This document shows, one piece after another, positions 1 through 64,000 of a DNA stretch of 64,000 nucleotides (position 1 is the first letter of the stretch; every line of letters starts with the position of its first letter). Where the stretch lies: assembly GCA_027022365.1 (NCBI GenBank), contig JALVYU010000026.1, positions 96,001 to 160,000 on the forward strand. The letters run 5' to 3'. The stretch comes from Desulfurococcales archaeon. Lineage in GTDB: Archaea; Thermoproteota; Thermoprotei_A; Sulfolobales; Desulfurococcaceae. Both the position numbers and the translations under genes were made by a program. Under the pieces are notes generated by a model. That model was not told the DNA's origin. It was given only the letters and a program-made list of their open reading frames with translations, and made no database searches.

Positions 1-564
1 GTAGCCGCGTTTTCCTCTATAACCTTTCAGAAACAGTTCTCTCCTTACCAGCTCACTCAGCAACTCCGAGGAGGCATTGACGAGAACATCCACAGATAAC
101 ATTCTTTCATTAAGCCATTCCTCCACGATCTTTATTACCTGGTCGATTTTGCCGAAGAACTTCTCCCTAACACTCTCGAAGACCTCTTCATAGTAAGGAC
201 AGGATTCTTCGATAGCACGACATCTATCCATATACATTGAAAACAATGACTCGATATCTCTTCTAACATTGTCCCGATCCATGCCTTTTCTAAGATCATT
301 CTCTATCCGGTTAAGGATGAAGTGGGCCAGTAAACACTTAGCTCCATGTATCCCGTAGTTCTTTACTATATAGCTGTACATGAGTGGGAACTCGTTCTTC
401 TTAAACCCGAAATGAACCGGGGCCTTCTCCTCCAAATCCTGGTATGGGAGAACATCTTTAACCCGCGGAGGCTCTTCATCAATAACCCTATCTATAACCC
501 TACACAGAACATCGTCTAATCCAAGGATCCTATAAACCTTGGAGTGAATCTCCCAGCCCGGCAT
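1..564 (-). CDS. Hypothetical protein with MPxWxxH N-terminus (3' end outside the window); paralog of 7646..8407
   Basis: Manual translation from ATG at 564 gives MPGWEIHSKVYRILGLDDVLCRVIDRVIDEEP...LLAHFILNRI..., open to position 1. Not in the ORF track because there is no stop in the window. Confidence 0.8.
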   Translation of the reverse strand, partial: MPGWEIHSKVYRILGLDDVLCRVIDRVIDEEPPRVKDVLPYQDLEEKAPVHFGFKKNEFPLMYSYIVKNYGIHGAKCLLAHFILNRIENDLRKGMDRDNVRRDIESLFSMYMDRCRAIEESCPYYEEVFESVREKFFGKIDQVIKIVEEWLNERMLSVDVLVNASSELLSELVRRELFLKGYRGKRGY

Positions 565-720
565 AGGATATCAGCCTAATATTAGTTTATGAGGTCTTCT
601 CCATAAAAAGGGTACATGGAGTATCTTGGAAGATAAGGTACTTGGGGATTATGATATGCCGAAAAACCTGTGGCTTCAGGCGACGGGTGGGCAGGGAACG
701 CTTTTCTAGCTCTTTCTGGG

Positions 721-888
721 CTACTTGTGTATTCCTAGCCTGGCTATTACTCCGGCTACGTGTTCTTGTTCTAGGGTATCAATTATATCGTCAATGATCT
801 CAAGTGCTTCATCTATGCTTGGGGCTGTAGCTACCCGGTCTCGGATATACTTTATGATTGCTATGCATTCGGAGCATGGGTTGTTCAC
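721..888 (-). CDS. Small helical hypothetical protein (55 aa)
   Basis: GTG start preceded by GGAGGTG SD; reads MNNPCSECIAIIKYIRDRVATAPSIDEALEIIDDIIDTLEQEHVAGVIARLGIHK. The listed + ORF 725..994 reads like its antisense shadow. Confidence 0.55.
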   Translation of the reverse strand: MNNPCSECIAIIKYIRDRVATAPSIDEALEIIDDIIDTLEQEHVAGVIARLGIHK

Positions 889-1011
889 CCGGCTCCCACC
901 TCCCCCGCGGTTGTTCCCCGCTAGGCTCTCGGTAGCCGTATTTAAAACACTGGGGCACCGGCAAAACTATTTGGGGATGAAAAGGATCTCCTGAGTACTT
1001 CAAGGCTCTGC

Positions 1012-1019
1012 TTTATAAG
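1012..1019 (+). promoter_or_regulatory. Canonical TATA box of the tfb-tbp operon
   Basis: TTTATAAG 40 nt upstream of the ATG at 1052. Confidence 0.5.
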
Positions 1020-1051
1020 GATGAAAGTATTCAATACAGGGGTACAGCGTC

Positions 1052-1675
1052 ATGCTTGTCTATGATAAATCCAGGGCCGAAGTAGTGGATGCGGAGACCG
1101 GCCTAGTGGTTGAGGATAGACTTATTGATCCGGGGCCCGAGTGGAGGAGCTACAGGCCGGAGAGCCGTAGATGCCACATAATGCACCGCCGGGAACCCGA
1201 GGAACTGAGGTTCTTCCGGGGCCTAGTACCCAGATACGTGTATGAGGACGCTGGCCATATTATGAGGAAGCTGAGGCTCGGAGGCCGTGCAGGGGCCCTA
1301 GCAGCCCTTATGTATTCCGCCAAGAGGTACGGCGTACCCCTACCAGCCGAGGTATTCTACTTCATCGATTATGAGAAGAGGAGCGTCTACAGGGTCTATA
1401 GGAGGATCGTGGAGGAGCTGGGGCCGCCCGGTAGGATGGAGGATGCGGCTGTAGCCCAGGTGGCCGGGCTGGCGGTTAGACTCGGCAAACCGCACCTAGC
1501 TCCATTAGTGGTTAAACTATATAGGAGGCTCAGGGAGAGGAACCAAGGCTATAGATCCACTACCCTAGCCGCCGTAGCCCTCGTCAAAGCCGGGCTCCCC
1601 GCCCGGGAAGTCTCCAAGTATCTTGGAGTAGCCCCCTCTACGCTCTCCAAGGCATTGAAACGGGTGGAGGCCTGA
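1052..1675 (+). CDS. tfb: Divergent short transcription initiation factor B (TFB/TFIIB-like)
   Basis: N-terminal LVYDKSRAEVVDAETGLVVEDRLIDPGPEWRSY matches the TFB ribbon/GPEWR motif (Cys-less); two cyclin-like repeats (AALMYSAKRYGVP; GYRSTTLAAVAL); C-terminal HTH. Confidence 0.85.
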   Translation: MLVYDKSRAEVVDAETGLVVEDRLIDPGPEWRSYRPESRRCHIMHRREPEELRFFRGLVPRYVYEDAGHIMRKLRLGGRAGALAALMYSAKRYGVPLPAEVFYFIDYEKRSVYRVYRRIVEELGPPGRMEDAAVAQVAGLAVRLGKPHLAPLVVKLYRRLRERNQGYRSTTLAAVALVKAGLPAREVSKYLGVAPSTLSKALKRVEA

Positions 1676-1679
1676 GACG

Positions 1680-2186
1680 TTGGAGCCCCGCGTAGAAATA
1701 GTAAACATCGTCGCAACGATCAAGCTAGAGCCGATGCCAGATCCTGGAGAAGTACTGGGGAAGATACCGGGCTCCAGGCCAGTTAAGAGGTTCCGGGGAG
1801 CAATGCTGAGGATCGGTAAAACCCCTGTGCTGTTCTACAAGAAGAAAATCATAGTAACCGGGGCGAAGAATACCGAGGAGCTCAGAGACACTATAAGGAA
1901 ACTAGTAAGTGTGCTTCATAGGTACGGTATGGAAGCAAAGCCTAGGGGATACGAGATAGTCAATGTAACTGCTAAGGTGGATTTAGGTAGAAGGATAAAC
2001 CTCGTAGAAGCCGCGGAGAGGCTTGGCGGCATCTATGACCCGGACTACAGGCCATACATGGTGGCAAGGATAAACGATACAGTGATAATGCTATCACACA
2101 ACGGAAAACTAGTAATGCTGGGAGCAAAGTCCATTAAAAAATGCTATATGATTTCCGAACATGTTGTTAACAATATATTTCCGTAA
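1680..2186 (+). CDS. tbp: Divergent TATA-binding protein (TBP-like)
   Basis: Two TBP repeats: EIVNIVAT...KIIVTGAKN and EIVNVTAKVDLGRRINL...YDPD...GKLVMLGAKS; starts 4 nt after the tfb stop. Confidence 0.9.
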   Translation: MEPRVEIVNIVATIKLEPMPDPGEVLGKIPGSRPVKRFRGAMLRIGKTPVLFYKKKIIVTGAKNTEELRDTIRKLVSVLHRYGMEAKPRGYEIVNVTAKVDLGRRINLVEAAERLGGIYDPDYRPYMVARINDTVIMLSHNGKLVMLGAKSIKKCYMISEHVVNNIFP

Positions 2187-2296
2187 TACATTCTAGCCAG
2201 TAATATATTTGAGCCAAAGTGTGCTCTGCATTCTCAGACTAAGCACTGTTGCTGAAAATGTTCTATGAAATATATCCCATAAATTATCCGGAAACA

Positions 2297-2305
2297 GTAA
2301 CTATA
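2297..2305 (+). promoter_or_regulatory. Island promoter motif variant GTAACTATA
   Basis: 44 nt upstream of ATG 2341. Confidence 0.5.
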
Positions 2306-2340
2306 AGTGATAGAATATTACATGATTTATATAGAAAAAG

Positions 2341-2823
2341 ATGGTGATGTTTTTAATGAGCTTCCATATAGTTTTATCTGAGGAGGAGACATTTAATAGA
2401 CTAGTGAAGTATTTTGTAGGAAGGAGATTAAAGATACTATCTCTACATAAACCTTCACACATTAAAGTGGAAATCGGCAAATTGTTCTCACTATGGTTTG
2501 GAGAAGCGTTAGGGGTTGTGGATATCAATATTATGAAGCTGGGCAATCATAGTTTAGTCAATCTATACTTTAACTTTCTTAGGGAATATATCTCCGGATT
2601 AATATTGTCTATACTGCTATCGTTTATTCTCACTATATATGGACTACTCATAGACGCGCCCTGGGATGCTGTACTTCTTTTAGCGATTACTGTATTCGCA
2701 ATAGTTATGCTCCTAGAGGGATACAATGTGGCCGTAACAAGGAAGAAGTTCGTAGAGGAGCTATCTTTATTCGTTCAATCAATAAACTCAAACAAGGTGA
2801 ATATAAATGGCAGGCATGATTGA
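2341..2823 (+). CDS. Membrane protein (2 C-terminal TM helices)
   Basis: 160-aa ORF with a hydrophobic hairpin. Confidence 0.7.
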   Translation: MVMFLMSFHIVLSEEETFNRLVKYFVGRRLKILSLHKPSHIKVEIGKLFSLWFGEALGVVDINIMKLGNHSLVNLYFNFLREYISGLILSILLSFILTIYGLLIDAPWDAVLLLAITVFAIVMLLEGYNVAVTRKKFVEELSLFVQSINSNKVNINGRHD

Positions 2824-3877
2824 TCGTGGAGAAAGAAAAGCTGGGGTACCAGTTGTAGCTCTCATTATTACACTAGTATTCATTGCCTTATTGACTATTC
2901 TTTCACCCAAAGTCGACATCTTTACCACATCATCAACGAATAACACCGGAGGAGCTTCCGCGGACCTTGAAAAGCTTATATTAAGCAAGGTCGACCCGTT
3001 AGCCGTCAGAGAATTCGCCGTTAAACTAACAACTGATCCTCTCAATGCTTTTCCTAATCTATGGAGTAAGTATACTTTAATAGATGAGGAAAGATTCCTC
3101 GAGAAAGGCTATTACTGGTATATAAAGATTAGATTGAGTACGCTCGAAGGAATAAATGGAAGTATAGAGTCAAATACACCAGTAGATTTCTATGTTGTTG
3201 ATGAAGAAGACTTTCTACATTTCAAAGAAGGAGAATCATTCTATTACTACACAAAGCCTTCACGTATAAACATATACAGATCAAGCTTTGAGTGGAATGC
3301 ACCACGTGATGGAACATATTATCTAATAGTATATGCAAAATATGGGAATGCAAGGGTAAAACTAAGAGTCGATACATTCACGAAACCCTTCCTAAGCGGG
3401 TTCCCATATAATATAGAAGACAGAGAAGCATGGTATATATGGATAATAAACGTATGGGTCGCAAAGAACATACACTACATCCCGGATCCAAATTTTGAAC
3501 TAGTACAAGATCCTAAACAAACATTAAGGCTAAGAGCTGGAGACTGTGATGATGTAGCAGTACTAATGGCGTCTATGTATCAAGCAGTAGGGCTAAAAAC
3601 CAAATTCGCAGAAGTAGATACAGATGGAGACGGAAAAATAGACCATATAACAGTCCTAGTGTACTACCATGGAACACCTAAAGAATTCCTAGACAGCGAA
3701 GAAACAATAGCATTCATGGCAGGACTAATATCAAGACTGCCAGATGAATACTCGGTAAGATACATAAAAGGCAATAACGGCATATGGATCATAGCTGACC
3801 CATTATTCTCGGAAAGCAACTACTGTGTAGGAATGATAGAACACGAACCATACAAAATAAAAAATATATTCCCATAA
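2807..3877 (+). CDS. Membrane-anchored transglutaminase-like (Cys-His-Asp) protein
   Basis: N-terminal TM; GDCDD catalytic Cys motif, downstream DHI and IIADP complete the triad; beta-sandwich middle domain. Confidence 0.8.
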   Translation: MAGMIDRGERKAGVPVVALIITLVFIALLTILSPKVDIFTTSSTNNTGGASADLEKLILSKVDPLAVREFAVKLTTDPLNAFPNLWSKYTLIDEERFLEKGYYWYIKIRLSTLEGINGSIESNTPVDFYVVDEEDFLHFKEGESFYYYTKPSRINIYRSSFEWNAPRDGTYYLIVYAKYGNARVKLRVDTFTKPFLSGFPYNIEDREAWYIWIINVWVAKNIHYIPDPNFELVQDPKQTLRLRAGDCDDVAVLMASMYQAVGLKTKFAEVDTDGDGKIDHITVLVYYHGTPKEFLDSEETIAFMAGLISRLPDEYSVRYIKGNNGIWIIADPLFSESNYCVGMIEHEPYKIKNIFP

Positions 3878-4111
3878 ATAGCAATGTATGGGCTGGATCC
3901 TCGCGGTTTGATGATGAAGTGTTAATTGGAACGTATTTTAGCGTCGCTTAAATCATATTACACTATATATAATTACATAATGATGTTAATAATTATTATA
4001 TGTTGTTCAGATGCTTAAACAGTTGTTGTAAATTACACTGTACATGGTACTTATACGGTGTCCGGTGCTTTATTCTCGCTTTATTTATCTATACAATTCC
4101 CCATGTAGTTT

Positions 4112-4200
4112 CGATACACTGGGGAGTACACTCCAGTTTGTACTTGTGTTTATACTCCAGTTTGTACTCTGGGAGCGAGACACGAGTGTATCGGTGTACT
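4112..4200. repeat. Two 15-bp direct repeats nested inside a 9-bp inverted repeat
   Basis: ACTCCAGTTTGTACT at 4130-4144 and 4154-4168; CGATACACT 4112-4120 / AGTGTATCG 4185-4193; AGTACAC 4125-4131 / GTGTACT 4194-4200. Confidence 0.75.
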
Positions 4201-4232
4201 ATGCGGAGCATGTCACTCTACGTTATCAATAA

Positions 4233-4241
4233 GTAACTATG
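4233..4241 (+). promoter_or_regulatory. Island promoter motif GTAACTATG
   Basis: 30 nt upstream of the in-frame ATG 4263 (would fit a leaderless transcript). Confidence 0.55.
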
Positions 4242-4262
4242 GACTACGCTGGTGGATTGTTA

Positions 4263-4532
4263 ATGGTGGCTGTATTGAAGGTTGTCCAGTGTATTCTCGG
4301 CTACCTGGCGGAGAAGGAGATAGCGATGCCCATACAGGTGGAGCGTGACCTGAAAATATCGAGGTACCTGGTGTTCGGCTCCCTGATAATCATGGAGGAG
4401 CTCGGCCTCGTCGAAGCGATTGCCAAGAGGGCTAACTGGAAGCTCTACAGGATAACCGATAAAGGCAGAGAATTATTGGAGAAGGGAAAAACAGTTATAG
4501 AGTTGGAGGCTACCGGCCGAGAACCCTCTTAA
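4263..4532 (+). CDS. Winged-helix DNA-binding protein
   Basis: MEELGLVE...LYRITDKGRELL wHTH signature; ORF track starts at 4239 but ATG 4263 is more likely. Confidence 0.75.
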   Translation: MVAVLKVVQCILGYLAEKEIAMPIQVERDLKISRYLVFGSLIIMEELGLVEAIAKRANWKLYRITDKGRELLEKGKTVIELEATGREPS

Positions 4533-6465
4533 CGGCATCTACAACGTTGTCGGGGATAGCCGCTTCAGCCCCGAAACCCCTAATGTAATCCAGGTATTTT
4601 TCACCCACCACGAACAGTATTCTAGCCCCGCTTTTCCCGGCCCTCTCAATGTATTTCCTTATCTTCCCGGGATCCCTGCTGGGACGGGTCTCCACCTCGA
4701 TGAACAAGACATTACCAGTATCCCATGAATTGGCGTCTCGGTATGGTATGGCGATTACATCTGGGATCTCCCGGAGAGGCTCTTCGCCGGTATCGATCCA
4801 TGTCCATACTCCGAGGTTAAGCCTCAGCTCCTCCACGATCCTCCTGATAGCTTCCTGGTGCTCGGGTCCTCCAGCCCTCTCACCGCTAAACACCATCTCT
4901 ACAAGCCTCCTACCCTTATCCGTAAGTTTGTAGAGCCTAGGCCTCCTACCCCTACCACGGGTTCCTGCCTCATAGACCTCTACAAGGCCGAGCTCAGCCA
5001 GCCCGCGGAAAACGCCATACACAGAACTACCCGATATACCGAAGAACCCGGCAACACGCTTCTCCAAAACCTTAGTAGGCATATCGCCCTCATAGTACAA
5101 CACATACAATACATAAGCCTCTATAGGCCTGACCGGGGGCTCTTTAACCTGGATAGTACCGGGCTCCTCCTTTTCTCCAGCCTCCTCGGCTACTTTAGCT
5201 TCGGCTTTCTCCTCTACCGGGGCCCCGTAGAGTTCCAGGCTCCTTGCTATCCTTTTACTGATCTCCGGGTCATCCTCAAACATAGATCCCTGGACATCAA
5301 CGGGAATATATACTGTATTGAGGGTGAAGGGTCTAACAGGCTTACCGTGGACCTCGGTTTTAACCGCGAACCAGTAGAGAGGCAAATTGATCAAGTCTTT
5401 CTCGGAGAATATAGGCTCGTAGAGCTTGGCCAGTAGCTTAGCCGATTTAAGCCCAACCCTGAACGTTATAAAGGTTCTGCAGTTGCCTAGTATGGCGTCC
5501 AGTATCTCCCGCGGGTACTGCTCGGGATATTGAGTAGCCAGTGTAAGATATAGCTTGTACTTACGGGCCTCGGCAAGAATATCGATAAGGGTTGGAACGG
5601 TGAAGTTGTGGGCCTCGTCGATGTATAGGTAGTGTGGGATCCTCATCCTAGGAGCAACATCGATTCTGGACATGGCCGCCGAGAAAATCTTGCCGATGAT
5701 CAATGTGCCGAGGAAGTGTGAAACCTCTTCGGTGAGCCTACCCTTACTGAGATTAATGACTATGAAAGCCCTCGAATCCATGAGCTTCCTGAAGTCAATA
5801 GTGGACCTTCTAGCAGAGAATATAGGGCGGAGTATCCTGGAGCCAACGAGCTTGCTTATCTTGTTCACAACGCTGATAATAGCGTCTTTTGGTAGGCGGG
5901 GCCATTCCTCCTCCCAGAACTTAGCCACCAGGGGATCCTCGACATTAGCTACGAGCTCGTTTCTCCTATCCTCGTCGACAAGCAGATAGTAGAGATCCAG
6001 GAGACTAGTAGACCCAGGCGGCTGCTCTAGGAGGGTGTTTACACAGTTCCTCAATATATGCTCCAGCCTAGGACCCCAGAAGTCCTTGAAAAGCTTCTGC
6101 AACGCAGAAATAAACGCCTCACCCACACGCTCCCTATCCCATTCATCACGATACTCGAGGAAGTTTATCCTCACGGTCTTGCCGAATACCTTAATCGTTG
6201 TGGGGTCTATGTAGACAAGCCTATCAACTCTATCCTCGGGTATCAGCTTAACGATTTCAAGGGCAAGGTCTCCATGCGGGTCCAGCAGGCTGAATCCCTC
6301 GCCGAGGTCTATGTGTTGCTTGATAAGGAACTTGAGCAACGTCGACTTGCCTGTGCCGGATTTACCGAAAACCGCTATGTGGAGGCGATCCACCTTATAG
6401 ATCCCGTACTTCTTCTCCTTAAAGGATCCAAGGTACACTACCTCGTCTAGACGCTTAAGCTCCAC
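4510..6465 (-). CDS. VirD4/TraG/HerA-type P-loop ATPase with C-terminal wHTH and PD-(D/E)xK nuclease-like domain
   Basis: Walker A GKSGTGKS, LLDPHGDL, Walker B LYIDEAHNF, EARKY..LTLATQ; C-terminal GLVE..LYKLTDKG wHTH followed by H...IPDVI...FIEVET. Confidence 0.85.
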   Translation of the reverse strand: MELKRLDEVVYLGSFKEKKYGIYKVDRLHIAVFGKSGTGKSTLLKFLIKQHIDLGEGFSLLDPHGDLALEIVKLIPEDRVDRLVYIDPTTIKVFGKTVRINFLEYRDEWDRERVGEAFISALQKLFKDFWGPRLEHILRNCVNTLLEQPPGSTSLLDLYYLLVDEDRRNELVANVEDPLVAKFWEEEWPRLPKDAIISVVNKISKLVGSRILRPIFSARRSTIDFRKLMDSRAFIVINLSKGRLTEEVSHFLGTLIIGKIFSAAMSRIDVAPRMRIPHYLYIDEAHNFTVPTLIDILAEARKYKLYLTLATQYPEQYPREILDAILGNCRTFITFRVGLKSAKLLAKLYEPIFSEKDLINLPLYWFAVKTEVHGKPVRPFTLNTVYIPVDVQGSMFEDDPEISKRIARSLELYGAPVEEKAEAKVAEEAGEKEEPGTIQVKEPPVRPIEAYVLYVLYYEGDMPTKVLEKRVAGFFGISGSSVYGVFRGLAELGLVEVYEAGTRGRGRRPRLYKLTDKGRRLVEMVFSGERAGGPEHQEAIRRIVEELRLNLGVWTWIDTGEEPLREIPDVIAIPYRDANSWDTGNVLFIEVETRPSRDPGKIRKYIERAGKSGARILFVVGEKYLDYIRGFGAEAAIPDNVVDAVKRVLGR

Positions 6466-6502
6466 TACCCTCTCACCATCGGGAAAATGATTACGGGAGA
6501 CA

Positions 6503-6511
6503 CGTAGTTGC
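6503..6511 (-). promoter_or_regulatory. Island promoter motif variant GCAACTACG
   Basis: 46 nt upstream of GTG 6465. Confidence 0.6.
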
Positions 6512-6594
6512 AGGTTAATGGATAAGTGTGGTGTACCGACCCCTTACAAGCTAGTCATGGAGGCCTCCAAGGGATTACGGGTTAGTATTCTCCC

Positions 6595-6603
6595 GCAACT
6601 ATG
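6595..6603 (+). promoter_or_regulatory. Island promoter motif GCAACTATG
   Basis: 45 nt upstream of GTG 6640. Confidence 0.65.
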
Positions 6604-6639
6604 CTTAACCGTTCCACTCTATAACGTGGTGTATGAACC

Positions 6640-7578
6640 GTGTGGTCTTACCTCGAGATAATCCCTCACCCGGAGACCAGGATTGAACCCCTACAATTAG
6701 AGGATTTCATAGCGGCACTTTACGGTACAAGGGCTACCTGGGCATACATTATAGTATATGACGGCGGCCATCTAGGCTTCTACTACATAGTGCCTCGGCA
6801 ACTAACGAATAGTACGGTTAAGAGCCTTGAGTCAAGGTTCAACAAGATCATTATAGAGGAATCCAAGCCCCCTAGATTGATCGATTATAAATATTATACG
6901 GAGCTTAGACTGCTCAAAAGCTTCTACTACCCATTATTCCACCTAACAAGACAGAAAGAGATAGAATCCAACCCCGTAGACGTGATTGCCTCAAGCATGC
7001 TCGGAGGGGAGAGCATGGTATTAATAATAGCTACGCCAGAGCCCCGCGGAGCAGGAGTAATAGCTGGATTCGTCTACGAGAAGAAAACAGGTAAACCAGC
7101 AAGCACTGGGAAAATAATACTAAAAGAAGCCCTAAGCCTAGGAGACGCATTCTTCGGCTCAACAAGCTCTACCACGTCAAAACAACAATACGTGTATAAG
7201 CCCGAGCTAACCGAGGAGGAGAAAAGAATCCTACGTGAAGCCCAGTACAAGATGCACCACCAACTATACGCAACGAGGATAATAGTCCTAGCAAAGGAGG
7301 AAGACCTAGTCTACGATATAGCCAGTAGCTTCAATCAATTCCCATTAAATGGTTTCACCTTTAAAGTAAAAGAGGTGAACGAGAAGATCCTCCGAGAGAT
7401 AAAAGAGCTTAAACCAAGAAGACTGGGCCTGTTATTTAAGGATAAGAAAATACCGGTCCTGAGCCCTAGAGAACTAGCGGCATATGTGAACCTGCCTACG
7501 GCACTGGATACTTTGCCGGTGAAAACTGCTTCAATAATACTTAATCCCCCGCCTGAAATCCCGGAGGAAGCGGATTAA
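6640..7578 (+). CDS. Hypothetical protein resembling the N-terminal accessory domain of large VirD4/TraG-like ATPases
   Basis: Motif order YLEIIP, GFYYIVP, ELRLLKSFYYPL, NPVDVIASSM, IASSFNQF..NGF, VLSPRELAAYVNLP; family recognised from memory, not by search. Confidence 0.6.
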   Translation: MWSYLEIIPHPETRIEPLQLEDFIAALYGTRATWAYIIVYDGGHLGFYYIVPRQLTNSTVKSLESRFNKIIIEESKPPRLIDYKYYTELRLLKSFYYPLFHLTRQKEIESNPVDVIASSMLGGESMVLIIATPEPRGAGVIAGFVYEKKTGKPASTGKIILKEALSLGDAFFGSTSSTTSKQQYVYKPELTEEEKRILREAQYKMHHQLYATRIIVLAKEEDLVYDIASSFNQFPLNGFTFKVKEVNEKILREIKELKPRRLGLLFKDKKIPVLSPRELAAYVNLPTALDTLPVKTASIILNPPPEIPEEAD

Positions 7579-7645
7579 GCATTACATGCTCTTTCACTTG
7601 GCTTATTAGTGAATAGCATTACATTGATTTATCTAGGGGTATAGG

Positions 7646-8407
7646 TTGCCGGATTGGAATACTCATGTTAAATGGGCTAGTAGGCTCGGCATAGATAGGG
7701 AGATTGCAGAGTTTATCAATAAATTGATTGATGACCCTGAGGAAGTATTGAAGGATGACCCTACAGAGCTGGGTGAACTGTATAGGAGGGATCCGGAGGG
7801 CGTTAAAGCCGCCCTAATAGGACATGATTGGGGTAGGAAGGGTAAGGCTAGGCTTGACATTTTGAAGACTTACTGCCGTATACGGTTTGGGGAGAAGGGA
7901 GTAATGGCTACCGAACTACACCATGTCCTCGACTATTTAACACATATAAGAAGCCCGGAGAACCTGGCCAGAATAATTGTTAGCTCATCAATATTTCACG
8001 CGACAAGCGGTAAACCATTAAGCGAGAGGATGAAACTCGTAAAAGAATTCTACTGGAATAGAAGAAAATATTCTGAATCTCTGGAAAGGCTTACGGAAGA
8101 AATAGCGAAGCTGGACTATGAATCCTATAAGAACATAATAATCGAGCTCCTAAAGAATAAGGCACAAGAATGGGAGTTGCACAGAGAAGTCTATGACTTT
8201 GTGATCAATAACCTAGACGAGATACTGAAGGACATCGACAAGTATCTTGCAAAGAAAAGAAAACGAATAGCACGCTCACTATCGATTAACACACTAGACA
8301 AATGGACTGAAAAATTAACCGCTCTTCTCATAGGTATTATACAAGTCCTTATCCCAGTGTCTCTCGAACTGATAGCTCTCGTATCTTGTCCGTATTATTC
8401 GTGGTAG
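7646..8407 (+). CDS. Hypothetical protein, possibly a metal-dependent hydrolase (MPDWNTH...IDDP...GHDW...HHVLD)
   Basis: His/Asp-rich motifs; paralog of 1..564; the last ~30 aa overlap the convergent gene and may be read-through. Confidence 0.65.
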   Translation: MPDWNTHVKWASRLGIDREIAEFINKLIDDPEEVLKDDPTELGELYRRDPEGVKAALIGHDWGRKGKARLDILKTYCRIRFGEKGVMATELHHVLDYLTHIRSPENLARIIVSSSIFHATSGKPLSERMKLVKEFYWNRRKYSESLERLTEEIAKLDYESYKNIIIELLKNKAQEWELHREVYDFVINNLDEILKDIDKYLAKKRKRIARSLSINTLDKWTEKLTALLIGIIQVLIPVSLELIALVSCPYYSW

Positions 8408-9520
8408 TCTTGGCAGGGCTGTTGCTCCGCGGTAAATGTATCTCCCCAGCTTGATTCCTGCTTTTACTCCATAGCCGGGGCCTAGACCCGTTGCCCCACT
8501 ACCAGCGGCACTAGCTAGGATGTATCCCCTGAATACCCTCACGGCAGGGTAGACCGTGTACCCTAGTAGTGCTGAAGCGGCAAAGCTCGCGAAACCGCTG
8601 CGGCCGACGAACATTGGTGCTATGAGTGGTATTGTTAGGCTCGCGATAGCTATCATTACTTTGACGATTGCATCCTCGAGGCTTGAGCCCGGAATACCCA
8701 TTGCTATTGCAGAGGCCACAGCGATCATTGAACCGGCTACGAGCTGAACCAGTGTTAGGGCTATCAGGGTCTCGATAAGCATAGCGGCTATCCTGTTTAT
8801 CTTGGGGATGAGGCTTAGGACGAGGAGTATCGGGAGAATAGCCGCCAGGGTAGCTACCGCCAGTATCCTCACGGCCCCGGCTACGGCTACCACGAGTATG
8901 AAGAGGAGTATCAACGGGTCAATGATGATGGCCAGCCCGCCTATGCTCCCGAAGCCTATACCGAGATACCATGACAACGTATCGGGCGGGCATAGATAAT
9001 ACGTTATGGCTGACAACAAGTGGACGGAGTACTCGTAGAGAAGCATGGATAGGGGTATGAGTACGGCTATCCAGAGACTCTTCTTAACCATGAGCATGCC
9101 CTCGCCCTCCCTGATCAACCCGAAGCTCTCCAGCCCAATAGATAATGCACCGAGGACTATGGGCAGAGATAGAAGGACATAGGCTACGAGCTTAGTCTTC
9201 TCATACAACATCAGCATCTCCGGTACACGGACCTCGTACCAGGAAACATTCTTTACCGGGCCCCAATCCGCATACTCCGGAATAGGGTTCCCTGGGACAG
9301 GCTTAGACGGAGCCCTCAGCAACGGGCCGACGGCTCCCCAGAAAGCACTGTTAAGCTGGCCTGCGAGCCACTTGAAAGCGGATAGTATGGCCTCCTTAAT
9401 CTTGTTGATGATGTCCTCGATAGGGTTCCCTGAGGGCTGAGACTCAAACCCGTACCCATAAACGCCTCCGGCGGGTCCAAGAACGATCAGCAGGGCTAAA
9501 AGGACCGCGAAACCCCTCAT
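8315..9520 (-). CDS. Polytopic membrane protein, VirB6/CedA-like channel candidate
   Basis: Signal peptide plus about 7-8 TM helices and a Gly-rich basic tail; located among transfer genes; ATG 9520 preferred over TTG 9532. Confidence 0.65.
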   Translation of the reverse strand: MRGFAVLLALLIVLGPAGGVYGYGFESQPSGNPIEDIINKIKEAILSAFKWLAGQLNSAFWGAVGPLLRAPSKPVPGNPIPEYADWGPVKNVSWYEVRVPEMLMLYEKTKLVAYVLLSLPIVLGALSIGLESFGLIREGEGMLMVKKSLWIAVLIPLSMLLYEYSVHLLSAITYYLCPPDTLSWYLGIGFGSIGGLAIIIDPLILLFILVVAVAGAVRILAVATLAAILPILLVLSLIPKINRIAAMLIETLIALTLVQLVAGSMIAVASAIAMGIPGSSLEDAIVKVMIAIASLTIPLIAPMFVGRSGFASFAASALLGYTVYPAVRVFRGYILASAAGSGATGLGPGYGVKAGIKLGRYIYRGATALPRLPRIIRTRYESYQFERHWDKDLYNTYEKSG

Positions 9521-9555
9521 AATACGCCCCAAAAAGAAACAGCTTGGAGAAAGGA

Positions 9556-9564
9556 TATAGTAAC
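9556..9564 (-). promoter_or_regulatory. Island promoter motif variant GTTACTATA
   Basis: 44 nt upstream of ATG 9520. Confidence 0.45.
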
Positions 9565-9583
9565 AGAACGGTAAAAAACCGTG

Positions 9584-9991
9584 TCAGTTCAGGCTATAAA
9601 GGAAAACATTTGAACCCGTAACAACGACTACTCTGTCAGGAAATCCATATTTTTCGGGAACATACAGCGTTATCTCCCTAACCATCCCCGGCTCCACGGT
9701 TACGGATACTGCCACGGAGTACCCCGGCACACCGAGCTTAACTATCCTGGCCTCCTCCCACCCGGCATTGTATATCCAGAGCTTGACAACATAGTGTCTA
9801 TTCTCGTAAGCTACACTATAGTCCGCCAAGACGAGCCTGACAGTTTTAGCGTGTGCTTCAAGGCCTATAAGGGAGCCGATGCCCGAAAACCCTCTCGCCT
9901 TCGAGAAGAGTATAGGGTAGGCTAGAGCGAATCCAGCAATGGTTATCCCTATGAGAACGATTGCCGCCACAACGTTTGATACGGCCTTCAA
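9584..9991 (-). CDS. Archaeal type IV pilin-like protein
   Basis: Class III signal KA/VSNVVAAIVLIGITIA followed by a beta-sandwich with YNAG. Confidence 0.8.
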   Translation of the reverse strand: MKAVSNVVAAIVLIGITIAGFALAYPILFSKARGFSGIGSLIGLEAHAKTVRLVLADYSVAYENRHYVVKLWIYNAGWEEARIVKLGVPGYSVAVSVTVEPGMVREITLYVPEKYGFPDRVVVVTGSNVFLYSLN

Positions 9992-9994
9992 GGC

Positions 9995-10501
9995 TCACCC
10001 TACTCCTCTCCTGCACATAATGTTGACGGACACAGTCTTCGTGTTGCCGTAGGGATCCGAGTAGGTTATCTTGACAACATATGTTTTCCCTACACCTATG
10101 TCCTGCTTGTCCAGGGTGAAGGTCCATGTATCACTGTATGTCTCGCCGGGAAGTATCTGCTTCCCCACGTTGATCGTGTACCTGGTCCCCCACTGCCCCT
10201 GGCTATCCGTCCCAATGATCTCTATCTTCGTTATGGTGGCGGGATCCGTGCCCGAGTTAGCCAGCTTAACGCTCACCATGTAGTCGTACTCGGTCTTCCA
10301 CTGCCACCCCTGCTTAACCCTGCTGGTGCCCAGATAGTATAGCTCGACGCCGCTGACCGCTATGGCTGCTCCCTTAGGGTTGCTACTCTTTATCGTCGTG
10401 GTCATGTAGTAGCCCAGCAGCAATGCACCCGCTATAGCCACACCTATCAAGACCACGGCCGCTATGACGGGGCTTATAGCCTTCATCCTCTTCCTACCCA
10501 T
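9995..10501 (-). CDS. Archaeal type IV pilin-like protein
   Basis: Class III signal RKRMKA/ISPVIAAVVLIGVAIAG, NSGT motif; ATG 10501 preferred over TTG 10519. Confidence 0.85.
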   Translation of the reverse strand: MGRKRMKAISPVIAAVVLIGVAIAGALLLGYYMTTTIKSSNPKGAAIAVSGVELYYLGTSRVKQGWQWKTEYDYMVSVKLANSGTDPATITKIEIIGTDSQGQWGTRYTINVGKQILPGETYSDTWTFTLDKQDIGVGKTYVVKITYSDPYGNTKTVSVNIMCRRGVG

Positions 10502-10535
10502 AGAGGGCACCCGGTACAAGATACGTGGTAAAAGA

Positions 10536-10544
10536 CATAGTTAC
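10536..10544 (-). promoter_or_regulatory. Island promoter motif GTAACTATG
   Basis: 43 nt upstream of ATG 10501. Confidence 0.65.
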
Positions 10545-10560
10545 GTATCATGAATGCTCC

Positions 10561-10569
10561 GTAACTATT
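10561..10569 (+). promoter_or_regulatory. Island promoter motif variant GTAACTATT
   Basis: 42 nt upstream of ATG 10603; back-to-back with the 10536-10544 copy. Confidence 0.6.
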
Positions 10570-10602
10570 CCTCGCCACAACGCTCATAGCGGGAGAGAAG
10601 GT

Positions 10603-11100
10603 ATGGCCAAGCTACTAGCACACCAGATCCTGGGACTAGCGGTAGCCTACTATGTCCTAAGACCAGGAGACCTCGTGCAGGCATTCATATATGGAGGCCT
10701 AGCCCTATTAGGCTCCGTGACTCCTGATCTGGACGGGTTGCGTAAACACCGGGCAACCCTCCACAACATATTCGCCCTCATCCTGGCCGGACTAACGATA
10801 TATATGGTTCTTAATACTGTTGAAGCCCTGAACATGGCTCCGGTAAACCTGTATCCGGCCAGTTCAGCTGTAGCCTACATACTAGCCTATCTAAGCCACC
10901 TACTAGCCGATATACCGACTGGATCCGGAGTAGCAATTCTCTATCCACTATCTAATAAGAAGATCGGAATACTAGGCCTCAAATACGACAATATGGTGTA
11001 CAACGGTTTACTGGTAGCCCTAGCTACTCTGCTCCTCTACTCGTTCTTCACCAATGCACTGACCCCTTATTATACTATAAGGGATTGGTTTATCCCCTGA
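10603..11100 (+). CDS. Membrane-bound metal-dependent hydrolase (YdjM/LexA-binding family)
   Basis: H...GSVTPDLD..HRATLH...YLSHLLAD..T..G...YP motifs; ATG 10603 preferred. Confidence 0.85.
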   Translation: MAKLLAHQILGLAVAYYVLRPGDLVQAFIYGGLALLGSVTPDLDGLRKHRATLHNIFALILAGLTIYMVLNTVEALNMAPVNLYPASSAVAYILAYLSHLLADIPTGSGVAILYPLSNKKIGILGLKYDNMVYNGLLVALATLLLYSFFTNALTPYYTIRDWFIP

Positions 11101-11163
11101 ACCAAGCATTCATGGTATGTACCCCAACGGCTACCGAGAAAAGCTTGAGGCCTAGTTGTTGAA

Positions 11164-11172
11164 GCAACTATG
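11164..11172 (+). promoter_or_regulatory. Island promoter motif GCAACTATG
   Basis: 47 nt upstream of ATG 11211. Confidence 0.65.
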
Positions 11173-11210
11173 TATCCAGGATTCCTAGGTCATGAAAGGG
11201 GTGAAAAGAT

Positions 11211-11438
11211 ATGGGCTTGGTCGTGGTCAGGACCTCTCTAGACCTTGAAAAGCTGGCCAGGCGACTGAAAAAACTCGGGTACGAGGAGATAACGCCAGGA
11301 GACCTCGCAGAGCTCTTCGGCACAAACAGGATTTGGGCGGGGAAGATACTCGCCAGGATGGAGGAGCTCGGTCTGGTGGAGAGGCTGAACTCCCGTAAGG
11401 CCAGGCCGGCAAAGTACAGGATCATTGTAAACCAGTAA
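11211..11438 (+). CDS. Small winged-helix DNA-binding protein
   Basis: ITPGDLAELFG...AGKILARMEELGLVER; GGGGTG SD. Confidence 0.8.
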   Translation: MGLVVVRTSLDLEKLARRLKKLGYEEITPGDLAELFGTNRIWAGKILARMEELGLVERLNSRKARPAKYRIIVNQ

Positions 11439-11443
11439 CTATG
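11435..11443 (+). promoter_or_regulatory. Island promoter motif GTAACTATG
   Basis: 46 nt upstream of TTG 11481; overlaps the upstream stop codon. Confidence 0.65.
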
Positions 11444-11480
11444 CAGGAAGTAGCCCGGGAAGTATTAACGGTGCACGGGC

Positions 11481-11813
11481 TTGAGGCTGTGGGTAAAATT
11501 TAAGAAGATATCCCGGCTCATACCGCTGTGGCTGGCCACTGGTTTATCGGCGGTGGCCTACGCCCAGGGAGGGGAGGCCCCGCCCGAGGAACTCACGGAA
11601 ATGGTCGACAAGATCCTGAGCCTGCTACAGTACATAGGGGTAGCAGTGCTTATAGGAGGAATGATCTATGCGGGGATTCAGCTCGCGGCGGCAGACACAC
11701 CGGAGGAGCAGGCCCGGGCAAAGAAGAGGATAGCAGCAATACTCCTAGCAGGAGCCATAATGGCTTTAGCCAAGCCTATAGTGAGCTGGCTCACCGGATT
11801 GAATCCGCCCTAA
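11481..11813 (+). CDS. VirB2/TrbC-like conjugative pilin
   Basis: Cleavable leader ending AYA/Q, two hydrophobic helices separated by a charged loop (EEQARAKKR); T-rich terminator-like tract follows. Confidence 0.8.
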   Translation: MRLWVKFKKISRLIPLWLATGLSAVAYAQGGEAPPEELTEMVDKILSLLQYIGVAVLIGGMIYAGIQLAAADTPEEQARAKKRIAAILLAGAIMALAKPIVSWLTGLNPP

Positions 11814-11914
11814 CTCCCTTTATTTTTCTCCGACTCTATAATTTACTTTTATGTCATTAGAGTAAACCATAATATATTCTCAGCAATATATCATATCAGG
11901 GGAGGGGAGTAGCC

Positions 11915-12358
11915 CTGAGAGAGCCTACGGGAGATGTTAAGGTTAAGAAGCTGGGGAGACAGCTTCTAATCAATATTCCTAGAGACGTAGTGGCTCATCT
12001 TGGCATGAAGCCGGGCTCCTTGGAAATAGTGTTGATGACCAGTGATAAGATTGTGCTTAGACGGGGCATGGGCCCGGTCAGGGTAGTGGATGTGGGGAGG
12101 GGGAAGCTGAGACTGTATATTGGTGAGGATAAAGCCCCCTTCAAAGAAGGAGAGCGGGTCCTGGTAACGGTCCAGGACGATAAGCTGGTGGTCAAGCGTA
12201 TAGACTACTACGTCGTGAAGCCGACCAAAGGGCGGGGACAGTACAGGGTAAACATACCCTGGGAACTAGCAGAGAAAACCGGCCTGGATAAGTATCGATT
12301 AGTCAAAATATATAGTGATGGAAAAAGGGTAGTGCTGGAGCCTTTCGCCGAGATATAA
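11915..12358 (+). CDS. Tandem AbrB/MazE/SpoVT-domain DNA-binding protein
   Basis: Repeated INIP..V..HLGMKPG / FKEGERVLV / VNIPWELAEKTGL units; frame is open back to CTG 11915 after a GGAGGGG SD (ORF track start 11990). Confidence 0.7.
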   Translation: MREPTGDVKVKKLGRQLLINIPRDVVAHLGMKPGSLEIVLMTSDKIVLRRGMGPVRVVDVGRGKLRLYIGEDKAPFKEGERVLVTVQDDKLVVKRIDYYVVKPTKGRGQYRVNIPWELAEKTGLDKYRLVKIYSDGKRVVLEPFAEI

Positions 12359-12363
12359 TAAAT

Positions 12364-12416
12364 ATTATGTGTTAAGGGCATAATATTTAAATAATATTAT
12401 GTCCTAAACACATAAT
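12364..12416. promoter_or_regulatory. 24-bp inverted repeat (operator) flanking the TATA box of the HEPN-MNT operon
   Basis: ATTATGTGTTAAGGGCATAATATT (12364-12387) matches the reverse complement of 12393-12416 at 22/24, around TTTAAATA. Confidence 0.7.
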
Positions 12417-12418
12417 GG

Positions 12419-12808
12419 TTGAGAATATTGGAACAGTGGAGAAAATACTTGGAAGCCGCTAAGAGATTCTTAAGATCAGCCGAGAAAATCCTAGATGAAT
12501 CACCAGAAGCAGTACCGCTATTAGCTCATAGAGCATTAGAACACATGATCATGGCTCTCTCATACTACTATACCCCAGAAGAAGCAAACTTACTCAACAC
12601 CCACGGCCGTAGGAGGAGCTGGATAACACGAATGATCCACCAGGGAAAAATACCATACAGACTCCTATCAATATTCGATGAGCTAACGAGGATCTATAAG
12701 AGGAGCACATATTTATTAGAGAACGGAGAACTAGCAAGGAGATCCCTAGAACTCGCCAAAGAGGCTTTGGAGAATATAAAGGAATCATTAAAGGGCGGCA
12801 CAGAATGA
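12419..12808 (+). CDS. HEPN domain protein (toxin of HEPN-MNT pair)
   Basis: YLEAAKRFLRSAE...AHRALEHMIMAL...TH...STY helical HEPN pattern; overlaps the MNT start (ATGA). Confidence 0.8.
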   Translation: MRILEQWRKYLEAAKRFLRSAEKILDESPEAVPLLAHRALEHMIMALSYYYTPEEANLLNTHGRRRSWITRMIHQGKIPYRLLSIFDELTRIYKRSTYLLENGELARRSLELAKEALENIKESLKGGTE

Positions 12809-13413
12809 GTCTCCCCACCAACATATTGATAGGGATCCTCCGAGAGATAACCAAGGAAATAATCCGAGAATGCAGAAACGTATACCAGGTCATACTCTAC
12901 GGTAGCTACGCCCGCGGAGATGCAGGTCCTAAGAGCGATGTAGACCTCCTAATAGTATCGGAGGACCCGAGAATATGCGAGGAAAAAACTATGAGAATAG
13001 GGGCTGAAAAAGGACTATCAATACTTCAACCAGTAGCTATCTCACCAGACGAACTAACTGAGCCCGAGAAGAAGAAACTATATCTTAATGCCCTACTAGA
13101 AGGCCTACTACTCTACCAGTCCCCAGCATCAGAACCAGTCAAGACAGCACCCCCAAAATACAAACCATACCTAATCATAAAATATAGAGCACCACCAGAA
13201 CACCGGAGAAAACTCACTGGCACAACAGTCGTTCAAAGAGGCCACAAGATGAGAGCACGAGGACTCATAGAAAAAATGGGAGGAATAAGATTAGGGCCCG
13301 GAGTATTCATGATAGAATACACGAAATGGCCACCACTAGAACTAATCATGCAAAAACTAAGAGTAGAATACAAGATAAAACACATAATACTAGCCAAAAC
13401 AGATTTCATATAA
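12805..13413 (+). CDS. Minimal nucleotidyltransferase (MNT) with C-terminal extension
   Basis: VILYGSYARGDAGPKSDVDLLIV. Confidence 0.9.
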   Translation: MSLPTNILIGILREITKEIIRECRNVYQVILYGSYARGDAGPKSDVDLLIVSEDPRICEEKTMRIGAEKGLSILQPVAISPDELTEPEKKKLYLNALLEGLLLYQSPASEPVKTAPPKYKPYLIIKYRAPPEHRRKLTGTTVVQRGHKMRARGLIEKMGGIRLGPGVFMIEYTKWPPLELIMQKLRVEYKIKHIILAKTDFI

Positions 13414-13471
13414 AAGTATATGATTTAAATGTGAAGCAAACGGCTTTTCCACGGATCACGAGTATGTAGCC

Positions 13472-13796
13472 ATAGCTACAGCGTGGAAAGGCGGAGCACG
13501 AAGGGAAAACCGTGACTGGAGCAGGTTCACCTATGGGATAAGGATAGGAAGGCGCGGTAGAGACGCCCTATTCAGCAGAGCCTGGAGCTACGTCGAGCTA
13601 ATCATTGAGGATAAGTACCGTATAAGCGTGGAGATAACGGATTCATTCTGGAGAAAATGCTCAGAGCTCAGGCACGAGTTCTTTAAACACTACTTCAGAG
13701 AAAAAGAATATAATCCATGGCCCAAAAGGAAACCCACCAAAATTCATGCTCGTACATGTAAGGGATAACGTGTTTAAGCTATACCCACTAGACTAG
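13472..13796 (+). pseudogene. Frameshifted small conserved-hypothetical gene
   Basis: IATAWKGG...YGIRIG...DSFWRKCSELR...PWPK, continuing in the +1 frame as GNPPKFMLV...FKLYPLD*; no in-frame ATG/GTG/TTG start. Confidence 0.55.
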
Positions 13797-13902
13797 TATC
13801 AATGATCTCAATAGCTGGAAGATCACTACGCATTTTGGACACCGTTGATACGGAGATATAATGAAACATAGTTATATGTAATTCATTACCGTTGAACATA
13901 AT

Positions 13903-14553
13903 TTGTTACTCGACAATAATACAGTATATAGAGGCTTCCAGAGGCGTAGAAGAATTGAAGACAAAATATCTCGAAGCATGATTGAATCAAAGCTTATCCA
14001 ACTAGGTCTTGATAAGATAACATTTAAGAATACTAATCAATTTAAACGATCTAGAAATATCAGAGCAAAGATCTCAAAATTGAAGAAAGAACTCCGTCGG
14101 AAAGGCTTATCAAAAGAAGAAATTGAAAAACATGTTGAAGAGCTAAAAGATAAAGAGGAGGAAAAACTCCGGAGAAGAGTAGTCGGATTAATAGCTGATA
14201 TAGTATACAAACTTATCCGTGGAGGAACAACCAGTAAGCGGCTTACAAGGATCCCTTATTATAAGAAATGGTATTTAGAGAAATACCTAGACTTCCTAAT
14301 ACACCAAGGCATGATTAAAGCCATATACAGAGGGCCGCGGCCCAAAGAATTCGAAGATGAGAGATGCAGAAGGGTGCGTTCTATACCTGGGGATCCTTGG
14401 GATAAAGACCCTTATAGAAGCGGAGAGCTGAAGATATGGCTCTTTTACACGACAGGTAATAAGACTCTTAGAGAGAAGAGACTGAAATGCTGGGCACCAT
14501 ATATAGTGATTGATTTCTCTCCGCTAATAGATAGAGTTTCCGGTGATAAATAG
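13903..14553 (+). CDS. Basic hypothetical protein (coiled-coil plus possible wHTH)
   Basis: 216-aa ORF; LEKYLDFLIHQGMIK resembles a wHTH helix 3/wing. Confidence 0.6.
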   Translation: MLLDNNTVYRGFQRRRRIEDKISRSMIESKLIQLGLDKITFKNTNQFKRSRNIRAKISKLKKELRRKGLSKEEIEKHVEELKDKEEEKLRRRVVGLIADIVYKLIRGGTTSKRLTRIPYYKKWYLEKYLDFLIHQGMIKAIYRGPRPKEFEDERCRRVRSIPGDPWDKDPYRSGELKIWLFYTTGNKTLREKRLKCWAPYIVIDFSPLIDRVSGDK

Positions 14554-14556
14554 GTT

Positions 14557-14991
14557 TCAGAGAAAGCTTCTGATTATTTCTTCGGCTAGAGGCTGGATGG
14601 TGTAGAACGCTATAATAGATACTACTATGACTATAATTGCTCTTAGAGTATTTCTCACTGTAAAATCTATTGTTTTACTGGTAAGGACAGCTAGTGCTAT
14701 GGAGGAGAGTAGCATAGACGATTTTATCTCGTTCAACAGATCGGATTCGATGCTTACCGAACCTATGGGAACTAGATCGGTGAGTTCACTGCTAACATTG
14801 ACTCCCGAAGCGAAGCTGGTGCTCAGCCCTGTTACTAGTGAAACTGTTAATACCAGCATTACCGGGGTGGTGTAGGCTAGGAGCTGCAATACCTGACGGA
14901 CACCGAGATCCCCTATAAACGGAAAGCTGAACAGTGGTTGCATCCACCAAGGTTCGTCATCAACTGCTGGAACTCTAACTTCTCTAGGCAT
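14557..14991 (-). CDS. PrgI/VirB3-like membrane protein
   Basis: N-terminal VRVP...PLF...LGVRQVLQLL followed by TM helices. Confidence 0.5.
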   Translation of the reverse strand: MPREVRVPAVDDEPWWMQPLFSFPFIGDLGVRQVLQLLAYTTPVMLVLTVSLVTGLSTSFASGVNVSSELTDLVPIGSVSIESDLLNEIKSSMLLSSIALAVLTSKTIDFTVRNTLRAIIVIVVSIIAFYTIQPLAEEIIRSFL

Positions 14992-15024
14992 TAACTATAC
15001 CAATATAGGTGAGAACGCCAAGAG

Positions 15025-15033
15025 TATAGTAGC
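15025..15033 (-). promoter_or_regulatory. Island promoter motif variant GCTACTATA
   Basis: 42 nt upstream of ATG 14991. Confidence 0.45.
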
Positions 15034-15134
15034 AGATCATAAATAAAGCGTTATAGCCGTCAACAGATCAATAATAATCTGTAAATTCCTGAGAGGCGAG
15101 AAAGCTTGAGGGGAGAGACCCGAACTAAAATATA

Positions 15135-15292
15135 TGGTCCCGCGGGGGGGACTTGAACCCCCGACCACCCGGTATCTGCGAGCCACGCCGCCCCGCCTTC
15201 ATCCAGGCCCGATCATTCACGGGCCGGTATGGCGGGTGGGGGGCTCGGCTTCCCCACTACAGCCGGGCGCTCTGCCGCTGAGCTACCGCGGG
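15135..15292 (-). tRNA. tRNA-Tyr(GTA) with 83-nt intron at 37/38 (15174-15256), CCA encoded
   Basis: CCCGCGGTAGCTCAGCGGCAGAGCGCCCGGCT-GTA-G[intron]ACCGGGTGGTCGGGGGTTCAAGTCCCCCCCGCGGGACCA. Confidence 0.95.
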
Positions 15293-15356
15293 ACCACCCA
15301 TTACTGTTCTAGTCTTATGGTGGGATTTATATTTTTGTGGTCTATTCTATTGTATC

Positions 15357-16028
15357 GTGTTGGTGTCTATTATGGGGTCCATGATTTCGGAGAATATCGA
15401 CCGTGTTTTGCCCCGTGATATTGAGGAAATAGATAATGCTTTATCCGTGAAGGATGAGGTTCGCGAGGAAACCATCAGGATTACTCGGGATATTCTCCGG
15501 CTCAGTACCGAGGCTGTCAGAATGATTCATCTTAGAAGGTATGATGATGCACGTAAGAATATTGAGGCGGCCTCGCACCTAGTGTCTACATTAAAGGATT
15601 TGCTGCGGGAACACCCGGATCTCTACTATAGCGGGCTCGTCTATAATAGTGTATCAGAATATGCTGAGGCGAGGATATCGTATAGCTTGATCGTCGAGAA
15701 GAACATGCCGAGCTACAAGGAGCTAGATATACACTATGTACCGTATCTGCAGGGACTCGGAGACGTGATTGGGGAGCTGAGGAGACACGTCATAATGCTC
15801 CTTAATGAAGCAAGAATAGATGAGGCCAACGAATACGTCAATGTTATGGAGACTATATACTTGTGGCTACGAAAGCTGAACTATCCCGACGCCCTAGTGC
15901 CTGGGCTAAGACACAAAGTAGACGTCGCTAGGAGGCTGATCGAGGACACACGAGTATTACTATTGAACACTAGGAATGCACTCAAAGTATCACAGACTAT
16001 CGAGAAAATATTGGAGAACACAGGATAA
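15357..16028 (+). CDS. Translin/Trax family protein
   Basis: REETIRITRDI, SEYAEA, YLQGLGDVIGELRR, LRHKVD motifs; true start may be ATG 15372. Confidence 0.9.
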   Translation: MLVSIMGSMISENIDRVLPRDIEEIDNALSVKDEVREETIRITRDILRLSTEAVRMIHLRRYDDARKNIEAASHLVSTLKDLLREHPDLYYSGLVYNSVSEYAEARISYSLIVEKNMPSYKELDIHYVPYLQGLGDVIGELRRHVIMLLNEARIDEANEYVNVMETIYLWLRKLNYPDALVPGLRHKVDVARRLIEDTRVLLLNTRNALKVSQTIEKILENTG

Positions 16029-16042
16029 AACATGATGAGAAG

Positions 16043-16144
16043 TGGTGCGGCGGCCGGGATTTGAACCCGGGATCTCCGGCGCTCAACGGCAAGGACTACT
16101 GCCTTGGCAGGCCGGCGTCCTAGTCCAGGCTAGACGACCGCCGC
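16043..16144 (-). tRNA. tRNA-Gly(GCC) with ~23-nt intron
   Basis: GCGGCGGTCGTCTAGCCTGG...CT-GCC-A[intron]...GGGTTCAAATCCCGGCCGCCGCACCA. Confidence 0.95.
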
Positions 16145-16209
16145 GTATCCAGTGTATCCATGATTGTTCCAGGGGATATAAAATTGTTTTCGGGGTATCC
16201 CTAGAAAAA

Positions 16210-18072
16210 TCATTTGGCTTCGACTTTTTCCTCTCTTACTGCTTTTTCCGCTACTAGTTTCTTGGCCCTTCTCGCCAGTTCTCTGAGTATGTCGTTCTTT
16301 GTTATTATGCTCACAATGTCGCGTTCCTCGCTAAGGACTGGTATTCCGTTGAGGTTTGCTTCTTTCATCATGTCGATTGCCTTAGTTATCAGTGTATTCG
16401 GCGGTATATAGTTCTTGTACGGCACCATTACATCCATCGCTAGTAGTGGTGTTATCTTAACGTATCTTCCCTTCCTCGCTGCTCCTCTGACTAGTTTTCG
16501 TACCCAGATCAACCTCCTGCTCTTTACTCCCCTAACCGCGTCTTCGAACGCTACGAATGGCAGTCTATTAGCGGAAACTACTCCGACAACCTGTGACCCA
16601 TCGTATACTGTAAGTGCATCGATGTAGAGCGCTTTCATCTTGTTGACAGTATGGTAGAGGCTGTGGAATGGATGTACAGAGGCTATCTTGCCTGGCAGGA
16701 TAATGTTCTCTACGAGCAGGTCTCCCATTAGCTTCTTAGCAGCATCGATGACCTGGTCCTTGGTGATGAAGCCTACTATGTCACCCCGCTCATTGACGAC
16801 AAACACAACCTCGGATTCGCTGTTCACCATATCCAACGCTATATCCTCGATAGGCGTGTCGGGCTTGACCCGGGGCACATTCTTAGACATTATATAGTCT
16901 ATGAAGTACCTGTCCTTAGTCCTGCGCCTCCATAGAGGACCCTTAATTCCTAGGGCATAAAGCATGTTCCACTTGGTGACTACGCCAACGATCTCTCCAT
17001 TCTCGTCAACAACGATAAGGTAGTCCGTGCGCCTCCTAAGCATCTCCTTCCTAGCATGTTCAACGGTGTCATTGATTGTGATCGCGGGGAGCTCGTCAAC
17101 CATAATATCGGAGGCCTTGATCCCCGCCCTCTCAGCAATAGTCGGCTTCTCGACAAGCACCTGTGCAAGCATCTTTTCACGGGTGACATAGGAGAACCTC
17201 TCTTCTGTTGCGACAGGTATCGGCATGGGTGCCCGTACTGGTACTGGTGCTCTGCCTGGCTTTGCTCCCTCAAGGTATGCCTGTACCACGTCCTCATAGG
17301 TGAGTATACCGACTACATATCCACTCTTATCAACAACTGGTACTAGGGGCAGGTCTAGCCGGGCCATAGCCTCCGCTACAGGCTCGATGGGCATGTCGCT
17401 CGTGGCAACCATGACTCCTCTTAGCATTATCCGCTTAACCTTAGCTGGGCTCGTAATGTGTTGCTCACTCTCTCGGTGGAAATACCACCTACCAGTCCTC
17501 AAGAGCTCCTTATATGTGAGGATACCTTGCGGTATTGGCTCCTCCTTACTCCTAACTACAACAACGCCCTCCTGGCCATGAAATACTATTCTGCTCCAAA
17601 CACGGTTGACGCGATCGTCGGGTAGCACTGTGTATTTATCAATATCTTTTACCTTCATGATTTCTCCAACACTCTTGGCTAGAGGCTTATAGCCAGTCTT
17701 AATCAAGTAGTTAAGCATATCATTATAGGTGACTACACCGACAAGCCTCTTCTTCTCGAGATCACTGACAATTGGAGCCCCTATGCTCTTAAATCTGCGG
17801 AGCTCATTAAACACCTCGCCCAGCATCATATTCTGGTCGAGGAGCGGGTGTTCTCGGATGGCATCACGTACACGAATAGTACCGTGGTGACTGGTAACCA
17901 TCAACAACTCTATTGGTGTCAAGAACCCTATTACACGGTCCTCAATAGGATCAGATGTTACTGGTACTATGGTCTCCTCTACCCTTCTAGCTCTGCTTCT
18001 AACAACGGATACGGGTAGTCCTAGATCCCTCACTATTAGTCTTGGCTTCCTGGCAATCTCCCAGATCCTCAT
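16210..18072 (-). CDS. Multi-CBS domain protein
   Basis: About 8 CBS repeats (VVGILTYEDV, IVGVVTKWNM, IVGFITKDQV, IITKNDIL). Confidence 0.9.
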   Translation of the reverse strand: MRIWEIARKPRLIVRDLGLPVSVVRSRARRVEETIVPVTSDPIEDRVIGFLTPIELLMVTSHHGTIRVRDAIREHPLLDQNMMLGEVFNELRRFKSIGAPIVSDLEKKRLVGVVTYNDMLNYLIKTGYKPLAKSVGEIMKVKDIDKYTVLPDDRVNRVWSRIVFHGQEGVVVVRSKEEPIPQGILTYKELLRTGRWYFHRESEQHITSPAKVKRIMLRGVMVATSDMPIEPVAEAMARLDLPLVPVVDKSGYVVGILTYEDVVQAYLEGAKPGRAPVPVRAPMPIPVATEERFSYVTREKMLAQVLVEKPTIAERAGIKASDIMVDELPAITINDTVEHARKEMLRRRTDYLIVVDENGEIVGVVTKWNMLYALGIKGPLWRRRTKDRYFIDYIMSKNVPRVKPDTPIEDIALDMVNSESEVVFVVNERGDIVGFITKDQVIDAAKKLMGDLLVENIILPGKIASVHPFHSLYHTVNKMKALYIDALTVYDGSQVVGVVSANRLPFVAFEDAVRGVKSRRLIWVRKLVRGAARKGRYVKITPLLAMDVMVPYKNYIPPNTLITKAIDMMKEANLNGIPVLSEERDIVSIITKNDILRELARRAKKLVAEKAVREEKVEAK

Positions 18073-18245
18073 ATTTAATCACCCATAGAATACTATGATA
18101 CAGAGCACTTACACTGATCCAATATGGATTATCCCGTAGAGCCAATATAAAACTGTGGTTTAATAAAATAGAGAATTAATAATGTAAAACAGAAAGCCCT
18201 GGATAACCTATAAAAACTCCTCTCGATAATCCATTATGTCTGGAT

Positions 18246-18348
18246 GCCGCCGTAGTATAGCCCGGCCAAGTATGCGGGCCTTTCGAGCAGAAAAATAATA
18301 GTACTGCGGAGAAAGCCCGTGACCCGGGTTCAAATCCCGGCGGCGGCA
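18246..18348 (+). tRNA. tRNA-Glu(TTC) with ~28-nt intron
   Basis: GCCGCCGTAGTATAGCCCGG...CT-TTC-G[intron]AGCCCGTGACCCGGGTTCAAATCCCGGCGGCGGCA. Confidence 0.95.
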
Positions 18349-18453
18349 CTCTGTTTCATTCTATCATTGGTGACTATTATATATGATCACTATTGCGCAG
18401 AATGGGTAAAAAATTATTTACCCGGATAACTAAATATTTACCAGTGATGCATT

Positions 18454-18696
18454 ATGCCTATACCTCCAGACATAGCTGGATTATTCGATATAATCGTATG
18501 GGTACTCCTACTATTCTCGACAATCATCGTAGGTGTAATCGTGGCAGAACACCTATTAACAAGCCTGAGAAAAACGACGGTATCAACGAGCACCACCAAT
18601 ACCGATGGAAGAGATGAAATATTCAGGGAGCTCTTACAAAAGATACGCGACCTCAAACGAGAAATCAGATGGTTGAGAGAAGAATTAAGGGATTAA
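18454..18696 (+). CDS. Small membrane protein with coiled-coil tail
   Basis: Single TM helix plus heptad tail. Confidence 0.65.
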   Translation: MPIPPDIAGLFDIIVWVLLLFSTIIVGVIVAEHLLTSLRKTTVSTSTTNTDGRDEIFRELLQKIRDLKREIRWLREELRD

Positions 18697-18708
18697 ACCA
18701 TAAAATAG

Positions 18709-19074
18709 GTGCTTCGTCCGCCATATAATTATTGTTCGATGAGGTCAGAGCCTATGGCCGATGAAGACAATAATATGGATAATTACATTTATTTATTCAA
18801 GGCACTATCAAATCCTATAAGGCTCAAGATCCTTGCTCTTTGCTCGCAGAAGCCCATGACCAGCAAAGAGCTACGTGTAGCCCTAGGTATATCTAAGCCT
18901 CTACTATTAGCACACCTAAAGATATTGATTAAAGCAGGCCTCATACAGTATGATATAGAGATAGATAGTGAGAGAGGGCTGATTAGGAAAAGATACCGTG
19001 CCGCAAAGATCAGGTTCTATATCGATAACGATGTTATCCAGAAGATCGTGGGTTTTAATAAGACAAATACATAG
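18709..19074 (+). CDS. ArsR-family transcriptional regulator
   Basis: FKALSNPIRLKIL...HLKILIKAGLI; real start probably ATG 18754 or later. Confidence 0.85.
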   Translation: MLRPPYNYCSMRSEPMADEDNNMDNYIYLFKALSNPIRLKILALCSQKPMTSKELRVALGISKPLLLAHLKILIKAGLIQYDIEIDSERGLIRKRYRAAKIRFYIDNDVIQKIVGFNKTNT

Positions 19075-19105
19075 GCGTAAACAAGATATTATTTAATGGG
19101 TGTAG

Positions 19106-19618
<513 letters not shown>

Positions 19619-19621
19619 CCC

Positions 19622-20194
19622 CTAAACAGGAAAACTATTTTTATTGAGAAGCCCTCTTCTCAGAATTTCCTCGACCAGATCCTTATCTTCACCTACGCTA
19701 TCCCTTATATCGACACCGTCTCTGATAGTCTCAATATATTCCCAGGGAAATAGAACCCACTGGCTAGTCTCCTCGTAGTAGTAGTCCGGCGAAATAGTTC
19801 GCTGGGGCTTAACAAACAATGTGAGACTCCTTATTTCTTTAGCCTCATATCTTGACAGCTCCTCTATTACTAGCTGAAGAGTCCTACCACTTTCGACAAC
19901 ATCGTCCACTACAAGAACATTTAGCCCGGCTATCATATGTGTGGGCGGCAATGTCAGATGTGGTTTAGCCATCCTTGTCCCGACAGCTTTGTAGAACTTC
20001 ACACCGATAAATCCGATCTCATCTACTTGCACCAGATCCGATAGTATTCTTGCAGGTATTAATCCTCCCTTAAGAACAGCAAAGATTATGTCGGGGATGA
20101 AGCCATCTCTGTACAGTCTTTTAGCCAACATTATTAGAGCTCTATGAAGCTCTTTCCAGGACATATATCTTATGGATATATTCTCGCTCGCCAT
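19622..20194 (-). CDS. Type I phosphoribosyltransferase
   Basis: VLVVDDVVESGRTL PRPP motif; WVLFPWE. Confidence 0.9.
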   Translation of the reverse strand: MASENISIRYMSWKELHRALIMLAKRLYRDGFIPDIIFAVLKGGLIPARILSDLVQVDEIGFIGVKFYKAVGTRMAKPHLTLPPTHMIAGLNVLVVDDVVESGRTLQLVIEELSRYEAKEIRSLTLFVKPQRTISPDYYYEETSQWVLFPWEYIETIRDGVDIRDSVGEDKDLVEEILRRGLLNKNSFPV

Positions 20195-20292
20195 ATTCTA
20201 CGTTATTCAAGTACGTGTTTTTAAACCATTATACTTCCTTGATCAGGGTAGAATTTAATAGATATGAACCAATAAAATCTTGGAGTGGGCAC

Positions 20293-21900
20293 GTGGCAAA
20301 GACAAAATACGTGTTTATCACCGGAGGCGTTCTCTCAGGGCTGGGAAAAGGAATAGTCACAGCATCTACAGGTCTCCTGATAAAAAGCATGGGCTATAGC
20401 GTTACGGCAATCAAGATCGATCCTTATGTCAACGTCGATGCTGGCACCATGAATCCATTTATGCATGGCGAGGTCTTCGTAACAGAAGATGGTGGCGAGA
20501 CCGACCTAGACCTAGGCCACTACGAGAGATTTCTAGGAATCAACCTAAGCAAGGAAAACAATATCACGACAGGACAAGTCTACCTATCAGTGATCACAAA
20601 GGAGAGAAAGGGCGAATATCTAGGCAAATGCGTACAAATAATACCTCACATCACCGATGAGATAAAAAACCGTATACGGAGAATCGCCAGGGATAATGAA
20701 GCCGACGTAGTTCTGGTAGAGATTGGTGGAACTGTCGGAGATATAGAAAGCCTTCCCTTCCTCGAGGCAATAAGACAGATGCGCATAGAAGAAGGCAGAA
20801 ACAATACGGTCTCCATACACGTGGCACTAGCACCCATCCTATCCGTCACTGGAGAACAGAAGACAAAGCCTGTTCAACACAGCATACAAGAGCTGAGAAG
20901 AATAGGTATAATGCCAGACATAGTGGTTGTACGATCCCAGAGAGACCTGGAACCCGAGGCTCGAAGGAAAATAGTGTTATATTCTAATCTCCCAGTCGAT
21001 GCCGTGTTCGGCGATCCTGATGTTGATACAATATATGAGGTACCATTACTGCTTCACTCAAAGGGCTACACCCGATACATTGCAAGACTACTAGATCTAG
21101 AATACAGAGAACCCGATATCTCCAAGTGGGAAGAGTTCGTTAACCGGGTCAAGAACACTGGTAAGAAAGTAAGGGTAGCAATGATAGGAAAATACACAAA
21201 GCTCCACGACAGCTACATAAGCATAATCGAGGCACTCCGACACTCAGGGGCATGGAACAACGTCGGCATAGAGCTCAAATGGTATGAGTCGACAGAGATA
21301 GAGAGAGGAATGATCAAACCCGAGAAAATAGTTGAAGAGACAGATGCCGCTATCATACTCCCAGGCTTCGGGAAAAGAGGTGCAGAGGGAAAAATACACG
21401 CGATCAAAACGCTTAGAGAAAACAATAAACCGGTACTAGGGATATGTTTTGGAATGCAGTTAATGGTTATAGAGATATTCAGGAATGTTATTGGCTGGGA
21501 GAAAGCAAATAGCACTGAGCTTAACCCCAATACTCCTTACCCGGTAGTGGATCTCCTGCCAAGCCAATACAATGTAAAACATCTCGGAGGATCAATGAGG
21601 CTCGGAGCACATCCAATTAGAATTGTTCGAGACACAATAGCGTATAAGATGTATAATAAAGAATTGATCTACGAACGCCATAGACATAGATACGAAGTAA
21701 ACCCAAAGTATCTCGACAAACTAGAATCTGTGGGAGTACGTATTAGTGGATGGAGTATAGAGGAATACCCGGAATTCATAGAGATGAAACAGTATAAGAC
21801 AATATTCTTCGGGAGCCAGCCTCATCCCGAGTTCAAGAGCAGACCATTAGAACCGTCCCCTGTGTACACGTATTTTGTAAAAATCATTAAAAGGCAGTGA
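20293..21900 (+). CDS. pyrG: CTP synthase
   Basis: KYVFITGGVLSGLGKG, GICFGMQ, ERHRHRYE, QPHPE; GTG 20293 is the likely start. Confidence 0.98.
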   Translation: MAKTKYVFITGGVLSGLGKGIVTASTGLLIKSMGYSVTAIKIDPYVNVDAGTMNPFMHGEVFVTEDGGETDLDLGHYERFLGINLSKENNITTGQVYLSVITKERKGEYLGKCVQIIPHITDEIKNRIRRIARDNEADVVLVEIGGTVGDIESLPFLEAIRQMRIEEGRNNTVSIHVALAPILSVTGEQKTKPVQHSIQELRRIGIMPDIVVVRSQRDLEPEARRKIVLYSNLPVDAVFGDPDVDTIYEVPLLLHSKGYTRYIARLLDLEYREPDISKWEEFVNRVKNTGKKVRVAMIGKYTKLHDSYISIIEALRHSGAWNNVGIELKWYESTEIERGMIKPEKIVEETDAAIILPGFGKRGAEGKIHAIKTLRENNKPVLGICFGMQLMVIEIFRNVIGWEKANSTELNPNTPYPVVDLLPSQYNVKHLGGSMRLGAHPIRIVRDTIAYKMYNKELIYERHRHRYEVNPKYLDKLESVGVRISGWSIEEYPEFIEMKQYKTIFFGSQPHPEFKSRPLEPSPVYTYFVKIIKRQ

Positions 21901-22370
21901 TGACTTTTCAAGAATAATTCTTGCGTTCGATCCATATAAGAACGCGGAGATCGGAGAATTTATTGCTAAGCTTGTTCGGGCCAAAAAGTATATTGAAGGT
22001 ATAAAGGTAGGGCTATCATTCCTAATATGATAAGGGTTGCCGGGAGTTAGGGGTATTGTCGAAGAAGTATGTGACGTGTAACATATAGTGTTGGATACAA
22101 GCTAGCAGACATAGCACTCGTAATGATCCCCCATGTAGAGCCTTTCGGGATCAACCAGGGTTATCGATCTATCGCTGGCTACGATGATTAGAGAAAACTA
22201 TCATCCAAAGAGATAACTGTCAAAATATACTCGCTCCGGCATAGGTGGTCAAGGCATTGAGCCAGGCTCCGCATTGAAGGCTAGTGCAGACTACGAGATC
22301 ATAGGTGTTAGTGGTGTTGCGACTCTGAGGGCCGTTGTAGAATTCATACTTGCACGAGCTTGTTGACATA
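21898..22370 (+). pseudogene. pyrF: Orotidine-5'-phosphate decarboxylase pseudogene
   Basis: RIILAFD...GIKVGL**G (stops 22028-22033), frameshifted D-YKLADI, later GIGGQGIEPGSALKASADYEIIG. Confidence 0.8.
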
Positions 22371-22420
22371 GCACATAGAAGGTGACATATATAATATTAA
22401 ACGTGTAGATTAGAAATACT

Positions 22421-22493
22421 GGTTGCCCGATGACAGCCCGTCGGGTGTCGCCCGCATCGTCTGAGTGGTGACGAGTCCCTCGGCTAGGAGGGC
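22421..22493 (+). ncRNA. Candidate C/D-like sRNA
   Basis: GC-rich island about 30 nt after TATATAAT; terminal GCCC/GGGC stem, CGATGA, CTGA and GTGACGA boxes; terminal D box is degenerate. Confidence 0.4.
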
Positions 22494-24140
22494 TTAAGTA
22501 TTAATTATCGGTAGCCTATTAATGATCCATAGTACATCGAAGGGATATAGAACAGATAGATCAGGAGTAACTATTCTTGATACAGCGATGAAGCCTCTAT
22601 GTATAATATTATCTATGCGTTGTAGAAGAGAGGTTGTGTCAAGACATATACTTTCATGCATTAGCTTCTCAATTATCTTTGCCGCATAGTTGATTTGTCC
22701 TTTCTCTACTATCCTCGGATTGTCTACTAGTAAGTCGTAGTTTTGATTATTGAATTTTATCACGATCTTATCGTTTTTGGCCTTGATGCGTGTTTTTCTA
22801 GTTAGGCAGATCCTTCGGGTACGTGGTTTTTTGAAGCAGGCGGGTTTCTTAGGGTAGAGATCATTGTCTATGCGTATTTTCTGTGAAGGGATAATAGTCG
22901 GTCTATATTTACGCATGACTATGACTGTATCAGAGTGGGGTAGCATAGCTGAGGAGGCGCTCATTACTCCTACAATACTTATACCTTTATTCTTCATATC
23001 TGTGCATAGGCTTGTTAGGGGTGTTATAGGTTCTTCAATGATTATCTCATCCATGAACTTGTCCTTATATAGCAGATTTGTTGCTGCTGTGTCTTCGTCG
23101 AACAATACAATGTTCATGCCCGCCTCTATAGCCTCTGAAATACCTGCAGCCATACTTGTAGAGCCGCTTGCATTAAGCGTATGGAATTTCTGCGTGTCTA
23201 TTTGTGAAGGCAGGTTATTGATGAAAACCGATATGTCTACGCCATTAATTATTCTACCGTCCTCAGCCTTAACATACACGGCTTCGGGCAATGTTACAAC
23301 GTATTCTCGCCCATCACCGGGTATGTGGGGATAAATCCCTTCTATAATAGAATTGAGCAGCGTTGATTTGCCGTGAAAACCGCCACCAGTTATGACTGTT
23401 ATCCCAGCCTTTATCGCTAGGCCCTTCAGAACCTTGCCGTCCGGAAGCTCTATCTCTTCTGAGCAAGGTTTATCCACTATAAATGGTATGGCGTTTGGTA
23501 AGGGCTTATCACTTCTACTGGTTTTTCTCGGAAGTATGCTTCCATTAGCAATAAATGATATAAACTCGTTTTCTCTCAGCCATTTCCTAATGAAGAAATA
23601 ATCGTCATAGACCGTTACGTGCTTCTTGAGCTTTGCTCGGTATTTATTCGGAAAATCACCTATTTTGGAGAGTATTCCTACTAGGTATTCACGAAGCATC
23701 CTGGCGGCTATTCTACCTAGTACTCTCCTTCCTCTAGCAGGTAAGCCCACATATAGTCTAACCACAAGGCTTGAGCCGCGTGCTTCAGCACTAGATCTAT
23801 ATATGACGCATGGGCTGAGCCTGGGTATACCTATATAACCACTATTGCCTGTCCCCCGTTTGGCCGAGTATGTTCTTGAAGCTGAATGTATTATTCGTGA
23901 AACAAAATCTAAAATAGGCGTTCTTAGCTCCTTGATCTTATGTACCTTATATGGTATCTCAACCTCTAATACTGATGGAGGAGCATAAGGATCGCTCTGT
24001 ATCTTCGTGAACGTAGCTATACAGCCGCTTATCGAGAACTTTATACTCGATAACCTCTTGTAACTCTTATAGCCTCTACCATCTATCCTATAGAGCATCT
24101 CGATTACTTCTGCCAGGGGCACTATCCCCAATTTGTACAC
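22494..24140 (-). CDS. Predicted ABC-class ATPase (COG3044-like)
   Basis: QSDPYAPPS, GGGFHGKST, AEDGR, NASGSTS, DEDTAATN. Confidence 0.9.
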   Translation of the reverse strand: MYKLGIVPLAEVIEMLYRIDGRGYKSYKRLSSIKFSISGCIATFTKIQSDPYAPPSVLEVEIPYKVHKIKELRTPILDFVSRIIHSASRTYSAKRGTGNSGYIGIPRLSPCVIYRSSAEARGSSLVVRLYVGLPARGRRVLGRIAARMLREYLVGILSKIGDFPNKYRAKLKKHVTVYDDYFFIRKWLRENEFISFIANGSILPRKTSRSDKPLPNAIPFIVDKPCSEEIELPDGKVLKGLAIKAGITVITGGGFHGKSTLLNSIIEGIYPHIPGDGREYVVTLPEAVYVKAEDGRIINGVDISVFINNLPSQIDTQKFHTLNASGSTSMAAGISEAIEAGMNIVLFDEDTAATNLLYKDKFMDEIIIEEPITPLTSLCTDMKNKGISIVGVMSASSAMLPHSDTVIVMRKYRPTIIPSQKIRIDNDLYPKKPACFKKPRTRRICLTRKTRIKAKNDKIVIKFNNQNYDLLVDNPRIVEKGQINYAAKIIEKLMHESICLDTTSLLQRIDNIIHRGFIAVSRIVTPDLSVLYPFDVLWIINRLPIINT

Positions 24141-25085
24141 CTACCAGTACTCAGTGAACATCCACATATTTGCTGGCGTAGGCTTATCCATTATAGATGG
24201 AACGGTTTTTCCCTCATCTATCCTTTTAAGCGCCTGTCTTAAGGGAACCGCGTCTAGAGCAATGGTCGTCGCCAGTGCAGCGAGACCCTGGTATTTTCCC
24301 CAGCGTCTTCGATAGATTTTCGGGGCGTCTCTATCGCTGACGCGATATACATGTGCAATTATTCTTTTGAGCCAACGATCAATCGGTGCTCTCCAATATT
24401 CTCTCCTCGCGAGGATCATGGCTAGAGACGCAGTGTATTCGCCGATCCCCTTAATTGATACCAGATCATAAAATTCGATCTCACTACTAGGCTTCCCTAC
24501 GAATAGCTTGCCTACACGCATAATTGTTTCTGCACGATATCCTGTTTTAGCTTGGACAAGTAATTCGGGGTGCTTGAGAATATCATTGGGTGTAGGTGGA
24601 ACTAGCAACTCCTTATTTTCTACAAGTATTCTTCGTCCATAAAGCTTGATTATCGACGCCAGCATTTTCCATCCTTGAAGAAAACTAGCGTTCTGTTGAC
24701 AGACACCAATAACCGTTGCCCACCATAGATCTGATTGTCTGGGTCTCCATCCATAATATTTCTTAGCAAATTCGAAGAGAAGGGGATCTTTTAATGCTTT
24801 CTCGTAAAACTCCCTATAGCTGTTCCTGAGATCGAAAAATGAGACGATGATCCTTTCATCTATGTCGGCGCAGACGTTTTTTAAACTATAAACACACACC
24901 TCCACTTGATCCTTGTTGGTCTCCGCAACTAATACTGTATCACCTACCGCGAAACGCCCAGTTACCCCATCGTACTCCCACGGAAAACTGTATGCGCCAA
25001 GCACCAGTCTCCACGTTAGTTTCTCTGTAATCTTAAACGTTAAGCAGGGGACAACCAATCCATGCACCATACAAGAATCTGGCAA
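24141..25085 (-). CDS. HhH-GPD DNA glycosylase (AlkA/Ogg-like)
   Basis: CQQNAS, LVSIKGIGEYTA HhH, PIDRW. Confidence 0.85.
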   Translation of the reverse strand: MPDSCMVHGLVVPCLTFKITEKLTWRLVLGAYSFPWEYDGVTGRFAVGDTVLVAETNKDQVEVCVYSLKNVCADIDERIIVSFFDLRNSYREFYEKALKDPLLFEFAKKYYGWRPRQSDLWWATVIGVCQQNASFLQGWKMLASIIKLYGRRILVENKELLVPPTPNDILKHPELLVQAKTGYRAETIMRVGKLFVGKPSSEIEFYDLVSIKGIGEYTASLAMILARREYWRAPIDRWLKRIIAHVYRVSDRDAPKIYRRRWGKYQGLAALATTIALDAVPLRQALKRIDEGKTVPSIMDKPTPANMWMFTEYW

Positions 25086-25102
25086 GGAAAAGATATTATT
25101 AG

Positions 25103-25220
25103 TGGCGCCGGGGGCGGGATTCGAACCCGCGCGCCCCCCGAGGGGGCAGTGGGTCTCTCAGCTCGGGAAAGCCGGAAAAGGTCTCGAGCCCACCCCCTTA
25201 GGCCGCTCGGGCACCCCGGC
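25103..25220 (-). tRNA. tRNA-Ser(CGA) with intron
   Basis: GCCGGGGTGCCCGAGCGGCCTAAGGGGGTGGGCT-CGA-G[intron]ACCCAC, long variable arm, GGTTCGAATCC...GCCA. Confidence 0.95.
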
Positions 25221-25336
25221 GTCTAGTCTAGAAATAAGTTTAGCGTGTCCCTTATTTATTTATATCAATTACAAGCTGGTGTTTTCCGTTATGAATATAA
25301 ACACTAGTTGCAAAATTACTTTTACCTAGGATATGC

Positions 25337-25424
25337 GCGGGGGTGCCCGAGCTAGGCCAAAGGGGCCGGGTTGAGGACCCGGTGGCGTAGGCCTGCGTGG
25401 GTTCAAATCCCACCCCCCGCACCA
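25337..25424 (+). tRNA. tRNA-Leu(GAG)
   Basis: GCGGGGGTGCCCGAGCTAGGCCAAAGGGGCCGGGTT-GAG-GACCCGG...GGTTCAAATCCCACCCCCCGCACCA. Confidence 0.97.
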
Positions 25425-25449
25425 CAATTCTATGGCTTGGTGTTGATGG

Positions 25450-25731
25450 TTGCGTCACTTAATGGTGGAAATCAAGCAAAGGATTAGTAATTTTGACGAG
25501 TTCTCCGATAAGCTCCTCGAAAAGCTTAAGCCGAGGAGGTATTTAAAGACTAATGGTTTTGTTTCAACGCTTTTCCTCGTACTGGATGATTCTATTCTTC
25601 TTGTAAGCTATAATGGTGACAAAATCTACATAGATATCCATGCTTACGGCGATACTGACCCCGTTGAGCTGTTCTCTAAAATAGGAACGTTTGATAAGCG
25701 GCTGATAGTAGTACATTATATCGAGCGCTAA
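25450..25731 (+). CDS. Small hypothetical protein
   Basis: 93-aa ORF of protein-like composition; faint SAM-decarboxylase-like fold pattern (IYIDIHAYG...HYIER). Confidence 0.55.
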   Translation: MRHLMVEIKQRISNFDEFSDKLLEKLKPRRYLKTNGFVSTLFLVLDDSILLVSYNGDKIYIDIHAYGDTDPVELFSKIGTFDKRLIVVHYIER

Positions 25732-25991
25732 TAGATCATTATTCCGGCTTTCCCACTGAAATTCATAATCATAATAGATACTACGCGTCCATCCTTTATC
25801 CTCACTATTATGTCTTCATCCTTACTTAGGAACTCCTCGTCCGCCTCTTCTATGTCGTATCCGAAGTTGATGTACAGTATGTCGTTCTGCTTATCGTACT
25901 CGATCCATATCTTGTCCAGGTCTTTGATCGAATACATTTTTGCCTCGGGTTTATTCTCAGAATGCTCGGACAATCTAGAGCACCTTTCCAT
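25728..25991 (-). CDS. DUF2283-like protein
   Basis: IEYDKQNDILYINF...DIIVRIKDGRVVSIMI. Confidence 0.75.
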   Translation of the reverse strand: MERCSRLSEHSENKPEAKMYSIKDLDKIWIEYDKQNDILYINFGYDIEEADEEFLSKDEDIIVRIKDGRVVSIMIMNFSGKAGIMIY

Positions 25992-26057
25992 GTGTTATCT
26001 CATTTTCTTGATTGGGGAATAATTGTTAGAGTGGTTATTTAAACATGTTTAAAAAAC

Positions 26058-26375
26058 TCAGAATGGAGCAATAACGATGTCGGCAAAGTCCACTGGTAAT
26101 GGGAGATTCCTAGATTTGTAGTACTCGTACTTTTCTTCGAGGAATTTGAGGAATCTTGGGCAATTATCATATCTACCGTCACGGTCGCATTTCTCGCCTA
26201 GCGCTATGAAGCACATACCTGTTTTCTTGTCATAGTACGGGCATATCTTGTGGTGGTGCTTGGCGCTTCTCAGCATACGCTGTATCCAGCGCTGTTTCTC
26301 ACTCGTGTTTTTCTCGGATTTTTTCTCGAGGGCTTTCTGGAGCTCGTCGTCTGAAACATATGAGCCTGCACACAT
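26058..26375 (-). CDS. Cys-rich conserved hypothetical protein
   Basis: CPYYD...CF...C...C cluster; GGAGG SD. Confidence 0.75.
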   Translation of the reverse strand: MCAGSYVSDDELQKALEKKSEKNTSEKQRWIQRMLRSAKHHHKICPYYDKKTGMCFIALGEKCDRDGRYDNCPRFLKFLEEKYEYYKSRNLPLPVDFADIVIAPF

Positions 26376-26470
26376 AGTTTATCGCCTCCTCCGATAAAAT
26401 CGTAGAGATTATTGGCAACACTGTATTGCCTAATATAAGCTAGATGTATTCAAAAACTTATAAGAATATC

Positions 26471-27733
26471 TTATGGTATTTTTTCCCCATATTTCTCGAG
26501 TAGATCGTCAGGGATGCCCCTGTTCTTGATTATCTCCTTGTATGCGTAGAAGCTTTTCCTGGGCTTACGTTTGAATGTGGTATAATCGACTTCCACTAGG
26601 CCGAATCTTTTATCGTAACCTTTATCCCATTCGAAGTTGTCGAGAATACTCCAGTAGAAGTAGCCATTAACATCGACGCCCTCGCTCAATGCTTTATGTG
26701 TGTATTGTAGATGCCTTACAATCGATAATATTCTATCCTCATCGTTTTCCATAGCCACCCCGTTCTCCGTTATTATAATCTGTAAACCATACCTGTTCCA
26801 CGTCTTCTTAAGGACTTCGTATAGCCCTCTGGGATAGATACAGTAGCCCATGAGTGTGCATTTGTCTGTCTGTATAGGCTCTACGTCGAGATGAAGTTTC
26901 AGTGGGTTCAGAGTATATTTCACCTTCATACCAGTGTAGTAGTTTAGCCCTATGAAGTCAAGTTTTGACTCCGGTATATCGTATTCCTTCCTTATTATCT
27001 TGAGTTTGCCGGAGAGTATCCCGTCGATGAAGCTCCAGTTAAACATTTGTTCAGCCTTCAGACAAGCTTGTACATCTTTTTCTTTATCACTATATGGCTC
27101 AAAGTAAATCATGTTCTTGGCTATGCTTACCTTGCCTATATCGTGTAGTATTTCATAGGCTCTCGCGTATGCGTAAGCCATATTAGCGGCTACTTGTTCT
27201 GCTATGAAGAGGTTTTTCTTCATAGGAGGCCAGTGCCCCTCGATATAGCTCTCCACCATATACACTATCGGCTCGTTAAAGACAAGCCAGTAATTAACGT
27301 CTGAGAATTCGTTGGCAATGGTCTCTACGTAGTTAATGAAGTAATCTATGTTCTCCCGTTTCTCCCAACCACCTAGTTTGTAGAACCAGATAGGATTAGT
27401 AAAGTGGTGGAGCGTTAACATAGGCTCTATTCCATGGTCTCTCAGTAGATCAACTATTTCCCTGTATCGGGATAAAGCCTCATAGTTAACGTAGTCTTTC
27501 TCTGGATAGATCCGGCTCCACTCTATCGAGAACCTATACATATCCACTCCAAGATCCGCCAGTAGCTCTATGTCTTCCTGGTATCTATTCCAATGATCGG
27601 TTGCTTTGCCGGATTTATATGGTAGTTTGCCCATTTCTTCGAAGAGCCACCAGTCAGAATATTTGTTGTCTCCTTCTATCTGATATGCTGAAGCGGAGAC
27701 TCCAAATATGAAGCTCTCTGGAAATTTTAGCAA
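26471..27733 (-). CDS. GH1 beta-glycosidase
   Basis: AYQIEG, TLHHF, FNEP, ITENG, DNFEW. Confidence 0.97.
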   Translation of the reverse strand: MLKFPESFIFGVSASAYQIEGDNKYSDWWLFEEMGKLPYKSGKATDHWNRYQEDIELLADLGVDMYRFSIEWSRIYPEKDYVNYEALSRYREIVDLLRDHGIEPMLTLHHFTNPIWFYKLGGWEKRENIDYFINYVETIANEFSDVNYWLVFNEPIVYMVESYIEGHWPPMKKNLFIAEQVAANMAYAYARAYEILHDIGKVSIAKNMIYFEPYSDKEKDVQACLKAEQMFNWSFIDGILSGKLKIIRKEYDIPESKLDFIGLNYYTGMKVKYTLNPLKLHLDVEPIQTDKCTLMGYCIYPRGLYEVLKKTWNRYGLQIIITENGVAMENDEDRILSIVRHLQYTHKALSEGVDVNGYFYWSILDNFEWDKGYDKRFGLVEVDYTTFKRKPRKSFYAYKEIIKNRGIPDDLLEKYGEKIP

Positions 27734-27820
27734 GAACTAGCACCTGTAATAACTATGTCTTAATGAAATAAATGGTTTTAGAACAACGTGCCAATAATAC
27801 TAGGGCTGTGTAATCGTTGT

Positions 27821-28120
27821 TTAGTAGAGAAATAATTCTTCCCGTAATCCCCTAATATCTCGACGGCCTGTCTCGATGACTTTGACCCCGTTTTCCTCTA
27901 TCTTGAACCGCGTCTCATCGTCTACGTCTGATATAAATATTAGCGAGGGATCATATTCGTCGAAAAGCTCCTCGAGAAAATCTATTCCCTTGTCAGAATA
28001 TCTGTTATCTATGGTAGTAGATTCACCATTGTCTATGTTCAGCACGAGTATCTCTCTCGAATCCTTGAGGCCACCGACATTATCTCCTTTCTTAAGTATC
28101 AATACTATGTATCCCTTCAA
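27821..28120 (-). CDS. NifB/NifX-like small protein
   Basis: Fold pattern only; GGTGA SD. Confidence 0.55.
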   Translation of the reverse strand: MKGYIVLILKKGDNVGGLKDSREILVLNIDNGESTTIDNRYSDKGIDFLEELFDEYDPSLIFISDVDDETRFKIEENGVKVIETGRRDIRGLREELFLY

Positions 28121-28196
28121 CTACGTATCACCTGTAGCTTGGTACTTCAATTAGTATTTTAAACGGTTAATATATTATCTTGAATGATGACCAAGA

Positions 28197-29099
28197 ATGT
28201 ACAGGATAGATATCAAAAGATGTAGAGAAATAGGTGTATTTCTTAAGTCTCTTCCCGAGATCCTTGAAATAATTGATTTGATCGAGGAACATGATAGGCA
28301 GTATATAGCTCTAAGAGAACTATCAAGGAAGATCCCAGCAAATATCGCTACCAATATGGTTATAGCTAATGCGCTCATAAGTTATTTCTTGACCGGTAAA
28401 GGCGAAGACTATTGGAGCGAATTCGCCAATTTCTTACTGGCCAAGAGATCATTGTTGTCGGAGAAGCTTAAATGCAGTGATCTATTAGCTCTTCATAGGG
28501 AATTCCTAGGTTTCTCTAGGTTCAATAAATTATCGTTACGCAACAAGTATGCTAGGTTAGAGAAGTACTATCGCTCAAACATATGTGTTAAGATAATGGT
28601 CGATCCGTTCCGGTATACCAATGATATAGCTAGGCTGGCCAGAGATTTAGCCAAGATTACTGGTTCAAGAGAAACCAGCAAGACAATAGTTTTTGCATCC
28701 AAGATGTACTGGTATATCTGTAGGGCTCTCGGAAGAAAGGTTTCCGGAGATATAGGCATGCCCATTGATAGGAGGAACGCATTCATATCCCTTAGCTCGG
28801 GACTCGTAAAAGGATGTAATTCCAGCATAGAAGAATGTGTCTCGGAACTAATATCTGTAAAATACTCAAAGCTACTTGTCAGAGCATGGGAGACTGTCAA
28901 ACATCATTCAGGAATACCCCTTTATAGGCTCGATGCACTGACCTGGAATATAGCCCCTCATATCAGGTATGCTGAGAGCCCTACATCAGCAGTAGGCAGT
29001 TTCTGCCGATGCTTTCCTAGAATCTGTGGCAAGTATCCTGAGCAGATCAAAGCACTAATATGGGAGCTCGGCAGGCAAATACTTGGGGCCAGAACATAA
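28197..29099 (+). CDS. ogg: Archaeal N-glycosylase/DNA lyase (AGOG)
   Basis: DRQY, ANALISY.LTGKGEDYW, KTIVFASKM, MPIDRR, LDALTW. Confidence 0.9.
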   Translation: MYRIDIKRCREIGVFLKSLPEILEIIDLIEEHDRQYIALRELSRKIPANIATNMVIANALISYFLTGKGEDYWSEFANFLLAKRSLLSEKLKCSDLLALHREFLGFSRFNKLSLRNKYARLEKYYRSNICVKIMVDPFRYTNDIARLARDLAKITGSRETSKTIVFASKMYWYICRALGRKVSGDIGMPIDRRNAFISLSSGLVKGCNSSIEECVSELISVKYSKLLVRAWETVKHHSGIPLYRLDALTWNIAPHIRYAESPTSAVGSFCRCFPRICGKYPEQIKALIWELGRQILGART

Positions 29100-29129
29100 T
29101 AGTATGATGATACTATACGGTGTCCATGC

Positions 29130-29831
29130 ATGGATGCGATTGATCTGTCCTCAGCAACAATGGTTGATGAAAAACATGAATATATAGTAGTGCTGCCTCT
29201 CGGAAGCACAGAGTATCATTTTAACAAGTTACCGTTTGGCGTCGATACTTTTATCGCTGATAAGTTAGCCAAACTACTGATACACAGTATTGACGGAGAA
29301 CAGGATAAATACAAGGTGCTCCTTTTACCAGTACTTCCTTACGGTTCGTCGATAGAGTGGCTGGAATGGCCTGGAACAATATCAATAAAGCCCCAAACAT
29401 ATTACGAGCTTATATCAGATATTATCGAATCGCTGGAACAAAGACTCCGGATAAAAGGATATATCATTGTCAATGGGCACGGCGGAAACTATAGCATAGT
29501 CGAGAGATATGCACAGCGGTTTTGGAATAAGTATCATAAGCCCTTCATAGTCATCGACATATGGAGAGCAGCCGGCGATCTCGGCCTAAAATATTGTCAT
29601 GCTTGCTGTACCGAGATAAAACTCTACAACGCATTAAACGATATAGCATCTGATGATAAATGCGTCGACAATCCGATAGAACACGGGGGTCTAAGGGGAA
29701 GGTATTCGCCATTATCCGCTGGAGCTGAGGGGTATGTTGAGCCGCATGATCTAGTTGAATATCTAAAACAATTGTTCGCGAAAGCAATTGAAATCATAAC
29801 TGATTCTACGTATTCTTTAGATAATCATTAA
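29130..29831 (+). CDS. Creatininase family amidohydrolase
   Basis: PLGSTEYH..LP.GVD, NGHGGN, HAC..E. Confidence 0.9.
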   Translation: MDAIDLSSATMVDEKHEYIVVLPLGSTEYHFNKLPFGVDTFIADKLAKLLIHSIDGEQDKYKVLLLPVLPYGSSIEWLEWPGTISIKPQTYYELISDIIESLEQRLRIKGYIIVNGHGGNYSIVERYAQRFWNKYHKPFIVIDIWRAAGDLGLKYCHACCTEIKLYNALNDIASDDKCVDNPIEHGGLRGRYSPLSAGAEGYVEPHDLVEYLKQLFAKAIEIITDSTYSLDNH

Positions 29832-29888
29832 TATTCTTCAAATAGAATTTTTCAATGTAATACAGTTGTTACGAGGTAATATCAGGCC

Positions 29889-31841
29889 TTGGACTCTCAC
29901 CTTGTCGAAAAAGGAATAGTGGTGGAGACAACCGTATCGATAGACCCGTTTAGACTGATGAGTAGGCGTGGCTACAAGTGGTTCGGCATAATACCTGTTA
30001 GAATAAAGAATGAGACAGTAAATCTGTGGACAACCGGTGTTATAGCTCAATGGTTCAGTAGAGGCGAGAAGGTAAAGATAATCATAAAGGATGAGCCTAA
30101 AAAGATAGGGAGCACATGGATCCTTGGTCCGCAGGATTACGTTCTCTATAGAATATATAACGGTGAAGAAGTACCTATCTGGCCTCCTTGGAGCAAGGAT
30201 TACGTTCTCGAGAGAAAAGACCCTCTCAACACCAAGAAAGTCTACGAGTACCGGATAACTGCAAGGGAAGCCGTATCCGAAGAAGATTATATGGATATCG
30301 TGAACCTCGAGCAACACCACTATGCAAGCAAAGAAGAGATCGTAGCCATATGGAGGTGCCCCAGATGCGGCGAGTACATGGAGGCAAACATACAACCCAG
30401 ATGTCCGCGGTGCAGAATACCGATGAAGCTTCAAGAAATACGTGGAAGTATACCTAGTAGCAGGTTCTTGGTCCTCGAGCTAAGATCAAGAAAGCCTTAT
30501 GAGCCAAGAATAGTTGGTTACGTAAGAGTAGATACACCAATACCATTGATGAACAGGAGGCTTCCCGACGGCAGAATACAGAAGATGATTCGTGAAAAAG
30601 TATTTCCCAAAGACTGGTTCCACCCGACCTTCTGGCCCACAGCACTCAACGAGAGAATGAACATTATTTCACGATACAAGGACCTTAGAGAGCTGTACGG
30701 GAGCCGTAGGTTAGCGAGAGCCATAGTCGGCGAAGAAGTAAGCGAGAGAGCACTCAAGATCGCGAACTCTGCCGCTGCGAGAATAGCGAGAGTAGTTGTT
30801 CATCCAGACTATAGAGGCGACGGACTCGGCATACTTGCAGTGAAAGCAGCGATTGAGTGGATTAGGGCTAGAAGAATCCCGGAGATGAAGAAGAGGAAAC
30901 ACATTGTAGAGACAATAGCGATGATGGCAAAGTACAACCCGTTTTTCGAGAAGGCAGGATTCTACTACATGTGGGACACTGGGAGCGGTAGACCAGTACT
31001 AATGTATCCCCTGACCGAGGAGGCAAGAAAATACATAGAGAGATTCCTTGAGACAGACCCATATGCCAGAAAGCACGGGGGAAAACTATACAGGCCAAGA
31101 TATAGTGGTGTAGATGTTTTAGCGGATAACATAGTATTGAGGGGGCTGGCCAAGATATATCGCAGCGTCCTGGATGTCTCGCGCTTGCCACCTAGCCTTA
31201 GAGAAGTCCTACTCGCATTCGGTGTTGAGAGGAGAATAGTTGAGAAATATGTCCTAAGAAATGTGGACATCGAGATCAAGCCACGAGAAGTAGTTGTAGT
31301 CGTAGGTGCCAGCGGGGCGGGCAAGACAACCTTGCTAAGAATGATCATAGGAGCCGCTAAACCCGAGCTTCGCACAAATGAGAATTATCGTCCAAGCCAA
31401 GGAGAAGTCAGAGTTCCGCCCAACACCAAGCTAGCATACCTCCTCCCCGGCGAGGCGGAACCCTCATTTGGTTCAGAGACATTGCTCGAACACATAACGA
31501 TGAAGGTAGGAGATCCTGCAGAAGCCGTTGAAATACTGAATATGGTCGGCCTAAGCGACGCAGTATTCTACCGTGCCAAGTTCGTTGAGCTATCAACTGG
31601 TCAGAAAGAAAGAGCTAAACTAGCGAGCCTGCTGGCTGAAAAACCTAATCTTCTCATAATCGACGAGTTCGCTGCTCATCTAGACTCTCTAACGGCTCAG
31701 AGGGTTGCTAGAAAGCTCGGTAAACTAGCTAGGCAGGCCGGGATAACCCTTATCGTTGCGACTAACAGGCCCGACATTATTGAAGCACTGAATCCAGATA
31801 AGATCATATATGTAGGGTATGGGAGGGCACAACTAGGCTGA
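29889..31841 (+). CDS. GNAT acetyltransferase-ABC ATPase fusion with Zn ribbon (COG2401-like)
   Basis: CPRC..CPRC; ARVVVHPDYRGDGLG GNAT motif A; GASGAGKT, LSTGQ, IIDEF. Confidence 0.85.
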   Translation: MDSHLVEKGIVVETTVSIDPFRLMSRRGYKWFGIIPVRIKNETVNLWTTGVIAQWFSRGEKVKIIIKDEPKKIGSTWILGPQDYVLYRIYNGEEVPIWPPWSKDYVLERKDPLNTKKVYEYRITAREAVSEEDYMDIVNLEQHHYASKEEIVAIWRCPRCGEYMEANIQPRCPRCRIPMKLQEIRGSIPSSRFLVLELRSRKPYEPRIVGYVRVDTPIPLMNRRLPDGRIQKMIREKVFPKDWFHPTFWPTALNERMNIISRYKDLRELYGSRRLARAIVGEEVSERALKIANSAAARIARVVVHPDYRGDGLGILAVKAAIEWIRARRIPEMKKRKHIVETIAMMAKYNPFFEKAGFYYMWDTGSGRPVLMYPLTEEARKYIERFLETDPYARKHGGKLYRPRYSGVDVLADNIVLRGLAKIYRSVLDVSRLPPSLREVLLAFGVERRIVEKYVLRNVDIEIKPREVVVVVGASGAGKTTLLRMIIGAAKPELRTNENYRPSQGEVRVPPNTKLAYLLPGEAEPSFGSETLLEHITMKVGDPAEAVEILNMVGLSDAVFYRAKFVELSTGQKERAKLASLLAEKPNLLIIDEFAAHLDSLTAQRVARKLGKLARQAGITLIVATNRPDIIEALNPDKIIYVGYGRAQLG

Positions 31842-31892
31842 TAAGCAATCTATGTAACCCTGTTTTACACCCTACTATACCGGGGAGTATCC

Positions 31893-32501
31893 TTGGAGAA
31901 AATATTAGTGTTAGCCTCATCCAGTCCTCGAAGGGCTGAACTACTTAGAAAATATGTTTCGAGGCTAGTCATATTAAAGCCGAAGATAGTTGAGAAAATA
32001 TACGATGATCCCTACAAGACGGTCTTGATAAATTCACATGAGAAAGCCCTTAGCGTATTGTATGAAGCCCCTCCGAGAGCGGTGATCATTGGAGCCGATA
32101 CAATTATATATTCAAAACAATACGGTATCATAGGAAAGCCTCGGAGTATGAACGAGGCAGCCGAGATACTATTGAAACTACGGGGGAAATGGCACTCCGT
32201 AATAACCGGCGTAACTATAATTGATGTTGATACCCTAGCAACAAGCAGTTTCACCACAGAAACCAGTGTTAAGCTAAGGGATTTCACGGAACAAGAACTA
32301 CATGAGTATCTAGCAACAATGGAGCCCATGGGGAAAGCAGGCGCCTACGCGATACAGGGGATCGGTGCATTATTCGTTGAAATAATAGTTGGTGACTTCT
32401 ACAACGTTGTTGGGCTACCTCTGTCCAGGCTCTACGTAGAGCTAAGGAAGTACGGTATAGACCTTCTGAACGAGTTCCTCAAGAAAAAAGTAGTTGGCTG
32501 A
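31893..32501 (+). CDS. maf: Maf-family NTP pyrophosphatase
   Basis: LASSSPRR, IGADT, KAGAYAIQG, NVVGLP. Confidence 0.95.
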   Translation: MEKILVLASSSPRRAELLRKYVSRLVILKPKIVEKIYDDPYKTVLINSHEKALSVLYEAPPRAVIIGADTIIYSKQYGIIGKPRSMNEAAEILLKLRGKWHSVITGVTIIDVDTLATSSFTTETSVKLRDFTEQELHEYLATMEPMGKAGAYAIQGIGALFVEIIVGDFYNVVGLPLSRLYVELRKYGIDLLNEFLKKKVVG

Positions 32502-32506
32502 TAATA

Positions 32507-33631
32507 TTGTTCGAGTACTTCTACCTAAGACCCGATGCCTTAAGCGTGTGGGCTGACCCCGATGTCAGGGAGAGGCTATCATGGTACTACAGCGTTATGA
32601 AGAACGAAAAACCAGCTAAGTTCATCATAGCCCGTAGTCTAGAGATAGACCTAGACCCCTATGACCCTGAGATCACGGAGGAAGAGCTATGGAGAATACA
32701 TGAGAAATACCGGGACACCTTCAGGAAGATATGGGTGGAAATTAGAGAAGGACATGTCGAATTAGAAAAACAGGATTCTTATCCAAAACATAGTTTTCTA
32801 GACCTAAAAATATCGTTAGCCAAAAGACTCTATAGTCCCTGCCGACTATGTGCGAGAAGATGCGGAGCCGAGAGAAATATGGGTCAGAAAGGAGTATGCG
32901 GTGTTAGCGGTCACTGCATTGTACACTCGTATTTCCACCACCTAGGCGAAGAAGCCCCACTTGTCCCAAGCGGCACAATATTCTATGGAGGATGCCCCCT
33001 AAAGTGTGTTTATTGCCAGAACTGGGATATCAGCCAGGTAGGTATAGAGGATGGAGCAAAGATAACGCCGTTCAGACTGGCTGAGATACAGAAAGAGTTG
33101 AGGCTGGGTGGGGCACGTAACATCAACCATGTCGGAGGAGATCCAATACCACACATACCATTTATTCTTGAGAGCTTAAAGTACTTGGACGTGAATGTTC
33201 CACAGCTATGGAATAGCAATATGTACATGACCAGGGAAGCGCTCACTCTGATCATTGATGTTATAGACATCTGGCTCCCCGATCTAAAGTACGGTAATAA
33301 TAAATGTGCCGAGAAATACTCGCTCGTCAAGAACTACTGGGAGATTGTTACCCATAACATAAGGATAGCTCATGATAATGGCGACATGATAATAAGGCAT
33401 CTAGTACTCCCTGGCCACATTAACTGCTGTACCGAGAAAATACTGAAATGGATCGCAGAGAACACGCCGAGAGCACTAGTCAATATCATGGATCAGTATA
33501 GGCCGGAATACCTTGTTAGAAAGTATCCGGAACGATATCCAGAAATAGCGAGACGTATAAAGAAAGAGGAACTCCTCGAAGCATATAGGTTGGCCGATGA
33601 GCTAGGAATAGTTTTTAGACCGGTATCCTGA
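32507..33631 (+). CDS. Radical SAM protein (PflX-like)
   Basis: CRLCARRC; GCPLKCVYCQN; RHLVLPGH; QYRP. Confidence 0.9.
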   Translation: MFEYFYLRPDALSVWADPDVRERLSWYYSVMKNEKPAKFIIARSLEIDLDPYDPEITEEELWRIHEKYRDTFRKIWVEIREGHVELEKQDSYPKHSFLDLKISLAKRLYSPCRLCARRCGAERNMGQKGVCGVSGHCIVHSYFHHLGEEAPLVPSGTIFYGGCPLKCVYCQNWDISQVGIEDGAKITPFRLAEIQKELRLGGARNINHVGGDPIPHIPFILESLKYLDVNVPQLWNSNMYMTREALTLIIDVIDIWLPDLKYGNNKCAEKYSLVKNYWEIVTHNIRIAHDNGDMIIRHLVLPGHINCCTEKILKWIAENTPRALVNIMDQYRPEYLVRKYPERYPEIARRIKKEELLEAYRLADELGIVFRPVS

Positions 33632-33645
33632 ATCCGCATAGATGT

Positions 33646-34062
33646 ATGGTGAACAACGTGTCAGCCATGGAAAATGTTAGCGAGTACTGGTTCCTAGACC
33701 ACTATAGAGTAATTGTGGCAAGGCTTGCCTCGGGAAAATATCTTTTGTCGGTGGATGTTTACAGGCGTAACTGGGTCTTTGAAGAACACGATCAAGTATG
33801 TATTAAGGACTACTGCCTCTTATATGCCGAGGTGGATCCCGGCAGATATGATCTCGCGGACAAGGGTGTCTCAAAAATAATAGTTACGGGTTTCAAATAC
33901 GATGGTCGTAAGGAGACAATAAACGTACGCTATATAATGGATCAACAACCAACATACCCCTTGATAGAAAGACTGTTCTATCAGTCATGGCGGATTATTG
34001 GTTGTGGACAACCTGTGTCCGCATGGGAAACTAGATGTCCCGAGGAGAAGAACCGGGTATAA
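33646..34062 (+). CDS. Hypothetical protein
   Basis: 138-aa ORF in operon orientation. Confidence 0.65.
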   Translation: MVNNVSAMENVSEYWFLDHYRVIVARLASGKYLLSVDVYRRNWVFEEHDQVCIKDYCLLYAEVDPGRYDLADKGVSKIIVTGFKYDGRKETINVRYIMDQQPTYPLIERLFYQSWRIIGCGQPVSAWETRCPEEKNRV

Positions 34063-34138
34063 CTTATTTTAATCACACATTGTATTATTAATTAGTTCAA
34101 TCTTTACGATACGAGAAAGATAGTACTAGGTGTGAGTA

Positions 34139-36589
34139 TTGGGGTTTAAGCCGAAGATAAAGGATAAGCGTTGGAGCATTGATAAAGAGAAGCAACTTTA
34201 CGAGAAATGGATGGAGGAAAAACTCTACGAGTTCAAATTTGATCCAAAAGATAAGAGGCCAATAATAGCGGTTGATACCCCCCCGCCATACGCGAGCGGG
34301 AAATGGCATGTCGGGGGGACAGCTCATTATGCACAGATCGACATGATTGCAAGGTACTTTAGAATGAAGGGATATAACGTACTCGTGCCATTCTATGCGG
34401 ACAGAAATGGTTTACCCGTAGAGGTACAGGTCGAGAAGGCATACGGTATAAACCCGCATGAAATATCACAGACCCCTGAAGGGAGAGAGCATTTCCTAAA
34501 ACTATGCAAGGAATTTCTCGATAAGGCCGAAGACGAGATAGTTAAGGTGTGGAGGAAGATAGGTTGTAGCTTCGACTACTGGAGAAACGGCACGGATAGC
34601 CCAGAGTATAGGAGGATAACCCAGGCAACGTTCATCGAGCTATTCAATAAGGGCCTAATATACGAGGATGAAAGACCCGTCAACTGGTGTCCCCGATGCA
34701 GGACAACGCTGGCGGACGCGGAGCTAGAGCACAAGGATGTCGAGGGATACCTCTACTACATCAAGTTCAAGATAAAGGAGACTGGAGAAGAAGTAGTAGT
34801 CGCTACAACTAGGCCCGAAATGCTCCGAGCATGTAAAGCCCTCGTCTATAACCCCGAGGATGAAAGGTATAAGAGGCTTAAGGGTCTTCACGCGATAAAC
34901 CCTGCTTATGGACACGAAATGATTATCACTGAGTATCCAGAAGTAGATCCTTCATTTGGCACAGGCCTTGTAATGGTATGTAGTTATGGTGACCAGACAG
35001 ATGTCAAGATGTTCCGGGACCTCTGCCTGGAGCCAACGATAATAATCGATAAAGACGGCAGGATGAGGGATATAACGGGGCCATTGGCCGGGCTAACAGT
35101 TGAGGAGGCCAGGAAGAAGATCGTCGAGATACTCGAGGAGAAGGGAGCCTTAGTCAAGAAGGAGAAGATCAAGCACAGCATCCCCATATGTTGGCGTTGC
35201 AAGACACCCATCCAAATAATACATACTAGGGAATGGTTCCTAAAACAACTAGACTTCAAAGACCAAATAAGAAGAATAGCTGAAGAGATAAGCTTCCACC
35301 CCGAAATGCATAGGAAAAAACTTCTAGACTGGATAGACAGTGTCTCAACTGACTGGCCCATAAGCAGGGACAGATACTACGCTACAGAGGTACCATTGTG
35401 GAGATGCCGTCGCTGTGGAGCCGTACTAGTGCCGGAGCCCGGCAAATACTATAGGCCGTGGATCGATGAGCCTCCATGGGATAAGTGTCCGAGATGTGGT
35501 GCACCCAAAGAAGAGCTTGAGGGAGAGAAAAAAGTATTTGATACATGGTTTGACTCAAGCATATCGGTTCTCTACGTAACCGGGTATAGGAGGAACGAGG
35601 AGTTATTCAAAAGAGCATTCAATAACACGCTCAGGCCTCAGGGACAAGACATTATCAGGACATGGCTATACTATAGCCTCCTAAGAGTATACCAGCTCAC
35701 AGGAAAACCGGCATTTAAATGGGTAAGAATAACAGGTATGGGGCTGGACGAGAAAGGAGAAGCTATGCATAAGTCAAAGGGCAACATCATCGACCCAGAG
35801 CCCTACATAGAAAAGTATGGCGCCGACGCGTTCCGCTACTGGGCTGCAGCGGCCTCAAAGCTCGGATATGACTATAGGTTCTCCGAACAAATGCTTAGAA
35901 CGGGCCTTCTTTTCGCCACCAAGCTATGGAATATAGCCAGATTCATATCGATGTTCCCGGAGCCGGACGATATTAGCGAGGATAAACTGGAGCCTATAGA
36001 TAAGGCAACGATCGCCCTGCTGCATAGGGAGCTGAAGGAAATAGATAGAGCATACAGCGATCTAGACGTGTACGAACCAGTAACCCGGATATACCAGTAT
36101 ACATGGAACTACTTCGCCTCCAACTACATGGAACTCATTAAATCCAGGGCCTATAACCGGGATAACTCCTTCACGGAGTCAGAGCAAAAAGCCGCGTGGT
36201 ACACCCTCCACTACGTGCTGAAGACGATATTAAGAGCACTCGCACCCATAATGCCCTTCGTAACAGATGCGATCTATAGGGAACTATACGGAAAGACAGT
36301 CCACCTCGAGCACTTCCCGGACCCCGAGGATAAATGGTTAGTAACGCCAGCTGATCTAGCGGAAATACTGGTTCAGGCAAACTCGGCTATATGGAGCTAC
36401 AAGAAGAAAAACAACATTAGATTTAAGAAGGCATTGCCAGGAACACTGCTACTGCCCGAGAAAATGCGGCCACTCGAGAAAGACTTCATAAGACTTCACC
36501 ATATAACAGATTACGTGTTCTATAAGGAGAACGAGAAGCCCGAGAAAGCAATAGAGATAGGGGCAGGCATATATCTAGTCCAGTCCTAG
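34139..36589 (+). CDS. valS: Valine--tRNA ligase
   Basis: DTPPPY..G.WHVG (HIGH-like), DWPISR, AMHKSKGN (KMSKS-like). Confidence 0.95.
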   Translation: MGFKPKIKDKRWSIDKEKQLYEKWMEEKLYEFKFDPKDKRPIIAVDTPPPYASGKWHVGGTAHYAQIDMIARYFRMKGYNVLVPFYADRNGLPVEVQVEKAYGINPHEISQTPEGREHFLKLCKEFLDKAEDEIVKVWRKIGCSFDYWRNGTDSPEYRRITQATFIELFNKGLIYEDERPVNWCPRCRTTLADAELEHKDVEGYLYYIKFKIKETGEEVVVATTRPEMLRACKALVYNPEDERYKRLKGLHAINPAYGHEMIITEYPEVDPSFGTGLVMVCSYGDQTDVKMFRDLCLEPTIIIDKDGRMRDITGPLAGLTVEEARKKIVEILEEKGALVKKEKIKHSIPICWRCKTPIQIIHTREWFLKQLDFKDQIRRIAEEISFHPEMHRKKLLDWIDSVSTDWPISRDRYYATEVPLWRCRRCGAVLVPEPGKYYRPWIDEPPWDKCPRCGAPKEELEGEKKVFDTWFDSSISVLYVTGYRRNEELFKRAFNNTLRPQGQDIIRTWLYYSLLRVYQLTGKPAFKWVRITGMGLDEKGEAMHKSKGNIIDPEPYIEKYGADAFRYWAAAASKLGYDYRFSEQMLRTGLLFATKLWNIARFISMFPEPDDISEDKLEPIDKATIALLHRELKEIDRAYSDLDVYEPVTRIYQYTWNYFASNYMELIKSRAYNRDNSFTESEQKAAWYTLHYVLKTILRALAPIMPFVTDAIYRELYGKTVHLEHFPDPEDKWLVTPADLAEILVQANSAIWSYKKKNNIRFKKALPGTLLLPEKMRPLEKDFIRLHHITDYVFYKENEKPEKAIEIGAGIYLVQS

Positions 36590-37237
36590 CCTTCTCCTAA
36601 TACTCCAACCAACTCTTTTAACAAACGCCCTAAAATCAGGATATCCATAGTGGGGCTGAACACGTCCTCTTTTAACAGCTTCCAGTACATTCTCAACGCT
36701 GGGTTCATCAACATCTATCACAGTGTACGCTACACCAATATATTCGGGAATATGAGCGTCGCTAGAAGCTATGCCGGGGAGACCCAGTATTTTAGCGGCT
36801 TTTATGGCCTCTTTATTCGCGTTTGGAGGCGCTGACGCATTCCATACTTCGACCGCATCCCATCCACGAATGCTATAAAGGTTTTCGCCAACCCCATGTC
36901 TTATGATATCGAAGGGATGAGCCGGAACAACTAAGCAATTGTTTTCATGCGCCCGATCTATTAGTTCCAAAGCATTTCTAGGGGGATCAAATGCCTCGAG
37001 ACAATATACCAGTATATCGCCCAGATCTGTTCTAACCTCGTTACCTATAATTACTAGGGGCGCGTCGGGTAGTTCCTTAGCATAACGGGAACCAATAATT
37101 GCACCCTGGAAACTATTATGGTCCGTAATACTGATGATCTCGATGCCTTTATTGATTGCTTCGAGAATAATATCCTTTGGCGTACAACGGCCATCACTGT
37201 ACGTGCTATGTATGTGGAGATCCGCTTTGAGCCTCAA
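36575..37237 (-). CDS. PHP domain phosphoesterase
   Basis: DLHIHSTYSDG, ITDH, AHP, SSDAH. Confidence 0.95.
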   Translation of the reverse strand: MRLKADLHIHSTYSDGRCTPKDIILEAINKGIEIISITDHNSFQGAIIGSRYAKELPDAPLVIIGNEVRTDLGDILVYCLEAFDPPRNALELIDRAHENNCLVVPAHPFDIIRHGVGENLYSIRGWDAVEVWNASAPPNANKEAIKAAKILGLPGIASSDAHIPEYIGVAYTVIDVDEPSVENVLEAVKRGRVQPHYGYPDFRAFVKRVGWSIRRRLGLD

Positions 37238-37260
37238 AGCTCTATCACCGGTGGGATGTA

Positions 37261-37449
37261 TTGGTTAGTGTGATGGTTGATCGTGGTAGATGTAATATGT
37301 GTAAGCTATGCGTTGAATACTGTCCCGCACATGTATTTGTGATCATTGATGGAGAGCTCGTGGTTAAGCAGGAAAACTGTACAGAGTGCTATGCATGTAT
37401 TCCTTTATGTCCCGAAAAAGCGATCAATATAATCGATGATGATCCCTAG
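37261..37449 (+). CDS. 2x[4Fe-4S] ferredoxin
   Basis: Two CxxCxxCxxxCP motifs. Confidence 0.9.
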   Translation: MVSVMVDRGRCNMCKLCVEYCPAHVFVIIDGELVVKQENCTECYACIPLCPEKAINIIDDDP

Positions 37450-37700
37450 TAGTAGGGTTTTAGCTCGCTTCCGCAGAATGGGCATTTATAGTGTACGTTT
37501 CTTGCATGAGCTGCACAGAAATATGCTTCTCGACCAGCTTTTAAGCACTTCGGACAGTAGTATACGTCCCCGGTATCAACCGCTTTGAAGAGGTCTAGAT
37601 CTCTGTGGCAGATCACGCATTTGACGGTGGTCCATCCCTTATGTCCTGCCTTGTTGACGCCTTTTAGCAATCCGATCGTCATATTCTTTTCACCCAACAT
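37446..37700 (-). CDS. Small Zn-finger protein
   Basis: CVIC, CPKC, CAAH, CPFC. Confidence 0.75.
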   Translation of the reverse strand: MLGEKNMTIGLLKGVNKAGHKGWTTVKCVICHRDLDLFKAVDTGDVYYCPKCLKAGREAYFCAAHARNVHYKCPFCGSELKPYY

Positions 37701-37761
37701 ATAATACTATACTCGAACTGTAGGATAGGGGAATATTTCCCTAATAACATTTATCTCGGCG

Positions 37762-38499
37762 ATGACAATGAAAATAGCTGCGACAGCAGATATCCATAGC
37801 CCTAAGTACTTGGCCCTGTTTATAAGATCACTTAGGAAACTTAAAGAAAAACCATCTCTCTTCATCCTAGCCGGGGATCTTGTCTACAAGAATAGAATCG
37901 AGATGCTGAAACCTGTTGTAGACGCCATACACAGGATGCTCGGAAACATAACAATTATCAGCGTATTTGGTAATGAGGAGTTCAGAGATCATGAAGAAGA
38001 ATATGTGAAGAAATACCCTGAGATTACCTGGCTTAATGACAACTACACAGTGGTTCAAGCGGATGATTTAAAAATAGGATTCATAGGCACAAGAGGAGCG
38101 CTCGACAAGCCAACTACATGGCAGCTCAAAAACATACCTGGAATTAAGAGATACTACGACACATTGCCCGATAAGATAGCGGAGATAGCCTCAACCCTCA
38201 AGAACCGCGTAGACAGGGTGGTCCTCGTAAGCCATTATGGTGTAACTTATCGAAACCTAAAAGGAGAACCAAGACATGTATGGCCACACTTAGCCTCTAC
38301 AAAATTCGAGAGGCTGATCGAGAAAGGATTGTTTGACATTGTTATCCATGGCCATGCACACAATGGATTGATCGAGAAAATAACTATTGGTGAAACACCG
38401 GTATACAATGTATCTCTCCCGGCGAGAAAAAAGATCGTAATGATAGATATAGATCAATATACCCCGCAAGGCCTAGAGAGATGGATATTTAGACGCTGA
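37762..38499 (+). CDS. Metallophosphoesterase
   Basis: DIH, AGDL, GNEE, SHY, HGHAH. Confidence 0.9.
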   Translation: MTMKIAATADIHSPKYLALFIRSLRKLKEKPSLFILAGDLVYKNRIEMLKPVVDAIHRMLGNITIISVFGNEEFRDHEEEYVKKYPEITWLNDNYTVVQADDLKIGFIGTRGALDKPTTWQLKNIPGIKRYYDTLPDKIAEIASTLKNRVDRVVLVSHYGVTYRNLKGEPRHVWPHLASTKFERLIEKGLFDIVIHGHAHNGLIEKITIGETPVYNVSLPARKKIVMIDIDQYTPQGLERWIFRR

Positions 38500-38547
38500 G
38501 CACAATGAAATAGTATGCTAGAACATGCTTGTCCACGGTGTTAGTTA

Positions 38548-39342
38548 TTGGCAGGCATTCCGATCTGGCAGAGCGCTCCACATAGGAGACCAGTAGTCAC
38601 GCTCACAATAATCGCTTTAAATTTCATAATATTCATACTCATGTATGTTGATCCATCCCTCCTCGTCAACGGTGCCAAAACCTATTTTGATGTACAACGT
38701 GCTCTGGCAATGGTGCCCCTAGATATAGTGATGGGGCGCCGCCTATGGACTATATTCACCGCAATGTTTCTTCACGCCAACCTTATCCACATTCTCGGTA
38801 ACATGATATTCCTGTTTTTCTTCGGCGCTCCCGTAGAGAGCGTTATGGGTAAGAAGAGATACATCGTATTCTATTTTCTATGCGGTGTTCTAGCAGCATT
38901 TTTCCATATATTTAGTATCGCTATAACGCCCCAGGAAACACTGGCTGGCTCTTATTCAGGTATTAACCCCTGGATAGTGCCTACTCTGGGGGCCTCCGGC
39001 GCTATCAGCGGCGTTATGGGTGCTTACCTGGTATTCTATCCTAGATCGAAGATAACAATGGTTTACCCGATATGGTTTATACCATTGATATTCACGCTGC
39101 CGGCATGGGCTTATATAATCATGTGGTTCATATTCCAGTTGGTCATGGGAGTATATGTATTGATAGGATTTGCGTCCTCGGTAGCGTTTTGGGCTCATAT
39201 AGGAGGATTCCTCTCAGGCATAGCTTTCGCCCCGTTCTTCATGGATCCAAGGATTAAAGCACAGATAAAGGTATTTAGGAGCCTAGAAAAGCACATAGGA
39301 GAACCCATGAGCGAACTATACTATGACGACTTCATCTACTAA
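38548..39342 (+). CDS. Rhomboid intramembrane protease
   Basis: MFLH...HILGNM, GASGAISG, AHIGGF. Confidence 0.95.
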   Translation: MAGIPIWQSAPHRRPVVTLTIIALNFIIFILMYVDPSLLVNGAKTYFDVQRALAMVPLDIVMGRRLWTIFTAMFLHANLIHILGNMIFLFFFGAPVESVMGKKRYIVFYFLCGVLAAFFHIFSIAITPQETLAGSYSGINPWIVPTLGASGAISGVMGAYLVFYPRSKITMVYPIWFIPLIFTLPAWAYIIMWFIFQLVMGVYVLIGFASSVAFWAHIGGFLSGIAFAPFFMDPRIKAQIKVFRSLEKHIGEPMSELYYDDFIY

Positions 39343-39347
39343 GAGCC

Positions 39348-40232
39348 TCATGGTCTTAGCCCCTCATATATTGCGAGGCTCGTTATTATCGCCACCAACC
39401 CGATATACTCTCTGAACAAGCGTTTCTCCTTCCTAAGCCGTAAATCTATGTTGAACAGCATCTTGCTTCCTTCTCTAGAAGTCATCAGTCCATTGTTTCT
39501 CGCTTCCTCGACCATTTTTTCAGCCCAGCTTGGAAGTCTCTTTTCTATTAGATCCAAGTATGTGGCGACGACTGCGGATTCTGGATCGCTATACTTCCTA
39601 TTATATTCAATTAGTCGTTTAACGTGGTCGAATAACTCAGTATATCTTGTGTCTAGCGACATGAAACCAGGCCATTTGCTCCCAAGAACTCTGAAGACGT
39701 CCTCAAGAGTCATGCCGCTCTCCAGCGCGTGCACATGGTCTATGCCCGACGTCCTGAGATGATCGACCATATCGTATCTATGAATGCTTCTAAGAGCATC
39801 TATGAACACCTTTATATCTCTCCAACCGGTGCCGTGGAGGAATATGTTCAGCGTTCTACGTATCTTCCCCGAATCCTTAACAATACTGTCTACGTCCGTG
39901 TATGCTAGCACGGAGGCATAGATTAGGTGGGGGACAATGATGTCTGGGAACACATGGTCGGGAATCCACCTATATGCTTCTCTCAGCGCTTTCCCTAATA
40001 GTGTTCCCCAGGAGGCGTGGGGGGCTGCTAGTTCTCCTCGCCTTATCTTCTCACCGATCATGCTTGCTTGGTCTAAGTAGTCGATCACTGATACAAGCGA
40101 TGATACCAGATACCTTGCGTCCTTATCGAGGCTTAGCCTATGATAACATCCAGGCTTTATCGACGAGTAGACGGCGAGATGTACGCCCTCCATAAAGGAT
40201 TTTACAATGAAGGTGTTCAAAGTTTTTAACAC
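39348..40232 (-). CDS. CitG-like (triphosphoribosyl-dephospho-CoA synthase-like) protein, divergent
   Basis: N-terminal KPGCYHR resembles the CitG KPGxV.R motif; helical C-terminus. Confidence 0.5.
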   Translation of the reverse strand: MLKTLNTFIVKSFMEGVHLAVYSSIKPGCYHRLSLDKDARYLVSSLVSVIDYLDQASMIGEKIRRGELAAPHASWGTLLGKALREAYRWIPDHVFPDIIVPHLIYASVLAYTDVDSIVKDSGKIRRTLNIFLHGTGWRDIKVFIDALRSIHRYDMVDHLRTSGIDHVHALESGMTLEDVFRVLGSKWPGFMSLDTRYTELFDHVKRLIEYNRKYSDPESAVVATYLDLIEKRLPSWAEKMVEEARNNGLMTSREGSKMLFNIDLRLRKEKRLFREYIGLVAIITSLAIYEGLRP

Positions 40233-40264
40233 CCGCTCAAAGATTATAAGCTGTTAGGCGAATC

Positions 40265-40897
40265 ATGATAGTTGCTGGTTGTTCTATATTGAGACACAGT
40301 GTTATAGGTATTATTGTTGCCGCTGTGTATTGGCTAGCCATATTTTCGTCGCTGTTAGTCCTAACTGATCATTTAACTGCTTTGTTTGAAAGCAGTATTG
40401 TTGTCGCAACTCTTTATTTTGGCTCCAAAATAGTGGTCAGATTATCTAGCCATATCTTCATTAATGTTGGGGGCTTCTTTGTGCCTATGATTATTTCCGC
40501 CGAAATGCTTGCCAGGACATATAATATTGTAGCATTATATCCGCAAGTGCTTGTTGTACCTGTTTTCATAAATATAGTCGTCGCATATCTTTCATCCTAT
40601 GTCGTTGTAGGTCACGGCGTCATAGTGCGTTTTCTGCCGCCTATAATAGGTGTTTCGTCAGCTACAGCGCTTGTACTGTCCATGTATAATATCTCGCCAT
40701 ATTATTCACTGCCGCTATCAATAGTCGTGGGATACGTCTCGACCTTGCTTGGGGCAGATATTCTCGGTTATAGGAGTTCAAGAGAAAAGCTTGTCTTCGG
40801 CGGAGGAGGGTTTTATGACGCATTAGTAGTAATTCCTTTGTTCTCGCCCGGGATCTCGTATGGTCTCACTATTTTGAGCCTGCTCGTGATGAAGTAA
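40265..40897 (+). CDS. DUF1614-like membrane protein
   Basis: INVGG..VP, TLLGADIL, FGGGGFYDA. Confidence 0.75.
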   Translation: MIVAGCSILRHSVIGIIVAAVYWLAIFSSLLVLTDHLTALFESSIVVATLYFGSKIVVRLSSHIFINVGGFFVPMIISAEMLARTYNIVALYPQVLVVPVFINIVVAYLSSYVVVGHGVIVRFLPPIIGVSSATALVLSMYNISPYYSLPLSIVVGYVSTLLGADILGYRSSREKLVFGGGGFYDALVVIPLFSPGISYGLTILSLLVMK

Positions 40898-40902
40898 CAC
40901 AT

Positions 40903-40967
40903 GGATCAGGGTGAGAGCTCCTCTTCACGAGTATAAGCTGATCCGATGGTTTGCTATTCATCATCTC
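40903..40967 (-). ncRNA. C/D box sRNA candidate
   Basis: C ATGATGA (40964-40958), 12-nt guide, D' CGGA, C' GTGAAGA, 12-nt guide, D CTGA (40909-40906). Confidence 0.7.
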
Positions 40968-41851
40968 CTAGTCTTCTCTACTAGGTAGGAGATAATAGAT
41001 TTAGCCGGATCGATCCCGGTTGCTTCTCTTAGGCCACGCCATAACGGGAAAGCATTTGCTTCTACCACATAGTGTTTCCCGGTATTCTTATCGATTATTA
41101 TGTCGACGCCTGTATAGTCTAGGCCAAGAACCTCGGCTGTTTTGATCGCCGTCTCGAATTCATCGGGGTAGTCTTTCTCGGAAACCCTTACTCCTCGTGC
41201 ACCCTGAGCTATATTTGTTTTCCAGCCACTACTTACAACTCTCTTCATTGCCCCTATGACTTTCCCCCCTACAATAAATATCCTCAGATCATAGCCTGGC
41301 TTCTCAATATATTCTTGGAGATAGCTTGGTAGACGCAGTGATAACAGGCTCCTCGATATATGATAGGCTAGATCAGGATCCGGTATAAGTGTGGAGCCCA
41401 GGCCTAGGCTCCCTATTAGGGGTTTAAATACGGCTTTACCATGTTTATCCACGAAATCCTTCGCAATATATGGGTTCTCGGTCATTATAGTTGTCGGGAC
41501 AGGGATTCCGTTGAAGGCTAGTCTTAGTAGGCTACGCCACTTATCTCTCGTGTCAATGATCGCTCTCGAGGAATTGATTATACATATATTATGTTCCAAT
41601 GCCTCGATAATGCCCAGCCTCTTAAAGAATAGCTCTAAGCTAGGCGTTAGTCCTAGGCTTCTTACCACTGCAGCGTCTACTTCTACATTGTTTCTTCTGC
41701 TGTAGACCCGTATTTCGCCCCTATCGATCTCGGCATCTAGCTCCTGTATCTTCATGTATACTGGTGTATGGCCAAGCCCGCTGGTCGCCCTTATGAGGTC
41801 TTGTGCGCTCCAAGGAGGCGTGGATCGGTAGTGGATAATGCCTATTTTCAT
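40961..41851 (-). CDS. RimK-family ATP-grasp ligase
   Basis: KPLIGSLG, YLQEYI, DLRIF, WKTNIAQGA, GVD, EAN. Confidence 0.92.
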   Translation of the reverse strand: MKIGIIHYRSTPPWSAQDLIRATSGLGHTPVYMKIQELDAEIDRGEIRVYSRRNNVEVDAAVVRSLGLTPSLELFFKRLGIIEALEHNICIINSSRAIIDTRDKWRSLLRLAFNGIPVPTTIMTENPYIAKDFVDKHGKAVFKPLIGSLGLGSTLIPDPDLAYHISRSLLSLRLPSYLQEYIEKPGYDLRIFIVGGKVIGAMKRVVSSGWKTNIAQGARGVRVSEKDYPDEFETAIKTAEVLGLDYTGVDIIIDKNTGKHYVVEANAFPLWRGLREATGIDPAKSIISYLVEKTRR

Positions 41852-41864
41852 AAGATGATGTACC

Positions 41865-42212
41865 TCAGATCCTTGATAACTTCGTCACAGTAAACAATAT
41901 TATGATTGATACAACCGTCATTGTTACCGTGTAGAATGCGGATCCTAGTGCAGGATTGATTACCGTACCGGTGATCGCGCCAAGGGACATAGAGAGCAGT
42001 ACGAATGTCAGGAGAGCAATACCTTCACGCTCGCTTCTGTGCTCCTTGGTATAGTATGCGTGGTAGAGTAGGGTTATCGCGGCTATTACTGTGCATGCTA
42101 TAATTGTCTCGAGCTTAAACGTCATGGTGAGATACAGAAGATCAATATAGAGGATTATGAATGTTAGAATCAAGAATTTCCGGGAGTATGAAAGACGTTC
42201 GAGGATACCCAT
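41865..42212 (-). CDS. Membrane protein (4 TM)
   Basis: Hydrophobic ORF in operon. Confidence 0.7.
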   Translation of the reverse strand: MGILERLSYSRKFLILTFIILYIDLLYLTMTFKLETIIACTVIAAITLLYHAYYTKEHRSEREGIALLTFVLLSMSLGAITGTVINPALGSAFYTVTMTVVSIIILFTVTKLSRI

Positions 42213-42244
42213 TAGTGCTCACTTCTCTTCCCAGTTATCCGTGT

Positions 42245-43147
42245 TCACCGTTTTCTGGCTATATATAATCCAATTATTGAGGCATAAATATTGGTTTCTA
42301 GAGGATCTGTGTTGAACACTATCTGGTGTATTTTCGCCCTCATAAGCCTTAATTTGAAGATCTTTTCCTTCATATAGTGTTCCTCGACGGTAGATGATAT
42401 AATGAGAACATCGCCGGGGCCCGCGACGTATTCTAGGGGCTCATATCTTGATTTAATACCTCTACGTCTCAGCGCCTCTGAGATCAGGTATGCGGATGGC
42501 TCCAGTATCTTTGGTGACGTTACAATGATGTCCTCGGTACTGGCGACACTATCTATTACGTTGCTGTATTTTTCGATTAACTCTGCAGTCACTGGGTGGA
42601 ATCCTTCCTTCATATGTGTATCCAGACGCTCATGTCTTCGTCCAAGCCCCTTATAGATCTTTATCCCTGTGTTGAACGCCGCTATCCCCATGGTGATGGA
42701 AGTTTCTATCTCATCTTGTAGGTCGACGTATATTTTATCGTACGGGGCCAACATATCCGCTAGTATGTCGTTCTGCGGCCTCGTTGATATCATTAATATT
42801 TTGTTGCCCATGAGTCTCGCTGCTTGTAATATGTTGAGCGTTATATTTGATCCCGGATCAGTGGTGAAGAAAACTATTGTTGAAGGCTCAGTATATGCTG
42901 CGACATAGTATGAGTAGCTCATTGCATCTAGAAGACGGACATCGTTTTCCGGCGTCATTGTCGATATTATCCAGTAGAGTATGTTGGCTGGAAGATATCC
43001 TAGGCGTGAATAAACAATGTATAATCTGCCTCTCGAGGACTCGAGATACTGATTAAGATTATTTGAGATCTTCTTCGCAATATCTTCTAGGGCTTGGACC
43101 CTATTCGCCAGCAGCCTTATATCACTGCGTTCTCCAGTGCTCTGCAA
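42245..43147 (-). CDS. Hypothetical protein, degenerate SIS-domain-like
   Basis: 300-aa alpha/beta ORF with a double SIS-like layout; catalytic motifs not evident. Confidence 0.55.
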
Positions 43148-43938
43148 CAGCTACAATACCTCTCGTCCGGGTTTTCGGGTATCTTCTCAATTATCTTCGG
43201 CAACAGTCTTTTAGCCTTCTCTGTATTCTCCCTCATCACCCTTAGCACCTCATCCGCCGTAACGGGTTTCTCTGCCCATACATCATAGTCTGTTATCATA
43301 GCAACGGTGGCGTAGCATAGCTCTGCCTCACATGCAAGGACGACCTCTGGGACGAGTGTCATACCTATTATGTCGGCTTGGAACACGTTCTTCCATATAT
43401 TGCTCTCCGCCCTCGTGGAGAACCTTGGGCCCTCGATACAGATATATGTGCCTCTCTCATGGAGCCTTATTTCAGGGACGTCTTTAGCCGCCTCGATTAT
43501 TATTCTCCTGAGATGCTCGCAGAACGGGTCAGCCATACTTACATGTGCGACCACTCCGCCCTCGAAGAACGTCATTGGCCTCGCTCCCTTGGTCATGTCT
43601 ATAAATTGATCCGGCACTACGAAGTCTCCGGGCCTATAATCTTCCCTCAAGCTCCCGACGGCTGAGAATGATATAATCCATTTGGCGCCCAGTGCTTTGA
43701 GCGCCCATATATTCGCTCTATAATTGACGCGGTGGGGTGGTATTCGGTGTCCTCGGCCATGCCTTGGGAGGAACGCTATTTTCCGGCTCCTTAACCGCCC
43801 GATCACTATTTTGTCGCTGGGCTCACCGTACGGGGTGTATACTTTTATCTCGTCGATCTTCTCTAGCCCATCAATGCTGTAAAGCCCGCTACCACCAATA
43901 ACGCCTATTTCGACCCGTGTTTTGGGCCTGATCAGCAC
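43117..43938 (-). CDS. mtnP: 5'-methylthioadenosine phosphorylase
   Basis: [32 protein letters not shown]. Confidence 0.95.
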
Positions 43939-43958
43939 TCTATCCTACCCCGCACGTA

Positions 43959-44669
43959 TTAGGCGTTGAGCACGTATTTTCTCGTGGATTCATCGTATTT
44001 AATGAGGCCCTTCTCTTCAAGTATTCTTAGTGCATCGCGATAGTATCGTTCACCAACATCTATACCGTACCACTCCTTGAACCCGTTAATGATCTCCTGA
44101 TAAGTCCACTCCTTCTTCCCTGACTCCTTGTATGTCTCGAGCATCATTCGTTTAATGAACTGGTATGTGTCCTCTAGCCTTGTCCATGGGTATTGGAACC
44201 AGATCCACTCCTTGACCTCGATGTAGTAGTAGTCTGGTTTAAACCTGGCTACAGAGCTGATCCACTGGAGAGCTGCTGTGCGTGTCTCTGCAGGATTCCA
44301 GTTCTCCTCTACGAACTTCTTGGCGAGGCTGAGAGTATCACCAGTGTCAACGATATCGTCAACAAGCAGGGCCTTCATACTACTGAGATCTATCTTGTAC
44401 GGGAACTTGATGATAGCTCTCTCTTCTGCTTTAGCAGCCTCTGTCCAGTGCTGGCTCTGAATACTTAGTAGATTCTCAATATCAAGAAAATCACATATCA
44501 GCCTCGCCGGTACATAACCGCCGCGAGCAAGAGCCACAACAACATCGGGCTTATAGCCGGAAGAACGGATCTTATCTGCAAGACCCCAAGCCCAATCAAC
44601 AATATCCTCCCAAGACACAAGCCTAACATTAACGCGAGGCATAAAGCCCATCACCATAACAATAAACAA
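43959..44669 (-). CDS. Purine phosphoribosyltransferase
   Basis: ARGG, LLVDDIVDTGDT, WFQYPW. Confidence 0.9.
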   Translation of the reverse strand: MFIVMVMGFMPRVNVRLVSWEDIVDWAWGLADKIRSSGYKPDVVVALARGGYVPARLICDFLDIENLLSIQSQHWTEAAKAEERAIIKFPYKIDLSSMKALLVDDIVDTGDTLSLAKKFVEENWNPAETRTAALQWISSVARFKPDYYYIEVKEWIWFQYPWTRLEDTYQFIKRMMLETYKESGKKEWTYQEIINGFKEWYGIDVGERYYRDALRILEEKGLIKYDESTRKYVLNA

Positions 44670-44744
44670 GAAATATAAGATATAAGCTTTAACAAAAACC
44701 CAAAACCCATTAAAACCCCTCCAATAACTATCCCAATAATGGAT

Positions 44745-44832
44745 GCGGGGGTGCCCGAGCTAGGTCAAAGGGGTCGGGCTTAGGACCCGATGGCGTAGGC
44801 CTGCGTGGGTTCAAATCCCACCCCCCGCACCA
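44745..44832 (+). tRNA. tRNA-Leu(TAG)
   Basis: GCGGGGGTGCCCGAGCTAGGTCAAAGGGGTCGGGCT-TAG-GACCCGA...GCACCA. Confidence 0.97.
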
Positions 44833-44955
44833 CTCTCCTAGAGATTTTCCTCAAAGAAGCAGATAACAGCTTCTTCGACAATACACTTGGTTATTTATTC
44901 ATCTCAACCTATCAACTTATTTCTCAAATTGAGGTCTCGGGGGAGCAGGAGAGGA

Positions 44956-45319
44956 CTTTTCAGTTTTCTTGTTTGTAACATGTAGACACCCACGATCCTG
45001 TTTACCGATACATATCTTGTAATATTGATCTTTCAGTTCTATCTGTCTGTTTGTAACAAGTTCTTGATGCTGGAGCCGTTCACGCTACTACAGCTACCCT
45101 TCATGGTGATAGCAATGTATGCGAGCTACGCCGTGGATCCCGATACGCTTTCAGTTCTATCTGTTTGTAACCTGATAACACTTGTAAGCGTGAACGCACC
45201 CGCAACACTACGCCCACCACTCTTTCAGTTCTATCTGTTTGTAACTGAGCCAGCACCACTATCTGTGTTGGTGTTACGAATACATCCCAGATAATCTTTC
45301 AGTTCTATCTGTTTGTAAC
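44956..45319 (-). CRISPR. Orphan CRISPR mini-array, 5 repeats / 4 spacers
   Basis: 24-nt repeat CTTTCAGTTCTATCTGTTTGTAAC exact at 45148, 45222 and 45296; with a 4-nt duplication at 45030; degenerate at 44956. Spacers are 50, 90, 50 and 50 nt. AT-rich leader on the right implies minus-strand transcription (repeat ends GAAAG). Confidence 0.92.
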
Positions 45320-45526
45320 CGTTTTTGTTTGTTTATTTGGTTGTTTTAATATTTTATGTTTTGCTCTGGGTGCCTCCCCCAACGATCCACTGGCCCGATG
45401 AGAGCATCCATAAACTGGTTGGTATAGATCAGCGATAAAGTGTTAAGCATAGGCTAACACAGTGTAAGATTAAGTGTATTTTTTCTGATGCCGAACAATC
45501 TCATGTTAACCCTACTCAAAGATAAG

Positions 45527-46124
45527 TTCCGCTACTGATAATGATGATGATAAGAAAATACTGCTCGAAATAGAGTTCCCAGTCCTTTTAGAGAAGATTA
45601 AGATCCCTTTTGAGAGGCTGCCCGGGCTCCTTAAACTTTTAGGAGAAACAGGGGAAAACCCTGAGTTTTTAATGAAAGAGCCTGAAAACCCCGAGCCATA
45701 TTAAAAGGAGATACCAGATATTAAGGTAGGCATCCAGCACTGGAGGGGCAGACACGTACGGCTTTATAGAGCACCAAGTAATCCCTGGATAGATATTGTT
45801 AGCAAGGTCTCAGGACTGGAGTTCAGCGGTGATGGTAAAAGGGTTTACTGCTCCAAGCATGGCTGGGTAAACTACATAGTTACCTCGGACGGACGCATAC
45901 TATGTGGCTACGACTACCATACACTATTTGACCCCAACAAGCCAAAGACCTACCCACCAAGTGAGATAAAGAAAATGAAGAAGGAACTCCAAGAAACAAT
46001 GAACGAGATAGAGGAGCTAAGAGATAAGGCTTCTATGTCTATCGAGTCGTCGCCTATGAGGGATATTAATGGTAGGGAGGAGGGTGTTGATGAAGAAGAG
46101 GGAGAAGACTATGAAGAGGAGTAA
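45527..46124 (+). pseudogene. Interrupted gene with Zn-ribbon and acidic tail
   Basis: One long frame broken by TAA at 45702-45704; YCSKHGW...LCGYDYH, coiled coil, EEEGEDYEEE*; 5' end unclear. Confidence 0.6.
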
Positions 46125-46619
46125 TGGTGAAAGAGAAGGGAAAAAGAGGAAAATATACATTCCACGCTCAACAACATTCTATAAGGCTATTAGTGTCCTT
46201 AAGACACTTTTCCCTAAGGACGACTTCACGTATTGAAGCCTGAAGCATTCAACACTATCATTGAACACTTAAAGTGGGAGCTACGCTTGCACGGGTTTAT
46301 TAGTTCGGCGGCTTCTCTATTCTATGATATAATAATGGATCATCCCCTAGTCGATGGGAATAAGAGATCGGCAGTATTGATGCTTAATGCCTATCTATTC
46401 AGGAACGGGTATAGTCTTAGGGGGATTGAGGAATTGTATGAATTAGCTATAAAGGTTGCTGAGAAGAAAATAGGTAAAAACAGGTGTATTGGAATGGCTA
46501 AGGAAAAGAGTCGTGGAAAGAAAATGACATGGGAAGAAGCAATTAGAGAAGCTGCTGAAAAAACCTACCCAATACTTGTAAAGCTGAGGGAATATGACCT
46601 AAAACATGAAAGGTGCTAG
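46124..46619 (+). pseudogene. Frameshifted Fic/Doc toxin fused to a 31-aa putative antitoxin ORF
   Basis: HPLVDGNKR Fic motif; 5' part (KIYIP...FPKDDFT) and natural 3' end (VLEWLRKRVVERK*) lie in other frames; ATG 46524 starts MTWEEAIREAAEKTYPILVKLREYD. Confidence 0.65.
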
Positions 46620-46947
46620 GGCCTCGTGCTCTGTAAAAATCTACCTAGTACCTTCACGTATTGTGGATAGTATTTATCGGCTGGGACGCTTAGTTTTAGG
46701 TAGTGTTAGGAGAGGATTTCCTAGGCAAGTACTCTAGGTAATTGTTAAGTAATTGATATATCACAAACAATGCTTTTTAAGCTGTGATCTTATCCGAACT
46801 CTATCTATCTCTTATGTATAGCACGGATATCTCTAGTTTCTATAGTCGCCGCCTGGCATGTCAGTCTACGATCATATGATAGTATATAATATATATAGTA
46901 TATAATATGTATTGTCTACCTATATAGTTGGTGAGCCGGGTGTTTAG

Positions 46948-48579
46948 TTGTTGAACAAGTGGGTCATGGCTGGACTATTACTGGCCATTGTATTGCTACA
47001 GCAACTCTGCCCGGTTGTTCATGAGGGCATAGTCCCGGTATGTAATAACTTTATATCCGCGATAATCAAGCCCATGGGCTATTCATATACCATGGCGCAT
47101 CTCAAATTGAGGTGCCCGGTAAAGAATGTTCTCCCCATCCCTCTACCACTATTTAATACACGGATTAACGGTACGTTATGTGCACATATAAATAATACCA
47201 TGATACGAAGCATATCAACGTTCAGCTTAAAAATGATCCCTGCCAACACGCCGATGACGAAGGTGATCTGGGGAAAAGGATCCCTGAGGCTAAATACAAC
47301 TATTAATAATTCTTCATTCGAGACAATTTATCTCGAGTATCACTATAGGGTCTACAACGTCTCAAGTATAATCTCTGGGACGGGATCGGGGATTGTAAGG
47401 ATAAATATTAGTGATAACAAGTCGATTATAGACGCTATAATTAAAGCAAATAATGCAACTATGAGCTTTGTGGAAAATGCAATAGAGACTTTCATAGTAA
47501 CACCGCTCCTAGGTAGACCATTAAGCCTCAGAGTGAGACATAATACAACACTATACTTGTTGAGAGTTGAGTATACAGGGATCCCCGCAATTATATGGGT
47601 CAATTTCACCGGCAACTACAATGCGGTTAGCTGGCAATATAATGGGCTCTCCTATCCATCTGCAAATGGAAGCTTCACCCTAAATTACAAGGTTAAGTAT
47701 GCTATAGGCCTAGATAGGATCATTAATATGACCATGAATATGAGTGACAATATCTACAGACTATCTGACCTACTTCACCCTATCGAGACATACAACATTT
47801 TCCCAATAACATGGGAGGCTCAGCATATCGTAGAAATACTAGTTTCCAATTCTCTAGCCATATGTAATTCATCATCAATAGACTTAACCATAAGAACAAT
47901 CAACGGAACCTATCTCTATACAGATATTAGAATACTATATCCACGGAGTAGAGTTGACGGGGGCAATGCAGCCCTACTCATAGGTCTAAGTATCAACGGC
48001 TACGGCGCCAACACGTACTTGAGGATCAGGAAGCAATCAGTATTGCTTGACAAGTACCTTGGCAGGAACAGGACATATACTGTTGATAAGCTTATAGGAT
48101 CCCCGCTAATGCCACCTACGGATATTCATGATCTTATAAGCCCTGACAGCTACATGAAAATATATATTGGTGCGTCAGCCTCATTTATACTCCGCTATAT
48201 CCTTGGGGGCAACTGTTTCAGGACACCAAACAAGAGATGGATAAACATTACTAGGGAGTGGATCGTCGTGAGGCCATTTCCAGACGCCATAAACACAGTC
48301 CTTGTCTATCTAACGTTAACAGGATTTACACCACTTTCTAACTATAGATTCTTATATGAAAACAATAGACACATACATGTAACAAGTCCGAACACTACAA
48401 CATCTACAAGCTCCTCGACATATACTACTCCATGTACTACTAGGCACACACTCTCACCATCAACTCATAGGACGGGTAATTCCATGTACACACATATGGC
48501 CGGGTTTATCATATTTGTCACTATCTCATTAATAGCATACGCTATATTACATAAGAGAAGGGGGACATACAGCAACTAA
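46948..48579 (+). CDS. Secreted, membrane-anchored surface glycoprotein
   Basis: Signal peptide, many N-x-S/T sequons, Thr/Ser-rich linker, C-terminal TM plus KRR. Confidence 0.8.
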   Translation: MLNKWVMAGLLLAIVLLQQLCPVVHEGIVPVCNNFISAIIKPMGYSYTMAHLKLRCPVKNVLPIPLPLFNTRINGTLCAHINNTMIRSISTFSLKMIPANTPMTKVIWGKGSLRLNTTINNSSFETIYLEYHYRVYNVSSIISGTGSGIVRINISDNKSIIDAIIKANNATMSFVENAIETFIVTPLLGRPLSLRVRHNTTLYLLRVEYTGIPAIIWVNFTGNYNAVSWQYNGLSYPSANGSFTLNYKVKYAIGLDRIINMTMNMSDNIYRLSDLLHPIETYNIFPITWEAQHIVEILVSNSLAICNSSSIDLTIRTINGTYLYTDIRILYPRSRVDGGNAALLIGLSINGYGANTYLRIRKQSVLLDKYLGRNRTYTVDKLIGSPLMPPTDIHDLISPDSYMKIYIGASASFILRYILGGNCFRTPNKRWINITREWIVVRPFPDAINTVLVYLTLTGFTPLSNYRFLYENNRHIHVTSPNTTTSTSSSTYTTPCTTRHTLSPSTHRTGNSMYTHMAGFIIFVTISLIAYAILHKRRGTYSN

Positions 48580-48589
48580 AATGTTACTC

Positions 48590-48872
48590 GCCGACAAGAT
48601 TGGTTTTCCTCTTGAGAGACCTAGTAGTAGGTCTGAAGTAAAGGTATCACTAGTGCCGGTTGTGTCTACGGCCTCGCTTACACTGAACGCTGGGAGCCCG
48701 ATTCCCTGCACTTCTAGTTATCCCGTAGATCACTATTTCTAGCCACGCTTAACATCCATAATCTCGGGATCATCTTCCATTGACTTCTCGGCTACATCCT
48801 TATAGTTTTCGAGATCGGTTAGACCTCATCGCCTTGCGTCTGTTTACTAGGGACAATATCCACTTTTCTCAG
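48590..48872 (-). pseudogene. PfkB-family carbohydrate kinase remnant
   Basis: VDIV..NRR.AMRLT...VKRG*...LPAFSVSEAVDTTGTSDTF..LLLGLSRGKP with several stops. Confidence 0.65.
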
Positions 48873-48949
48873 GTGTGTCTGAGGATGACGTTGTCATTAG
48901 AGTTTGGATGAGACCAAGCCTATGGAGGAGCATGTGGTCGTGACGCCCG

Positions 48950-49015
48950 AGATCAGCATTCGTTCCCTAGGGCATCGCCTCGAGGGCTTCCCCAAAGACC
49001 AATAATCATCATCCT
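48950..49015 (-). ncRNA. C/D box sRNA candidate
   Basis: C ATGATGA (49012-49006) and D CTGA (48956-48953) spanning 60 nt; internal boxes degenerate. Confidence 0.45.
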
Positions 49016-49079
49016 AGACTCTTATTTTCCTGTTTAGCTGTTATTTATTCTTCCTAGTAGATGCTCCGGTGTTATTGGT

Positions 49080-50228
49080 ATGGACGAATATGTGTTGAGA
49101 AGCCTGTGTCGTGCACTAGGAAGTCTCTGTAGGAGTGTTGTCGATGCACTCTATACTCCTCCTAAGAGGCTCTACTTGAGGGTTAATACATTCTTGATTA
49201 AACGGGGCGAGCTTATTGATAGATTAAGGGAGAGGGGGATAAGGGCTTACCCGGATCCTTTCGTTGATGAAGCACTGTACATTGTTCTTGAAGGCCCCTT
49301 CAGAATCGAGGCGCTCCAGAAAAAGATAGTGGTTAACAGACACGCGGCAGAATCCATATTAATGGGGGCCAACACCTATGCCCCCGGCGTTGTCAGCTAT
49401 GATCCTTTCAGGCGTGGAGACACTGTCACGATCATGGCTCCGAATATGAGGCCTGTCGCCATAGGTATCACTGTTATTGATTCCGGCCAGCTCAAGAAGA
49501 TGAAGCACGGCCTTGTAGCCAGAACTATTAAGAGCGTGTACAGTGCGCCCCCGATAAGGGAGATGCCCGAGTACAGGACGGGTTATTTCTACCCACAGAG
49601 CCTCCCAGCCATGATGGTCTCTAAACTCATGGATCCCCGCCCCGGGCAACTCATAGTCGATATGAACTGCTCCCCGGGTGGCAAGACAAGCCATGTGGTG
49701 CAACTCACAAGGGGGAGTGCCAGAATACTTGGTTTCGATCGTAATCTGGGGAAGGTGGAACGAGTACGTGAAACCCTCACTAGGCTTAAACTATACCTGA
49801 ACACAGTACTTGCCCCGGCTGATACGAGGTATATCGATGTAGACCTGCTGGGGGAGAATAGAGCCGATGCAGTACTTATTGATCCGCCGTGCACAGGACT
49901 CGGTGTTAGGCCGAAGATAGAGATAAGGACGAGAAAACCTGATCTCGTGAACAGTTATCTCTATCAGAGACAGTTCTTCAGGCCCGCGAAGAAGATTGTC
50001 AAGCCGGGAGGCAGGATAGTATACTCCACCTGCACACTCACATACGAGGAGAATGAGGGCAACATACTATATGCTGTTAAAGAACATGGACTGGAATGCG
50101 TTGATCTGGGAAGAATACCGTATGCGGAAAAACTCGTTTTCAGAGACTGTACAGCCTACAGGTTTGGGCCGCACATAGATGATATGCCGGGCTTTTTCAT
50201 CTCGGTTCTTAGGAAGCCCTCTTCCTAA
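49080..50228 (+). CDS. RsmB/NOP2 RNA m5C methyltransferase with PUA domain
   Basis: DMNCSPGGKT, DPPCTGLG, YSTCT..EENE. Confidence 0.95.
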   Translation: MDEYVLRSLCRALGSLCRSVVDALYTPPKRLYLRVNTFLIKRGELIDRLRERGIRAYPDPFVDEALYIVLEGPFRIEALQKKIVVNRHAAESILMGANTYAPGVVSYDPFRRGDTVTIMAPNMRPVAIGITVIDSGQLKKMKHGLVARTIKSVYSAPPIREMPEYRTGYFYPQSLPAMMVSKLMDPRPGQLIVDMNCSPGGKTSHVVQLTRGSARILGFDRNLGKVERVRETLTRLKLYLNTVLAPADTRYIDVDLLGENRADAVLIDPPCTGLGVRPKIEIRTRKPDLVNSYLYQRQFFRPAKKIVKPGGRIVYSTCTLTYEENEGNILYAVKEHGLECVDLGRIPYAEKLVFRDCTAYRFGPHIDDMPGFFISVLRKPSS

Positions 50229-50775
50229 TTATTGCCGAGCCGCATAGCGGGCATAGAGTCTCCTTGGGGCTTGAGGGCACGTAGCCGCAGACCGGACAGA
50301 AAGCACGATACTTCCTGGGCTTTTTGATCCCGGTGGTCCGGAGGGGCTTGAACCCTATTCCCATATGGTACAGGAGGTTCTGGAGACTATAGTCATCGGT
50401 TATAACTACTACTGCTCTACACTTCTTTCTGAGAGTGAGGGCTAGGGCAGCGACCACTATATCCGTACGCGATAATTTAGTTAGTTCGCCTACTTTTTTA
50501 GCAGTTCTCATAGCTTCATCTATGCTTGTCGATTCAGGCTCAACAACACTGATCCTGCCTATGTTAAGCCCTAGCTCTAGGGCTTCCCGGCTCTCCCTAT
50601 CCTTAACTTCATCGCACACCTCTGCCGGGACAAAGTAGTCCGCATTACCTATATTAGCTATTAAATGATACTTAGCTAGGAGAGCCCCTGTATCAAGCAC
50701 TATACAGATCTTTTTATTGGACGAAAAAGAGCCTCCTCCTATCGAATACTTTCTTAGCCACATCTCTACGTCCAC
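50209..50775 (-). CDS. nob1: Nob1 endonuclease (PIN plus Zn ribbon)
   Basis: VLDTGA, LSRTD, TDDYSLQN, CPVC..CPLCG; start uncertain. Confidence 0.9.
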   Translation of the reverse strand: MDVEMWLRKYSIGGGSFSSNKKICIVLDTGALLAKYHLIANIGNADYFVPAEVCDEVKDRESREALELGLNIGRISVVEPESTSIDEAMRTAKKVGELTKLSRTDIVVAALALTLRKKCRAVVVITDDYSLQNLLYHMGIGFKPLRTTGIKKPRKYRAFCPVCGYVPSSPKETLCPLCGSAIIRKRAS

Positions 50776-51583
50776 TCAGCCTTATTATTCTAAAACTACG
50801 GAAATCCATCTCGACGAGGAGCTCCGAGCCCTTACCCATGGATTCCATGTTTTCCCCATCAACGTATAGGTCGACGTGGCCGTGTATTCTAACAAGTAGC
50901 TTTGATAGTCTTGACACTATTATTGGTTTAATATTTAGTTCCATAGGATTTAGGGGAGCAACACTGATCCCGCTGACAGAATACTCCATTAGGCTGCCGC
51001 CCACAGACAAGTTATAGGCGGCAGAACCGGCAGGCGTCGAGATAATTATTCCATCTCCATAGAAGAAAAGATGAGATCTCATCCCGGGAGTCACTATTTC
51101 TAACTCGAACCTCAGTACTCTCCCGTGGTCAATGCTTATGAGAGCTGATTCGTTCAATGCATAGTAGCTAGCTCTAGGTGATAGGATGTGCAGCCTGTCG
51201 TAATCCTCGATCACGAAATCCCCGTTGATAACCCTGTCAATAACAGGCTCTATATCATCAGCTCCGATGTCCTCATAGAGAATTGTACGTCTACCACAAG
51301 GTATTGGTAGGATGAGCGGTGTATTCTCGGGATACACCCTCGATATTTTCAGGAGAGTACCATCACCACCAATCCCAACTATTAGGTCAACGTACTCCCT
51401 CGCCCCACGTATTATGTCGTCAACCCAGAACGTCTCGACATTAACACCCCTCGACATAAGGGCGCGACGCACAGTCCTTGCTAGCTCTATGCATTTCTCG
51501 CTCGGCCTGTAAACGATGTAGGCTTCCTTGAAATAACTATTCCTCTGCAACGCCGATCCGTACTCCGTCGGTAAGCATATCAT
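50714..51583 (-). CDS. nadK: NAD kinase
   Basis: GGDGTLL, ALNE, GDGIIISTPAGSAAYNLSVGG. Confidence 0.93.
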   Translation of the reverse strand: MICLPTEYGSALQRNSYFKEAYIVYRPSEKCIELARTVRRALMSRGVNVETFWVDDIIRGAREYVDLIVGIGGDGTLLKISRVYPENTPLILPIPCGRRTILYEDIGADDIEPVIDRVINGDFVIEDYDRLHILSPRASYYALNESALISIDHGRVLRFELEIVTPGMRSHLFFYGDGIIISTPAGSAAYNLSVGGSLMEYSVSGISVAPLNPMELNIKPIIVSRLSKLLVRIHGHVDLYVDGENMESMGKGSELLVEMDFRSFRIIRLSGRRDVAKKVFDRRRLFFVQ

Positions 51584-51666
51584 GTCTATGATTAATTAGT
51601 AGCAGGCCTATAGTTAAACAATTACATGGAGAGATAATAAAAACTAGGATAGGGAGAGAAAACGGC

Positions 51667-52632
51667 TTGAAATGCATCGAGGTACCTAAGAAGTACGCGG
51701 AAAGAACGATAAAACTGCTTCGTGCACTGCATATTATGGATAATGAACATATTATTACTAGGAAGAATGACTATGTGTTGATTCCCGTTAAGAAGGAGCC
51801 TCCTGTGAATAGTGAGTTAAGCTCTATCCCTATGAAGTTAATAATATGTAATCCTCCTGCGAAAAAGAAGAAAGAAGTTAAGGTTCCAGCCCACGATATT
51901 GTAGGAGACATAGCAGTTGTAAGGGAGAATGTTCTCGAATACATGAGTATAGAAGAGATCGTGGAAGCACTCCGTACAACCTATCCGAGAATTAGGACGA
52001 TATATCTTAAGAAAGGAACGGAGGGCGAGTTCAGGGTTGCAGAACTTGAGCTATTATGGGGTGTCGATGATCCTTTAACTATCCATAAAGAGTATGGCTT
52101 GAGACTAAAGGTTGATCTTAAGAGAGCATATTATAATCCACGATTATCCGAAGAGCATAAAAGGATCGCTGAGAACGCTGAGGACGGGGAAACCATATTC
52201 GATCTTTTCTCCGGAATAGGAGGATTTGCAATACATATTGCTTCACTACATAAAGCCACTGTTCTGATGAATGATCTGAACCCGTACGCGGTGAGACTAG
52301 GTGTCGAGAATATACTGCTTAACAAGAGGAGGATCAGGGGGACAATAATACCTCTCCACATGGACGCTATTCTTGCTCCCAAATACTTTAGGGCTGAGAG
52401 TTTTGATAGAGTTATAGCCAATATACCGCGTTCTAGCCATTTGTTCGAGGAGATCTACTGGTATTTACTTAGGAGCAAAGGCATACTTCACCTTTACTTC
52501 CTATCCAGTATTAGCGAGCGGGACGAATTCATAAAACGATATTTCGCACGCTGGAAATTAACCGGCATTAGGAAAGTCATTGATTATGCTCCCTACGTTT
52601 TTATATGGAGAGCGGATCTCGTCAAGCCCTAG
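51667..52632 (+). CDS. trm5: Trm5/Taw22-family tRNA methyltransferase
   Basis: GEFRV, YYNPRLSEEH, DLFSGIGGF, DLNPYA, IANIP. Confidence 0.85.
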   Translation: MKCIEVPKKYAERTIKLLRALHIMDNEHIITRKNDYVLIPVKKEPPVNSELSSIPMKLIICNPPAKKKKEVKVPAHDIVGDIAVVRENVLEYMSIEEIVEALRTTYPRIRTIYLKKGTEGEFRVAELELLWGVDDPLTIHKEYGLRLKVDLKRAYYNPRLSEEHKRIAENAEDGETIFDLFSGIGGFAIHIASLHKATVLMNDLNPYAVRLGVENILLNKRRIRGTIIPLHMDAILAPKYFRAESFDRVIANIPRSSHLFEEIYWYLLRSKGILHLYFLSSISERDEFIKRYFARWKLTGIRKVIDYAPYVFIWRADLVKP

Positions 52633-53049
52633 GACGTATATATCCAAGACTAGCTCCTCTTCTTCTCTAAGCATATCAACGAGGACTCTATTGATATCCC
52701 TAGCAGCCTTGTTGGCTCTTATAGCTAGCGTTGCCGGCTCGACATAGGCGCTCTTCCTAACTACTATTCTGCGCTGGTCGCTTAACTGGAGCTTTGCTGA
52801 CCCCTGCGCTAAAACTATGTCTTGCACATGACCGGCCCTCAATACTATGATTATGATAGCATCATCTCTCCTTATCGCATCCTTCACTCGGGGATCCAGA
52901 TCGTCAGCGGACTTATCGGCATTCACACCTATAATACAGTCGCCTCTAGGAGTGAGATAGGGGTCCTTGGTTATCTCAAATGTCGTTCTATGCGTAGCTC
53001 TTATCATTGGATGGCCATACGCCCTAATAGTCTCATGGAGCACCAGCAC
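52558..53049 (-). CDS. DUF371 domain protein
   Basis: GHPMIRATHRTTFEITKD.YLTPRGDCIIG. Confidence 0.9.
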   Translation of the reverse strand: MLVLHETIRAYGHPMIRATHRTTFEITKDPYLTPRGDCIIGVNADKSADDLDPRVKDAIRRDDAIIIIVLRAGHVQDIVLAQGSAKLQLSDQRRIVVRKSAYVEPATLAIRANKAARDINRVLVDMLREEEELVLDIYVLGLDEIRSPYKNVGSIINDFPNAG

Positions 53050-53099
53050 TGTTCACCCATATTAGCATTATAGAGGGCTACTATATACTATATTCATGG

Positions 53100-53777
53100 T
53101 TGAGGGTTATGAACGAAAAACGGTTTGACGAAGAAAGAAGGCGTGTAGTCAAGTACTTGGAGAGCCTGGGATATATTAAGAGCGAGAAGGTCAAAAAAGC
53201 ACTGCTCCGTGTACCTAGGGAAGAGTTTGTACCCGCGCCCTATAGAGATCTAGCCTACGTTGATCGCCCACTACCCATAGGGTACGGACAGACAATAAGC
53301 GCTATCCACATGGTCGCCATTATGACCGAGGCCCTGGATCCCCGGCCTGGAGACAAGGTGCTCGAGATAGGTACAGGGTCGGGTTATCAAGCAGCAGTAT
53401 TGGCCGAGATAGTTTGTAGAGATGGATATGGACACGTGTATTCTATCGAGAGAATACCTGAGCTCGCCGAATACGCGCGCAGGAACCTTGAGAGAACAGG
53501 GTATAGTGATTGTGTCACTGTGATAACCGGGGATGGGTCACGCGGCTATCCCGAGGAGGCGCCCTATGATAGAATAATCGTGACGGCGGCCGCACCCGAT
53601 GTACCAAAACCTCTGATTGAACAGCTAAAGGATGGTGGGCGGATGGTTATCCCTGTGGGTGATAGATGGATACAGAGACTCTACATTATTGATAAGAAGA
53701 ATGGTAAAACCGTTATCAGGCGTTCGATCGAGTGCCTCTTCGTCCCGTTGATCGGCGAGTTTGGATGGAAATACTAG
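53100..53777 (+). CDS. pcm: Protein-L-isoaspartate O-methyltransferase
   Basis: [26 protein letters not shown]. Confidence 0.97.
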
Positions 53778-54826
53778 CGTTTGAACCAAGCCTCGAGACC
53801 CATTTGTCTGCCCTTGATATGCTCCCTGTACGCTTTCATTAGTCTCTGGACAGCGTTCTTCACTCGCTCCGGATTAAAATCGTGCTCCTCGACGAGTATC
53901 TCGTAGATCGCCTTCTCATCGGGCTCTCTCCATTCAAGCTTATAATCCGATGTAACGGGAGGGTTTAGGAAGTACTGCTTAATCTTTTCTGGCGGTACCG
54001 GGAATTCCGCCTTGTATAGTTTTATGATCTTTTCTATTGTTCCGTAGGCTTTTATAAGTTGCAACGCTTTCTTGGGCCCTATACCCTTTATTCCATCAGG
54101 GTTATAATCTGTTCCAAGCATTATCGCGATATCTATTAGTTGTTCACGAGTTATACCAAGTGCTTCCAGTAGTTTCTTAAGCTCTATTACCTCAGGCTTT
54201 ATCTCGATGTAGACATTCTTCCTCGGAAGCTTCCTCCGACCAGTAATGGTCAGATTCCTTACAAGCCTAGGCGAACCGAACAATAAGCTATCATAGTCCT
54301 GCGATGCACTAGCCCACGCATCCCCTCTGCTCGCAATATATGCTGCCTGCGCCTCTCCTTCTGCTGGTGCTTGAACCCATGGTACACCCATTGCATCTAA
54401 GAGCTTCTTAGCATCAGCTACCATTTCATCCGTTAGTTTCGCAGCCATCATAGCGTATCGTCTGGCCGCCTCCAGGTCACCCTTTCTAATAGCCTCCTCA
54501 TACTTCTTCGTCGCATCCTCCTTGATCTTCTTTCTCCTCTCTATCTCCTTGGCCTTCATCTCAGGTGGTTTGCCATCGAAAACATATGCAGGCTTGATCC
54601 CATGCTCCATGATGTTTATCGTCCTATAGAAAAGGCCGCTGAGATGACTTGTTATTCTACCCTGACTATCCATTAGCGGCGTCCCATCGGGCTGCCTAAT
54701 CGCCGTTAGGAACTGGTAGAGAGCATTGTATCCGTCTATAACAATCACTTTACCCCGTAAAGCCCTTAAGTCCTCAATTATTATCTTAGCCTTGTCAGGG
54801 ATCAAATCCCTAAGATTAACACCCAT
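53774..54826 (-). CDS. fen: Flap endonuclease 1
   Basis: [25 protein letters not shown]-terminal PIP box QMGLEAWF. Confidence 0.98.
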
Positions 54827-54893
54827 AAGGGAACACCTCCCTAGCTATCATTATTTTATTTATATCTATAGCAAAATAAGCAGTGAACATAAT

Positions 54894-55151
54894 TCAAGAA
54901 AGAATCTTTATGATATTGGGTGATACTTTAATTATTAGATCCCTACCGACACGGGTGACAACAATAAATCCTCTCAGCTCGAGCTTCATTAATTCCTCGT
55001 AGAACTCTGATCTCGATACATCTACACCATGCTCTTTCTTCAGTGTTTCAAGCAGGTCTTTCTCGCTGACACCAGATGTATGGTTCAGTACTTCTTCTAG
55101 TATTAGTCTGAATAATGGCTGATTTCTCCATATCTCGGAGAACCGCGGCAT
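54894..55151 (-). CDS. Small wHTH protein
   Basis: LMKLELRGFIVV. Confidence 0.75.
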   Translation of the reverse strand: MPRFSEIWRNQPLFRLILEEVLNHTSGVSEKDLLETLKKEHGVDVSRSEFYEELMKLELRGFIVVTRVGRDLIIKVSPNIIKILS

Positions 55152-55252
55152 GACTATCTACCCTGTTCTGCATCGTTATTGTAATTGGTCATGTATGGGT
55201 TATTGTTCCGAGTTATATAAGCATTAACAAGTAGAATAACTATGAGCGGAAG

Positions 55253-57493
55253 CTAGGAATAAACAGACGGCTTGAGATACTCTCTTGGAAGCCTCTGCCT
55301 TGCTCTCGTCGCCCATTCCTCGTATATCCTTACTATCTCCGGGGTTATCGATGGCTTTACCTTCTCCATCGCCTCTAGGAAGTGCCTCATATGTATCTGT
55401 GTGATATTTATGTCTTCCTTAAGCGCTCTCATGGCTGCTTCACGAACAAGTGCCTCTAGATCAGCACCGCTATAACCTTCAGTTCTCTGTGCAAGCTCGT
55501 AGAGGTCCACGTCGGGCGCCAAAGGCATGTTACGCGTATGTATCTTTAGTATTTCGAGCCTCGAGTTGACATCGGGTGGCGGCACATAGATGAGTTTATC
55601 GAATCTCCCTGGCCTCAGTAGGGCTGGGTCTAGTATATCGGGCCTATTGGTCGCCGCTATCACTACTACGTTCTCAAGACCGGATATCCCGTCCATTTCT
55701 GTTAGTAGCTGGCTAACTATTCTCTCGGTAACTCTTGTATCGGCAGCATATCCTCTAGCTGGCGCAATTGCATCGATCTCGTCGAAGAAGATCACTACGG
55801 GCGCGTACATTCTCGCCTTACGGAATATCTCCCTAACAGCCTTCTCTGATTCTCCTACCCATTTGCTTAGGATTTCGGGCCCTCTTACTGCTATGAAGTT
55901 GGCGCCGCTCTCGGTGGCGACAGCCTTAGCCAACAAAGTCTTACCAGTACCCGGGGGGCCATAGAGTAGTATACCCTTTGGAGGCCTTATGCCGAGGCGC
56001 TTGAACACCTCGGGATATTTCATGGGCCATTCAACAGCTTGTTTTAGCTCCTGTTTAGCCTCCTCTAGGCCTCCGATATCGTTCCAGGAGACCTCAGGGA
56101 CTTCAACATAGATCTCTCTTAGGCCGCTCGGCACTATTTCTTTATATGCCGCCATGAAATCCTCCATTCTCACCTCCATTTTCTCGAGTACTTCCGGCGG
56201 TATCGTGTCGCTGTCCAGATCTATTTCGGGCAGGTATCTGCGTAGCGCGTTTAAGGCGGCCTCTCTTACGAGTGCAGCTATGTCGGCGCCAGTGTACCCA
56301 TGTGTTATCTCGGCGAGCTTCTTCAAGTCAACATTGTCTGCCAGAGGCATTCCTCTGGTATGGATCTGTAGTATTTCTAGTCTTCCCTGCTTATCTGGCA
56401 GCGGTATCTCGATTTCACGGTCGAATCTGCCCGGTCTTCTCAGCGCGGGGTCAAGAGCGTTGGGTCTGTTAGTCGCCGCTATCACTATTACGTCTCCACG
56501 GCTCTCTAGACCATCCATAAGGGCTAGTAGCTGTGCTACTACCCTCCTTTCTACTTCGCCCATTACTTCATCTCTCTTCGGCGCAATTGCATCGATCTCG
56601 TCGATGAAGATTATCGCTGGAGCGTTCTTCTTTGCTTGCTCAAATATTTCTCTTAGCCTCTGCTCTGACTCACCATAGAACTTGCTCATTATCTCTGGTC
56701 CGTTTATCGCGATGAAGTAAGCCTCTGACTCATTAGCAACTGCTTTGGCAAGCAATGTCTTGCCCGTGCCCGGCGGGCCGTATAGGAGTATGCCTTTAGG
56801 CGGATCTATTCCTAAGCGCTTGAACAGCTCCGGATGCCTCAGTGGAAGTTCAACCATTTCGCGTATCTTCCTGATGATATGCTTCATGCCTCCGATATCC
56901 TCGTAAGTTACGCGCGGCACTTTGTAGGCATCCATGGGTTTTTCTAGAAGGACGACGTTAGTTGTTCTCTTGATTATGACAGGCCCCTTCGGCTTCGTGA
57001 AGACTACTTTGAGGGGCAGGCTCTGGCCAAGTATTGGTATCATGACAATATCTTCTTCCATAACAGGCCTGTCGAGGAGCTTGTTCTTTACATAATTAGC
57101 CAGCCTATGGTCTGCCGGGGCGAAGTACTTAGCGGGAGCTAGTTTTACAACGACAGCTGGTGGCACGTTTATTTTCTCGATAACCACCTTGTCACCGATC
57201 TTAACGCCGGCGTTCTGCCGGGTTATATTGTCGAGCCTGATAATGCCTAGTCCGCGGTCCTGAGGCCTCCCCTGTATTACCCTTACAACAGTCCTCCTTT
57301 TCCCCTCGACCGCTATTATGTCGCCGTTCTCTAGCCCCAGTTTCTCCATGACCTCCGGATCTATGCGTGCAATACCCTTACCCACGTCCTTAGGCTCTGC
57401 TTCTAGAACCCTCAATGTGATCTTGTTCTTATCCTTCTTGGAAGAGGCTGATATGTTCACCGACCCCCACACCTTAAACAGTGGTAAACACAT
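55253..57493 (-). CDS. cdc48: CDC48/VCP AAA+ ATPase
   Basis: Two AAA modules (GPPGTGKT twice) and an N domain; true start probably GTG 57460. Confidence 0.97.
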
Positions 57494-57601
57494 ATGAATT
57501 AGTGATAGGCATCATCCTACGGTTAGAGAATCGTATAATCCCCTTAAATACTATTGTTAACAAAAGAGTTCATGCTATTGTTACAGGAGGGATAAAAACC
57601 G

Positions 57602-57877
57602 TTACTCGCTAATCCTGTGTACGGCTTCTACCTCTACCTGGCTTACCCCCTCAACACCCATGACGGCTTTCTCCAGCGGCTCTGTGCCTCCTTCAGTCTC
57701 CTCGGGCATGAATACGTATAGCCTGAGAGCTTTCAGGCCGAACGCGATGGGCTCAATATCGTATCCCTTGATCTCGTAGCCCTTCGGTAAAGCCTCAGCG
57801 ATCTTGTTCTTGAGCTCTTCTAGGTCAATATTTATATCTTCAGGTAGAACCTTTAGAAGTACGAGCACCTTAGCCAT
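57602..57877 (-). CDS. ef1b: Elongation factor 1-beta
   Basis: EPIAFGLKAL. Confidence 0.97.
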   Translation of the reverse strand: MAKVLVLLKVLPEDINIDLEELKNKIAEALPKGYEIKGYDIEPIAFGLKALRLYVFMPEETEGGTEPLEKAVMGVEGVSQVEVEAVHRISE

Positions 57878-57896
57878 ACATGTACACCTCTCCTAG

Positions 57897-58115
57897 TTAT
57901 GGGCCCCTGAACCCGCAGTTGGGGCATACATATGGTACGGATAGCTTTCTACACTTCTTACATCTTCTTATAATTACCTGTCCACAGTTTGGGCAGATAA
58001 ACGCTGTACCGTGCTCGTGGGGCGGGATTATTCGGTGACAACTACTGCATACTGGCGGCGAAGCAGCCTCCAGCAGCGATATGTTCTCCGTCTCCAAAGT
58101 GTATTTCGCACCCAT
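57897..58115 (-). CDS. Zn-ribbon RNA-binding protein (DUF1610)
   Basis: CSSC, F.CPNCG, RC..CR, Y.CPNCGF.GP; conserved neighbour of ef1b. Confidence 0.9.
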
Positions 58116-58232
58116 TTCCAGTCACTCCCACAATGCACTTCTACTATGCTATCCGATAATCTTTTAGGGAGACTTAAAAAAGTATTCCAAACTACTCCCG
58201 AGTAATGTATTCTGAGCATTCGGTGATTAGGG

Positions 58233-58595
58233 ATGATCGATGGTGATTATAAGCAGGTAATAGTCGTACGTACAGATATACGTATGAGTAAGGGCAAATT
58301 AGCAGTTCAAGTGGCGCATGCCTCCGTGATAGCAGCGTTCACAGCCTATAGAGAATATAGAAAATGGTTCGATAAATGGTGGTCTACTGGCCAGAAAAAA
58401 GTTGCGTTAAAAGGAGGTGATGAGAAAGAACTCTTAGCGATAGCTGACCAGGCCATACGCTCTGATCTACCAGTAGGTATAGTTAGGGATGCCGGCCTCA
58501 CAGAGCTTCCCCCCGGGACTCTCACGGCAGTCGCGATCGGGCCTGCTCCAGCGGATAAAATAGACCGTATAACGGGGAGGCTAAAACTATTATGA
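58233..58595 (+). CDS. pth2: Peptidyl-tRNA hydrolase Pth2
   Basis: KGKLAVQVAHA, DAGLTE, IGPA. Confidence 0.97.
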   Translation: MIDGDYKQVIVVRTDIRMSKGKLAVQVAHASVIAAFTAYREYRKWFDKWWSTGQKKVALKGGDEKELLAIADQAIRSDLPVGIVRDAGLTELPPGTLTAVAIGPAPADKIDRITGRLKLL

Positions 58596-59680
58596 TTAGA
58601 TCTAATAGGCTTATAGACCATATCACTGGGATCAAATACTATTTATTCAATAAGTATATTGATTATCCATTCAGACATACTGAAAAAACCTTCTACGTTG
58701 AAGAGATCGTTGACCTCAAGGGCCTAGGATTTACGGAAGAGAAAACAGACTACACGGTATTTTTGATGACTAAGAGGAATATCGAGACAATAAAAGCGAT
58801 AGAGATCATTGCACGAGTGCTCGGCATACCTTCCTCGAACATATACTATCTCGGCCTAAAGGACAAGCATGCTACATCGAAACAATATATCTTCATAAAA
58901 ACATCTATTCTAAGGAGAAAACCTCCCGAAAGCCTCCACAATGATATGATAGAGCTTCGACTCATCGGCTATGTTAGGCGCAAGCCTTCGAGAAAGTTTC
59001 TCTTAGGGAATAAATTCAAGATCGTTATTGAAAACAAAGACGTTGTTGAAGACTTGGAATCAATGATGAGAGAAATTAATTCCCGTGGTTTACCCAATTA
59101 TTATGGCTACCAGAGATTCGGTGCAAGAAGGCCAAATTCACATATTCTCGGAAAATTTCTTCTCCTTAACCTATACGATCTCTTTACAGGAGAGCTCTTG
59201 AACACTATTTACTCTTATGAGGACGACAAGGAAATAGTTGCTAGGTGTACGAAAAGGTTTTCTGGAAAACGTTTTATCTATGAGGAATTATTTTCTTCAG
59301 TGTACAAGCTTTTCAAGACGAGTACATCAAGAAAGCGTATCCTAACATTATTACTGGAAGCATATCTATCATATCTGTTTAACGCACTACTGAATAAGAT
59401 AATTGAGGAACATGGATGGAGCGCACTAAACAGAGTTTACCCGGTAGCGTCTTGTAGGGATTCCCAGAAATATTATGGTGAAATACTTGTTTCTGAGGAC
59501 ATACCATATGATCTCCTCAAGGGCATTCCATGCTGGTTTAGAACAGGGATCCTTATTCCAAAGAATGTATCAATCTATAATCTCGATGATAGGACTTTCC
59601 TCGAGTTCGAGCTAGGAGTAGGAGAGTATGCTTCAGTAGTTCTCAGAGAGATCTTTAAGAATAAATATATGTTATATTAG
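58592..59680 (+). CDS. truD: tRNA pseudouridine(13) synthase TruD
   Basis: GLKDKHA, GNKF, PNYYGYQRFG, G.YASVVLRE. Confidence 0.9.
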   Translation: MIRSNRLIDHITGIKYYLFNKYIDYPFRHTEKTFYVEEIVDLKGLGFTEEKTDYTVFLMTKRNIETIKAIEIIARVLGIPSSNIYYLGLKDKHATSKQYIFIKTSILRRKPPESLHNDMIELRLIGYVRRKPSRKFLLGNKFKIVIENKDVVEDLESMMREINSRGLPNYYGYQRFGARRPNSHILGKFLLLNLYDLFTGELLNTIYSYEDDKEIVARCTKRFSGKRFIYEELFSSVYKLFKTSTSRKRILTLLLEAYLSYLFNALLNKIIEEHGWSALNRVYPVASCRDSQKYYGEILVSEDIPYDLLKGIPCWFRTGILIPKNVSIYNLDDRTFLEFELGVGEYASVVLREIFKNKYMLY

Positions 59681-59688
59681 GACTCATA

Positions 59689-60189
59689 TTACTCGAACCT
59701 TATCCTTACAGGACGCCCAAGGAGCTCTGACAATATTTCCTCCAGATATTTCCTCTTGCCAGCCAAAAATCTCTGGTCTTGTCTAGAGATCCTTATGACC
59801 GTCTGCTCCGATCCATCCGGTAGCCATAGAGTGTTTATGCCTAGGAGACTTGCAGGATAGATTAACTGCTCAACAATCCTCTTCTTCTCCGGAGAATAAT
59901 TGACAACTCTGACCCTTGCTCTAAGCTTGCTTGACAACTTCTTGCTTAACCGTTCGAGTATCTCCATATTGTCTATTCCGCGTATCAGTATCACTATGAA
60001 GCTATCATACTTGTATGAGCGAACATATTCTCCTTGATCTCTTAGCTCCTTGATCTGCTCCTCGATCTCCATTAGTGATTTCATTATCGGTATTTCGTAC
60101 TCCTTAACGATCCCCGTGTCTACTTTGCGCTGGCAGCTGGGACAGAGTATACCGCTACGTACACATATTCTATCGAGCGGGTACCTCAA
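59689..60189 (-). CDS. NusA-like KH domain protein
   Basis: CVRSGILCPSC N-terminus and KH-like domains. Confidence 0.75.
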   Translation of the reverse strand: MRYPLDRICVRSGILCPSCQRKVDTGIVKEYEIPIMKSLMEIEEQIKELRDQGEYVRSYKYDSFIVILIRGIDNMEILERLSKKLSSKLRARVRVVNYSPEKKRIVEQLIYPASLLGINTLWLPDGSEQTVIRISRQDQRFLAGKRKYLEEILSELLGRPVRIRFE

Positions 60190-60317
60190 TGTTTCTTCCT
60201 CACCGTCCGCCCATTACTCTGTTTCATTCACAGTTAGGACTAGATAAGTCAGTAGAGTATATTAATGGTATCCCTAGGTATCCCTGCAAAGCATGCATGA
60301 AGGAAGAGGTGACATTT

Positions 60318-60470
60318 TGTCTCCTCGGTAACCGGCGCATCAATCATCCCGGCCCGGTCTCGAGGAGAAGGTACCTCATTGGAACATTGCACTAACAATG
60401 GATTGAAGGCCGGGAACCCCCGAGTCATCCCATGCCTGTTCGGCAGATGTCGCTCGGGGAGCGGGGGTCA
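60318..60470 (-). ncRNA. Structured RNA candidate with two K-turn/K-loop hairpins (H/ACA-like)
   Basis: Minus strand: CCCCGAG-CGA...GGATGA-CTCGGGG, and CTCCTCG...GGATGATTGA...CGAGGAG followed directly by ACA. Confidence 0.45.
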
Positions 60471-60522
60471 TTCTCCACTATTGTTCTCTTCTGATAAATA
60501 TTTTTGACCCCAGTACAAATCC

Positions 60523-60586
60523 TCGTTATGATGAGGTGTTCCGGCGGAACTGAGCCCCGGCGATGATGTACTCTTCGCTGACCCGA
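60523..60586 (+). ncRNA. C/D box sRNA
   Basis: C ATGATGA 60528-60534, D' CTGA 60550-60553, C' GCGATGA 60560-60566, D CTGA 60578-60581. Confidence 0.85.
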
Positions 60587-60588
60587 CG

Positions 60589-61143
60589 CTACTTGATCTT
60601 CAGACCGATACTGGCTAGCCTGTTCTTTATGAGTATTTGTTCTTCCCGCGGGAATAGCTTAATAGTCCTCTCAATCAGTTTTAGATCAATCTTTTTCAGC
60701 TTCTTTATATAATTGGAGAGTTTCTCTAAATCAATGCCCTGCCTGGCTTTCAGTACAAAATATTCTTCTTGCTTGATGAGCTTGACCTTGTATCCTTCAA
60801 GCTTAATACTTCTAGCAGATTCTAGTATCTCTAGAGGAATATTGAAATCCATGAAATTCTCATATATCTCAATTATGATCTCTTTATCGCCCACCGACGC
60901 TATGAACCTGGGCGTACCTATATCGGTAGTAGTATAGCCCCACCCCTCCTTCTCGGCTATTTCTCCATAGAACTCCTGCTCAATAAGGGGACTCGGCTCC
61001 AAGGCATATAAATCCACGTCTCCACGAAACGTCCGGGTTTTTAATGCCAATTGCACGACTGTATCTCCTATAATCACATAGTCTACACCGTGATCAATAA
61101 GTCTACCTAGGACAAACGCTAGTTCTTTCAAACCATAACCCAT
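60589..61143 (-). CDS. Nucleotidyltransferase-family protein
   Basis: VIIGD...GDVDL...LKAR. Confidence 0.75.
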   Translation of the reverse strand: MGYGLKELAFVLGRLIDHGVDYVIIGDTVVQLALKTRTFRGDVDLYALEPSPLIEQEFYGEIAEKEGWGYTTTDIGTPRFIASVGDKEIIIEIYENFMDFNIPLEILESARSIKLEGYKVKLIKQEEYFVLKARQGIDLEKLSNYIKKLKKIDLKLIERTIKLFPREEQILIKNRLASIGLKIK

Positions 61144-61258
61144 TACCCGTCACCCTCACGAGTCATGATAGTATTTCATCAATGCTAATTTAAAGTATAG
61201 GTGTCCCTTAGGGAGAAAACTATATAGAGACAACTACCTAGGAGAACAATTATTGGAT

Positions 61259-61355
61259 GGGCCCGTAGCCTAGCCAGGATAGGGCGCCGGCCTCCTAAGC
61301 ACATCTCGACTGCAGGGCCAGCCGGAGACCCGGGGTTCGAATCCCCGCGGGCCCG
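61259..61355 (+). tRNA. tRNA-Arg(CCT) with ~22-nt intron
   Basis: GGGCCCGTAGCCTAGCCAGGATAGGGCGCCGGCCT-CCT-A[intron]AGCCGGAGACCCGGGGTTCGAATCCCCGCGGGCCCG. Confidence 0.95.
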
Positions 61356-61379
61356 CATAACTCATTCTCCTACAACAGC

Positions 61380-61739
61380 TCAGATACATTGTTCCGCCTT
61401 CAGACCAGTCACGTATGCTCCAGCTATTACTGCGATAAACCATAATTCTAGGAACAAGTAGCCAAGGTATAGTGGCCCGATACTGGTTAGTATGAGCCAT
61501 AGAACTCCTATAAAATACGCGATCAGGGTCACTACACCGTGAAAGATCCCGGCTCTCCTTATGCGTTGATCGTTACCACCTATTTTCATCCATCCAGTTG
61601 GTAGTGGCAACCAGTCGAAGAAGGCTGCTATGAGGAACAAGAATTTAATATTATAGATGACCGCTGTTATGAAGAATACACCTGCTATAGCTACGCATAG
61701 TAGTGTTTTTGACATGTTGGATATCAATATTTTCTTCAT
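61380..61739 (-). CDS. Membrane protein
   Basis: 4 hydrophobic segments. Confidence 0.65.
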   Translation of the reverse strand: MKKILISNMSKTLLCVAIAGVFFITAVIYNIKFLFLIAAFFDWLPLPTGWMKIGGNDQRIRRAGIFHGVVTLIAYFIGVLWLILTSIGPLYLGYLFLELWFIAVIAGAYVTGLKAEQCI

Positions 61740-61806
61740 CTCCCACGAAACTTTTTTGTTTAAAAATAGGAAGAGATAGCCTAAAACTTTTTAGATATAT
61801 TCATAC

Positions 61807-62985
61807 CTAGGAGAACATCGTATGTATATCGTAGTATATCTGCCACGCCTTATTCCTAATTCGATTGCTAAAGCCTATGGCTTCATAGCCTATCGGTGTC
61901 CGTTCTTGAAGCACAGTACAACTGGCATAACTAGATGTTTCTTCGCACTTTATAGTCGGTGAGAGGCCGAGAGATTCAGCTTCCTTCAAGCTCAGCCCTA
62001 CCCTGATTATATGTGCTCCACCGATATTCTCATAGATTGTTGGCACGATCCCTCTTGTCTCCTTCCTAGTCCCCGTAATGTTCCTCGCTATGATCCTAGC
62101 ATAATGGGCGGCAATAAAGCCGAGGGGCCTATACACTTCTTTCCCGGTTATCAGGTCATGGCTTAATGAACAGTCTCCAGCGGCATAGATGCCGTCAATG
62201 CTCGTCATGCCGTTTCTCCGTATCCTTATCACTCCACGCAGCATCTCAATACCTGTTCCTTTAACTAGCTCGGTGTTCGGCCTTACACCCGTGGCAAACA
62301 CAACTATGTCTACTGGCTCGATTTTCCCAGAGGCTTTTATTTCTCTAGCAGATTTATCGCCTACGATCTCCTCGACCCTTGACCTCGTACGTATCCTAAT
62401 ACCTTTGCTCATCAGGTATTTCTCCAGTTTAGTAGATAACGGGTGATCTATCACTCCCGGCAAAATATCTTCCATAAGCTCGTAGACAGTAACTCGTACG
62501 CCAAGCTTATTGAGTGCCGTTGCCGCTGAGAGACCAACTAGTCCCGCACCGATCACCGCCACTCTTGCTGTTCTAGGTATTCTAGATAATTTCTTCAAGT
62601 CCTCGAGATCATAGAATGTCATAACGTTTTTCAGCTCGGTCCCCTTTAATGGGGGTATGAACGGCTTCCCACCGGTGGCGATCACGAGGTTATCATATGT
62701 GATCTCACCGTTACGTCTTAGTACAACTGTCTTATTACCAATGTTGAGTCTCGTGGCTACATCTTGCAGGATTTTCACTCCTTTATCTAGGAGCATGTTG
62801 TATATCCCTATGTAGGCGTAATCGATCGATAATTTCTCGCCGAGGATTTCTGCAAGTCTATGTTTTGAGTAAGGCGGCCACTCCGCGGCAACCAGTACTA
62901 TATTGCTTGGCTTATAACCATATTTTACTAGATAATATGCAGTATATAATCCCCCTATTCCTCCCCCTATAATAACTGTCTTCAC
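61807..62985 (-). CDS. FAD/NAD(P)-dependent oxidoreductase
   Basis: GGGIGG, ATGG, GAGLVG, IYAAGDC. Confidence 0.92.
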   Translation of the reverse strand: MKTVIIGGGIGGLYTAYYLVKYGYKPSNIVLVAAEWPPYSKHRLAEILGEKLSIDYAYIGIYNMLLDKGVKILQDVATRLNIGNKTVVLRRNGEITYDNLVIATGGKPFIPPLKGTELKNVMTFYDLEDLKKLSRIPRTARVAVIGAGLVGLSAATALNKLGVRVTVYELMEDILPGVIDHPLSTKLEKYLMSKGIRIRTRSRVEEIVGDKSAREIKASGKIEPVDIVVFATGVRPNTELVKGTGIEMLRGVIRIRRNGMTSIDGIYAAGDCSLSHDLITGKEVYRPLGFIAAHYARIIARNITGTRKETRGIVPTIYENIGGAHIIRVGLSLKEAESLGLSPTIKCEETSSYASCTVLQERTPIGYEAIGFSNRIRNKAWQIYYDIHTMFS

Positions 62986-62992
62986 GGCCCGC

Positions 62993-63469
62993 TCACCCTC
63001 TATTTATTATGTTTAGGTACTCGTACACTGTTCTTGTAGCGCCTCCTATACGCCTCATCTTCACCTGGTGTGCTGGCAAATACATTATGGCACCAGTGGG
63101 ACAAACGCGAACACAGGCTGGATCCCCGCCGCAGAGATCACATTTGACCAGCTCACCGCCGTAGGATTCCCTGATCGCGCCGAAGGGGCAGACGGATATA
63201 CATGCTTTACATGTGGTGCATTTCGACTGATCTAGTATAACGCGTCCGTTCTCAACATGGAGGGCATCGAATTCGCAGACATTGACACACGGTGCTGGTT
63301 CACAATGTCTACACACAGCTATATCTACGACTACTCCTTTCTCCACCACTATTGTTATCATGGCCTGTCTTTCATCGATTACACCGCTTCTGGCAAGAGA
63401 ACAGGCAAACACACATCTCATGCACGCGTTACATTTTTCCAGATCTATATCGAGCACGTGCTTGACCAA
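62993..63469 (-). CDS. 4Fe-4S dicluster electron-transfer protein
   Basis: Four Cys clusters including KCDLCGGDPACV. Confidence 0.92.
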   Translation of the reverse strand: MVKHVLDIDLEKCNACMRCVFACSLARSGVIDERQAMITIVVEKGVVVDIAVCRHCEPAPCVNVCEFDALHVENGRVILDQSKCTTCKACISVCPFGAIRESYGGELVKCDLCGGDPACVRVCPTGAIMYLPAHQVKMRRIGGATRTVYEYLNIINRG

Positions 63470-63575
63470 TACCGATCATCTCTCTCCCTTATACAAACAA
63501 ACCCCTATGCTCCATCCTCCAACAATATCTAACTAGAGGGTTAATTAGAAGGGAAGAGAAAAAATAGTGTTAAGG

Positions 63576-64000
63576 TTAGATATTGAGCTTCTTCCTCTCC
63601 TCCCAGATCCTATACAGGGTCTTGACGGCCTCTTCGGCCTCCTTTACCCTATTGCCAGCAGGTACCTCAACGCCTTTCTCGAGAACCTCATAGACTATTC
63701 CAACAGACTTGCCTTTCTTCAGCTTTCTTACAACCTCGTATTCTGGACCGTAGAATATTGCTCCGTGCGGACATACTTTTACACATTCTGGGTCTCCGCC
63801 GCAGAGATCACATTTGATCGGCTCGGCTTTCACAGTCAATGATATGGCTCCGAACGGGCAGGCGTACACACACTCGCGGCAACCTATACACTTGTTATAA
63901 TCTATAAGCCATGCACCAGCCTTCTCGTCAAAGTATATCGCGTTAGCGGGGCATGCACGTGCACATAATGCGTCGTTGCACTGCAGGCAGAATACTGGTG
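63576..64000 (-). CDS. 4Fe-4S dicluster protein (5' end outside the window)
   Basis: Frame continues upstream of the listed ORF: FCLQCNDALCARACP...KCIGCRECVYACP...KCDLCGGDPEC. Confidence 0.9.
   Translation of the reverse strand, partial: PVFCLQCNDALCARACPANAIYFDEKAGAWLIDYNKCIGCRECVYACPFGAISLTVKAEPIKCDLCGGDPECVKVCPHGAIFYGPEYEVVRKLKKGKSVGIVYEVLEKGVEVPAGNRVKEAEEAVKTLYRIWEERKKLNI

Follow-up and report, generated by a model that had tools for sequence, protein, structure and literature searches.

The window analyzed in this study (a stretch of 64,000 nt) covers part of an island that corresponds to an integrated conjugative-type element of ~58 kb in a hydrothermal-vent archaeon. The element encodes an integrase, has an att repeat of 15 bp and is split into two parts by a 136-kb inversion. 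The right-hand portion of segment I1 (G000:C26:77424-111128) occupies window positions 1-15128. At its right border (15128), next to an intron-bearing tRNA gene (15138-15292, minus strand), synteny begins with the same-genus genome G404, which lacks the element. The extent given in the first-pass annotation (1012-15033) is therefore too small, since the left end lies at C26:77424 and a second island part at C26:247677-272377. To the left of the window, I1 contains a Tyr integrase, a Ser resolvase, radical-SAM genes, a TFB3-like pseudogene and two winged-helix (wHTH) genes, one ArsR-like and one of 76 aa. The second part contains VirB4 (CedB match, 2.4e-12), type IV pilus genes, additional promoters with the motif described below and a ParB-DUF488 gene. 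Weak CedD and UpsA matches (NCBIfam) are also found in the element.

Close to the left end of the window, a tfb-like gene (207 aa; 1052-1675, plus strand) is followed by a tbp-like gene (168 aa; 1680-2186, plus strand) with a TTG start and GGTGGAGG 11 nt upstream. A canonical TATA box, TTTATAAG (1012-1019, plus strand), is located 40 nt before the ATG at 1052. Both genes and the TATA box were thus annotated correctly in the first pass, and the latter is retained in relatives: the element GCTTTATAAGG is present in loci L009 and L013, with TTTAAATA at the same place in L007 and TATATATA in L014. In total, five of six aligned loci have a canonical TATA at the tfb promoter, the L006 copy being decayed. 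The tfb-like gene adjoins the tbp-like gene, 4 nt apart, in all seven loci having sequence upstream of tbp. The pair is rare and patchy (1/401 and 2/41 genomes). A TFB3-like gene is likewise present in the element family, and its product shares 29% identity with the host TFB3-like protein. The host genome itself has two full TFBs and one TFB3-like protein. The TFB3-like gene of G000 is interrupted by an in-frame stop and the tfb-like gene of G414/L006 by an internal TAA, so copies of the pair or of this possible helper are decaying in two genomes.

The TFB-like protein combines a Cys-less half-ribbon, a short B-reader that lacks the B-linker, a compact core of two cyclin repeats and an HTH at the C-terminus. 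Pfam gives a weak Zn_Ribbon_TF match (5e-5, under the cut-off) and a C-terminal HTH_23, and hhalign against host TFB1 gives a probability of 97.5% (E 7e-12, 203 columns). The alignment of the family (14 proteins) with the host TFB spans both cyclin repeats, with the recognition helix changed from VTEVTVRNRYKEL in the host TFB to an invariant VAPSTLSKALKRV. A profile search retrieved two clusters below 1e-30 among 1.84 billion representatives. The first zinc knuckle, any Cys and ~50 aa of the B-reader/B-linker are missing; the open reading frame starts within the ribbon and is closely preceded by stop codons, and all 13 aligned members begin alike. According to the relevant passages of PMC7289017, the missing parts (ribbon, B-reader/B-linker) dock RNAP and help DNA opening in canonical TFB. 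The first-pass proposal that the pair can redirect RNAP by itself is thus questionable, as the protein has neither the zinc ligands nor the B-linker, and judging by its sequence it may be unable to support initiation unaided.

The TBP-like protein matches the Pfam TBP family in two stretches (1.1e-18). Its repeat 1 is canonical and its repeat 2 is altered. Across the family (17 proteins), the N, V, F and F of repeat 1 are retained, including both intercalating Phe. In repeat 2, V is replaced by T, one F by an invariant R, the other F by S/T, and T by L/I/W. Both stirrups are shortened, by deletions of three and two residues. In both proteins, the residues expected to read DNA are changed, and they do not vary within the family.

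Thirteen copies of the 9-mer GYWACTAYD are found in the island portion of the window. As the first-pass annotation had reported, ten of them are oriented toward a gene at near-constant spacing, with 42-47 nt from motif base 1 to the start codon (for six of these ten sites the start codon was hand-picked as the first start with a Shine-Dalgarno; the automatic caller recovered five of the ten). The other three copies (1850 and 10405 on the minus strand, 3816 on the plus strand) are inside open reading frames, without that spacing. The site nearest to the pair, GTAACTATA (2297-2305, plus strand), lies 44 nt before o2341 (start at 2341, plus strand), which encodes a membrane protein and is followed by a transglutaminase-like gene (2807-3877). 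This site reads GTAACTATAAG and contains the TATA-like CTATAAG, so that an ordinary TATA box is just as good a reading of it.

The second site, GTAACTATG (4233-4241, plus strand), is located 42 nt before the TTG of a wHTH gene (4275-4532, plus strand; GGTGG at -10) and is kept in L006, L007, L009 and L010, each with a TTG/GTG at +42/43. On the minus strand, GCAACTACG (6503-6511) precedes by 46 nt the GTG (6465) of a gene for a coupling-protein-like VirD4/HerA-type ATPase with a C-terminal PadR wHTH (4510-6465; Pfam DUF87, TrwB_AAD_bind, TraG-D_C and PadR; NCBIfam VirD4-like and weak CedD); the L009 ortholog has GCAACTATA at 46 nt. GCAACTATG (6595-6603, plus strand) is found 45 nt before o6640 (6640-7578, plus strand), which is followed by o7646 (7646-8407), and corresponds to GCAACTAAG at 43 nt in L009. 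GTTACTATA (9556-9564, minus strand) lies 44 nt before the ATG (9520) of a gene for a polytopic membrane protein (8315-9520, minus strand) with ~7 hydrophobic segments by hydropathy; this protein has no family match in Pfam or NCBIfam and is a candidate VirB6/CedA-like channel.

The type IV pilin-like genes o9995 and then o9584 (9584-10501, minus strand) encode products whose N-terminus resembles a class III signal peptide (arch_flag_Nterm in NCBIfam, with weak UpsA and BasC matches) and are preceded by GTAACTATG (10536-10544, minus strand), 43 nt before the ATG at 10501. This site forms an inverted pair, 16 nt apart, with GTAACTATT (10561-10569, plus strand), 42 nt before the ATG of a YdjM-family membrane protein gene (10603-11100, plus strand). 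Further downstream, GCAACTATG (11164-11172, plus strand) lies 47 nt before a MarR-like wHTH gene (11211-11438, plus strand), and GTAACTATG (11435-11443, plus strand) 46 nt before a VirB2/TrbC-type pilin gene (11481-11813, plus strand). The last site, GCTACTATA (15025-15033, minus strand), is located 42 nt before the ATG (14991) of o14557 (14557-14991, minus strand), a membrane protein gene and paralogue of the first VirB4-operon gene of the second island part. In L014, GTTACTATA is found 42 nt before the ortholog of o14557.

GYWACTAYD, a pattern defined after inspecting the data, occurs 24 times in the window against 13.5 expected, a number reached by 2 of 100 shuffles. The 13 copies in 1-15128 compare with 3.23 +/- 1.78 expected and were reached in 0 of 1000 first-order Markov simulations, while the other 48,872 nt hold 11 copies. 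In an unbiased 6-mer test of the region -62..-30, GTAACT is the top word (6/51 island genes versus 5/1794 other genes, p 1.4e-7) and words overlapping it rank next. At -48..-40, GYWACTAYD is present before 7 of 51 island genes and 1 of 1794 others (p 6e-11). The positional maximum of TATA-like hexamers in the host lies at -48..-41 (1271 genes preceded by a Shine-Dalgarno), and the motif thus occupies the slot of the host TATA boxes. Inspection by eye of the 50%-GC core (4.5-12 kb) revealed no TATA-like run between -60 and the start in any of its seven promoters.

Comparison of the window with L009 at seven orthologous promoters revealed identity in 49/49 cells for motif positions 1-7, versus 41% for the 26 nt on their 3' side. 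The motif core is kept at 8/8 orthologous L009 sites, and in L014 the motif is retained at 42 nt although the TBP is only 50% identical. Motif retention extends to elements of different host genera. The pair and the motif thus co-occur, as the first-pass reading would require. The first-pass annotation had also singled out homologous transfer loci without the pair for comparison: the 7-mer core is absent near the gene start in 18 of 19 VirD4-like loci from genomes in which no TBP-like gene was found, and the G094 locus has three motif matches in 32 kb with none at gene starts, all of these being distant relatives (<=45% identity) whose promoters are expected to have diverged anyway. The motif is genuine, has a defined orientation, and is both conserved and specific to the element.

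The explanation we favor, with about even confidence, is that the element's TBP-TFB pair and its private non-TATA promoter code work together as follows. The ordinary TATA promoter of the tfb-tbp operon would first be transcribed by host TBP/TFB. The TBP-like and TFB-like products would form an element-specific initiation platform recognizing (C)NGYWACTAYD, which would stand in for BRE/TATA at the promoters of DNA-transfer and pilus genes. Predicted targets are the genes for the VirD4-like ATPase, the VirB2 pilin, the polytopic membrane protein and the type IV pilins, two wHTH genes and, in addition, the pilin genes of the second island part. Transcription would start ~25-30 nt downstream of the motif, just before the Shine-Dalgarno. 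We infer that the conserved TBP repeat 1 reads the TA-rich 3' half (TAYD), and that the 5' half (GYWAC) is read jointly by the re-specified repeat 2 (Arg and Ser/Thr for two Phe) and the changed recognition helix of the TFB. Given that the first zinc knuckle and the B-linker are absent from the TFB-like protein, RNAP recruitment and opening are probably completed by a helper, for which the host TFB, the host TFE or a TFB3-like protein of the element family would be candidates.

In a less probable explanation, a winged-helix regulator encoded by the element binds the motif as its operator or activator site, with host TBP/TFB initiating. Candidates would be the wHTH protein (4275-4532), the MarR-like protein (11211-11438), the PadR domain of the ATPase, the ArsR-like protein and the 76-aa wHTH protein; indeed, the element family has at least five wHTH/HTH proteins that are conserved with the element and co-occur with the motif. 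As primary activators, three of these candidates are poorly suited, since motif promoters (4233, 6503 and 11164) precede their own genes. The inverted motif pairs (10536/10561, and the VirD4/o6640 pair in L009) suit dimeric regulators but are simply back-to-back divergent promoters. The motif is non-palindromic and, in 10/10 sites, faces the gene within a 6-nt spacing window. It also sits in the host TATA slot, with no other TATA-like element seen in the seven GC-richer promoters. If the motif were such a regulator site, the pair would act otherwise, for example by damping or competing with host transcription, or in partition, a role that might be hinted at by the TFIIB beside ParB described for thaumarchaeal ICEs in the text of PMC6563490.

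It is rather unlikely that the system is non-orthogonal, with a single specificity factor in a hybrid complex, most likely the TBP-like protein with a host TFB, or with the TFB-like protein activating in trans atop host TBP/TFB like Sulfolobus TFB3. The latter is described in PMC7289017, in the passages concerned, as no substitute for TFB that nevertheless activates in trans. The zinc knuckle and B-linker missing from the TFB-like protein would fit such a hybrid, as would the two full TFBs and TFB3-like protein of the host and the TFB3-like gene of the element family. In solved complexes, TFB docks onto the C-terminal stirrup of TBP, and the shortening of this stirrup here argues for a matched partner instead. 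Likewise, the strict adjacency of tfb and tbp (4 nt apart in 7/7 loci) speaks against a hybrid, and the equal rarity of both families (2 TFB-like clusters, 17 TBP-like proteins) points to co-evolution as a pair. Finally, it is highly improbable that the motif is a strong-BRE/weak-TATA variant for host TBP/TFB with the pair as a decaying or neutral passenger: GTAACT resembles the crenarchaeal BRE consensus (matching five of its six positions), site 2297 contains CTATAAG and pseudogenised copies exist, but the motif has this position in only 1/1794 host genes, it persists in elements of different genera, and the DNA-contact substitutions are invariant in a family otherwise ~50% identical, indicating purifying selection on a changed specificity.

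The first pass knew of no precedent for the proposed reading, an element-borne pair with its own promoters. This novelty claim is too broad, since archaeal ICEs and type IV pilus loci that encode TFIIB homologues have been published (Krupovic 2019, PMC6563490; Makarova 2016, PMC4858521). What stands is the TBP partner with a matching non-TATA promoter, for which we found no report in the literature; the term 'TBP' occurs 0 times in the main texts of PMC6563490 and PMC4858521, whose supplementary tables may list neighbor genes. As in the loci described in those texts, a TFB homologue is found here near VirB4/VirD4, pilin, PilB/PilC-type and ParB genes. The published proteins have a zinc finger with one or two cyclin domains, whereas ours is ribbon-truncated, Cys-less, strictly paired with a divergent TBP and associated with an assignable private promoter motif. 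In Sulfolobales, the Ups pili and Ced-mediated DNA import are under the control of TFB3 (PMC6101591, PMC9905601, PMC7289017), similarly a TFB-family factor dedicated to pilus/DNA-exchange genes, and the element has Ced/Ted-like parts (VirB2 pilin, VirB4). TFB3 is a chromosomal ribbon protein without DNA-binding core acting atop host TBP/TFB1; here the reverse is found, with a core plus HTH, half a ribbon, an own TBP and a mobile element.

Outside the archaea, passages of PMC12917281 describe poxviral VITF-3 as an atypical TBP/TFIIB-like heterodimer for intermediate-class promoters, which resembles the proposed system in being a parasitic genome's own divergent pair for a stage-specific non-TATA promoter. 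In contrast to our element, where host RNAP would be needed, it belongs to a eukaryotic virus and serves a virus-encoded RNA polymerase. No direct relatedness is evident beyond the common TBP/TFIIB ancestry. Metazoan TRF2/TLF is, like the element TBP, a TBP paralogue with changed intercalating residues, and it directs TATA-less promoters as the element TBP would, but it is eukaryotic, host-encoded and without a dedicated TFIIB partner. A passage of PMC4422821 presents it as a TBP-related factor without TATA binding.

For haloarchaeal TBP/TFB paralogues, the idea that TBP-TFB combinations confer promoter specificity, and with it the sigma-factor analogy, has already been published (passages of PMC3404096 and PMC7289017). 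These paralogues are full-length, TATA/BRE-type and mostly part of a host regulatory network, whereas the pair described here is element-borne, rare and patchy, its TBP has only half of the intercalating residues left and its proposed recognition site is not TATA. Taken together, the sequence features suggest that the element may carry with it a switch of the sigma-factor type.

The tfb-like ORF (1052-1675, plus strand, 207 aa) is preceded by a TATA box, TTTATAAG (1012-1019, plus strand), 40 nt upstream of its start codon, and is followed after 4 nt by the tbp-like ORF (1680-2186, plus strand, 168 aa), which has a TTG start with GGTGGAGG 11 nt upstream. All three features had been proposed at 1012-2186 in the first-pass annotation and all are there (TBP, Pfam 1.1e-18; TFB, hhalign 97.5%). 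The canonical TATA box of this operon is kept in related loci, as GCTTTATAAGG in L009 and L013, TTTAAATA in L007 and TATATATA in L014. About 88 nt before the tfb start lies a further block, GGCRAAACTRTT (961-975), shared by the window, L007 and L014. Apart from an additional A, it is similar to the motif of the island genes (GYWACTAYD), and a role in feedback or as a regulator site is conceivable. Elsewhere, the host genome (G000, 1.74 Mb, 44 contigs) encodes one ordinary TBP, two full TFBs and one TFB3-like protein of 202 aa.

The second ORF encodes a member of the TBP family, with two stretches matching PF00352 as tandem repeats and a family profile that follows solved archaeal TBPs end to end (1mp9, 4.6e-23, residues 5-167 against 13-183). 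NCBIfam TBP models match it at up to 2.5e-21, yet far under their cut-offs (76 versus 181 bits). TBPs kink the TATA box with four intercalating Phe residues, two per repeat, and the TBP-like protein does not have all four. Alignments with the host TBP and within the family show that repeat 1 is canonical, retaining Asn, Val and both Phe (F38 and F52, invariant). Repeat 2 is changed from Val to Thr, from Phe to Arg, from Phe to Ser/Thr and from Thr to Leu/Ile/Trp, with the Arg at the Phe position (R124) invariant in 14 of 14 sequences. The corresponding positions face DNA in solved TBP-DNA complexes, and the changes appear to be confined to the DNA-facing side of this one repeat. The stirrups are 3 and 2 residues shorter than those of the host TBP; in solved complexes, the C-terminal stirrup is the surface on which TFB docks. 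The family is small, with 17 proteins among 5.8 billion.

The first ORF encodes, as judged from profile alignments, a strongly reduced TFB. Of the TFIIB zinc ribbon, phmmer recognizes no more than the second half, together with the start of the B-reader (1pft, 3.7e-6). When the 13-member family alignment is compared with host TFB1 by hhalign (97.5% probability, E 7e-12, 203 columns), residues 2-40 correspond to host 22-60, and 57-205 to host 128-300, so that most of host residues 61-127 is skipped and about 23 aa replace the roughly 72 aa of the B-reader/B-linker region. The protein begins at the second half of the ribbon without Cys ligands: DAETG stands where the C-x-x-C-G knuckle is expected, stop codons lie directly upstream, and all 13 aligned members start at the same position. 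Host TFB1 itself has only two Cys in its ribbon. The putative cyclin-repeat core (57-205) is aligned by sequence profile, Pfam recognizing only HTH_23 (172-205), and this region of the profile also aligns with residues 115-300 of many proteins of about 300 aa. The C-terminal helix, VAPSTLSKALKRV, aligned to VTEVTVRNRYKEL of the host protein, is invariant in the family. A search of 1.84 billion representatives returned 136 proteins at E <= 0.001, with only two clusters below 1e-30, one of them distant (P0035, E 1.7e-42). The remaining matches are mostly proteins of about 300 aa matched in two stretches (ribbon and core), together with a few short fragments or long multi-stretch proteins. The family itself comprises 14 proteins among 5.8 billion, and no relative of the TFB-like protein was found in the viral contigs searched.

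GYWACTAYD occurs 24 times in the window, where 13.5 copies are expected and 2 of 100 shuffles reached at least 24. The excess is clear in positions 1-15128, with 13 copies against 3.23 +/- 1.78 (none of 1000 simulations got to 13). Ten of these copies face a gene and three lie inside ORFs. The near-constant spacing from the start codon that had been ascribed to ten non-TATA 9-mers holds, at 42-47 nt; for six of the ten genes we set the start manually, taking the first start codon that has a Shine-Dalgarno sequence, and an automatic caller recovers five of ten. Three controls are independent of the choice of motif in the first-pass annotation. First, when all 6-mers were ranked by enrichment at -62 to -30, GTAACT came out on top (6 of 51 island genes versus 5 of 1794 others, p 1.4e-7), followed by CCGTAA, AACTAT and CGTAAC, which overlap it. 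Second, the 9-mer is placed at -48 to -40 in 7 of 51 island genes and in 1 of the 1794 others (p 6e-11). Third, a footprint emerges from seven orthologous promoters of the window and L009 (protein identity 65-97%): agreement is complete over motif positions 1-7 (49 of 49 cells), falls to 64% at positions 8-9 and drops to 41% over the 26 nt that follow. The core is kept at all eight orthologous L009 sites, and in L014 it lies 42 nt before the orthologous gene, though the TBP of that locus is only 50% identical. The sole host gene with the 9-mer at island-type spacing (43 nt) encodes 120 aa (C31:488406, minus strand) and may be a chance occurrence.

The motif occupies the TATA slot of the host. 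Host leaders carry Shine-Dalgarno sequences, being G-rich at -14 to -8 (1504 crude gene starts), and TATA-like hexamers peak at -48 to -41 from the start codon among 1271 host genes with such a leader. By eye, the seven promoters that belong to the 50%-GC core show no TATA-like run from -60 up to the start. In the island promoters, the Shine-Dalgarno sequence begins 29-35 nt past motif base 1, so that transcription starting about 26 nt beyond the motif centre would leave a leader of 12-16 nt. We also considered the motif as an upstream activator site with a weak TATA box downstream and rejected this, because no consistent AT-rich block was seen at +10 to +25 and the stretch is only 41% conserved. 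Likewise, the copy at 4233 could be read as an autoregulatory site overlapping the start codon of a wHTH gene; this was rejected. A TTG/GTG start at +42/43, which has a Shine-Dalgarno sequence in all five loci, is preferred, and conservation does not extend to the 12 residues preceding it.

The island had been delimited as 1012-15033, and its borders are corrected here by comparison with a genome of the same genus, G404. This genome lacks G000:C26:77424-111128 (I1, 33.7 kb, including window positions 1-15128) and 247677-272377 (I2, 24.7 kb). The outer flanks of I1 and I2 abut in G404 with a 15-nt overlap, and the 136.5-kb host segment between them (C26:111128-247677, window 15128 onwards) is inverted relative to G404. 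The 15-mer of this overlap, TCAGCCCTCACACGG, lies as a 15-bp repeat at C26:77410-77424, with an inverted copy at 247677-247691. At 51 nt from the left border, inside the element, begins a tyrosine integrase gene (Pfam 1e-22), and next comes a serine resolvase/invertase (L020:3885-4496). The att repeat and the single integrase favour one element split by inversion. Six inverted repeats common to both parts (67-325 nt, 73-98% identical), an integrase-like fragment in I2 and a tRNA at the I1 border leave room for two related elements that recombined. This intron-bearing tRNA gene (15138-15292, minus strand; Rfam 44.5 bits over the full model, missed by ARAGORN) sits 10 nt beyond the right-hand end of I1 (15128), and tRNA genes are classical integration targets.

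By gene content, the element is of the integrative conjugative type: it combines an integrase, att repeats and absence from close relatives with a VirB4, a coupling-protein ATPase, a VirB2 pilin and a putative VirB6-like channel. In the window, I1 (1-15128) encodes a VirD4/HerA-type ATPase (4510-6465; Pfam, NCBIfam), a VirB2/TrbC pilin (11481-11813; T4SS_pilin/TrbC match, no Ced model), a 7-segment membrane protein that is the candidate VirB6-like channel, two type IV pilin-like genes, wHTH genes and a HEPN/nucleotidyltransferase pair. I2 encodes a VirB4-type ATPase (L035:10499-12328; NCBIfam 3.7e-42), a PilB/T2SSE ATPase, a PilC/T2SSF protein, type IV pilins and ParB-DUF488. Motif promoters are found here as well, 43 and 45 nt before two pilin-locus genes, and a copy with one mismatch precedes the VirB4 operon by 42 nt. 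No relaxase was found in the element, an absence described as usual for archaeal systems (PMC9905601). Matches to the Ced/Ted families are sub-threshold in NCBIfam (CedB 2.4e-12, 46 bits versus a cut-off of 700; CedD 3.5e-6), and the predicted transfer system is related in kind to Ced/Ted. Ced and Ted are chromosomal importers, whereas the system described here resides on a mobile element.

The element carries further features of its own. The HEPN and nucleotidyltransferase genes form a toxin-antitoxin-like pair that lies with AbrB/MazE-like genes at 12419-13413, and one AbrB-like segment is duplicated in I2 (98% identity). A block of about 60 nt (3884-3945), between a transglutaminase-like ORF and the ORF o4000, is nearly identical in the window, L006, L007, L009 and L010, while the proteins beside it are only 39-72% identical across these five loci. 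It has no Rfam match, RNAalifold gives a weak hairpin with no compensatory pairs, and four of the five loci retain a reading frame of 13 codons. A small RNA, a leader and a DNA site (oriT, for example) are all conceivable identities for the block. Radical-SAM genes of the spore-photoproduct-lyase family lie beside or near tfb-tbp in L014 (1594-2652) and L009 (5959-7026), and three radical-SAM genes are present in the left part of the island (L020:9855-14851). By analogy with Ups/Ced, they may be linked to the repair of UV damage.

The genome search for tfb-tbp pairs that the first-pass annotation had called for found the two genes adjacent in all seven related loci having sequence upstream of tbp, a count that leaves out L012 (only 36 nt upstream of tbp) and L008 (an unrelated TBP, 32%). 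In a sample of 401 genomes that represents the phylum, the TBP-like gene was found once; four other matches there (35-38% identical, frames of about 200 aa) are presumably host TBPs. A search of the family turned up the TFB-like gene in 2 of 41 genomes, with no copy in the three further genomes of the genus. The second carrier is G414, a MAG labelled Desulfurococcales and the source of L006. The copy in L006 (G414:C93) is decaying, with an internal TAA in the tfb-like gene and about 50 residues left of the VirD4-like gene.

Elements that keep the motif without the pair had been named as evidence against a link between the two. Elsewhere in the 401-genome sample, 38 genomes have distant relatives of the ATPase, and the 7-mer core is absent near the gene start in 18 of 19 fetched loci, which agrees with the link as far as relatives of at most 45% identity can speak to it. 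The G094 transfer locus has VirD4-, VirB4- and o6640-like genes, no TBP-like gene and no motif enrichment (3 matches in 32 kb). Between its VirB4-like and filamin-like genes lies a 330-aa ORF (L059:8981-9973, minus strand) with a Cys-less N-terminus resembling a TFB ribbon and B-reader. A TFB-TBP fusion was considered for this ORF and rejected: the N-terminus is TFB-ribbon-like (89%), but likeness to TBP has a probability of 0.2% and there is no Pfam match.

We propose a mechanism in two steps. Host factors would read the TATA promoter of tfb-tbp, and the TBP-like/TFB-like pair would then read the private motif and turn on the pilus and transfer genes. The sequences lend partial support to this reading, which follows the first-pass interpretation, and we consider it to have an even chance of being right. 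Suggestively, the halved motif (GYWAC/TAYD) parallels a halved TBP, with repeat 2 changed and repeat 1 canonical, if the motif halves match the repeats as the orientation of TBP on DNA would suggest. More tentatively, and with somewhat less confidence, we picture a mobile, self-contained basal-initiation cassette, in which a TBP whose repeat 2 has a base-reading Arg for a kinking Phe would be locked to a miniaturised, zinc-free TFB and would redirect host RNAP to TATA-less promoters used by no host factor.

The main weakness of the proposed mechanism is that the ribbon knuckle and B-linker are missing from the TFB-like protein, so that a helper is likely needed. Candidates are host TFB or TFE, or the TFB3-like protein of the element, encoded about 1.8-2.5 kb left of the window (L020:17467-18175, minus strand) with a zinc-ribbon-like N-terminus and a coiled-coil-like middle. 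The G000 copy of this gene has an in-frame stop; the intact copy in L009 (P0020, 4414-5058) is 29% identical to the host 202-aa TFB3-like protein. The main rival to a pair that reads the motif is a wHTH regulator binding it, which we consider unlikely while taking it seriously: the motif is asymmetric with fixed orientation and spacing, and three of the wHTH candidates themselves lie behind motif promoters. A hybrid, with an element protein working together with host TFB, we rate as rather improbable. That host TBP and TFB alone read the motif, as a promoter with a strong BRE and a weak TATA box, is very doubtful.

Parts of this picture have precedents, and the novelty first claimed for the system stands only in part. 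TFIIB homologues have been described in all thaumarchaeal ICEs and near type IV secretion/pilus loci of other archaea (PMC6563490, PMC4858521); neither main text mentions TBP, and the supplementary tables may list TBP-like neighbours. The idea that TBP/TFB paralogues act in a sigma-like manner is an old one (PMC3404096, PMC7289017), Ups and Ced of Sulfolobales are under the control of TFB3 (PMC9905601, PMC6101591), and poxviruses use a viral TBP/TFIIB-like pair for one promoter class (PMC12917281). The main text of the Ced/Ted paper (PMC9905601) mentions TBP or TFB 0 times. What may still be new is the combination: our search of main texts turned up no account of a mobile element that carries a TBP+TFB pair together with a non-TATA promoter.

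During archaeal and eukaryotic initiation, TBP bends the TATA box and TFB/TFIIB reads its flanks. To our knowledge, the limits within which this pair can be re-specified have so far been addressed mostly with haloarchaeal paralogues and eukaryotic TRFs. The element appears to offer a matched natural set of protein pair, promoter and regulon, with about a dozen predicted promoters sharing an 11-nt element of which the host genome is essentially free. Should the pair not bind the motif, the latter would still mark the regulon of an uncharacterised element-borne regulator. If the pair does bind, it would allow a direct test of how the asymmetry of the TBP repeats sets promoter polarity and specificity, and of whether a TFB without zinc ribbon and B-linker still works; it would also provide a ready-made orthogonal promoter system for hyperthermophiles and explain the timing of transfer-gene expression by archaeal conjugative elements. 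If the self-contained cassette pictured above is real, archaea would have in it a first natural equivalent, TBP included, of the sigma factors carried by phages or plasmids, and the conjugative element would run its pilus and DNA-transfer genes under an orthogonal 'late-gene' programme in whatever host it has entered.

Follow-up and report, generated by a model that had tools for sequence, protein, structure and literature searches.

A divergent TBP paralog lacking the C-terminal phenylalanine pair is coupled to a compact TFB paralog on a mobile island of a hydrothermal-vent archaeon

The window, a stretch of 64,000 nucleotides from a metagenome-assembled genome of a Desulfurococcales archaeon, carries two consecutive genes on its plus strand that resemble basal transcription factors. 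The second gene, at 1680..2186, encodes a divergent TBP paralog of 168 residues and begins with a TTG codon 4 nt past the stop codon of the TFB-like gene. The protein matched the Pfam TBP family (PF00352) in two stretches with 67.3 bits against a cut-off of 22.9, and both TBP repeats were detected in the genome scan (44.6 and 24.2 bits). Its best solved relatives are archaeal TBPs (phmmer, E 5e-16). It scored under every NCBIfam TBP cut-off, the best score being 76 bits against a cut-off of 181. TBP-type features were also found in a homolog from the ESM Atlas (P0004).

The residue register was taken from three phmmer alignments (1mp9, 1pcz, and 2z8u) and two MAFFT alignments with the canonical TBP of the host, all of which were concordant. 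In repeat 1, F38 of KRF (codon 1791-1793) and F52 of VLF (codon 1833-1835) are retained. In repeat 2, PEQFP is replaced by PDYRP and LLIFSSGK by IMLSHNGK, which places R124 (codon 2049-2051) and S139 (codon 2094-2096) at the two Phe positions, and VITG is replaced by VMLG with L147 for Thr. Only the N-terminal pair of the four intercalating Phe residues of TBP is present, and inspection of the translation found no Phe at all among residues 53-166. The original prediction of a TBP that keeps both Phe residues in repeat 1 and has lost the C-terminal pair by F to R and F to S changes, together with a T to L change, is borne out by the Pfam match and the five alignments. The comparison with archaeal TBPs did not reveal conserved Phe residues in repeat 2.

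The conserved Asn residues and the Thr/Val residues on the underside of the TBP saddle contact the minor groove. N9, V11, T60, N95, and V145 are kept in the paralog, and in repeat 2 Thr97 stands for Val (NVT for NIV) and L147 for Thr. The change at position 97 had not been part of the prediction. T97 and L147 share the DNA-facing surface of repeat 2 with R124 and S/T139. Two residues past R124 there is an aromatic residue, Y126, which is invariant in the family and may be a displaced wedge; it, too, had gone unnoticed in the prediction. Stirrup 2 contains three invariant Tyr residues (Y119, Y123, and Y126), and Y119 is not special to the family because Tyr occupies this column in 113 of 116 ordinary TBPs.

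The altered residues are themselves conserved. The family has F38 in 20 of 20 members, F52 and R124 each in 20 of 21, and T97 in 21 of 21; the exception at position 124 is Leu in one relative (L029). Position 139 is Ser in 15 and Thr in 6 of the 21 members. Among 116 other TBP representatives, the columns of R124 and S139 hold Phe in 108 and 105, respectively. Stirrup 2 is the most conserved segment of the paralog, with a mean identity of 0.88 against 0.56 for the whole of repeat 2. The dN/dS of the TBP-like gene is 0.11-0.28, with saturated dS, and the gene is under purifying selection. Since the pattern is kept in about 20 relatives and the dN/dS is low, the paralog is not decaying, and the relaxed selection that would have spoken against the prediction was not seen. 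In two relatives, P0032 and P0039, the N-terminal Phe pair is lost too; the 'half-TATA' logic therefore cannot hold for the wider clade. A long stem branch, with 0.92 substitutions per site, leads to the clade. Its sister group was obtained at an SH-aLRT of 60 next to other long branches, and no donor lineage is claimed.

The first gene of the two, at 1052..1675 on the plus strand, encodes a compact TFB paralog of 207 residues with a Cys-less ribbon, a shortened B-reader/linker, two compact cyclin repeats, and a C-terminal HTH. Its partial Pfam Zn_Ribbon_TF match of 23.2 bits is under the cut-off of 29, no Pfam TFIIB (PF00382) match was obtained at E<=0.1, and its NCBIfam score is 38.6 bits against a cut-off of 384. 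Residues 2-34 align to residues 16-48 of the P. furiosus TFB ribbon (1pft). In this alignment, the Cys positions are taken by D13 and T16 and the first CxxC falls before the start of the ORF, so that a zinc ribbon with four Cys/His ligands was not found. The loss of Cys is no sign of inactivity because the ribbon of the host's own TFB is Cys-poor too. When the family alignment was compared with the host TFB by hhalign, residues 2-205 matched residues 22-300 with a probability of 97.5% through the ribbon, both cyclins, and the HTH, and the sequence points to two cyclin-like repeats and a C-terminal HTH in this protein. The paralog is about 100 residues shorter than the host TFB. The hhalign comparison leaves a stretch of about 70 host residues, located between ribbon and first cyclin repeat, unmatched, and of the B-reader/linker area the GPEWR and LRFF segments remain. 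The ribbon and the GPEWR segment, by which TFB docks on RNA polymerase, are nearly invariant across the family. The B-reader/linker region is needed for promoter opening, and its reduction argues for a non-productive complex. The dN/dS of the TFB-like gene is 0.06-0.18.

In the window and in all seven related loci that extend far enough upstream, the TFB-like gene directly precedes the TBP-like gene, with a gap of 4 bp wherever this is visible. The TBP-like gene is translationally coupled to the TFB paralog at each locus with usable upstream sequence. The window, L029, L030, L032, L033, and L034 have intact reading frames; the TFB-like copy of G145 has an in-frame stop on a contig of 1.4x coverage. 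The TFB-like gene has a canonical TATA-like box, TTTATAA, at 1012..1018 on the plus strand, 33 nt upstream of its ATG. An A/T box of this kind (TTTATAA, TATATATA or TTTAAATA) was found 31-35 nt before the TFB-like ATG in five of five loci with usable upstream sequence. The partner TFB and the shared operon had not been noticed in the original prediction.

Both genes belong to a variable or mobile island of about 17 kb, which covers 1..12295 of the window without regard to strand, corresponds to about 91.0-108.3 kb of the contig (C26), and has its left end about 5 kb before the window. In three genomes of the same genus (G097, G099, and G100), the match to the window starts only at about 11922, and the 19 kb upstream of this point are unmatched in the genus except in G096, which has its own copy. 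Contigs from four vent metagenome runs cover about 2002-19295 of the 20 kb locus L043, and in three of the runs loose ends occur at 19295, which equals 12295 of the window. No circular junction was present in these contigs, a 16-nt piece of the loose end had no occurrence in L043, and no direct repeats fit for att sites were found at the island. The window copy has no integrase, and a tyrosine-integrase fragment adjoins the TBP/TFB pair in L005. The island encodes a HerA/TraG-like ATPase and at least four wHTH-type proteins, among them an EarA-like ORF, the PadR-like C-terminus of the ATPase, ORF 11211-11438 (MarR-like by eye), and an AbiEi-like ORF; no recognised replication gene was found on it. 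Relatives of the TBP-like protein were absent from the viral contigs, and it has no PHROG family. Among the 351 genomes of the class, the TBP paralog family occurred in three, which all belong to one family. The patchy distribution, the absence from close relatives, and the mobility genes are those of an integrated mobile element, and the pair is carried by a mobile island of a hydrothermal-vent archaeon. This setting is an observation beyond the prediction. The host also has a canonical TBP (G000:C7:152047-152631; NCBIfam 335.5 bits against 270) and two TFBs.

A second type of promoter-proximal element, GYAACTATR, is concentrated on the island. Seven copies occur in L043 against 0.82 expected, and nine in the 64,000-nt window against 2.44 expected; none of 200 and none of 100 shuffles, respectively, reached these counts. 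A start codon of an ORF of at least 60 residues lies 33-38 nt downstream of six of the seven exact copies in L043, compared with a background of 9.1% for the tested spacing of 30-40 nt. In all, seven island transcription units have the motif 33-38 nt upstream of their start codons, one of them as a copy with one mismatch. On the plus strand, GTAACTATA at 2297..2305 is 35 nt before the ATG at 2341 of a 160-residue ORF that is followed by a transglutaminase-like gene. GTAACTATG at 4233..4241 (plus strand) overlaps the first ATG (4239) of the EarA-like wHTH gene and has an in-frame TTG 33 nt downstream; the same 9-mer is identical at this gene in L028, L029, L030, and L031. The HerA/TraG-like ATPase gene has GCAACTACG, the copy with one mismatch, at 6503..6511 on the minus strand, 37 nt before its GTG (6465), and in L030 an exact GCAACTATA precedes the orthologous gene by 34 nt. 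GCAACTATG occurs twice on the plus strand, at 6595..6603, 36 nt before the GTG at 6640 of a 312-residue ORF, and at 11164..11172, 38 nt before the ATG at 11211 of a 75-residue wHTH-like ORF. Another GTAACTATG, at 10536..10544 on the minus strand, is 34 nt before an in-frame ATG (10501) of a 174-residue ORF in an operon with ORFs of 135 and 405 residues, and the last one, at 11435..11443 on the plus strand, is 37 nt before the TTG at 11481 of a 110-residue ORF. The exact 9-mers persist in contigs of G096 that are only 71-75% identical in DNA. The counterparts of the last two sites are exact GTAACTATG copies at the expected places, at G096:C188:2048-2056 in a match of about 73% identity and at G096:C188:597-605 in a match of about 71% identity.

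The A/T box of the TFB-like operon lies at 31-35 nt in five of five loci, which makes the motif the positional counterpart of a TATA box. Its enrichment on the island, together with this position, upholds the earlier proposal that it is a real element, and its orientation agrees with the proposed placement of the Phe-less repeat over GYAAC. A weak A/T-rich element (TGATAA-like) is found just 5' of the motif, and the copy at the left border of the island forms a perfect palindrome, GCAACTATGTTGC. Clusters of the motif are confined to contigs of an island-like kind in the two carriers G000 and G096. Six motifs form a second cluster at 262.7-268 kb of C26, and within the genus G096, which carries the pair as well, is the only other genome with this cluster. 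The locus on C26 has no TBP/TFB genes, and the motif could thus belong to another factor. Genome-wide, 12 of 92 sites have the start codon spacing against the 9.1% background, so that no preference was found outside the islands, and in relatives the motif is no commoner than a reversed control. When TATA-like hexamers ahead of long ORFs were counted by distance across the genome, no peak emerged, owing to the crude calling of starts, and the histogram gave no calibration of the host's TATA-to-ATG distance.

For the interpretation of these features, we propose that the TBP-like and TFB-like products are an element-specific pair of basal factors that serves the GYAACTATR promoters of the island, a reading to which the sequences lend close to an even chance. 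The operon of the pair would be transcribed by the host TBP and TFB, since it has an ordinary TATA box. The docking site of the compact TFB would be the TBP paralog's invariant C-terminal stirrup, GIYDPDYRPY, and host RNA polymerase would be brought to island promoters with GYAACTATR in place of the TATA box. Such a scheme would resemble a cascade of phage sigma factors. In yeast TBP, F190 and F207 of the C-terminal repeat kink the 5' end of the TATA box. In the paralog, the Phe-bearing repeat 1 would kink the TATR half of the motif, and the remodelled repeat 2 would read the GYAAC half without the canonical 5' kink. More tentatively, and with clearly less than an even chance, an Arg/Tyr stirrup (R124 and Y126) in place of the 5' Phe wedge would allow the paralog and the compact TFB to read GYAACTATR as a half-kinked non-TATA box and would switch host RNA polymerase to the island promoters. 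Several observations weigh against the proposal of an element-specific pair. The wHTH-type proteins of the island are equally good candidates for the motif, the A/T-rich 5' flank might be the true TBP site, and L029 has Leu at position 124. The six-motif cluster at a locus without TBP/TFB genes, the unenriched genome-wide spacing, the frequency of the motif in relatives, the reduced B-reader/linker of the TFB paralog, and the N-terminal Phe loss in P0032 and P0039 point in the same direction.

The same pair could act as a repressor or decoy, which we regard as rather unlikely. It would sit on GYAACTATR or on host promoters in a dead-end complex unable to open DNA, so that the island genes are silent and the integrated state is maintained, or host transcription is dampened. 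The loss of about 100 residues from the TFB paralog, with its gap in the B-reader/linker between the ribbon and the first cyclin repeat, fits this reading, as does a ribbon without zinc ligands, except that the Cys loss is uninformative next to the Cys-poor ribbon of the host TFB. The loss of one Phe pair should also weaken bending. The general role of the Phe pairs in the bending of DNA by TBP is treated in part of PMC6672047. The motif occupies the TATA position of most island units, which is a repressor's place as well; however, a motif that is only an operator would need a TATA box nearby, and the island units show no obvious one at the customary spacing. A polymerase-docking ribbon and a GPEWR segment that are near-invariant would not be expected of a pure DNA blocker. 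It is unlikely, too, that GYAACTATR has no connection with the TBP paralog and is the operator of an island wHTH regulator or of a host factor, in which case the pair would boost island transcription in general, either at ordinary A/T boxes or together with partners from the host. The second cluster, the A/T-rich element, and the several wHTH genes speak for this, the border palindrome is like the sites of dimeric HTH proteins, and no archaeal TBP paralog has an established consensus motif in the relevant part of a review (PMC5501381). On the other side, a second cluster that is shared in the genus only with the pair carrier G096 is compatible with action in trans, the motif has the TATA-box spacing of the pair's operon, and four DNA-facing positions of repeat 2 that were changed and then fixed are hard to square with ordinary TATA binding.

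A role without transcription, as a DNA-bending accessory for replication, partition or integration of the element, appears improbable. Some rolling-circle Rep proteins from viruses and plasmids of archaea make use of TBP-fold domains, according to the relevant section of PMC13107129, and the three invariant Tyr residues of the stirrup and the lack of a recognised replication gene on the island would suit such a role. However, the protein is a genuine two-repeat PF00352 TBP of 168 residues rather than a Rep_trans or DUF7845 protein, its gene shows translational coupling with that of the TFB paralog at each locus seen, and Y119 is common to ordinary TBPs (113/116). Very improbable is a decaying, non-functional duplicate that lost its Phe residues under relaxed selection. 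Such a fate is suggested for haloarchaeal tbpC in a passage of PMC4230888, and the in-frame stop of the G145 copy on its 1.4x-coverage contig and the extra half-copy in G096 could be taken as signs of it. It is contradicted by the dN/dS of 0.11-0.28 (with saturated dS) and by the conservation of the replacement residues themselves, and neither the window nor the five other loci listed above have broken frames.

The proposal of an element-specific pair bears on the old question whether archaeal TBP and TFB paralogs act in a sigma-like manner, each with its own promoter. In the part of the 2017 review that deals with these paralogs, a consensus motif is established for none of the TBP/TFB paralogs (PMC5501381), and a review of archaeal viral transcription, in its relevant part, assumes that mobile elements use the host TBP and TFB (PMC5569661). 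A TBP/TFB operon on a mobile element outside haloarchaea was not found in the literature searched, where supplements may list such genes. The island offers a small, self-contained test system with a dedicated TBP/TFB operon, a remodelled, presumably DNA-binding half-saddle under selection, and a 9-bp candidate box at the TATA position of seven units. If true, the proposal would show how DNA other than TATA can be recognised by TBP and how a mobile element of archaea sets the timing of its genes, and this could, tentatively, be the first archaeal mobile element known with its own TBP/TFB pair and its own promoter code.

The paralog probably shares the two-repeat saddle of about 170-190 residues with canonical archaeal TBPs (1MP9 from S. 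acidocaldarius; 1PCZ, 1AIS, and 1D3U from P. woesei), and it is 28% identical to the canonical TBP of the host. It keeps N9, N95, R44, R130, and V145 as well as both Phe residues of the N-terminal repeat, and its C-terminal stirrup is still acidic, with D120 and D122 for two Glu residues. It differs from canonical TBP by R124 and S139 for Phe, T97 for Val, L147 for Thr, and Y126 for Gly, and two of its loops are shorter by 3 and 2 residues. In metazoan TRF2/TBPL1, another TBP paralog, intercalating Phe residues are altered as well; it serves promoters of the non-TATA type and still uses the TFIIB interface. However, it is eukaryotic, is not mobile, and is substituted at other positions, and to our knowledge no sequence-specific box is known for it. 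In the tree, where the TBP paralog clade is placed at an SH-aLRT of 60, TRF2/TBPL1 has no special relationship to this clade. Phage sigma factors are promoter-recognition subunits expressed from a host-type promoter that redirect host RNA polymerase to the promoters of the element. They are unrelated proteins of a bacterial system that is experimentally established, and the likeness is one of analogy only. Sulfolobus TFB3 is a truncated TFB that acts with full-length factors, and the TBP paralogs of haloarchaea are partly plasmid-borne.

One-sided Phe loss in archaeal TBP paralogs is already described for haloarchaea in the relevant part of Becker et al. 2014 (PMC4230888): one repeat has no Phe pair, the other keeps it, and a canonical TBP coexists. 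This precedent had not been noticed in the original prediction. In that part of the paper, the tbpC-like proteins have lost the N-terminal Phe pair (18/21) and are thought possibly non-functional, and loss of the C-terminal pair is only mentioned. The present family has lost the opposite side and does not fall under the tbpC-like definition. It also differs in its hyperthermophilic archaeon, its small integrated element, and its purifying selection, whereas no partner TFB operon, candidate motif or selection evidence is reported there for the haloarchaeal paralogs. TFIIB/TFB homologs are known from archaeal integrative-conjugative elements and type IV pilus loci (relevant parts of PMC6563490 and PMC4858521; arCOG01981 and arCOG05559), and in these sources such homologs, shortened forms included, adjoin VirD4/TraG- or HerA-type ATPases, as is the case here. 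The main texts of both papers contain neither TBP nor TATA, whereas the TFB paralog of the island is in an operon with a dedicated TBP paralog. TBP-TFB paralogs of Halobacterium pair specifically and partition transcription, as summarised in the part of PMC5501381 on these factors. In this summary, no distinct TATA-type motif is established for the Halobacterium pairs or for Sulfolobus TFB3, whereas the pair on the vent island is accompanied by a candidate motif.

On sequence grounds, the gene at 1680–2186 on the forward strand evidently encodes a functional, selected and mobile-element-borne TBP paralog whose C-terminal half-saddle is reworked and whose dedicated partner is a mini-TFB. The ORF is 168 aa long and begins at a TTG. 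Its match to the Pfam TBP family (PF00352) covered two stretches and, at 67.3 bits, exceeded the cut-off of 22.9, and both repeats were recovered by a whole-genome scan (44.6 and 24.2 bits). Among solved structures, archaeal TBPs are the closest, with 1mp9 first (E 5e-16) and 1pcz and 2z8u next. The original prediction was that the Phe pair of the C-terminal repeat is gone and that of the N-terminal repeat is kept. Three pairwise alignments to these structures and two multiple alignments with the canonical host TBP shared one register, and all five agreed with this claim; the quoted strings and coordinates were also correct. In repeat 1, F38 (in KRF) and F52 (in VLF) are both retained. In repeat 2, the expected changes from F to R124 (PDYRP versus PEQFP), F to S139 (IMLSHNGK versus LLIFSSGK) and T to L147 (VMLG versus VITG) were upheld by the alignment with archaeal TBPs. 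A further change, V to T97 (NVT versus NIV), had not been predicted. Residues 53–166 are devoid of Phe. The canonical F-P-G of the stirrup is replaced by R-P-Y, which places an invariant Y126 two residues beyond R124. Y126 would lie on the same face as residue 124 if this segment is a beta-strand. The aromatic wedge may be displaced to Y126 rather than absent, which is a caveat on calling the Phe lost.

Sixteen relatives with 48–78% identity were collected by a word-indexed search, and further DNA loci came from metagenome and genome scans. In the residue table of 21–22 family rows, fragments counted in, position 38 is F in 20/20 rows, position 52 is F in 20/21 (S in one fragment) and position 124 is R in 20/21 (L in locus L029). 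Position 139 is S in 15 and T in 6 of 21 rows, position 97 is T in 21/21, and position 147 is L in 15, W in 4 and I in 2. Among 116 other TBP representatives, F occupies column 124 in 108 and column 139 in 105, column 126 is G in 100 and A in 12, and column 97 is V in 99. R124, Y126 and T97 are therefore novelties that the family has fixed. The C-terminal stirrup GIYDPDYRPY is the best-conserved stretch, with a mean pairwise identity of 0.88, versus 0.74 for repeat 1, 0.56 for repeat 2 overall and 0.21 for the last helix. The pairwise Nei-Gojobori dN/dS among homologs was 0.11–0.28 for pairs with unsaturated dS, without the relaxed selection of a decaying gene. These values and the retention of the replacement residues across the family ruled out decay or a one-off duplicate.

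HMMER over 1.84 billion cluster representatives gave 2509 matches at E ≤ 1e-3 and only four at E ≤ 1e-30. Two of these four are fragments, and the others are the family representative and a distant relative, P0032. The stirrup YDP[DE]YRP is common to the family, P0032 and another protein, P0039. The four Phe sites read L, I, R, Y in P0032, with no Phe at any, and L, V, R, F in P0039. The Arg stirrup thus marks a wider clade, whose members differ at the other Phe sites. A maximum-likelihood tree of 130 rows placed the 17 core members in one clade (SH-aLRT 97), and P0032 and P0039 joined them in a 19-row clade (SH-aLRT 99). Its stem is 0.92 substitutions per site versus a median inner branch of 0.10, and no sister group was resolved for it in this tree. 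The Phe sites were also surveyed in 119 rows, composed of 117 representatives of 150–230 aa, the host TBP and the window protein. All four sites are F in 81 rows. The N-terminal pair is kept with both C-terminal Phe gone in four (the window protein, P0116, P0121 and P0175).

The partner ORF at 1052–1675 encodes a TFB-like protein of 207 aa, and its stop lies 4 nt before the TBP-like start. It is found immediately 5′ of the TBP-like gene in 7/7 related loci with upstream sequence (locus L033 is too short), and its dN/dS is 0.06–0.18. Over residues 2–34 the protein aligns to 1pft, a TFB zinc ribbon, and D and T replace the aligned Cys. A profile of 13 family sequences matched the 311-aa host TFB with 97.5% probability (residues 2–205 to 22–300). 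This alignment spans the ribbon, both cyclin repeats and the C-terminal HTH, and about 70 host residues around the B-reader/linker have no counterpart. Both proteins fall far under the NCBIfam naming cut-offs (TBP-like, 76 bits versus 181; TFB-like, 38.6 versus 384), whereas the host TBP (335.5 versus 270) and TFB (498.6 versus 384) are above them. A second canonical TFB is also present in the host.

The housekeeping TFB of the host (L041:1438–2373, equal to G000:C26:586732–587667 on the host contig) has two Cys only in its ribbon, as read (ECPED ... YICLLTG). Therefore, the Cys-poor ribbon seems to be a lineage trait and not that of the island copy alone. A 109-aa ORF of the island, on the reverse strand and about 1.6 kb ahead of the window (host locus L027:16047–16376), has a TFB zinc-ribbon-like segment at residues 68–95, scoring 17.6 bits for Zn_Ribbon_TF (Pfam), under the cut-off. 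It is kept in locus L030, an ordinary A/T box lies in front of it, and a weaker copy of the segment occurs at C26:411300–411398. Locus L035 is about 98% identical in DNA to window 1010–2090 over the TFB-like gene and 45–67% identical from about 1790, within the TBP-like gene. This drop indicates that TBP-like alleles were swapped by recombination behind a near-identical TFB-like gene. A 108-aa half-copy holding repeat 2 only, with DPDYRPY, is located at G096:C17:1662–1967 (L042; P0017) in a same-genus genome, about 2 kb 3′ of the full-length copy that this contig also carries.

A variable island harbours the pair. From about 11922 on, and nowhere before, the window aligns with genomes of the same genus, in which the 19 kb upstream has no match. 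Contigs of four vent metagenome runs span about C26:91.0–108.3 kb and break at window position 12295. The TBP-like family occurs in 3/351 genomes of the class, all of one family, and in 2/6 genomes of the genus, the host counted. The neighbours are mostly ORFans; the others are a HerA/TraG-like ATPase with a PadR-like C-terminus, an EarA-like wHTH, a transglutaminase-like and a YdjM-like protein. A tyrosine-integrase fragment adjoins the pair in L005, a contig labelled Desulfurococcales MAG. An integrase and att repeats were not found in the host island copy, nor was any relative in the viral contigs searched. Just right of the island, 12419–13413 holds a gene pair whose products score as HEPN (22.2 bits) and nucleotidyltransferase (46.6 bits); it was read as toxin-antitoxin-like. 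Segments 12006–12310 and 13472–13796 are repeated at 95–98% identity near C26:262–268 kb. Radical-SAM, spore-photoproduct-lyase-like cargo lies next to the pair in two related loci (L030:3959–5026 and L034:1594–2652), and L030 also has a DUF5131 protein.

The motif GYAACTATR occurs nine times in the window versus 2.44 ± 1.46 expected (0/100 shuffles reach nine), and seven times in the 20 kb host locus L043 with the island versus 0.82 ± 0.92 (0/200 reach seven). Six of the nine window copies fall within 2297–11443. Each of these is followed, 33–38 nt downstream, by the start codon of an ORF of at least 60 aa, against a background of 9.1% for a 30–40 nt test window. At the island's left border, the seventh copy of L043 is contained in a perfect palindrome, GCAACTATGTTGC (L027:12925–12937, equal to L043:1925); it lies just before the point where the metagenome contigs begin covering the island. 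The ATPase gene has a one-mismatch copy 37 nt upstream, and its L030 ortholog has the exact motif at 34 nt, where a second copy, placed back to back with it, serves the divergent gene. A 405-aa ORF carries GTTACTATA, and its L030 ortholog GTTACTATC 36 nt before the ATG. The operon of the pair, in contrast, has an ordinary A/T box (TTTATAA, TATATATA or TTTAAATA) 31–35 nt before the ATG in 5/5 loci, and such boxes are also found at two other island units. The motif thus sits where a TATA box would in seven island units, six exact and one with a mismatch, and possibly in an eighth, the 405-aa ORF. In the island units, GYAAC is upstream and TATR is downstream. Crystal structures of yeast, plant and Pyrococcus TBP–DNA and TBP–TFB–DNA complexes have the C-terminal repeat with its stirrup on the upstream side, directed at the BRE and TFB, so the Phe-less repeat would cover GYAAC. 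This geometry is consistent with the placement originally proposed.

The pair is tentatively read as an activator of GYAACTATR promoters, a reading whose probability falls a little short of an even balance. The missing B-reader/linker suggests that the mini-TFB complex might be non-productive, and a role of the pair as repressor or decoy is an appreciable if unlikely alternative. Ownership of the motif by another factor is judged slightly less probable again; several wHTH-type proteins of the island could equally own it. The link between pair and motif is weakened by the 92 genome-wide copies, which have no preferred start-codon spacing (12/92), and by GTAACTATG, which is not commoner than its reversed control in five relatives. 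It is also opposed by a second cluster of six motifs on one strand outside the window (G000:C26:262689–267937, equal to L044:4689–9937), two of them 34–36 nt before ATG codons, because this locus has no TBP/TFB gene. ORFans, a DUF3800 protein and a MazE-like protein are encoded there, and one small AbrB/MazE-like gene is the sole gene common to this locus and the island. However, the second locus is confined within the genus to G096, the other carrier of the pair, where it has 75% DNA identity and keeps four 9-mers, two of them 32–34 nt before ATG codons. Short-contig motif clusters were also found in G096 and none in the same-genus genomes G097, G099 and G100. This distribution, over two genomes, fits action in trans.

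Among known systems, TRF2/TBPL1 is not known to bind TATA, and tbp genes occur on megaplasmids of Halobacterium. In the literature search, no small integrated element with a TBP/TFB operon of its own came up, and supplementary tables might list such genes. One-sided loss of a Phe pair has already been published for haloarchaeal TBP paralogs, where 18/21 of the tbpC-like group are without the N-terminal pair, other sequences are without the C-terminal pair only, and such one-pair paralogs may be relics (PMC4230888). TFIIB homologs, including a single-cyclin form, have been described on thaumarchaeal integrative-conjugative elements and in type IV pilus loci, in reports whose main texts contain neither 'TBP' nor 'TATA' (PMC6563490, PMC4858521). 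Archaeal viruses are thought to depend on host TBP/TFB according to one review (PMC5569661), and no paralog-specific promoter consensus is established according to another (PMC5501381). A bench test of the present pair would be worthwhile, since so compact a system for asking if an archaeal TBP/TFB pair can own a promoter code is rare.

Follow-up and report, generated by a model that had tools for sequence, protein, structure and literature searches.

In Sulfolobus acidocaldarius, the UV-inducible promoters of the ups and ced genes carry a non-palindromic A(N)TTTC motif (Le et al., 2017, as cited in PMC6101591). Activation of the ced and ups genes depends on TFB3, and truncated TFBs have been described in 16 crenarchaeal genera, where they form three classes and co-occur with Ced (PMC6101594). 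TFIIB homologs are known as well from integrative-conjugative elements and type IV pilus loci of archaea (PMC6563490; PMC4858521), and the presence of TFIIB-family genes beside VirB4, VirB6 and pilin genes on archaeal mobile elements is a recurrent association already on record. In the TFB2 regulon of Sulfolobus, the TATA boxes are reported to be nearly identical to those of TFB1 promoters and only the BRE-TATA spacing is described as different (bioRxiv 10.64898/2026.09.06.749720). Finally, the TBP mimics of herpesviruses (KSHV ORF24 and relatives) read TATT-type late promoters (PMC12529657; PMC7498053).

The locus described here lies within a 64-kb stretch of DNA that was analysed as a whole (the window). 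Together, the island genes make up a type IV secretion and pilus module resembling Ced/Ted. They encode a VirB2 pilin, an ATPase of the HerA/TraG class, a large membrane protein and archaeal pilins, and the element also encodes three winged-helix domains. The module is inserted at a tRNA-Tyr gene and is not present in same-genus genomes; in G098, homology to the window begins at 15128. The island has a composite structure: in another genome of the genus, the rightmost 3.2 kb, with the site at 15033, stands alone. A pair of basal-factor-like genes and the tRNA gene are located as follows:

1052–1675, plus strand: compact TFB/TFIIB-like protein, 207 aa; TATA box CTTTATAAGG at 1008–1017.
1680–2186, plus strand: divergent TBP paralog, 168 aa, starting 4 nt after the TFB-like gene; PF00352, 1.1e-18.
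15138–15292, minus strand: intron-bearing tRNA-Tyr, right end of the inserted DNA.

The TFB-like protein is made up of a cysteine-less ribbon, a helical cyclin-like core and a C-terminal HTH. It matches 1pft with an E value of 1.4e-7, DAETG replacing CAKCG, and all 21 of its Foldseek matches with E <= 0.001 are TFIIB, TFB or Pol III (TFIIIB/Brf-type) chains. The 13 aligned sequences of its family all have an MLVYD-like N-terminus and are devoid of the ribbon cysteines. In the TBP paralog, repeat 1 keeps both phenylalanines. In repeat 2, YDPDYRPY stands for YEPEQFPGL and ML/II for IF, and both DNA-kinking phenylalanines are lost; this altered repeat is conserved across a 15-cluster family. The two genes adjoin in the present genome (G000) and in G103 and G301, and in five further TBP-paralog/TFB-like cluster pairs the longest contigs are equally long. 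Both are found behind an ordinary TATA box. For the tfb-like gene, this box is located 35–44 nt before the ATG and is centred about 40 nt upstream, in agreement with the original prediction that the tfb, AbrB and toxin-antitoxin genes carry TATA-like sequence instead of the motif; the sequence upstream of the HEPN gene, AATATTTAAATAATA, is TATA-like as well.

All ten motif copies of the original prediction are present at their positions and on their strands, and their consensus is GYWACTAYD. With distances counted from the motif start, they are:

2297–2305, plus strand: GTAACTATA, before a unit encoding a 160-aa membrane protein and a transglutaminase (2341–3877); ATG at +44 without SD, GGTGA at +46, then ATG 2356.
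4233–4241, plus strand: GTAACTATG, before a small winged-helix gene (ORF track 4239–4532, likely start TTG 4275), the 85-aa product of which (4275–4532) matches EarA-like in Pfam only marginally (22.8 bits, cut-off 22).
6503–6511, minus strand: GCAACTACG, before the gene for a 651-aa HerA/TraG-class ATPase that includes a PadR-like domain (4510–6465, minus); GGTGA at +34, GTG start at +46.
6595–6603, plus strand: GCAACTATG, before a unit encoding 312-aa and 253-aa proteins (6640–8407); GGTG at +33, GTG start at +45.
9556–9564, minus strand: GTTACTATA, before the gene for a polytopic membrane protein of about 400 aa, VirB6-like by context only (8315–9520, minus); GGGG at +34, ATG at +44.
10536–10544, minus strand: GTAACTATG, before two archaeal pilin-like genes (9995–10501 and 9584–9991, minus), whose products have class-III-signal-like N-termini (MKAISPV... 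and MKAVSNV...); GGTG at +33, ATG at +43.
10561–10569, plus strand: GTAACTATT, before a YdjM-family membrane protein gene (10603–11100); GGAG at +31, ATG at +42.
11164–11172, plus strand: GCAACTATG, before the gene for a 75-aa MarR-like winged-helix protein (11211–11438); GGGGTGA at +34, ATG at +47.
11435–11443, plus strand: GTAACTATG, overlapping the MarR-like stop codon, before a VirB2/TrbC-type pilin gene (11481–11813; PF18895, 6.6e-11; PF04956, 1.7e-9); GGTG at +35, TTG start at +46.
15025–15033, minus strand: GCTACTATA, before a 144-aa gene (14557–14991, minus), the product of which is a fragment-like paralog of a FlaJ/TadC-type platform protein.

Nine motif-marked units are found in 2297–11813, a tenth beside the tRNA gene, and two more in a pilus locus 160 kb away. 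The exact sequence GYAACTATG occurs seven times in the 64-kb window; 100 dinucleotide shuffles gave 1.03 on average, and none of them contained seven or more. Within 2297–15033 (12.7 kb), the five exact copies originally counted compare with 0.24 expected from the rate in the rest of the genome (32 in 1,729.5 kb). The other 49 kb had been thought to hold a single exact copy; it holds two (45875–45883, minus, and 47455–47463, plus), neither of them upstream of a gene. The degenerate GYWACTAYD occurs 24 times in the window, where 13.5 are expected. Thirteen of these (the ten sites plus 1850−, 3816+ and 10405−) are in 1–15,100, against 3.8 expected from the genome rate, and 11 are in the remaining 48.9 kb. 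Hence, the whole excess lies within the island. When the same pattern was sought 40–48 nt before any candidate start within the first 25 codons, it was found for 6 of 16 island ORFs (at least 120 aa) vs. 4 of 1,460 ORFs elsewhere, one of the four being a pilus gene that proved to be related. The P values of the two comparisons, 5e-6 for the five exact copies (Poisson) and 1e-10 for the gene-level test (Fisher), overstate the significance, since sites of related elements do not count as independent. Outside the element and the pilus locus, the strict form GYAACTATR is at this distance from the start in none of the 1,460 host ORF-genes. An unguided 7-mer comparison of island and host upstream regions places GTAACTA, AACTATG and GCAACTA among the top five words. 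In a genome-wide PWM scan, 12 of the best 45 matches (score at least 13.9) are training sites, and only one of the other 33 has an ORF start 40–48 nt downstream; this match sits within a 373-aa gene. The enrichment is seen over both shuffled and host upstream regions, and the lack of enrichment that would have refuted the original prediction was not observed. The nine-base signal upstream of island genes is real, and its description as island-specific and positionally fixed is supported.

As predicted, all ten copies face their gene, and both divergent gene pairs carry back-to-back copies (6503–6511 with 6595–6603, and 10536–10544 with 10561–10569, the latter two being 16 nt apart). The motif has no palindrome or dyad symmetry. 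Among 17 aligned sites, G at position 1 and ACTA at positions 4–7 are invariant, position 9 is a G in 10, and the 3′ side is pyrimidine-rich, not A-rich; the wider consensus is A-Y-C-n-G-Y-W-A-C-T-A-T-R-T-n-Y-Y. On the 5′ side, the sequence is A/T-rich from −14 to −3 relative to the motif, and ACG occurs 18 nt upstream at 8 of 17 sites vs. 23 of 792 genome-wide. In 15 of 18 sites (the ten listed and eight related ones), an SD-like G-run, mostly GGTG, begins between +30 and +36; the exceptions are 2297, 15033 and the G010 p144 site. The motif-to-SD distance varies by only 7 nt and start codons are 40–47 nt downstream of the motif start. Three of the four start codons that had been chosen downstream of the ORF-track start, 9520, 10501 and 10603, have an SD-like G-run upstream at host spacing and are retained. 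The fourth, 4263, is replaced by TTG 4275, at +42 with GGTG at +32; two orthologous loci also have TTG or GTG at this point, and the outlying distance of 30 nt at 4233 disappears. The geometry of site 2297 is ambiguous: its only GGTGA is at +46, with ATG at +59, and a canonical TTTATATAG is found downstream of the motif, at 2327–2335.

Related elements in five other genomes (G010, G222, G103, G301, and G161) have retained the motif although their promoters have diverged. In G103, which has two sites, the longest conserved block in the otherwise diverged spacer orthologous to that of site 2297 is GCAACTATA. The site of the 85-aa winged-helix gene is fully conserved in G103 and G301, with about 30 nt upstream diverged, and GGTG at +32 and TTG/GTG at +42/43 are common to all three genomes. 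G301 also retains both sites of the pilus locus, where the motif precedes two pilus genes; this locus was detected in G000 and G301 alone, which are also the two members of the genus with the TBP/TFB pair. In G222, three sites are identical (those at 10536–10544, 10561–10569 and 11164–11172) and one variant is at equal distance: upstream of the polytopic-protein gene the sequence has diverged, yet GTTACTAAC is 45 nt before GTG, with GGTG at +33. G010 has three sites with diverged flanks. Its ATPase homolog has GTAACTATA with GGTGA at +32 between unrelated flanks, its homologous VirB2/TrbC-type pilin gene is preceded by GTAACTATG, and its 144-aa gene has GTTACTATG with ATG at +40. The single site of G161 is also that of the 144-aa gene (GTTACTATA, GGTG at +32, ATG at +42). 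No TBP paralog or TFB-like gene was found with these queries in G161 (93% complete) or G010 (99% complete), and the two loci look like remnants.

In the host, the SD is GGTGA at −11 to −7, GGTG starting at −11 in 88 of 490 genes. From this position and the motif-to-SD spacing, the centre of the motif falls some 40 nt upstream of the start codon. TATA-like 8-mers upstream of host genes are most numerous between −44 and −41 (29 in this bin, compared with 5–19 in every other bin between −100 and −17 except one), and A+T content is highest at −43 to −39 (0.70–0.73). Thus, the motif sits where host TATA-like boxes peak, but has an invariant G and C. The positions of host TATA boxes are widely spread, a second maximum lying at −60 to −57, and real upstream regions were not told apart from shuffled ones by a PWM derived from host tRNA promoters; motif promoters may therefore contain a usable host TATA box.

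Because it is direction-specific and at a fixed distance before nearly every gene unit, and because the element has unusual versions of two basal transcription factors, the nine-base motif is probably the private promoter signal of the element. GYWACTAYR would be a core-promoter element that depends on orientation, is confined to a single family of integrated archaeal DNA-transfer/pilus elements and marks every transcription unit of their type IV secretion/pilus module. The ribosome-binding GGTG at +30 to +36 implies an mRNA 5′ end between the motif and GGTG. In the simplest geometry this end would be just before GGTG, and the motif centre would then be about 25–30 nt upstream of the transcription start, the position of a TATA box. 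Ordinary TBP disfavours G:C pairs. The invariant G:C pairs therefore lead us to propose that the motif is read by the basal factors of the element itself, that is, the TBP paralog lacking the DNA-kinking phenylalanines of repeat 2 and the compact cysteine-less TFB. Host factors, acting on an ordinary TATA promoter, would switch on the private pair, which in turn would switch on the transfer genes in a two-step cascade. We favour this reading tentatively, at somewhat short of an even chance; the motif sites of G161 and G010 count against it, as the private pair was not detected in those genomes with the queries used.

The three winged-helix domains of the element could also read the motif, which counts against reading by the private pair. 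The motif would then be an operator or activator site for the 85-aa protein, the 75-aa MarR-like protein or the PadR-like domain of the ATPase. It would be next to, or overlap, a weak TATA box in the A/T stretch, and the regulator would serve as an on/off switch for the entire transfer module and would also regulate its own gene. Both small regulator genes carry the motif, as autoregulation predicts, the 85-aa gene is kept together with its motif in G103 and G301, and its product has the EarA-like match. The A/T stretch and the enriched ACG could indeed be the real TATA and BRE, with the motif between TATA and start. However, a strictly oriented site without dyad symmetry is unlike most dimeric winged-helix operators, the 7-nt range of motif-SD distances is tighter than usual for regulator sites, and the private TBP/TFB pair is left without a role. 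We regard such a regulator as possible but rather doubtful. It is less likely still that the motif is a variant BRE-TATA junction, in which the AAC end of the host BRE meets TAT(A/G), read by host TBP with one of the two full TFBs that the host encodes. The likeness of the promoters would then reflect copying within the element family and maintenance at a set strength, and the private pair would have another function. The host tRNA promoter consensus, AAAACCTATAAAACCC, includes AAC(C)TATA, one tRNA promoter reads GAAAACTATATAG, and the persistence of the motif in G161 and G010 suits this view. Against it, the first G is invariant, the frequent G at position 9 is not a host TATA feature, the 3′ side is pyrimidine-rich, and the strict form is not found at this distance before host ORF-genes outside the element and the pilus locus.

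A role in RNA, in which transcription would start upstream and the 9-mer, about 25 nt from the SD, would act in the 5′ leader on processing, stability or translation, would also suit the fixed SD distance and the sense orientation. Nevertheless, beyond ACG and the A/T stretch no conserved promoter-like box is seen upstream in the aligned sites, and in the 10536–10569 pair upstream promoters fit only if each overlaps the motif of the other, which makes this role improbable. That the motif is due to chance, or is a non-functional relic of repeated DNA, is very unlikely, almost negligibly so. The degenerate pattern was chosen after the fact, and two exact copies in the rest of the window, like three degenerate ones in the island, are not at gene starts; the enrichment, the spacing and the retention of the motif while flanks diverge contradict it.

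The motif, as we favour reading it, shares with the canonical archaeal BRE/TATA its orientation dependence, its likely location with respect to the mRNA start and the presence of a TAT core. It differs in having an invariant G and C and in not being an 8-bp A/T box; the consensus of the host itself is AAAACCTATAAAACCC. As in the TFB2 regulon of Sulfolobus, a defined gene set would be driven by a TFB paralog, but here the box itself differs. Like herpesviruses, the element has a TBP-like protein of its own and non-canonical boxes before its own genes; the viral system is eukaryotic, evolutionarily unrelated and described without a TFB partner, and its binding was shown experimentally, whereas here it is proposed. 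The TFIIB homologs of archaeal integrative-conjugative elements and pilus loci bear a Zn-finger, in contrast with the cysteine-less protein described here. The available text of the two sources mentions no TBP partner and no promoter motif for them, "TBP" and "promoter" each having 0 occurrences in that of PMC4858521. TFB3 is likewise a shortened TFB paralog tied to an archaeal DNA-transfer system. It is described as keeping the essential Zn-ribbon cysteines and having a coiled coil without HTH (PMC6101594), whereas the protein here has no cysteines, a helical core, a C-terminal HTH and a TBP-paralog partner. The A(N)TTTC motif differs in sequence and is located 30–80 bp upstream of the start, vs. 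a 7-nt range here, and the Sulfolobus ups and ced genes are chromosomal and induced by DNA damage, whereas the present genes are on an integrated element. Both motifs are nonetheless short, non-palindromic, oriented and upstream of pilus genes and VirB2/VirB4/VirB6-type DNA-transfer genes in a crenarchaeon, and A(N)TTTC resembles the present motif in its link to a truncated TFB paralog.

The original prediction placed a GYAACTATG motif at a conserved position upstream of ten genes in the island, that is, the left 15.1 kb or so of the window. All ten sites (2297+, 4233+, 6511-, 6595+, 9564-, 10544-, 10561+, 11164+, 11435+, and 15033-) are found in the sequence at these coordinates and on these strands. 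The assembly holding the window is archaeal (1.74 Mb, 44 contigs) and contains 37 exact copies of the motif. Seven are in the window, where 1.03 are expected, a number reached by none of 100 shuffles, and five are in 2297-15033, as against 0.24 predicted from the rate in the rest of the genome (P = 5e-6). The single stray copy reported in the other 49 kb has to be corrected to two (45875-45883 on the minus strand and 47455-47463 on the plus strand), neither of which precedes a gene. The pattern GYWACTAYD, which covers all ten sites, occurs 24 times in the window (13.5 expected), with 13 occurrences vs. 3.8 expected in the first 15.1 kb; the other 11 fall in the remaining 48.9 kb.

The enrichment also holds at the level of genes. 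In a crude set of 1,476 non-overlapping ORFs of at least 120 aa from the whole genome, GYWACTAYD is located 40-48 nt before any candidate start within the first 25 codons for 6 of 16 island ORFs vs. 4 of 1,460 elsewhere (Fisher P = 1e-10); the remaining motif-bearing island genes are absent from this test because they are shorter than 120 aa. An unguided 7-mer comparison of the 120-nt regions upstream of 20 island genes with ORF-track starts and of 1,460 host genes returned GTAACTA, AACTATG, and GCAACTA among its five top words. The motif is real and specific. A genome-wide scan was performed with a 15-column weight matrix built from 12 sites of the source genome. The best 45 matches comprise the 12 training sites and no further convincing member; among the other 33, an ORF start is found 40-48 nt downstream of just one, and this match falls within a 373-aa gene of the opposite strand. 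Motif-like matches before Mrp/Mnh-like antiporter genes on contig C31 and at C31:283452 were judged to be due to chance.

Features of the island, from left to right
1052-1675: TFB-like protein, at the left end of the island gene order
1680-2186: TBP paralog, after the TFB-like gene
2341-3877: 160-aa membrane protein and transglutaminase-like protein
Between the transglutaminase-like and ATPase genes: small winged-helix protein (wHTH)
Minus strand: 651-aa HerA/TrwB/TraG-class ATPase with a PadR-like domain
312-aa and 253-aa proteins, no family
8315-9520, minus strand: polytopic membrane protein of about 400 aa
Minus strand: two archaeal pilin-like proteins
Next after the pilin-like pair: YdjM-family membrane protein
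Between the YdjM-family and VirB2/TrbC-type genes: 75-aa MarR-like protein
11481-11813: VirB2/TrbC-type pilin (PF18895, 6.6e-11; PF04956, 1.7e-9)
Right of the VirB2/TrbC-type pilin: AbrB-like, HEPN, and nucleotidyltransferase genes
Right of the nucleotidyltransferase: 144-aa fragment-like paralog of a FlaJ/TadC platform protein (p144)
15138-15292: intron-bearing tRNA-Tyr (Rfam, and ARAGORN with intron search; missed by default ARAGORN)

A motif copy heads all nine transcription units between 2297 and 11813. As had been proposed, the TFB/TBP, AbrB, and HEPN-nucleotidyltransferase genes carry none at their start. The gene content of the island is that of the Ced/Ted-type archaeal DNA-transfer machines as outlined in PMC9905601. 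In particular, the VirB2-like pilin of a Ced/Ted-like system is present, as recognized by PF18895 and PF04956. The ATPase matches DUF87 (HerA, 1e-9), TrwB_AAD_bind (4.4e-7), and TraG-D_C (2.3e-5). These profiles assign it to the HerA-FtsK/VirD4 class but do not discriminate between VirB4 and a coupling protein. A Pfam search with the hydrophobic protein of about 400 aa encoded at 8315-9520 gave no match, and its VirB6/CedA-like label comes from gene context only.

Several other features of the island deserve mention. Two paralogous proteins without family match (MPGWEIHSKVY... and MPDWNTHVKW...) are encoded at 1-564 (minus strand) and 7646-8407 (plus strand), one at the left edge of the window and the other within the transfer module. 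The word GCATTACAT occurs twice in 7590-7640, ahead of the gene for the 253-aa protein, and ATTACAC(T) words are also repeated in a conserved non-coding stretch at 3957-4045; these words may represent a second cis word of the element. Between the transglutaminase-like and wHTH genes, about 350 nt (3880-4232) are non-coding. Their identity is 88% in the related genome G103 and about 71% in G301, a genome of the same genus, and they contain a tandem 24-nt repeat (4118-4165) plus other short repeats. No Rfam family matches this region at the gathering score. The stretch could serve the element as an origin or a transfer origin, or could encode a non-coding RNA.

The motif was further defined by aligning 17 sites. 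G1 and A4-C5-T6-A7 are invariant (17/17) and T8 is kept in 15 sites, while positions 2 and 3 vary (T/C and A/T, respectively) and G (10/17) or A (5/17) occupies position 9. The flanks are also informative, with A at -4 in 13 sites, C at -2 in 11, an A/T-rich run from -14 to -3, and a pyrimidine-rich 3' side from +9 to +12 (Y at +11 in 16/17). An ACG triplet is located exactly at -18 to -16 in 7 aligned sites; within -19 to -15, it is found in 8/17 sites vs. 23 of the 792 GYWACTA occurrences of the genome. These 17-site figures overstate independence because orthologs and one overlapping pair are included.

Spacing to the start codon is equally constrained. Host genes use a strong GGTGA Shine-Dalgarno (SD) sequence at -11 to -7, and GGTG begins at -11 in 88 of 490 well-defined genes. 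Downstream of the motif, an SD-like G-run begins 30-36 nt past the first motif base in 15 of 18 sites (12 from the source genome, 6 from relatives), and the start codons of these 15 lie at +40 to +47. The three misfits are site 2297, with GGTGA at +46, ATG at +59, and a canonical TTTATATAG at 2327-2335; site 15033, whose SD is mutated in the window and intact in G161, a genome of the same genus; and a p144 site in the related genome G010. Site 4233 had been listed with a distance of only 30 nt, measured to an ATG at 4263; this outlier vanishes with the TTG at 4275 as start codon, which fits the common geometry. In each of the three versions of the wHTH gene (window, G103, and G301), GGTG lies at +32 and is followed by TTG or GTG at +42/43, with different intervening bases. 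Given this conserved GGTG and TTG/GTG, translation of wHTH from a leaderless mRNA starting at ATG 4263 (at motif +30) was rejected.

Outside the window, four exact copies are clustered at C26:262689-267937, on the same contig. Two of them sit before genes of a type IV pilus locus (T2SSF platform protein, pilins): one is 43 nt ahead of a pilin ATG (MKAISPV...) and one 45 nt ahead of a 95-aa ORF, both with GGTG at +33/+34. The copies at C26:265171 and C26:267937 lie inside ORFs and were rejected, as chance occurrences, as promoter sites. The pilus locus (C26:259835-268425; positions 4835-13425 of locus L001) encodes a split T2SSF/FlaJ-like platform protein, pilins, and a large secreted protein. 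Some of its pieces recur almost unchanged in the right part of the island: the AbrB-like gene (98%), the gene for a 110-aa protein (95%), and the 3' end of the platform protein gene.

Related elements in five other genomes keep the motif, which is represented by 12 sites in the source genome. G222 has DNA 88-93% identical to the window and three identical motif sites; the region upstream of its VirB6-like gene has been replaced, yet GTTACTAAC stands 45 nt before the GTG, with GGTG at +33. In G103, GCAACTATA is the longest conserved block of an otherwise non-aligning spacer, and the wHTH site is also retained. In G301, where the TFB-like protein is 68% and the TBP paralog 51% identical, the wHTH site is retained although its flanks have diverged, and the two pilus-locus sites stand out as the longest stretches of conserved non-coding sequence. 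G010 belongs to a different family and carries a decayed element next to a tRNA; the flanks of its motifs are unrelated to those of the window. Here, GTAACTATA is found upstream of the ATPase homolog (GGTGA at +32), GTAACTATG upstream of the VirB2 homolog, and GTTACTATG 40 nt upstream of the p144 homolog. Distant homologs of the ATPase and of the 312-aa protein (33-42% tblastn identity) occur in another gene order in loci L032-L036 of four genomes (G120, G034, G119, and G190). None of the 26 GYWACTAYD matches in these loci has the SD and start geometry, and the motif is therefore confined to a close element family. A search of genome contigs for related loci with the ATPase relied on a generic Walker-type word, returned actinobacterial and other bacterial HerA/TraG-class genes only, and was discarded. 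A metagenome scan with the TFB-like protein yielded one near-identical 1-kb contig and six ordinary TFB N-termini, and a TBP-paralog profile found one locus (L165) in genome contigs. The same type of profile search in viral contigs and a search of plasmids with the TFB-like protein found none.

The island is an integrated mobile element, which sits at a tRNA gene and is missing from close relatives. In G098, a genome of the same genus that is 99% complete, homology to the window starts at 15128, at the 3' end of tRNA-Tyr, and the island ATPase was not found in three genomes of the genus (G098, G161, and G246). The 312-aa protein was found in 4 of 63 genomes of the family and the TFB-like protein in 3 of 325 genomes of the order. 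Searches for an integrase of the element and for its clean left end found neither, and a search of the 51 kb to the left of the tRNA for an att-type direct repeat of this gene was negative. G161 has just a 3.4-kb version at the same tRNA-Tyr (p144, 110-aa gene, nucleotidyltransferase, HEPN, AbrB), followed by host genes. Because the segment corresponding to 11922-15128 stands alone there (L174, G161:C85), either the island is composite or G161 holds a deletion remnant. Parts of this AbrB-to-p144 segment are duplicated at C26:262-268 kb. A further ORF with a TFB-ribbon-like stretch (LIWDYTRGEVVCMDTGEVVDRIYDYGP) lies 3 kb left of the window (C26, about 94.0-94.4 kb; L038 18047-18376, minus strand), next to a gene for a 617-aa protein with an HTH-like N-terminus, and the element may extend leftward to this ORF. 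Finally, ARAGORN with intron search called a 'tRNA-Stop' with anticodon tta at C26:586448, which may be spurious.

The two proteins encoded at the left end of the island are relatives of basal transcription factors, of which the host possesses one canonical TBP (on contig C7) and two TFBs. The TBP paralog matches PF00352 (E 1.1e-18) in two stretches corresponding to two TBP repeats, and its family profile matches Sulfolobus acidocaldarius TBP (1mp9, residues 5-167) with E 7.7e-23. In TBP-DNA crystal structures, a phenylalanine pair in each repeat kinks the DNA. As compared with the host and S. acidocaldarius TBPs, both phenylalanines are kept in repeat 1 of the paralog (RFRG, LFY) and lost in repeat 2, where QFPGL is replaced by YRPY and IF by ML/II (ML/II/IV in the family). 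The change in repeat 2 has been selected and does not reflect decay, because D-P-D-x-R-P-Y is invariant in 15 TBP-paralog clusters, 47-72% identical to the window protein.

The first 34 residues of the TFB-like protein align with the Pyrococcus furiosus TFB ribbon (1pft, E 1.4e-7) without its cysteines, CAKCG being replaced by DAETG, so that the four zinc ligands are not present. All 13 family members begin just ahead of the second half of the ribbon. AF2 (pLDDT 74) predicts one helix at residues 50-55 and nine more within 61-206. In the PDB, all 21 Foldseek matches at E <= 0.001 are TFIIB, TFB, or Pol III (TFIIIB/Brf-type) chains; their TM-scores are just 0.29-0.36. Pfam HTH_23 matches the C-terminus (residues 172-205). 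In the predicted structure, the protein thus has a cyclin-like helical core and a C-terminal HTH. The two genes are neighbours in the window, G103, and G301, and five further pairs of TBP-paralog and TFB-like clusters have the same size of longest contig within each pair, which suggests a conserved pair. Complex prediction for the two proteins gave a score of 0.00, which weighs neither for nor against binding.

Where does the motif stand with respect to the transcription start? Host TATA-like 8-mers peak in the bin -44 to -41 before the ATG (29 vs. 5-19 in all but one other bin between -100 and -17), with a second peak at -60 to -57, and host A+T content is maximal at -43 to -39. The motif centre coincides with the peak at -44 to -41 and lies 26-32 nt before the SD-like G-run. 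We infer that the 5' end of the mRNA would be located between motif and SD. Because the coupling of motif and SD is tight (7-nt range), a minimal leader, with transcription starting 1-6 nt before GGTG, is the simplest explanation; the motif centre would then be 23-28 nt upstream of the start, that is, at the TATA position. This placement agrees with the host maxima of TATA-like 8-mers (-44 to -41) and of A+T, and with the spacing of the ordinary box before the tfb-like gene. Alternatively, the A/T run at -14 to -3 plus ACG at -18 may form a BRE/TATA, which would put the motif at about -17 to -9. A claim that motif promoters have no host-type TATA box was dropped, because the host tRNA-promoter matrix failed to separate real from shuffled host upstream regions.

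The canonical archaeal TATA box is an A/T-rich 8-mer, whereas G1 and C5 are invariant here, and the motif is oriented and non-palindromic. G:C pairs are poor substrates for minor-groove binding by ordinary TBP, as known from TBP-TATA complexes. The tfb-like gene, as originally noted, has an ordinary box (CTTTATAAGG), with its centre about 40 nt before the ATG and an SD-like GGGGT between. From the oriented motif with its G:C pairs, the altered TBP paralog, and the TFB relative, we favour, tentatively and at slightly less than even chance, a reading in which the private TBP/TFB pair would be switched on from a host-type promoter and would read a private core promoter. The TBP paralog and the compact Zn-less TFB would recognize GYWACTAYR on transfer and pilus operons. 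The stronger version, that the element carries an orthogonal basal transcription system, with a TBP repeat 2 that reads bases rather than kinking an A/T step, a Zn-less compact TFB, and a non-TATA GYWACTAYR on every transfer/pilus operon, is possible but more doubtful.

Another reader of the motif could be an element-encoded winged-helix regulator. The module contains three winged-helix domains able to play this role, and two of their genes carry the motif themselves, as autoregulated regulators would. However, a dimeric winged-helix protein would be expected to use a dyad or repeated half-site; the 9-mer has no dyad symmetry, and the sole inverted repeat, at 10536-10569, corresponds to two divergent promoters. 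We regard this explanation as rather unlikely. It is less likely still that host factors use the motif as a variant of the BRE-TATA junction, an idea that arises because the consensus of 45 host tRNA promoters, AAAACCTATAAAACCC, contains AAC(C)TATA. Motif sites also occur in G161 and G010, where the private pair was not found, both loci being remnants. That the motif acts as an RNA-level signal seems highly improbable, and that the whole pattern is due to chance is scarcely credible.

A sigma-factor-like use of multiple TBP or TFB copies has long been suspected in archaea, and to our knowledge there are few clear cases in which a paralog pair is accompanied by a visibly different core promoter. 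In the island, the cis side is sharply defined and the candidate trans factors adjoin it, so that the question could be tested directly with a 40-bp DNA fragment and three or four recombinant proteins. If true, an orthogonal system would be an archaeal counterpart of phage sigma factors or of a herpesvirus TBP mimic; genes of the element would be insulated from host promoter recognition and turned on as a block. The motif opens a way to study how the conjugation-like machines of archaea are turned on, and the sequence tag formed by the motif, about 25 nt, and GGTG could find operons of this element family in vent metagenomes.

A literature search with the motif words returned, among the matches listed, primers and unrelated sequences only. 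In the parts of the literature covered, we found no GYWACTAYR-type motif, no comparable element that pairs such a TBP paralog with a Zn-less TFB, and no non-TATA promoter word at the TATA position; supplementary tables may list the TFB class. The general kind of system is known. TFIIB homologs have been recorded beside the type IV secretion or pilus genes of integrated archaeal elements (PMC6563490, PMC4858521), TFB3, a truncated TFB, is described as activating ced and ups genes in Sulfolobales (PMC6101594), and UV-inducible promoters of Sulfolobales are described as marked by a non-palindromic A(N)TTTC motif (PMC6101591). Because of these precedents, a transfer-system regulon tied to a TFB paralog belongs to a known kind. 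For the Sulfolobus TFB2 regulon, TATA boxes near-identical to ordinary ones have been reported (10.64898/2026.09.06.749720). The Sulfolobus UV motif, A(N)TTTC, is found 30-80 bp upstream of the start, whereas the island uses a different word, GYWACTAYR, at a fixed position.
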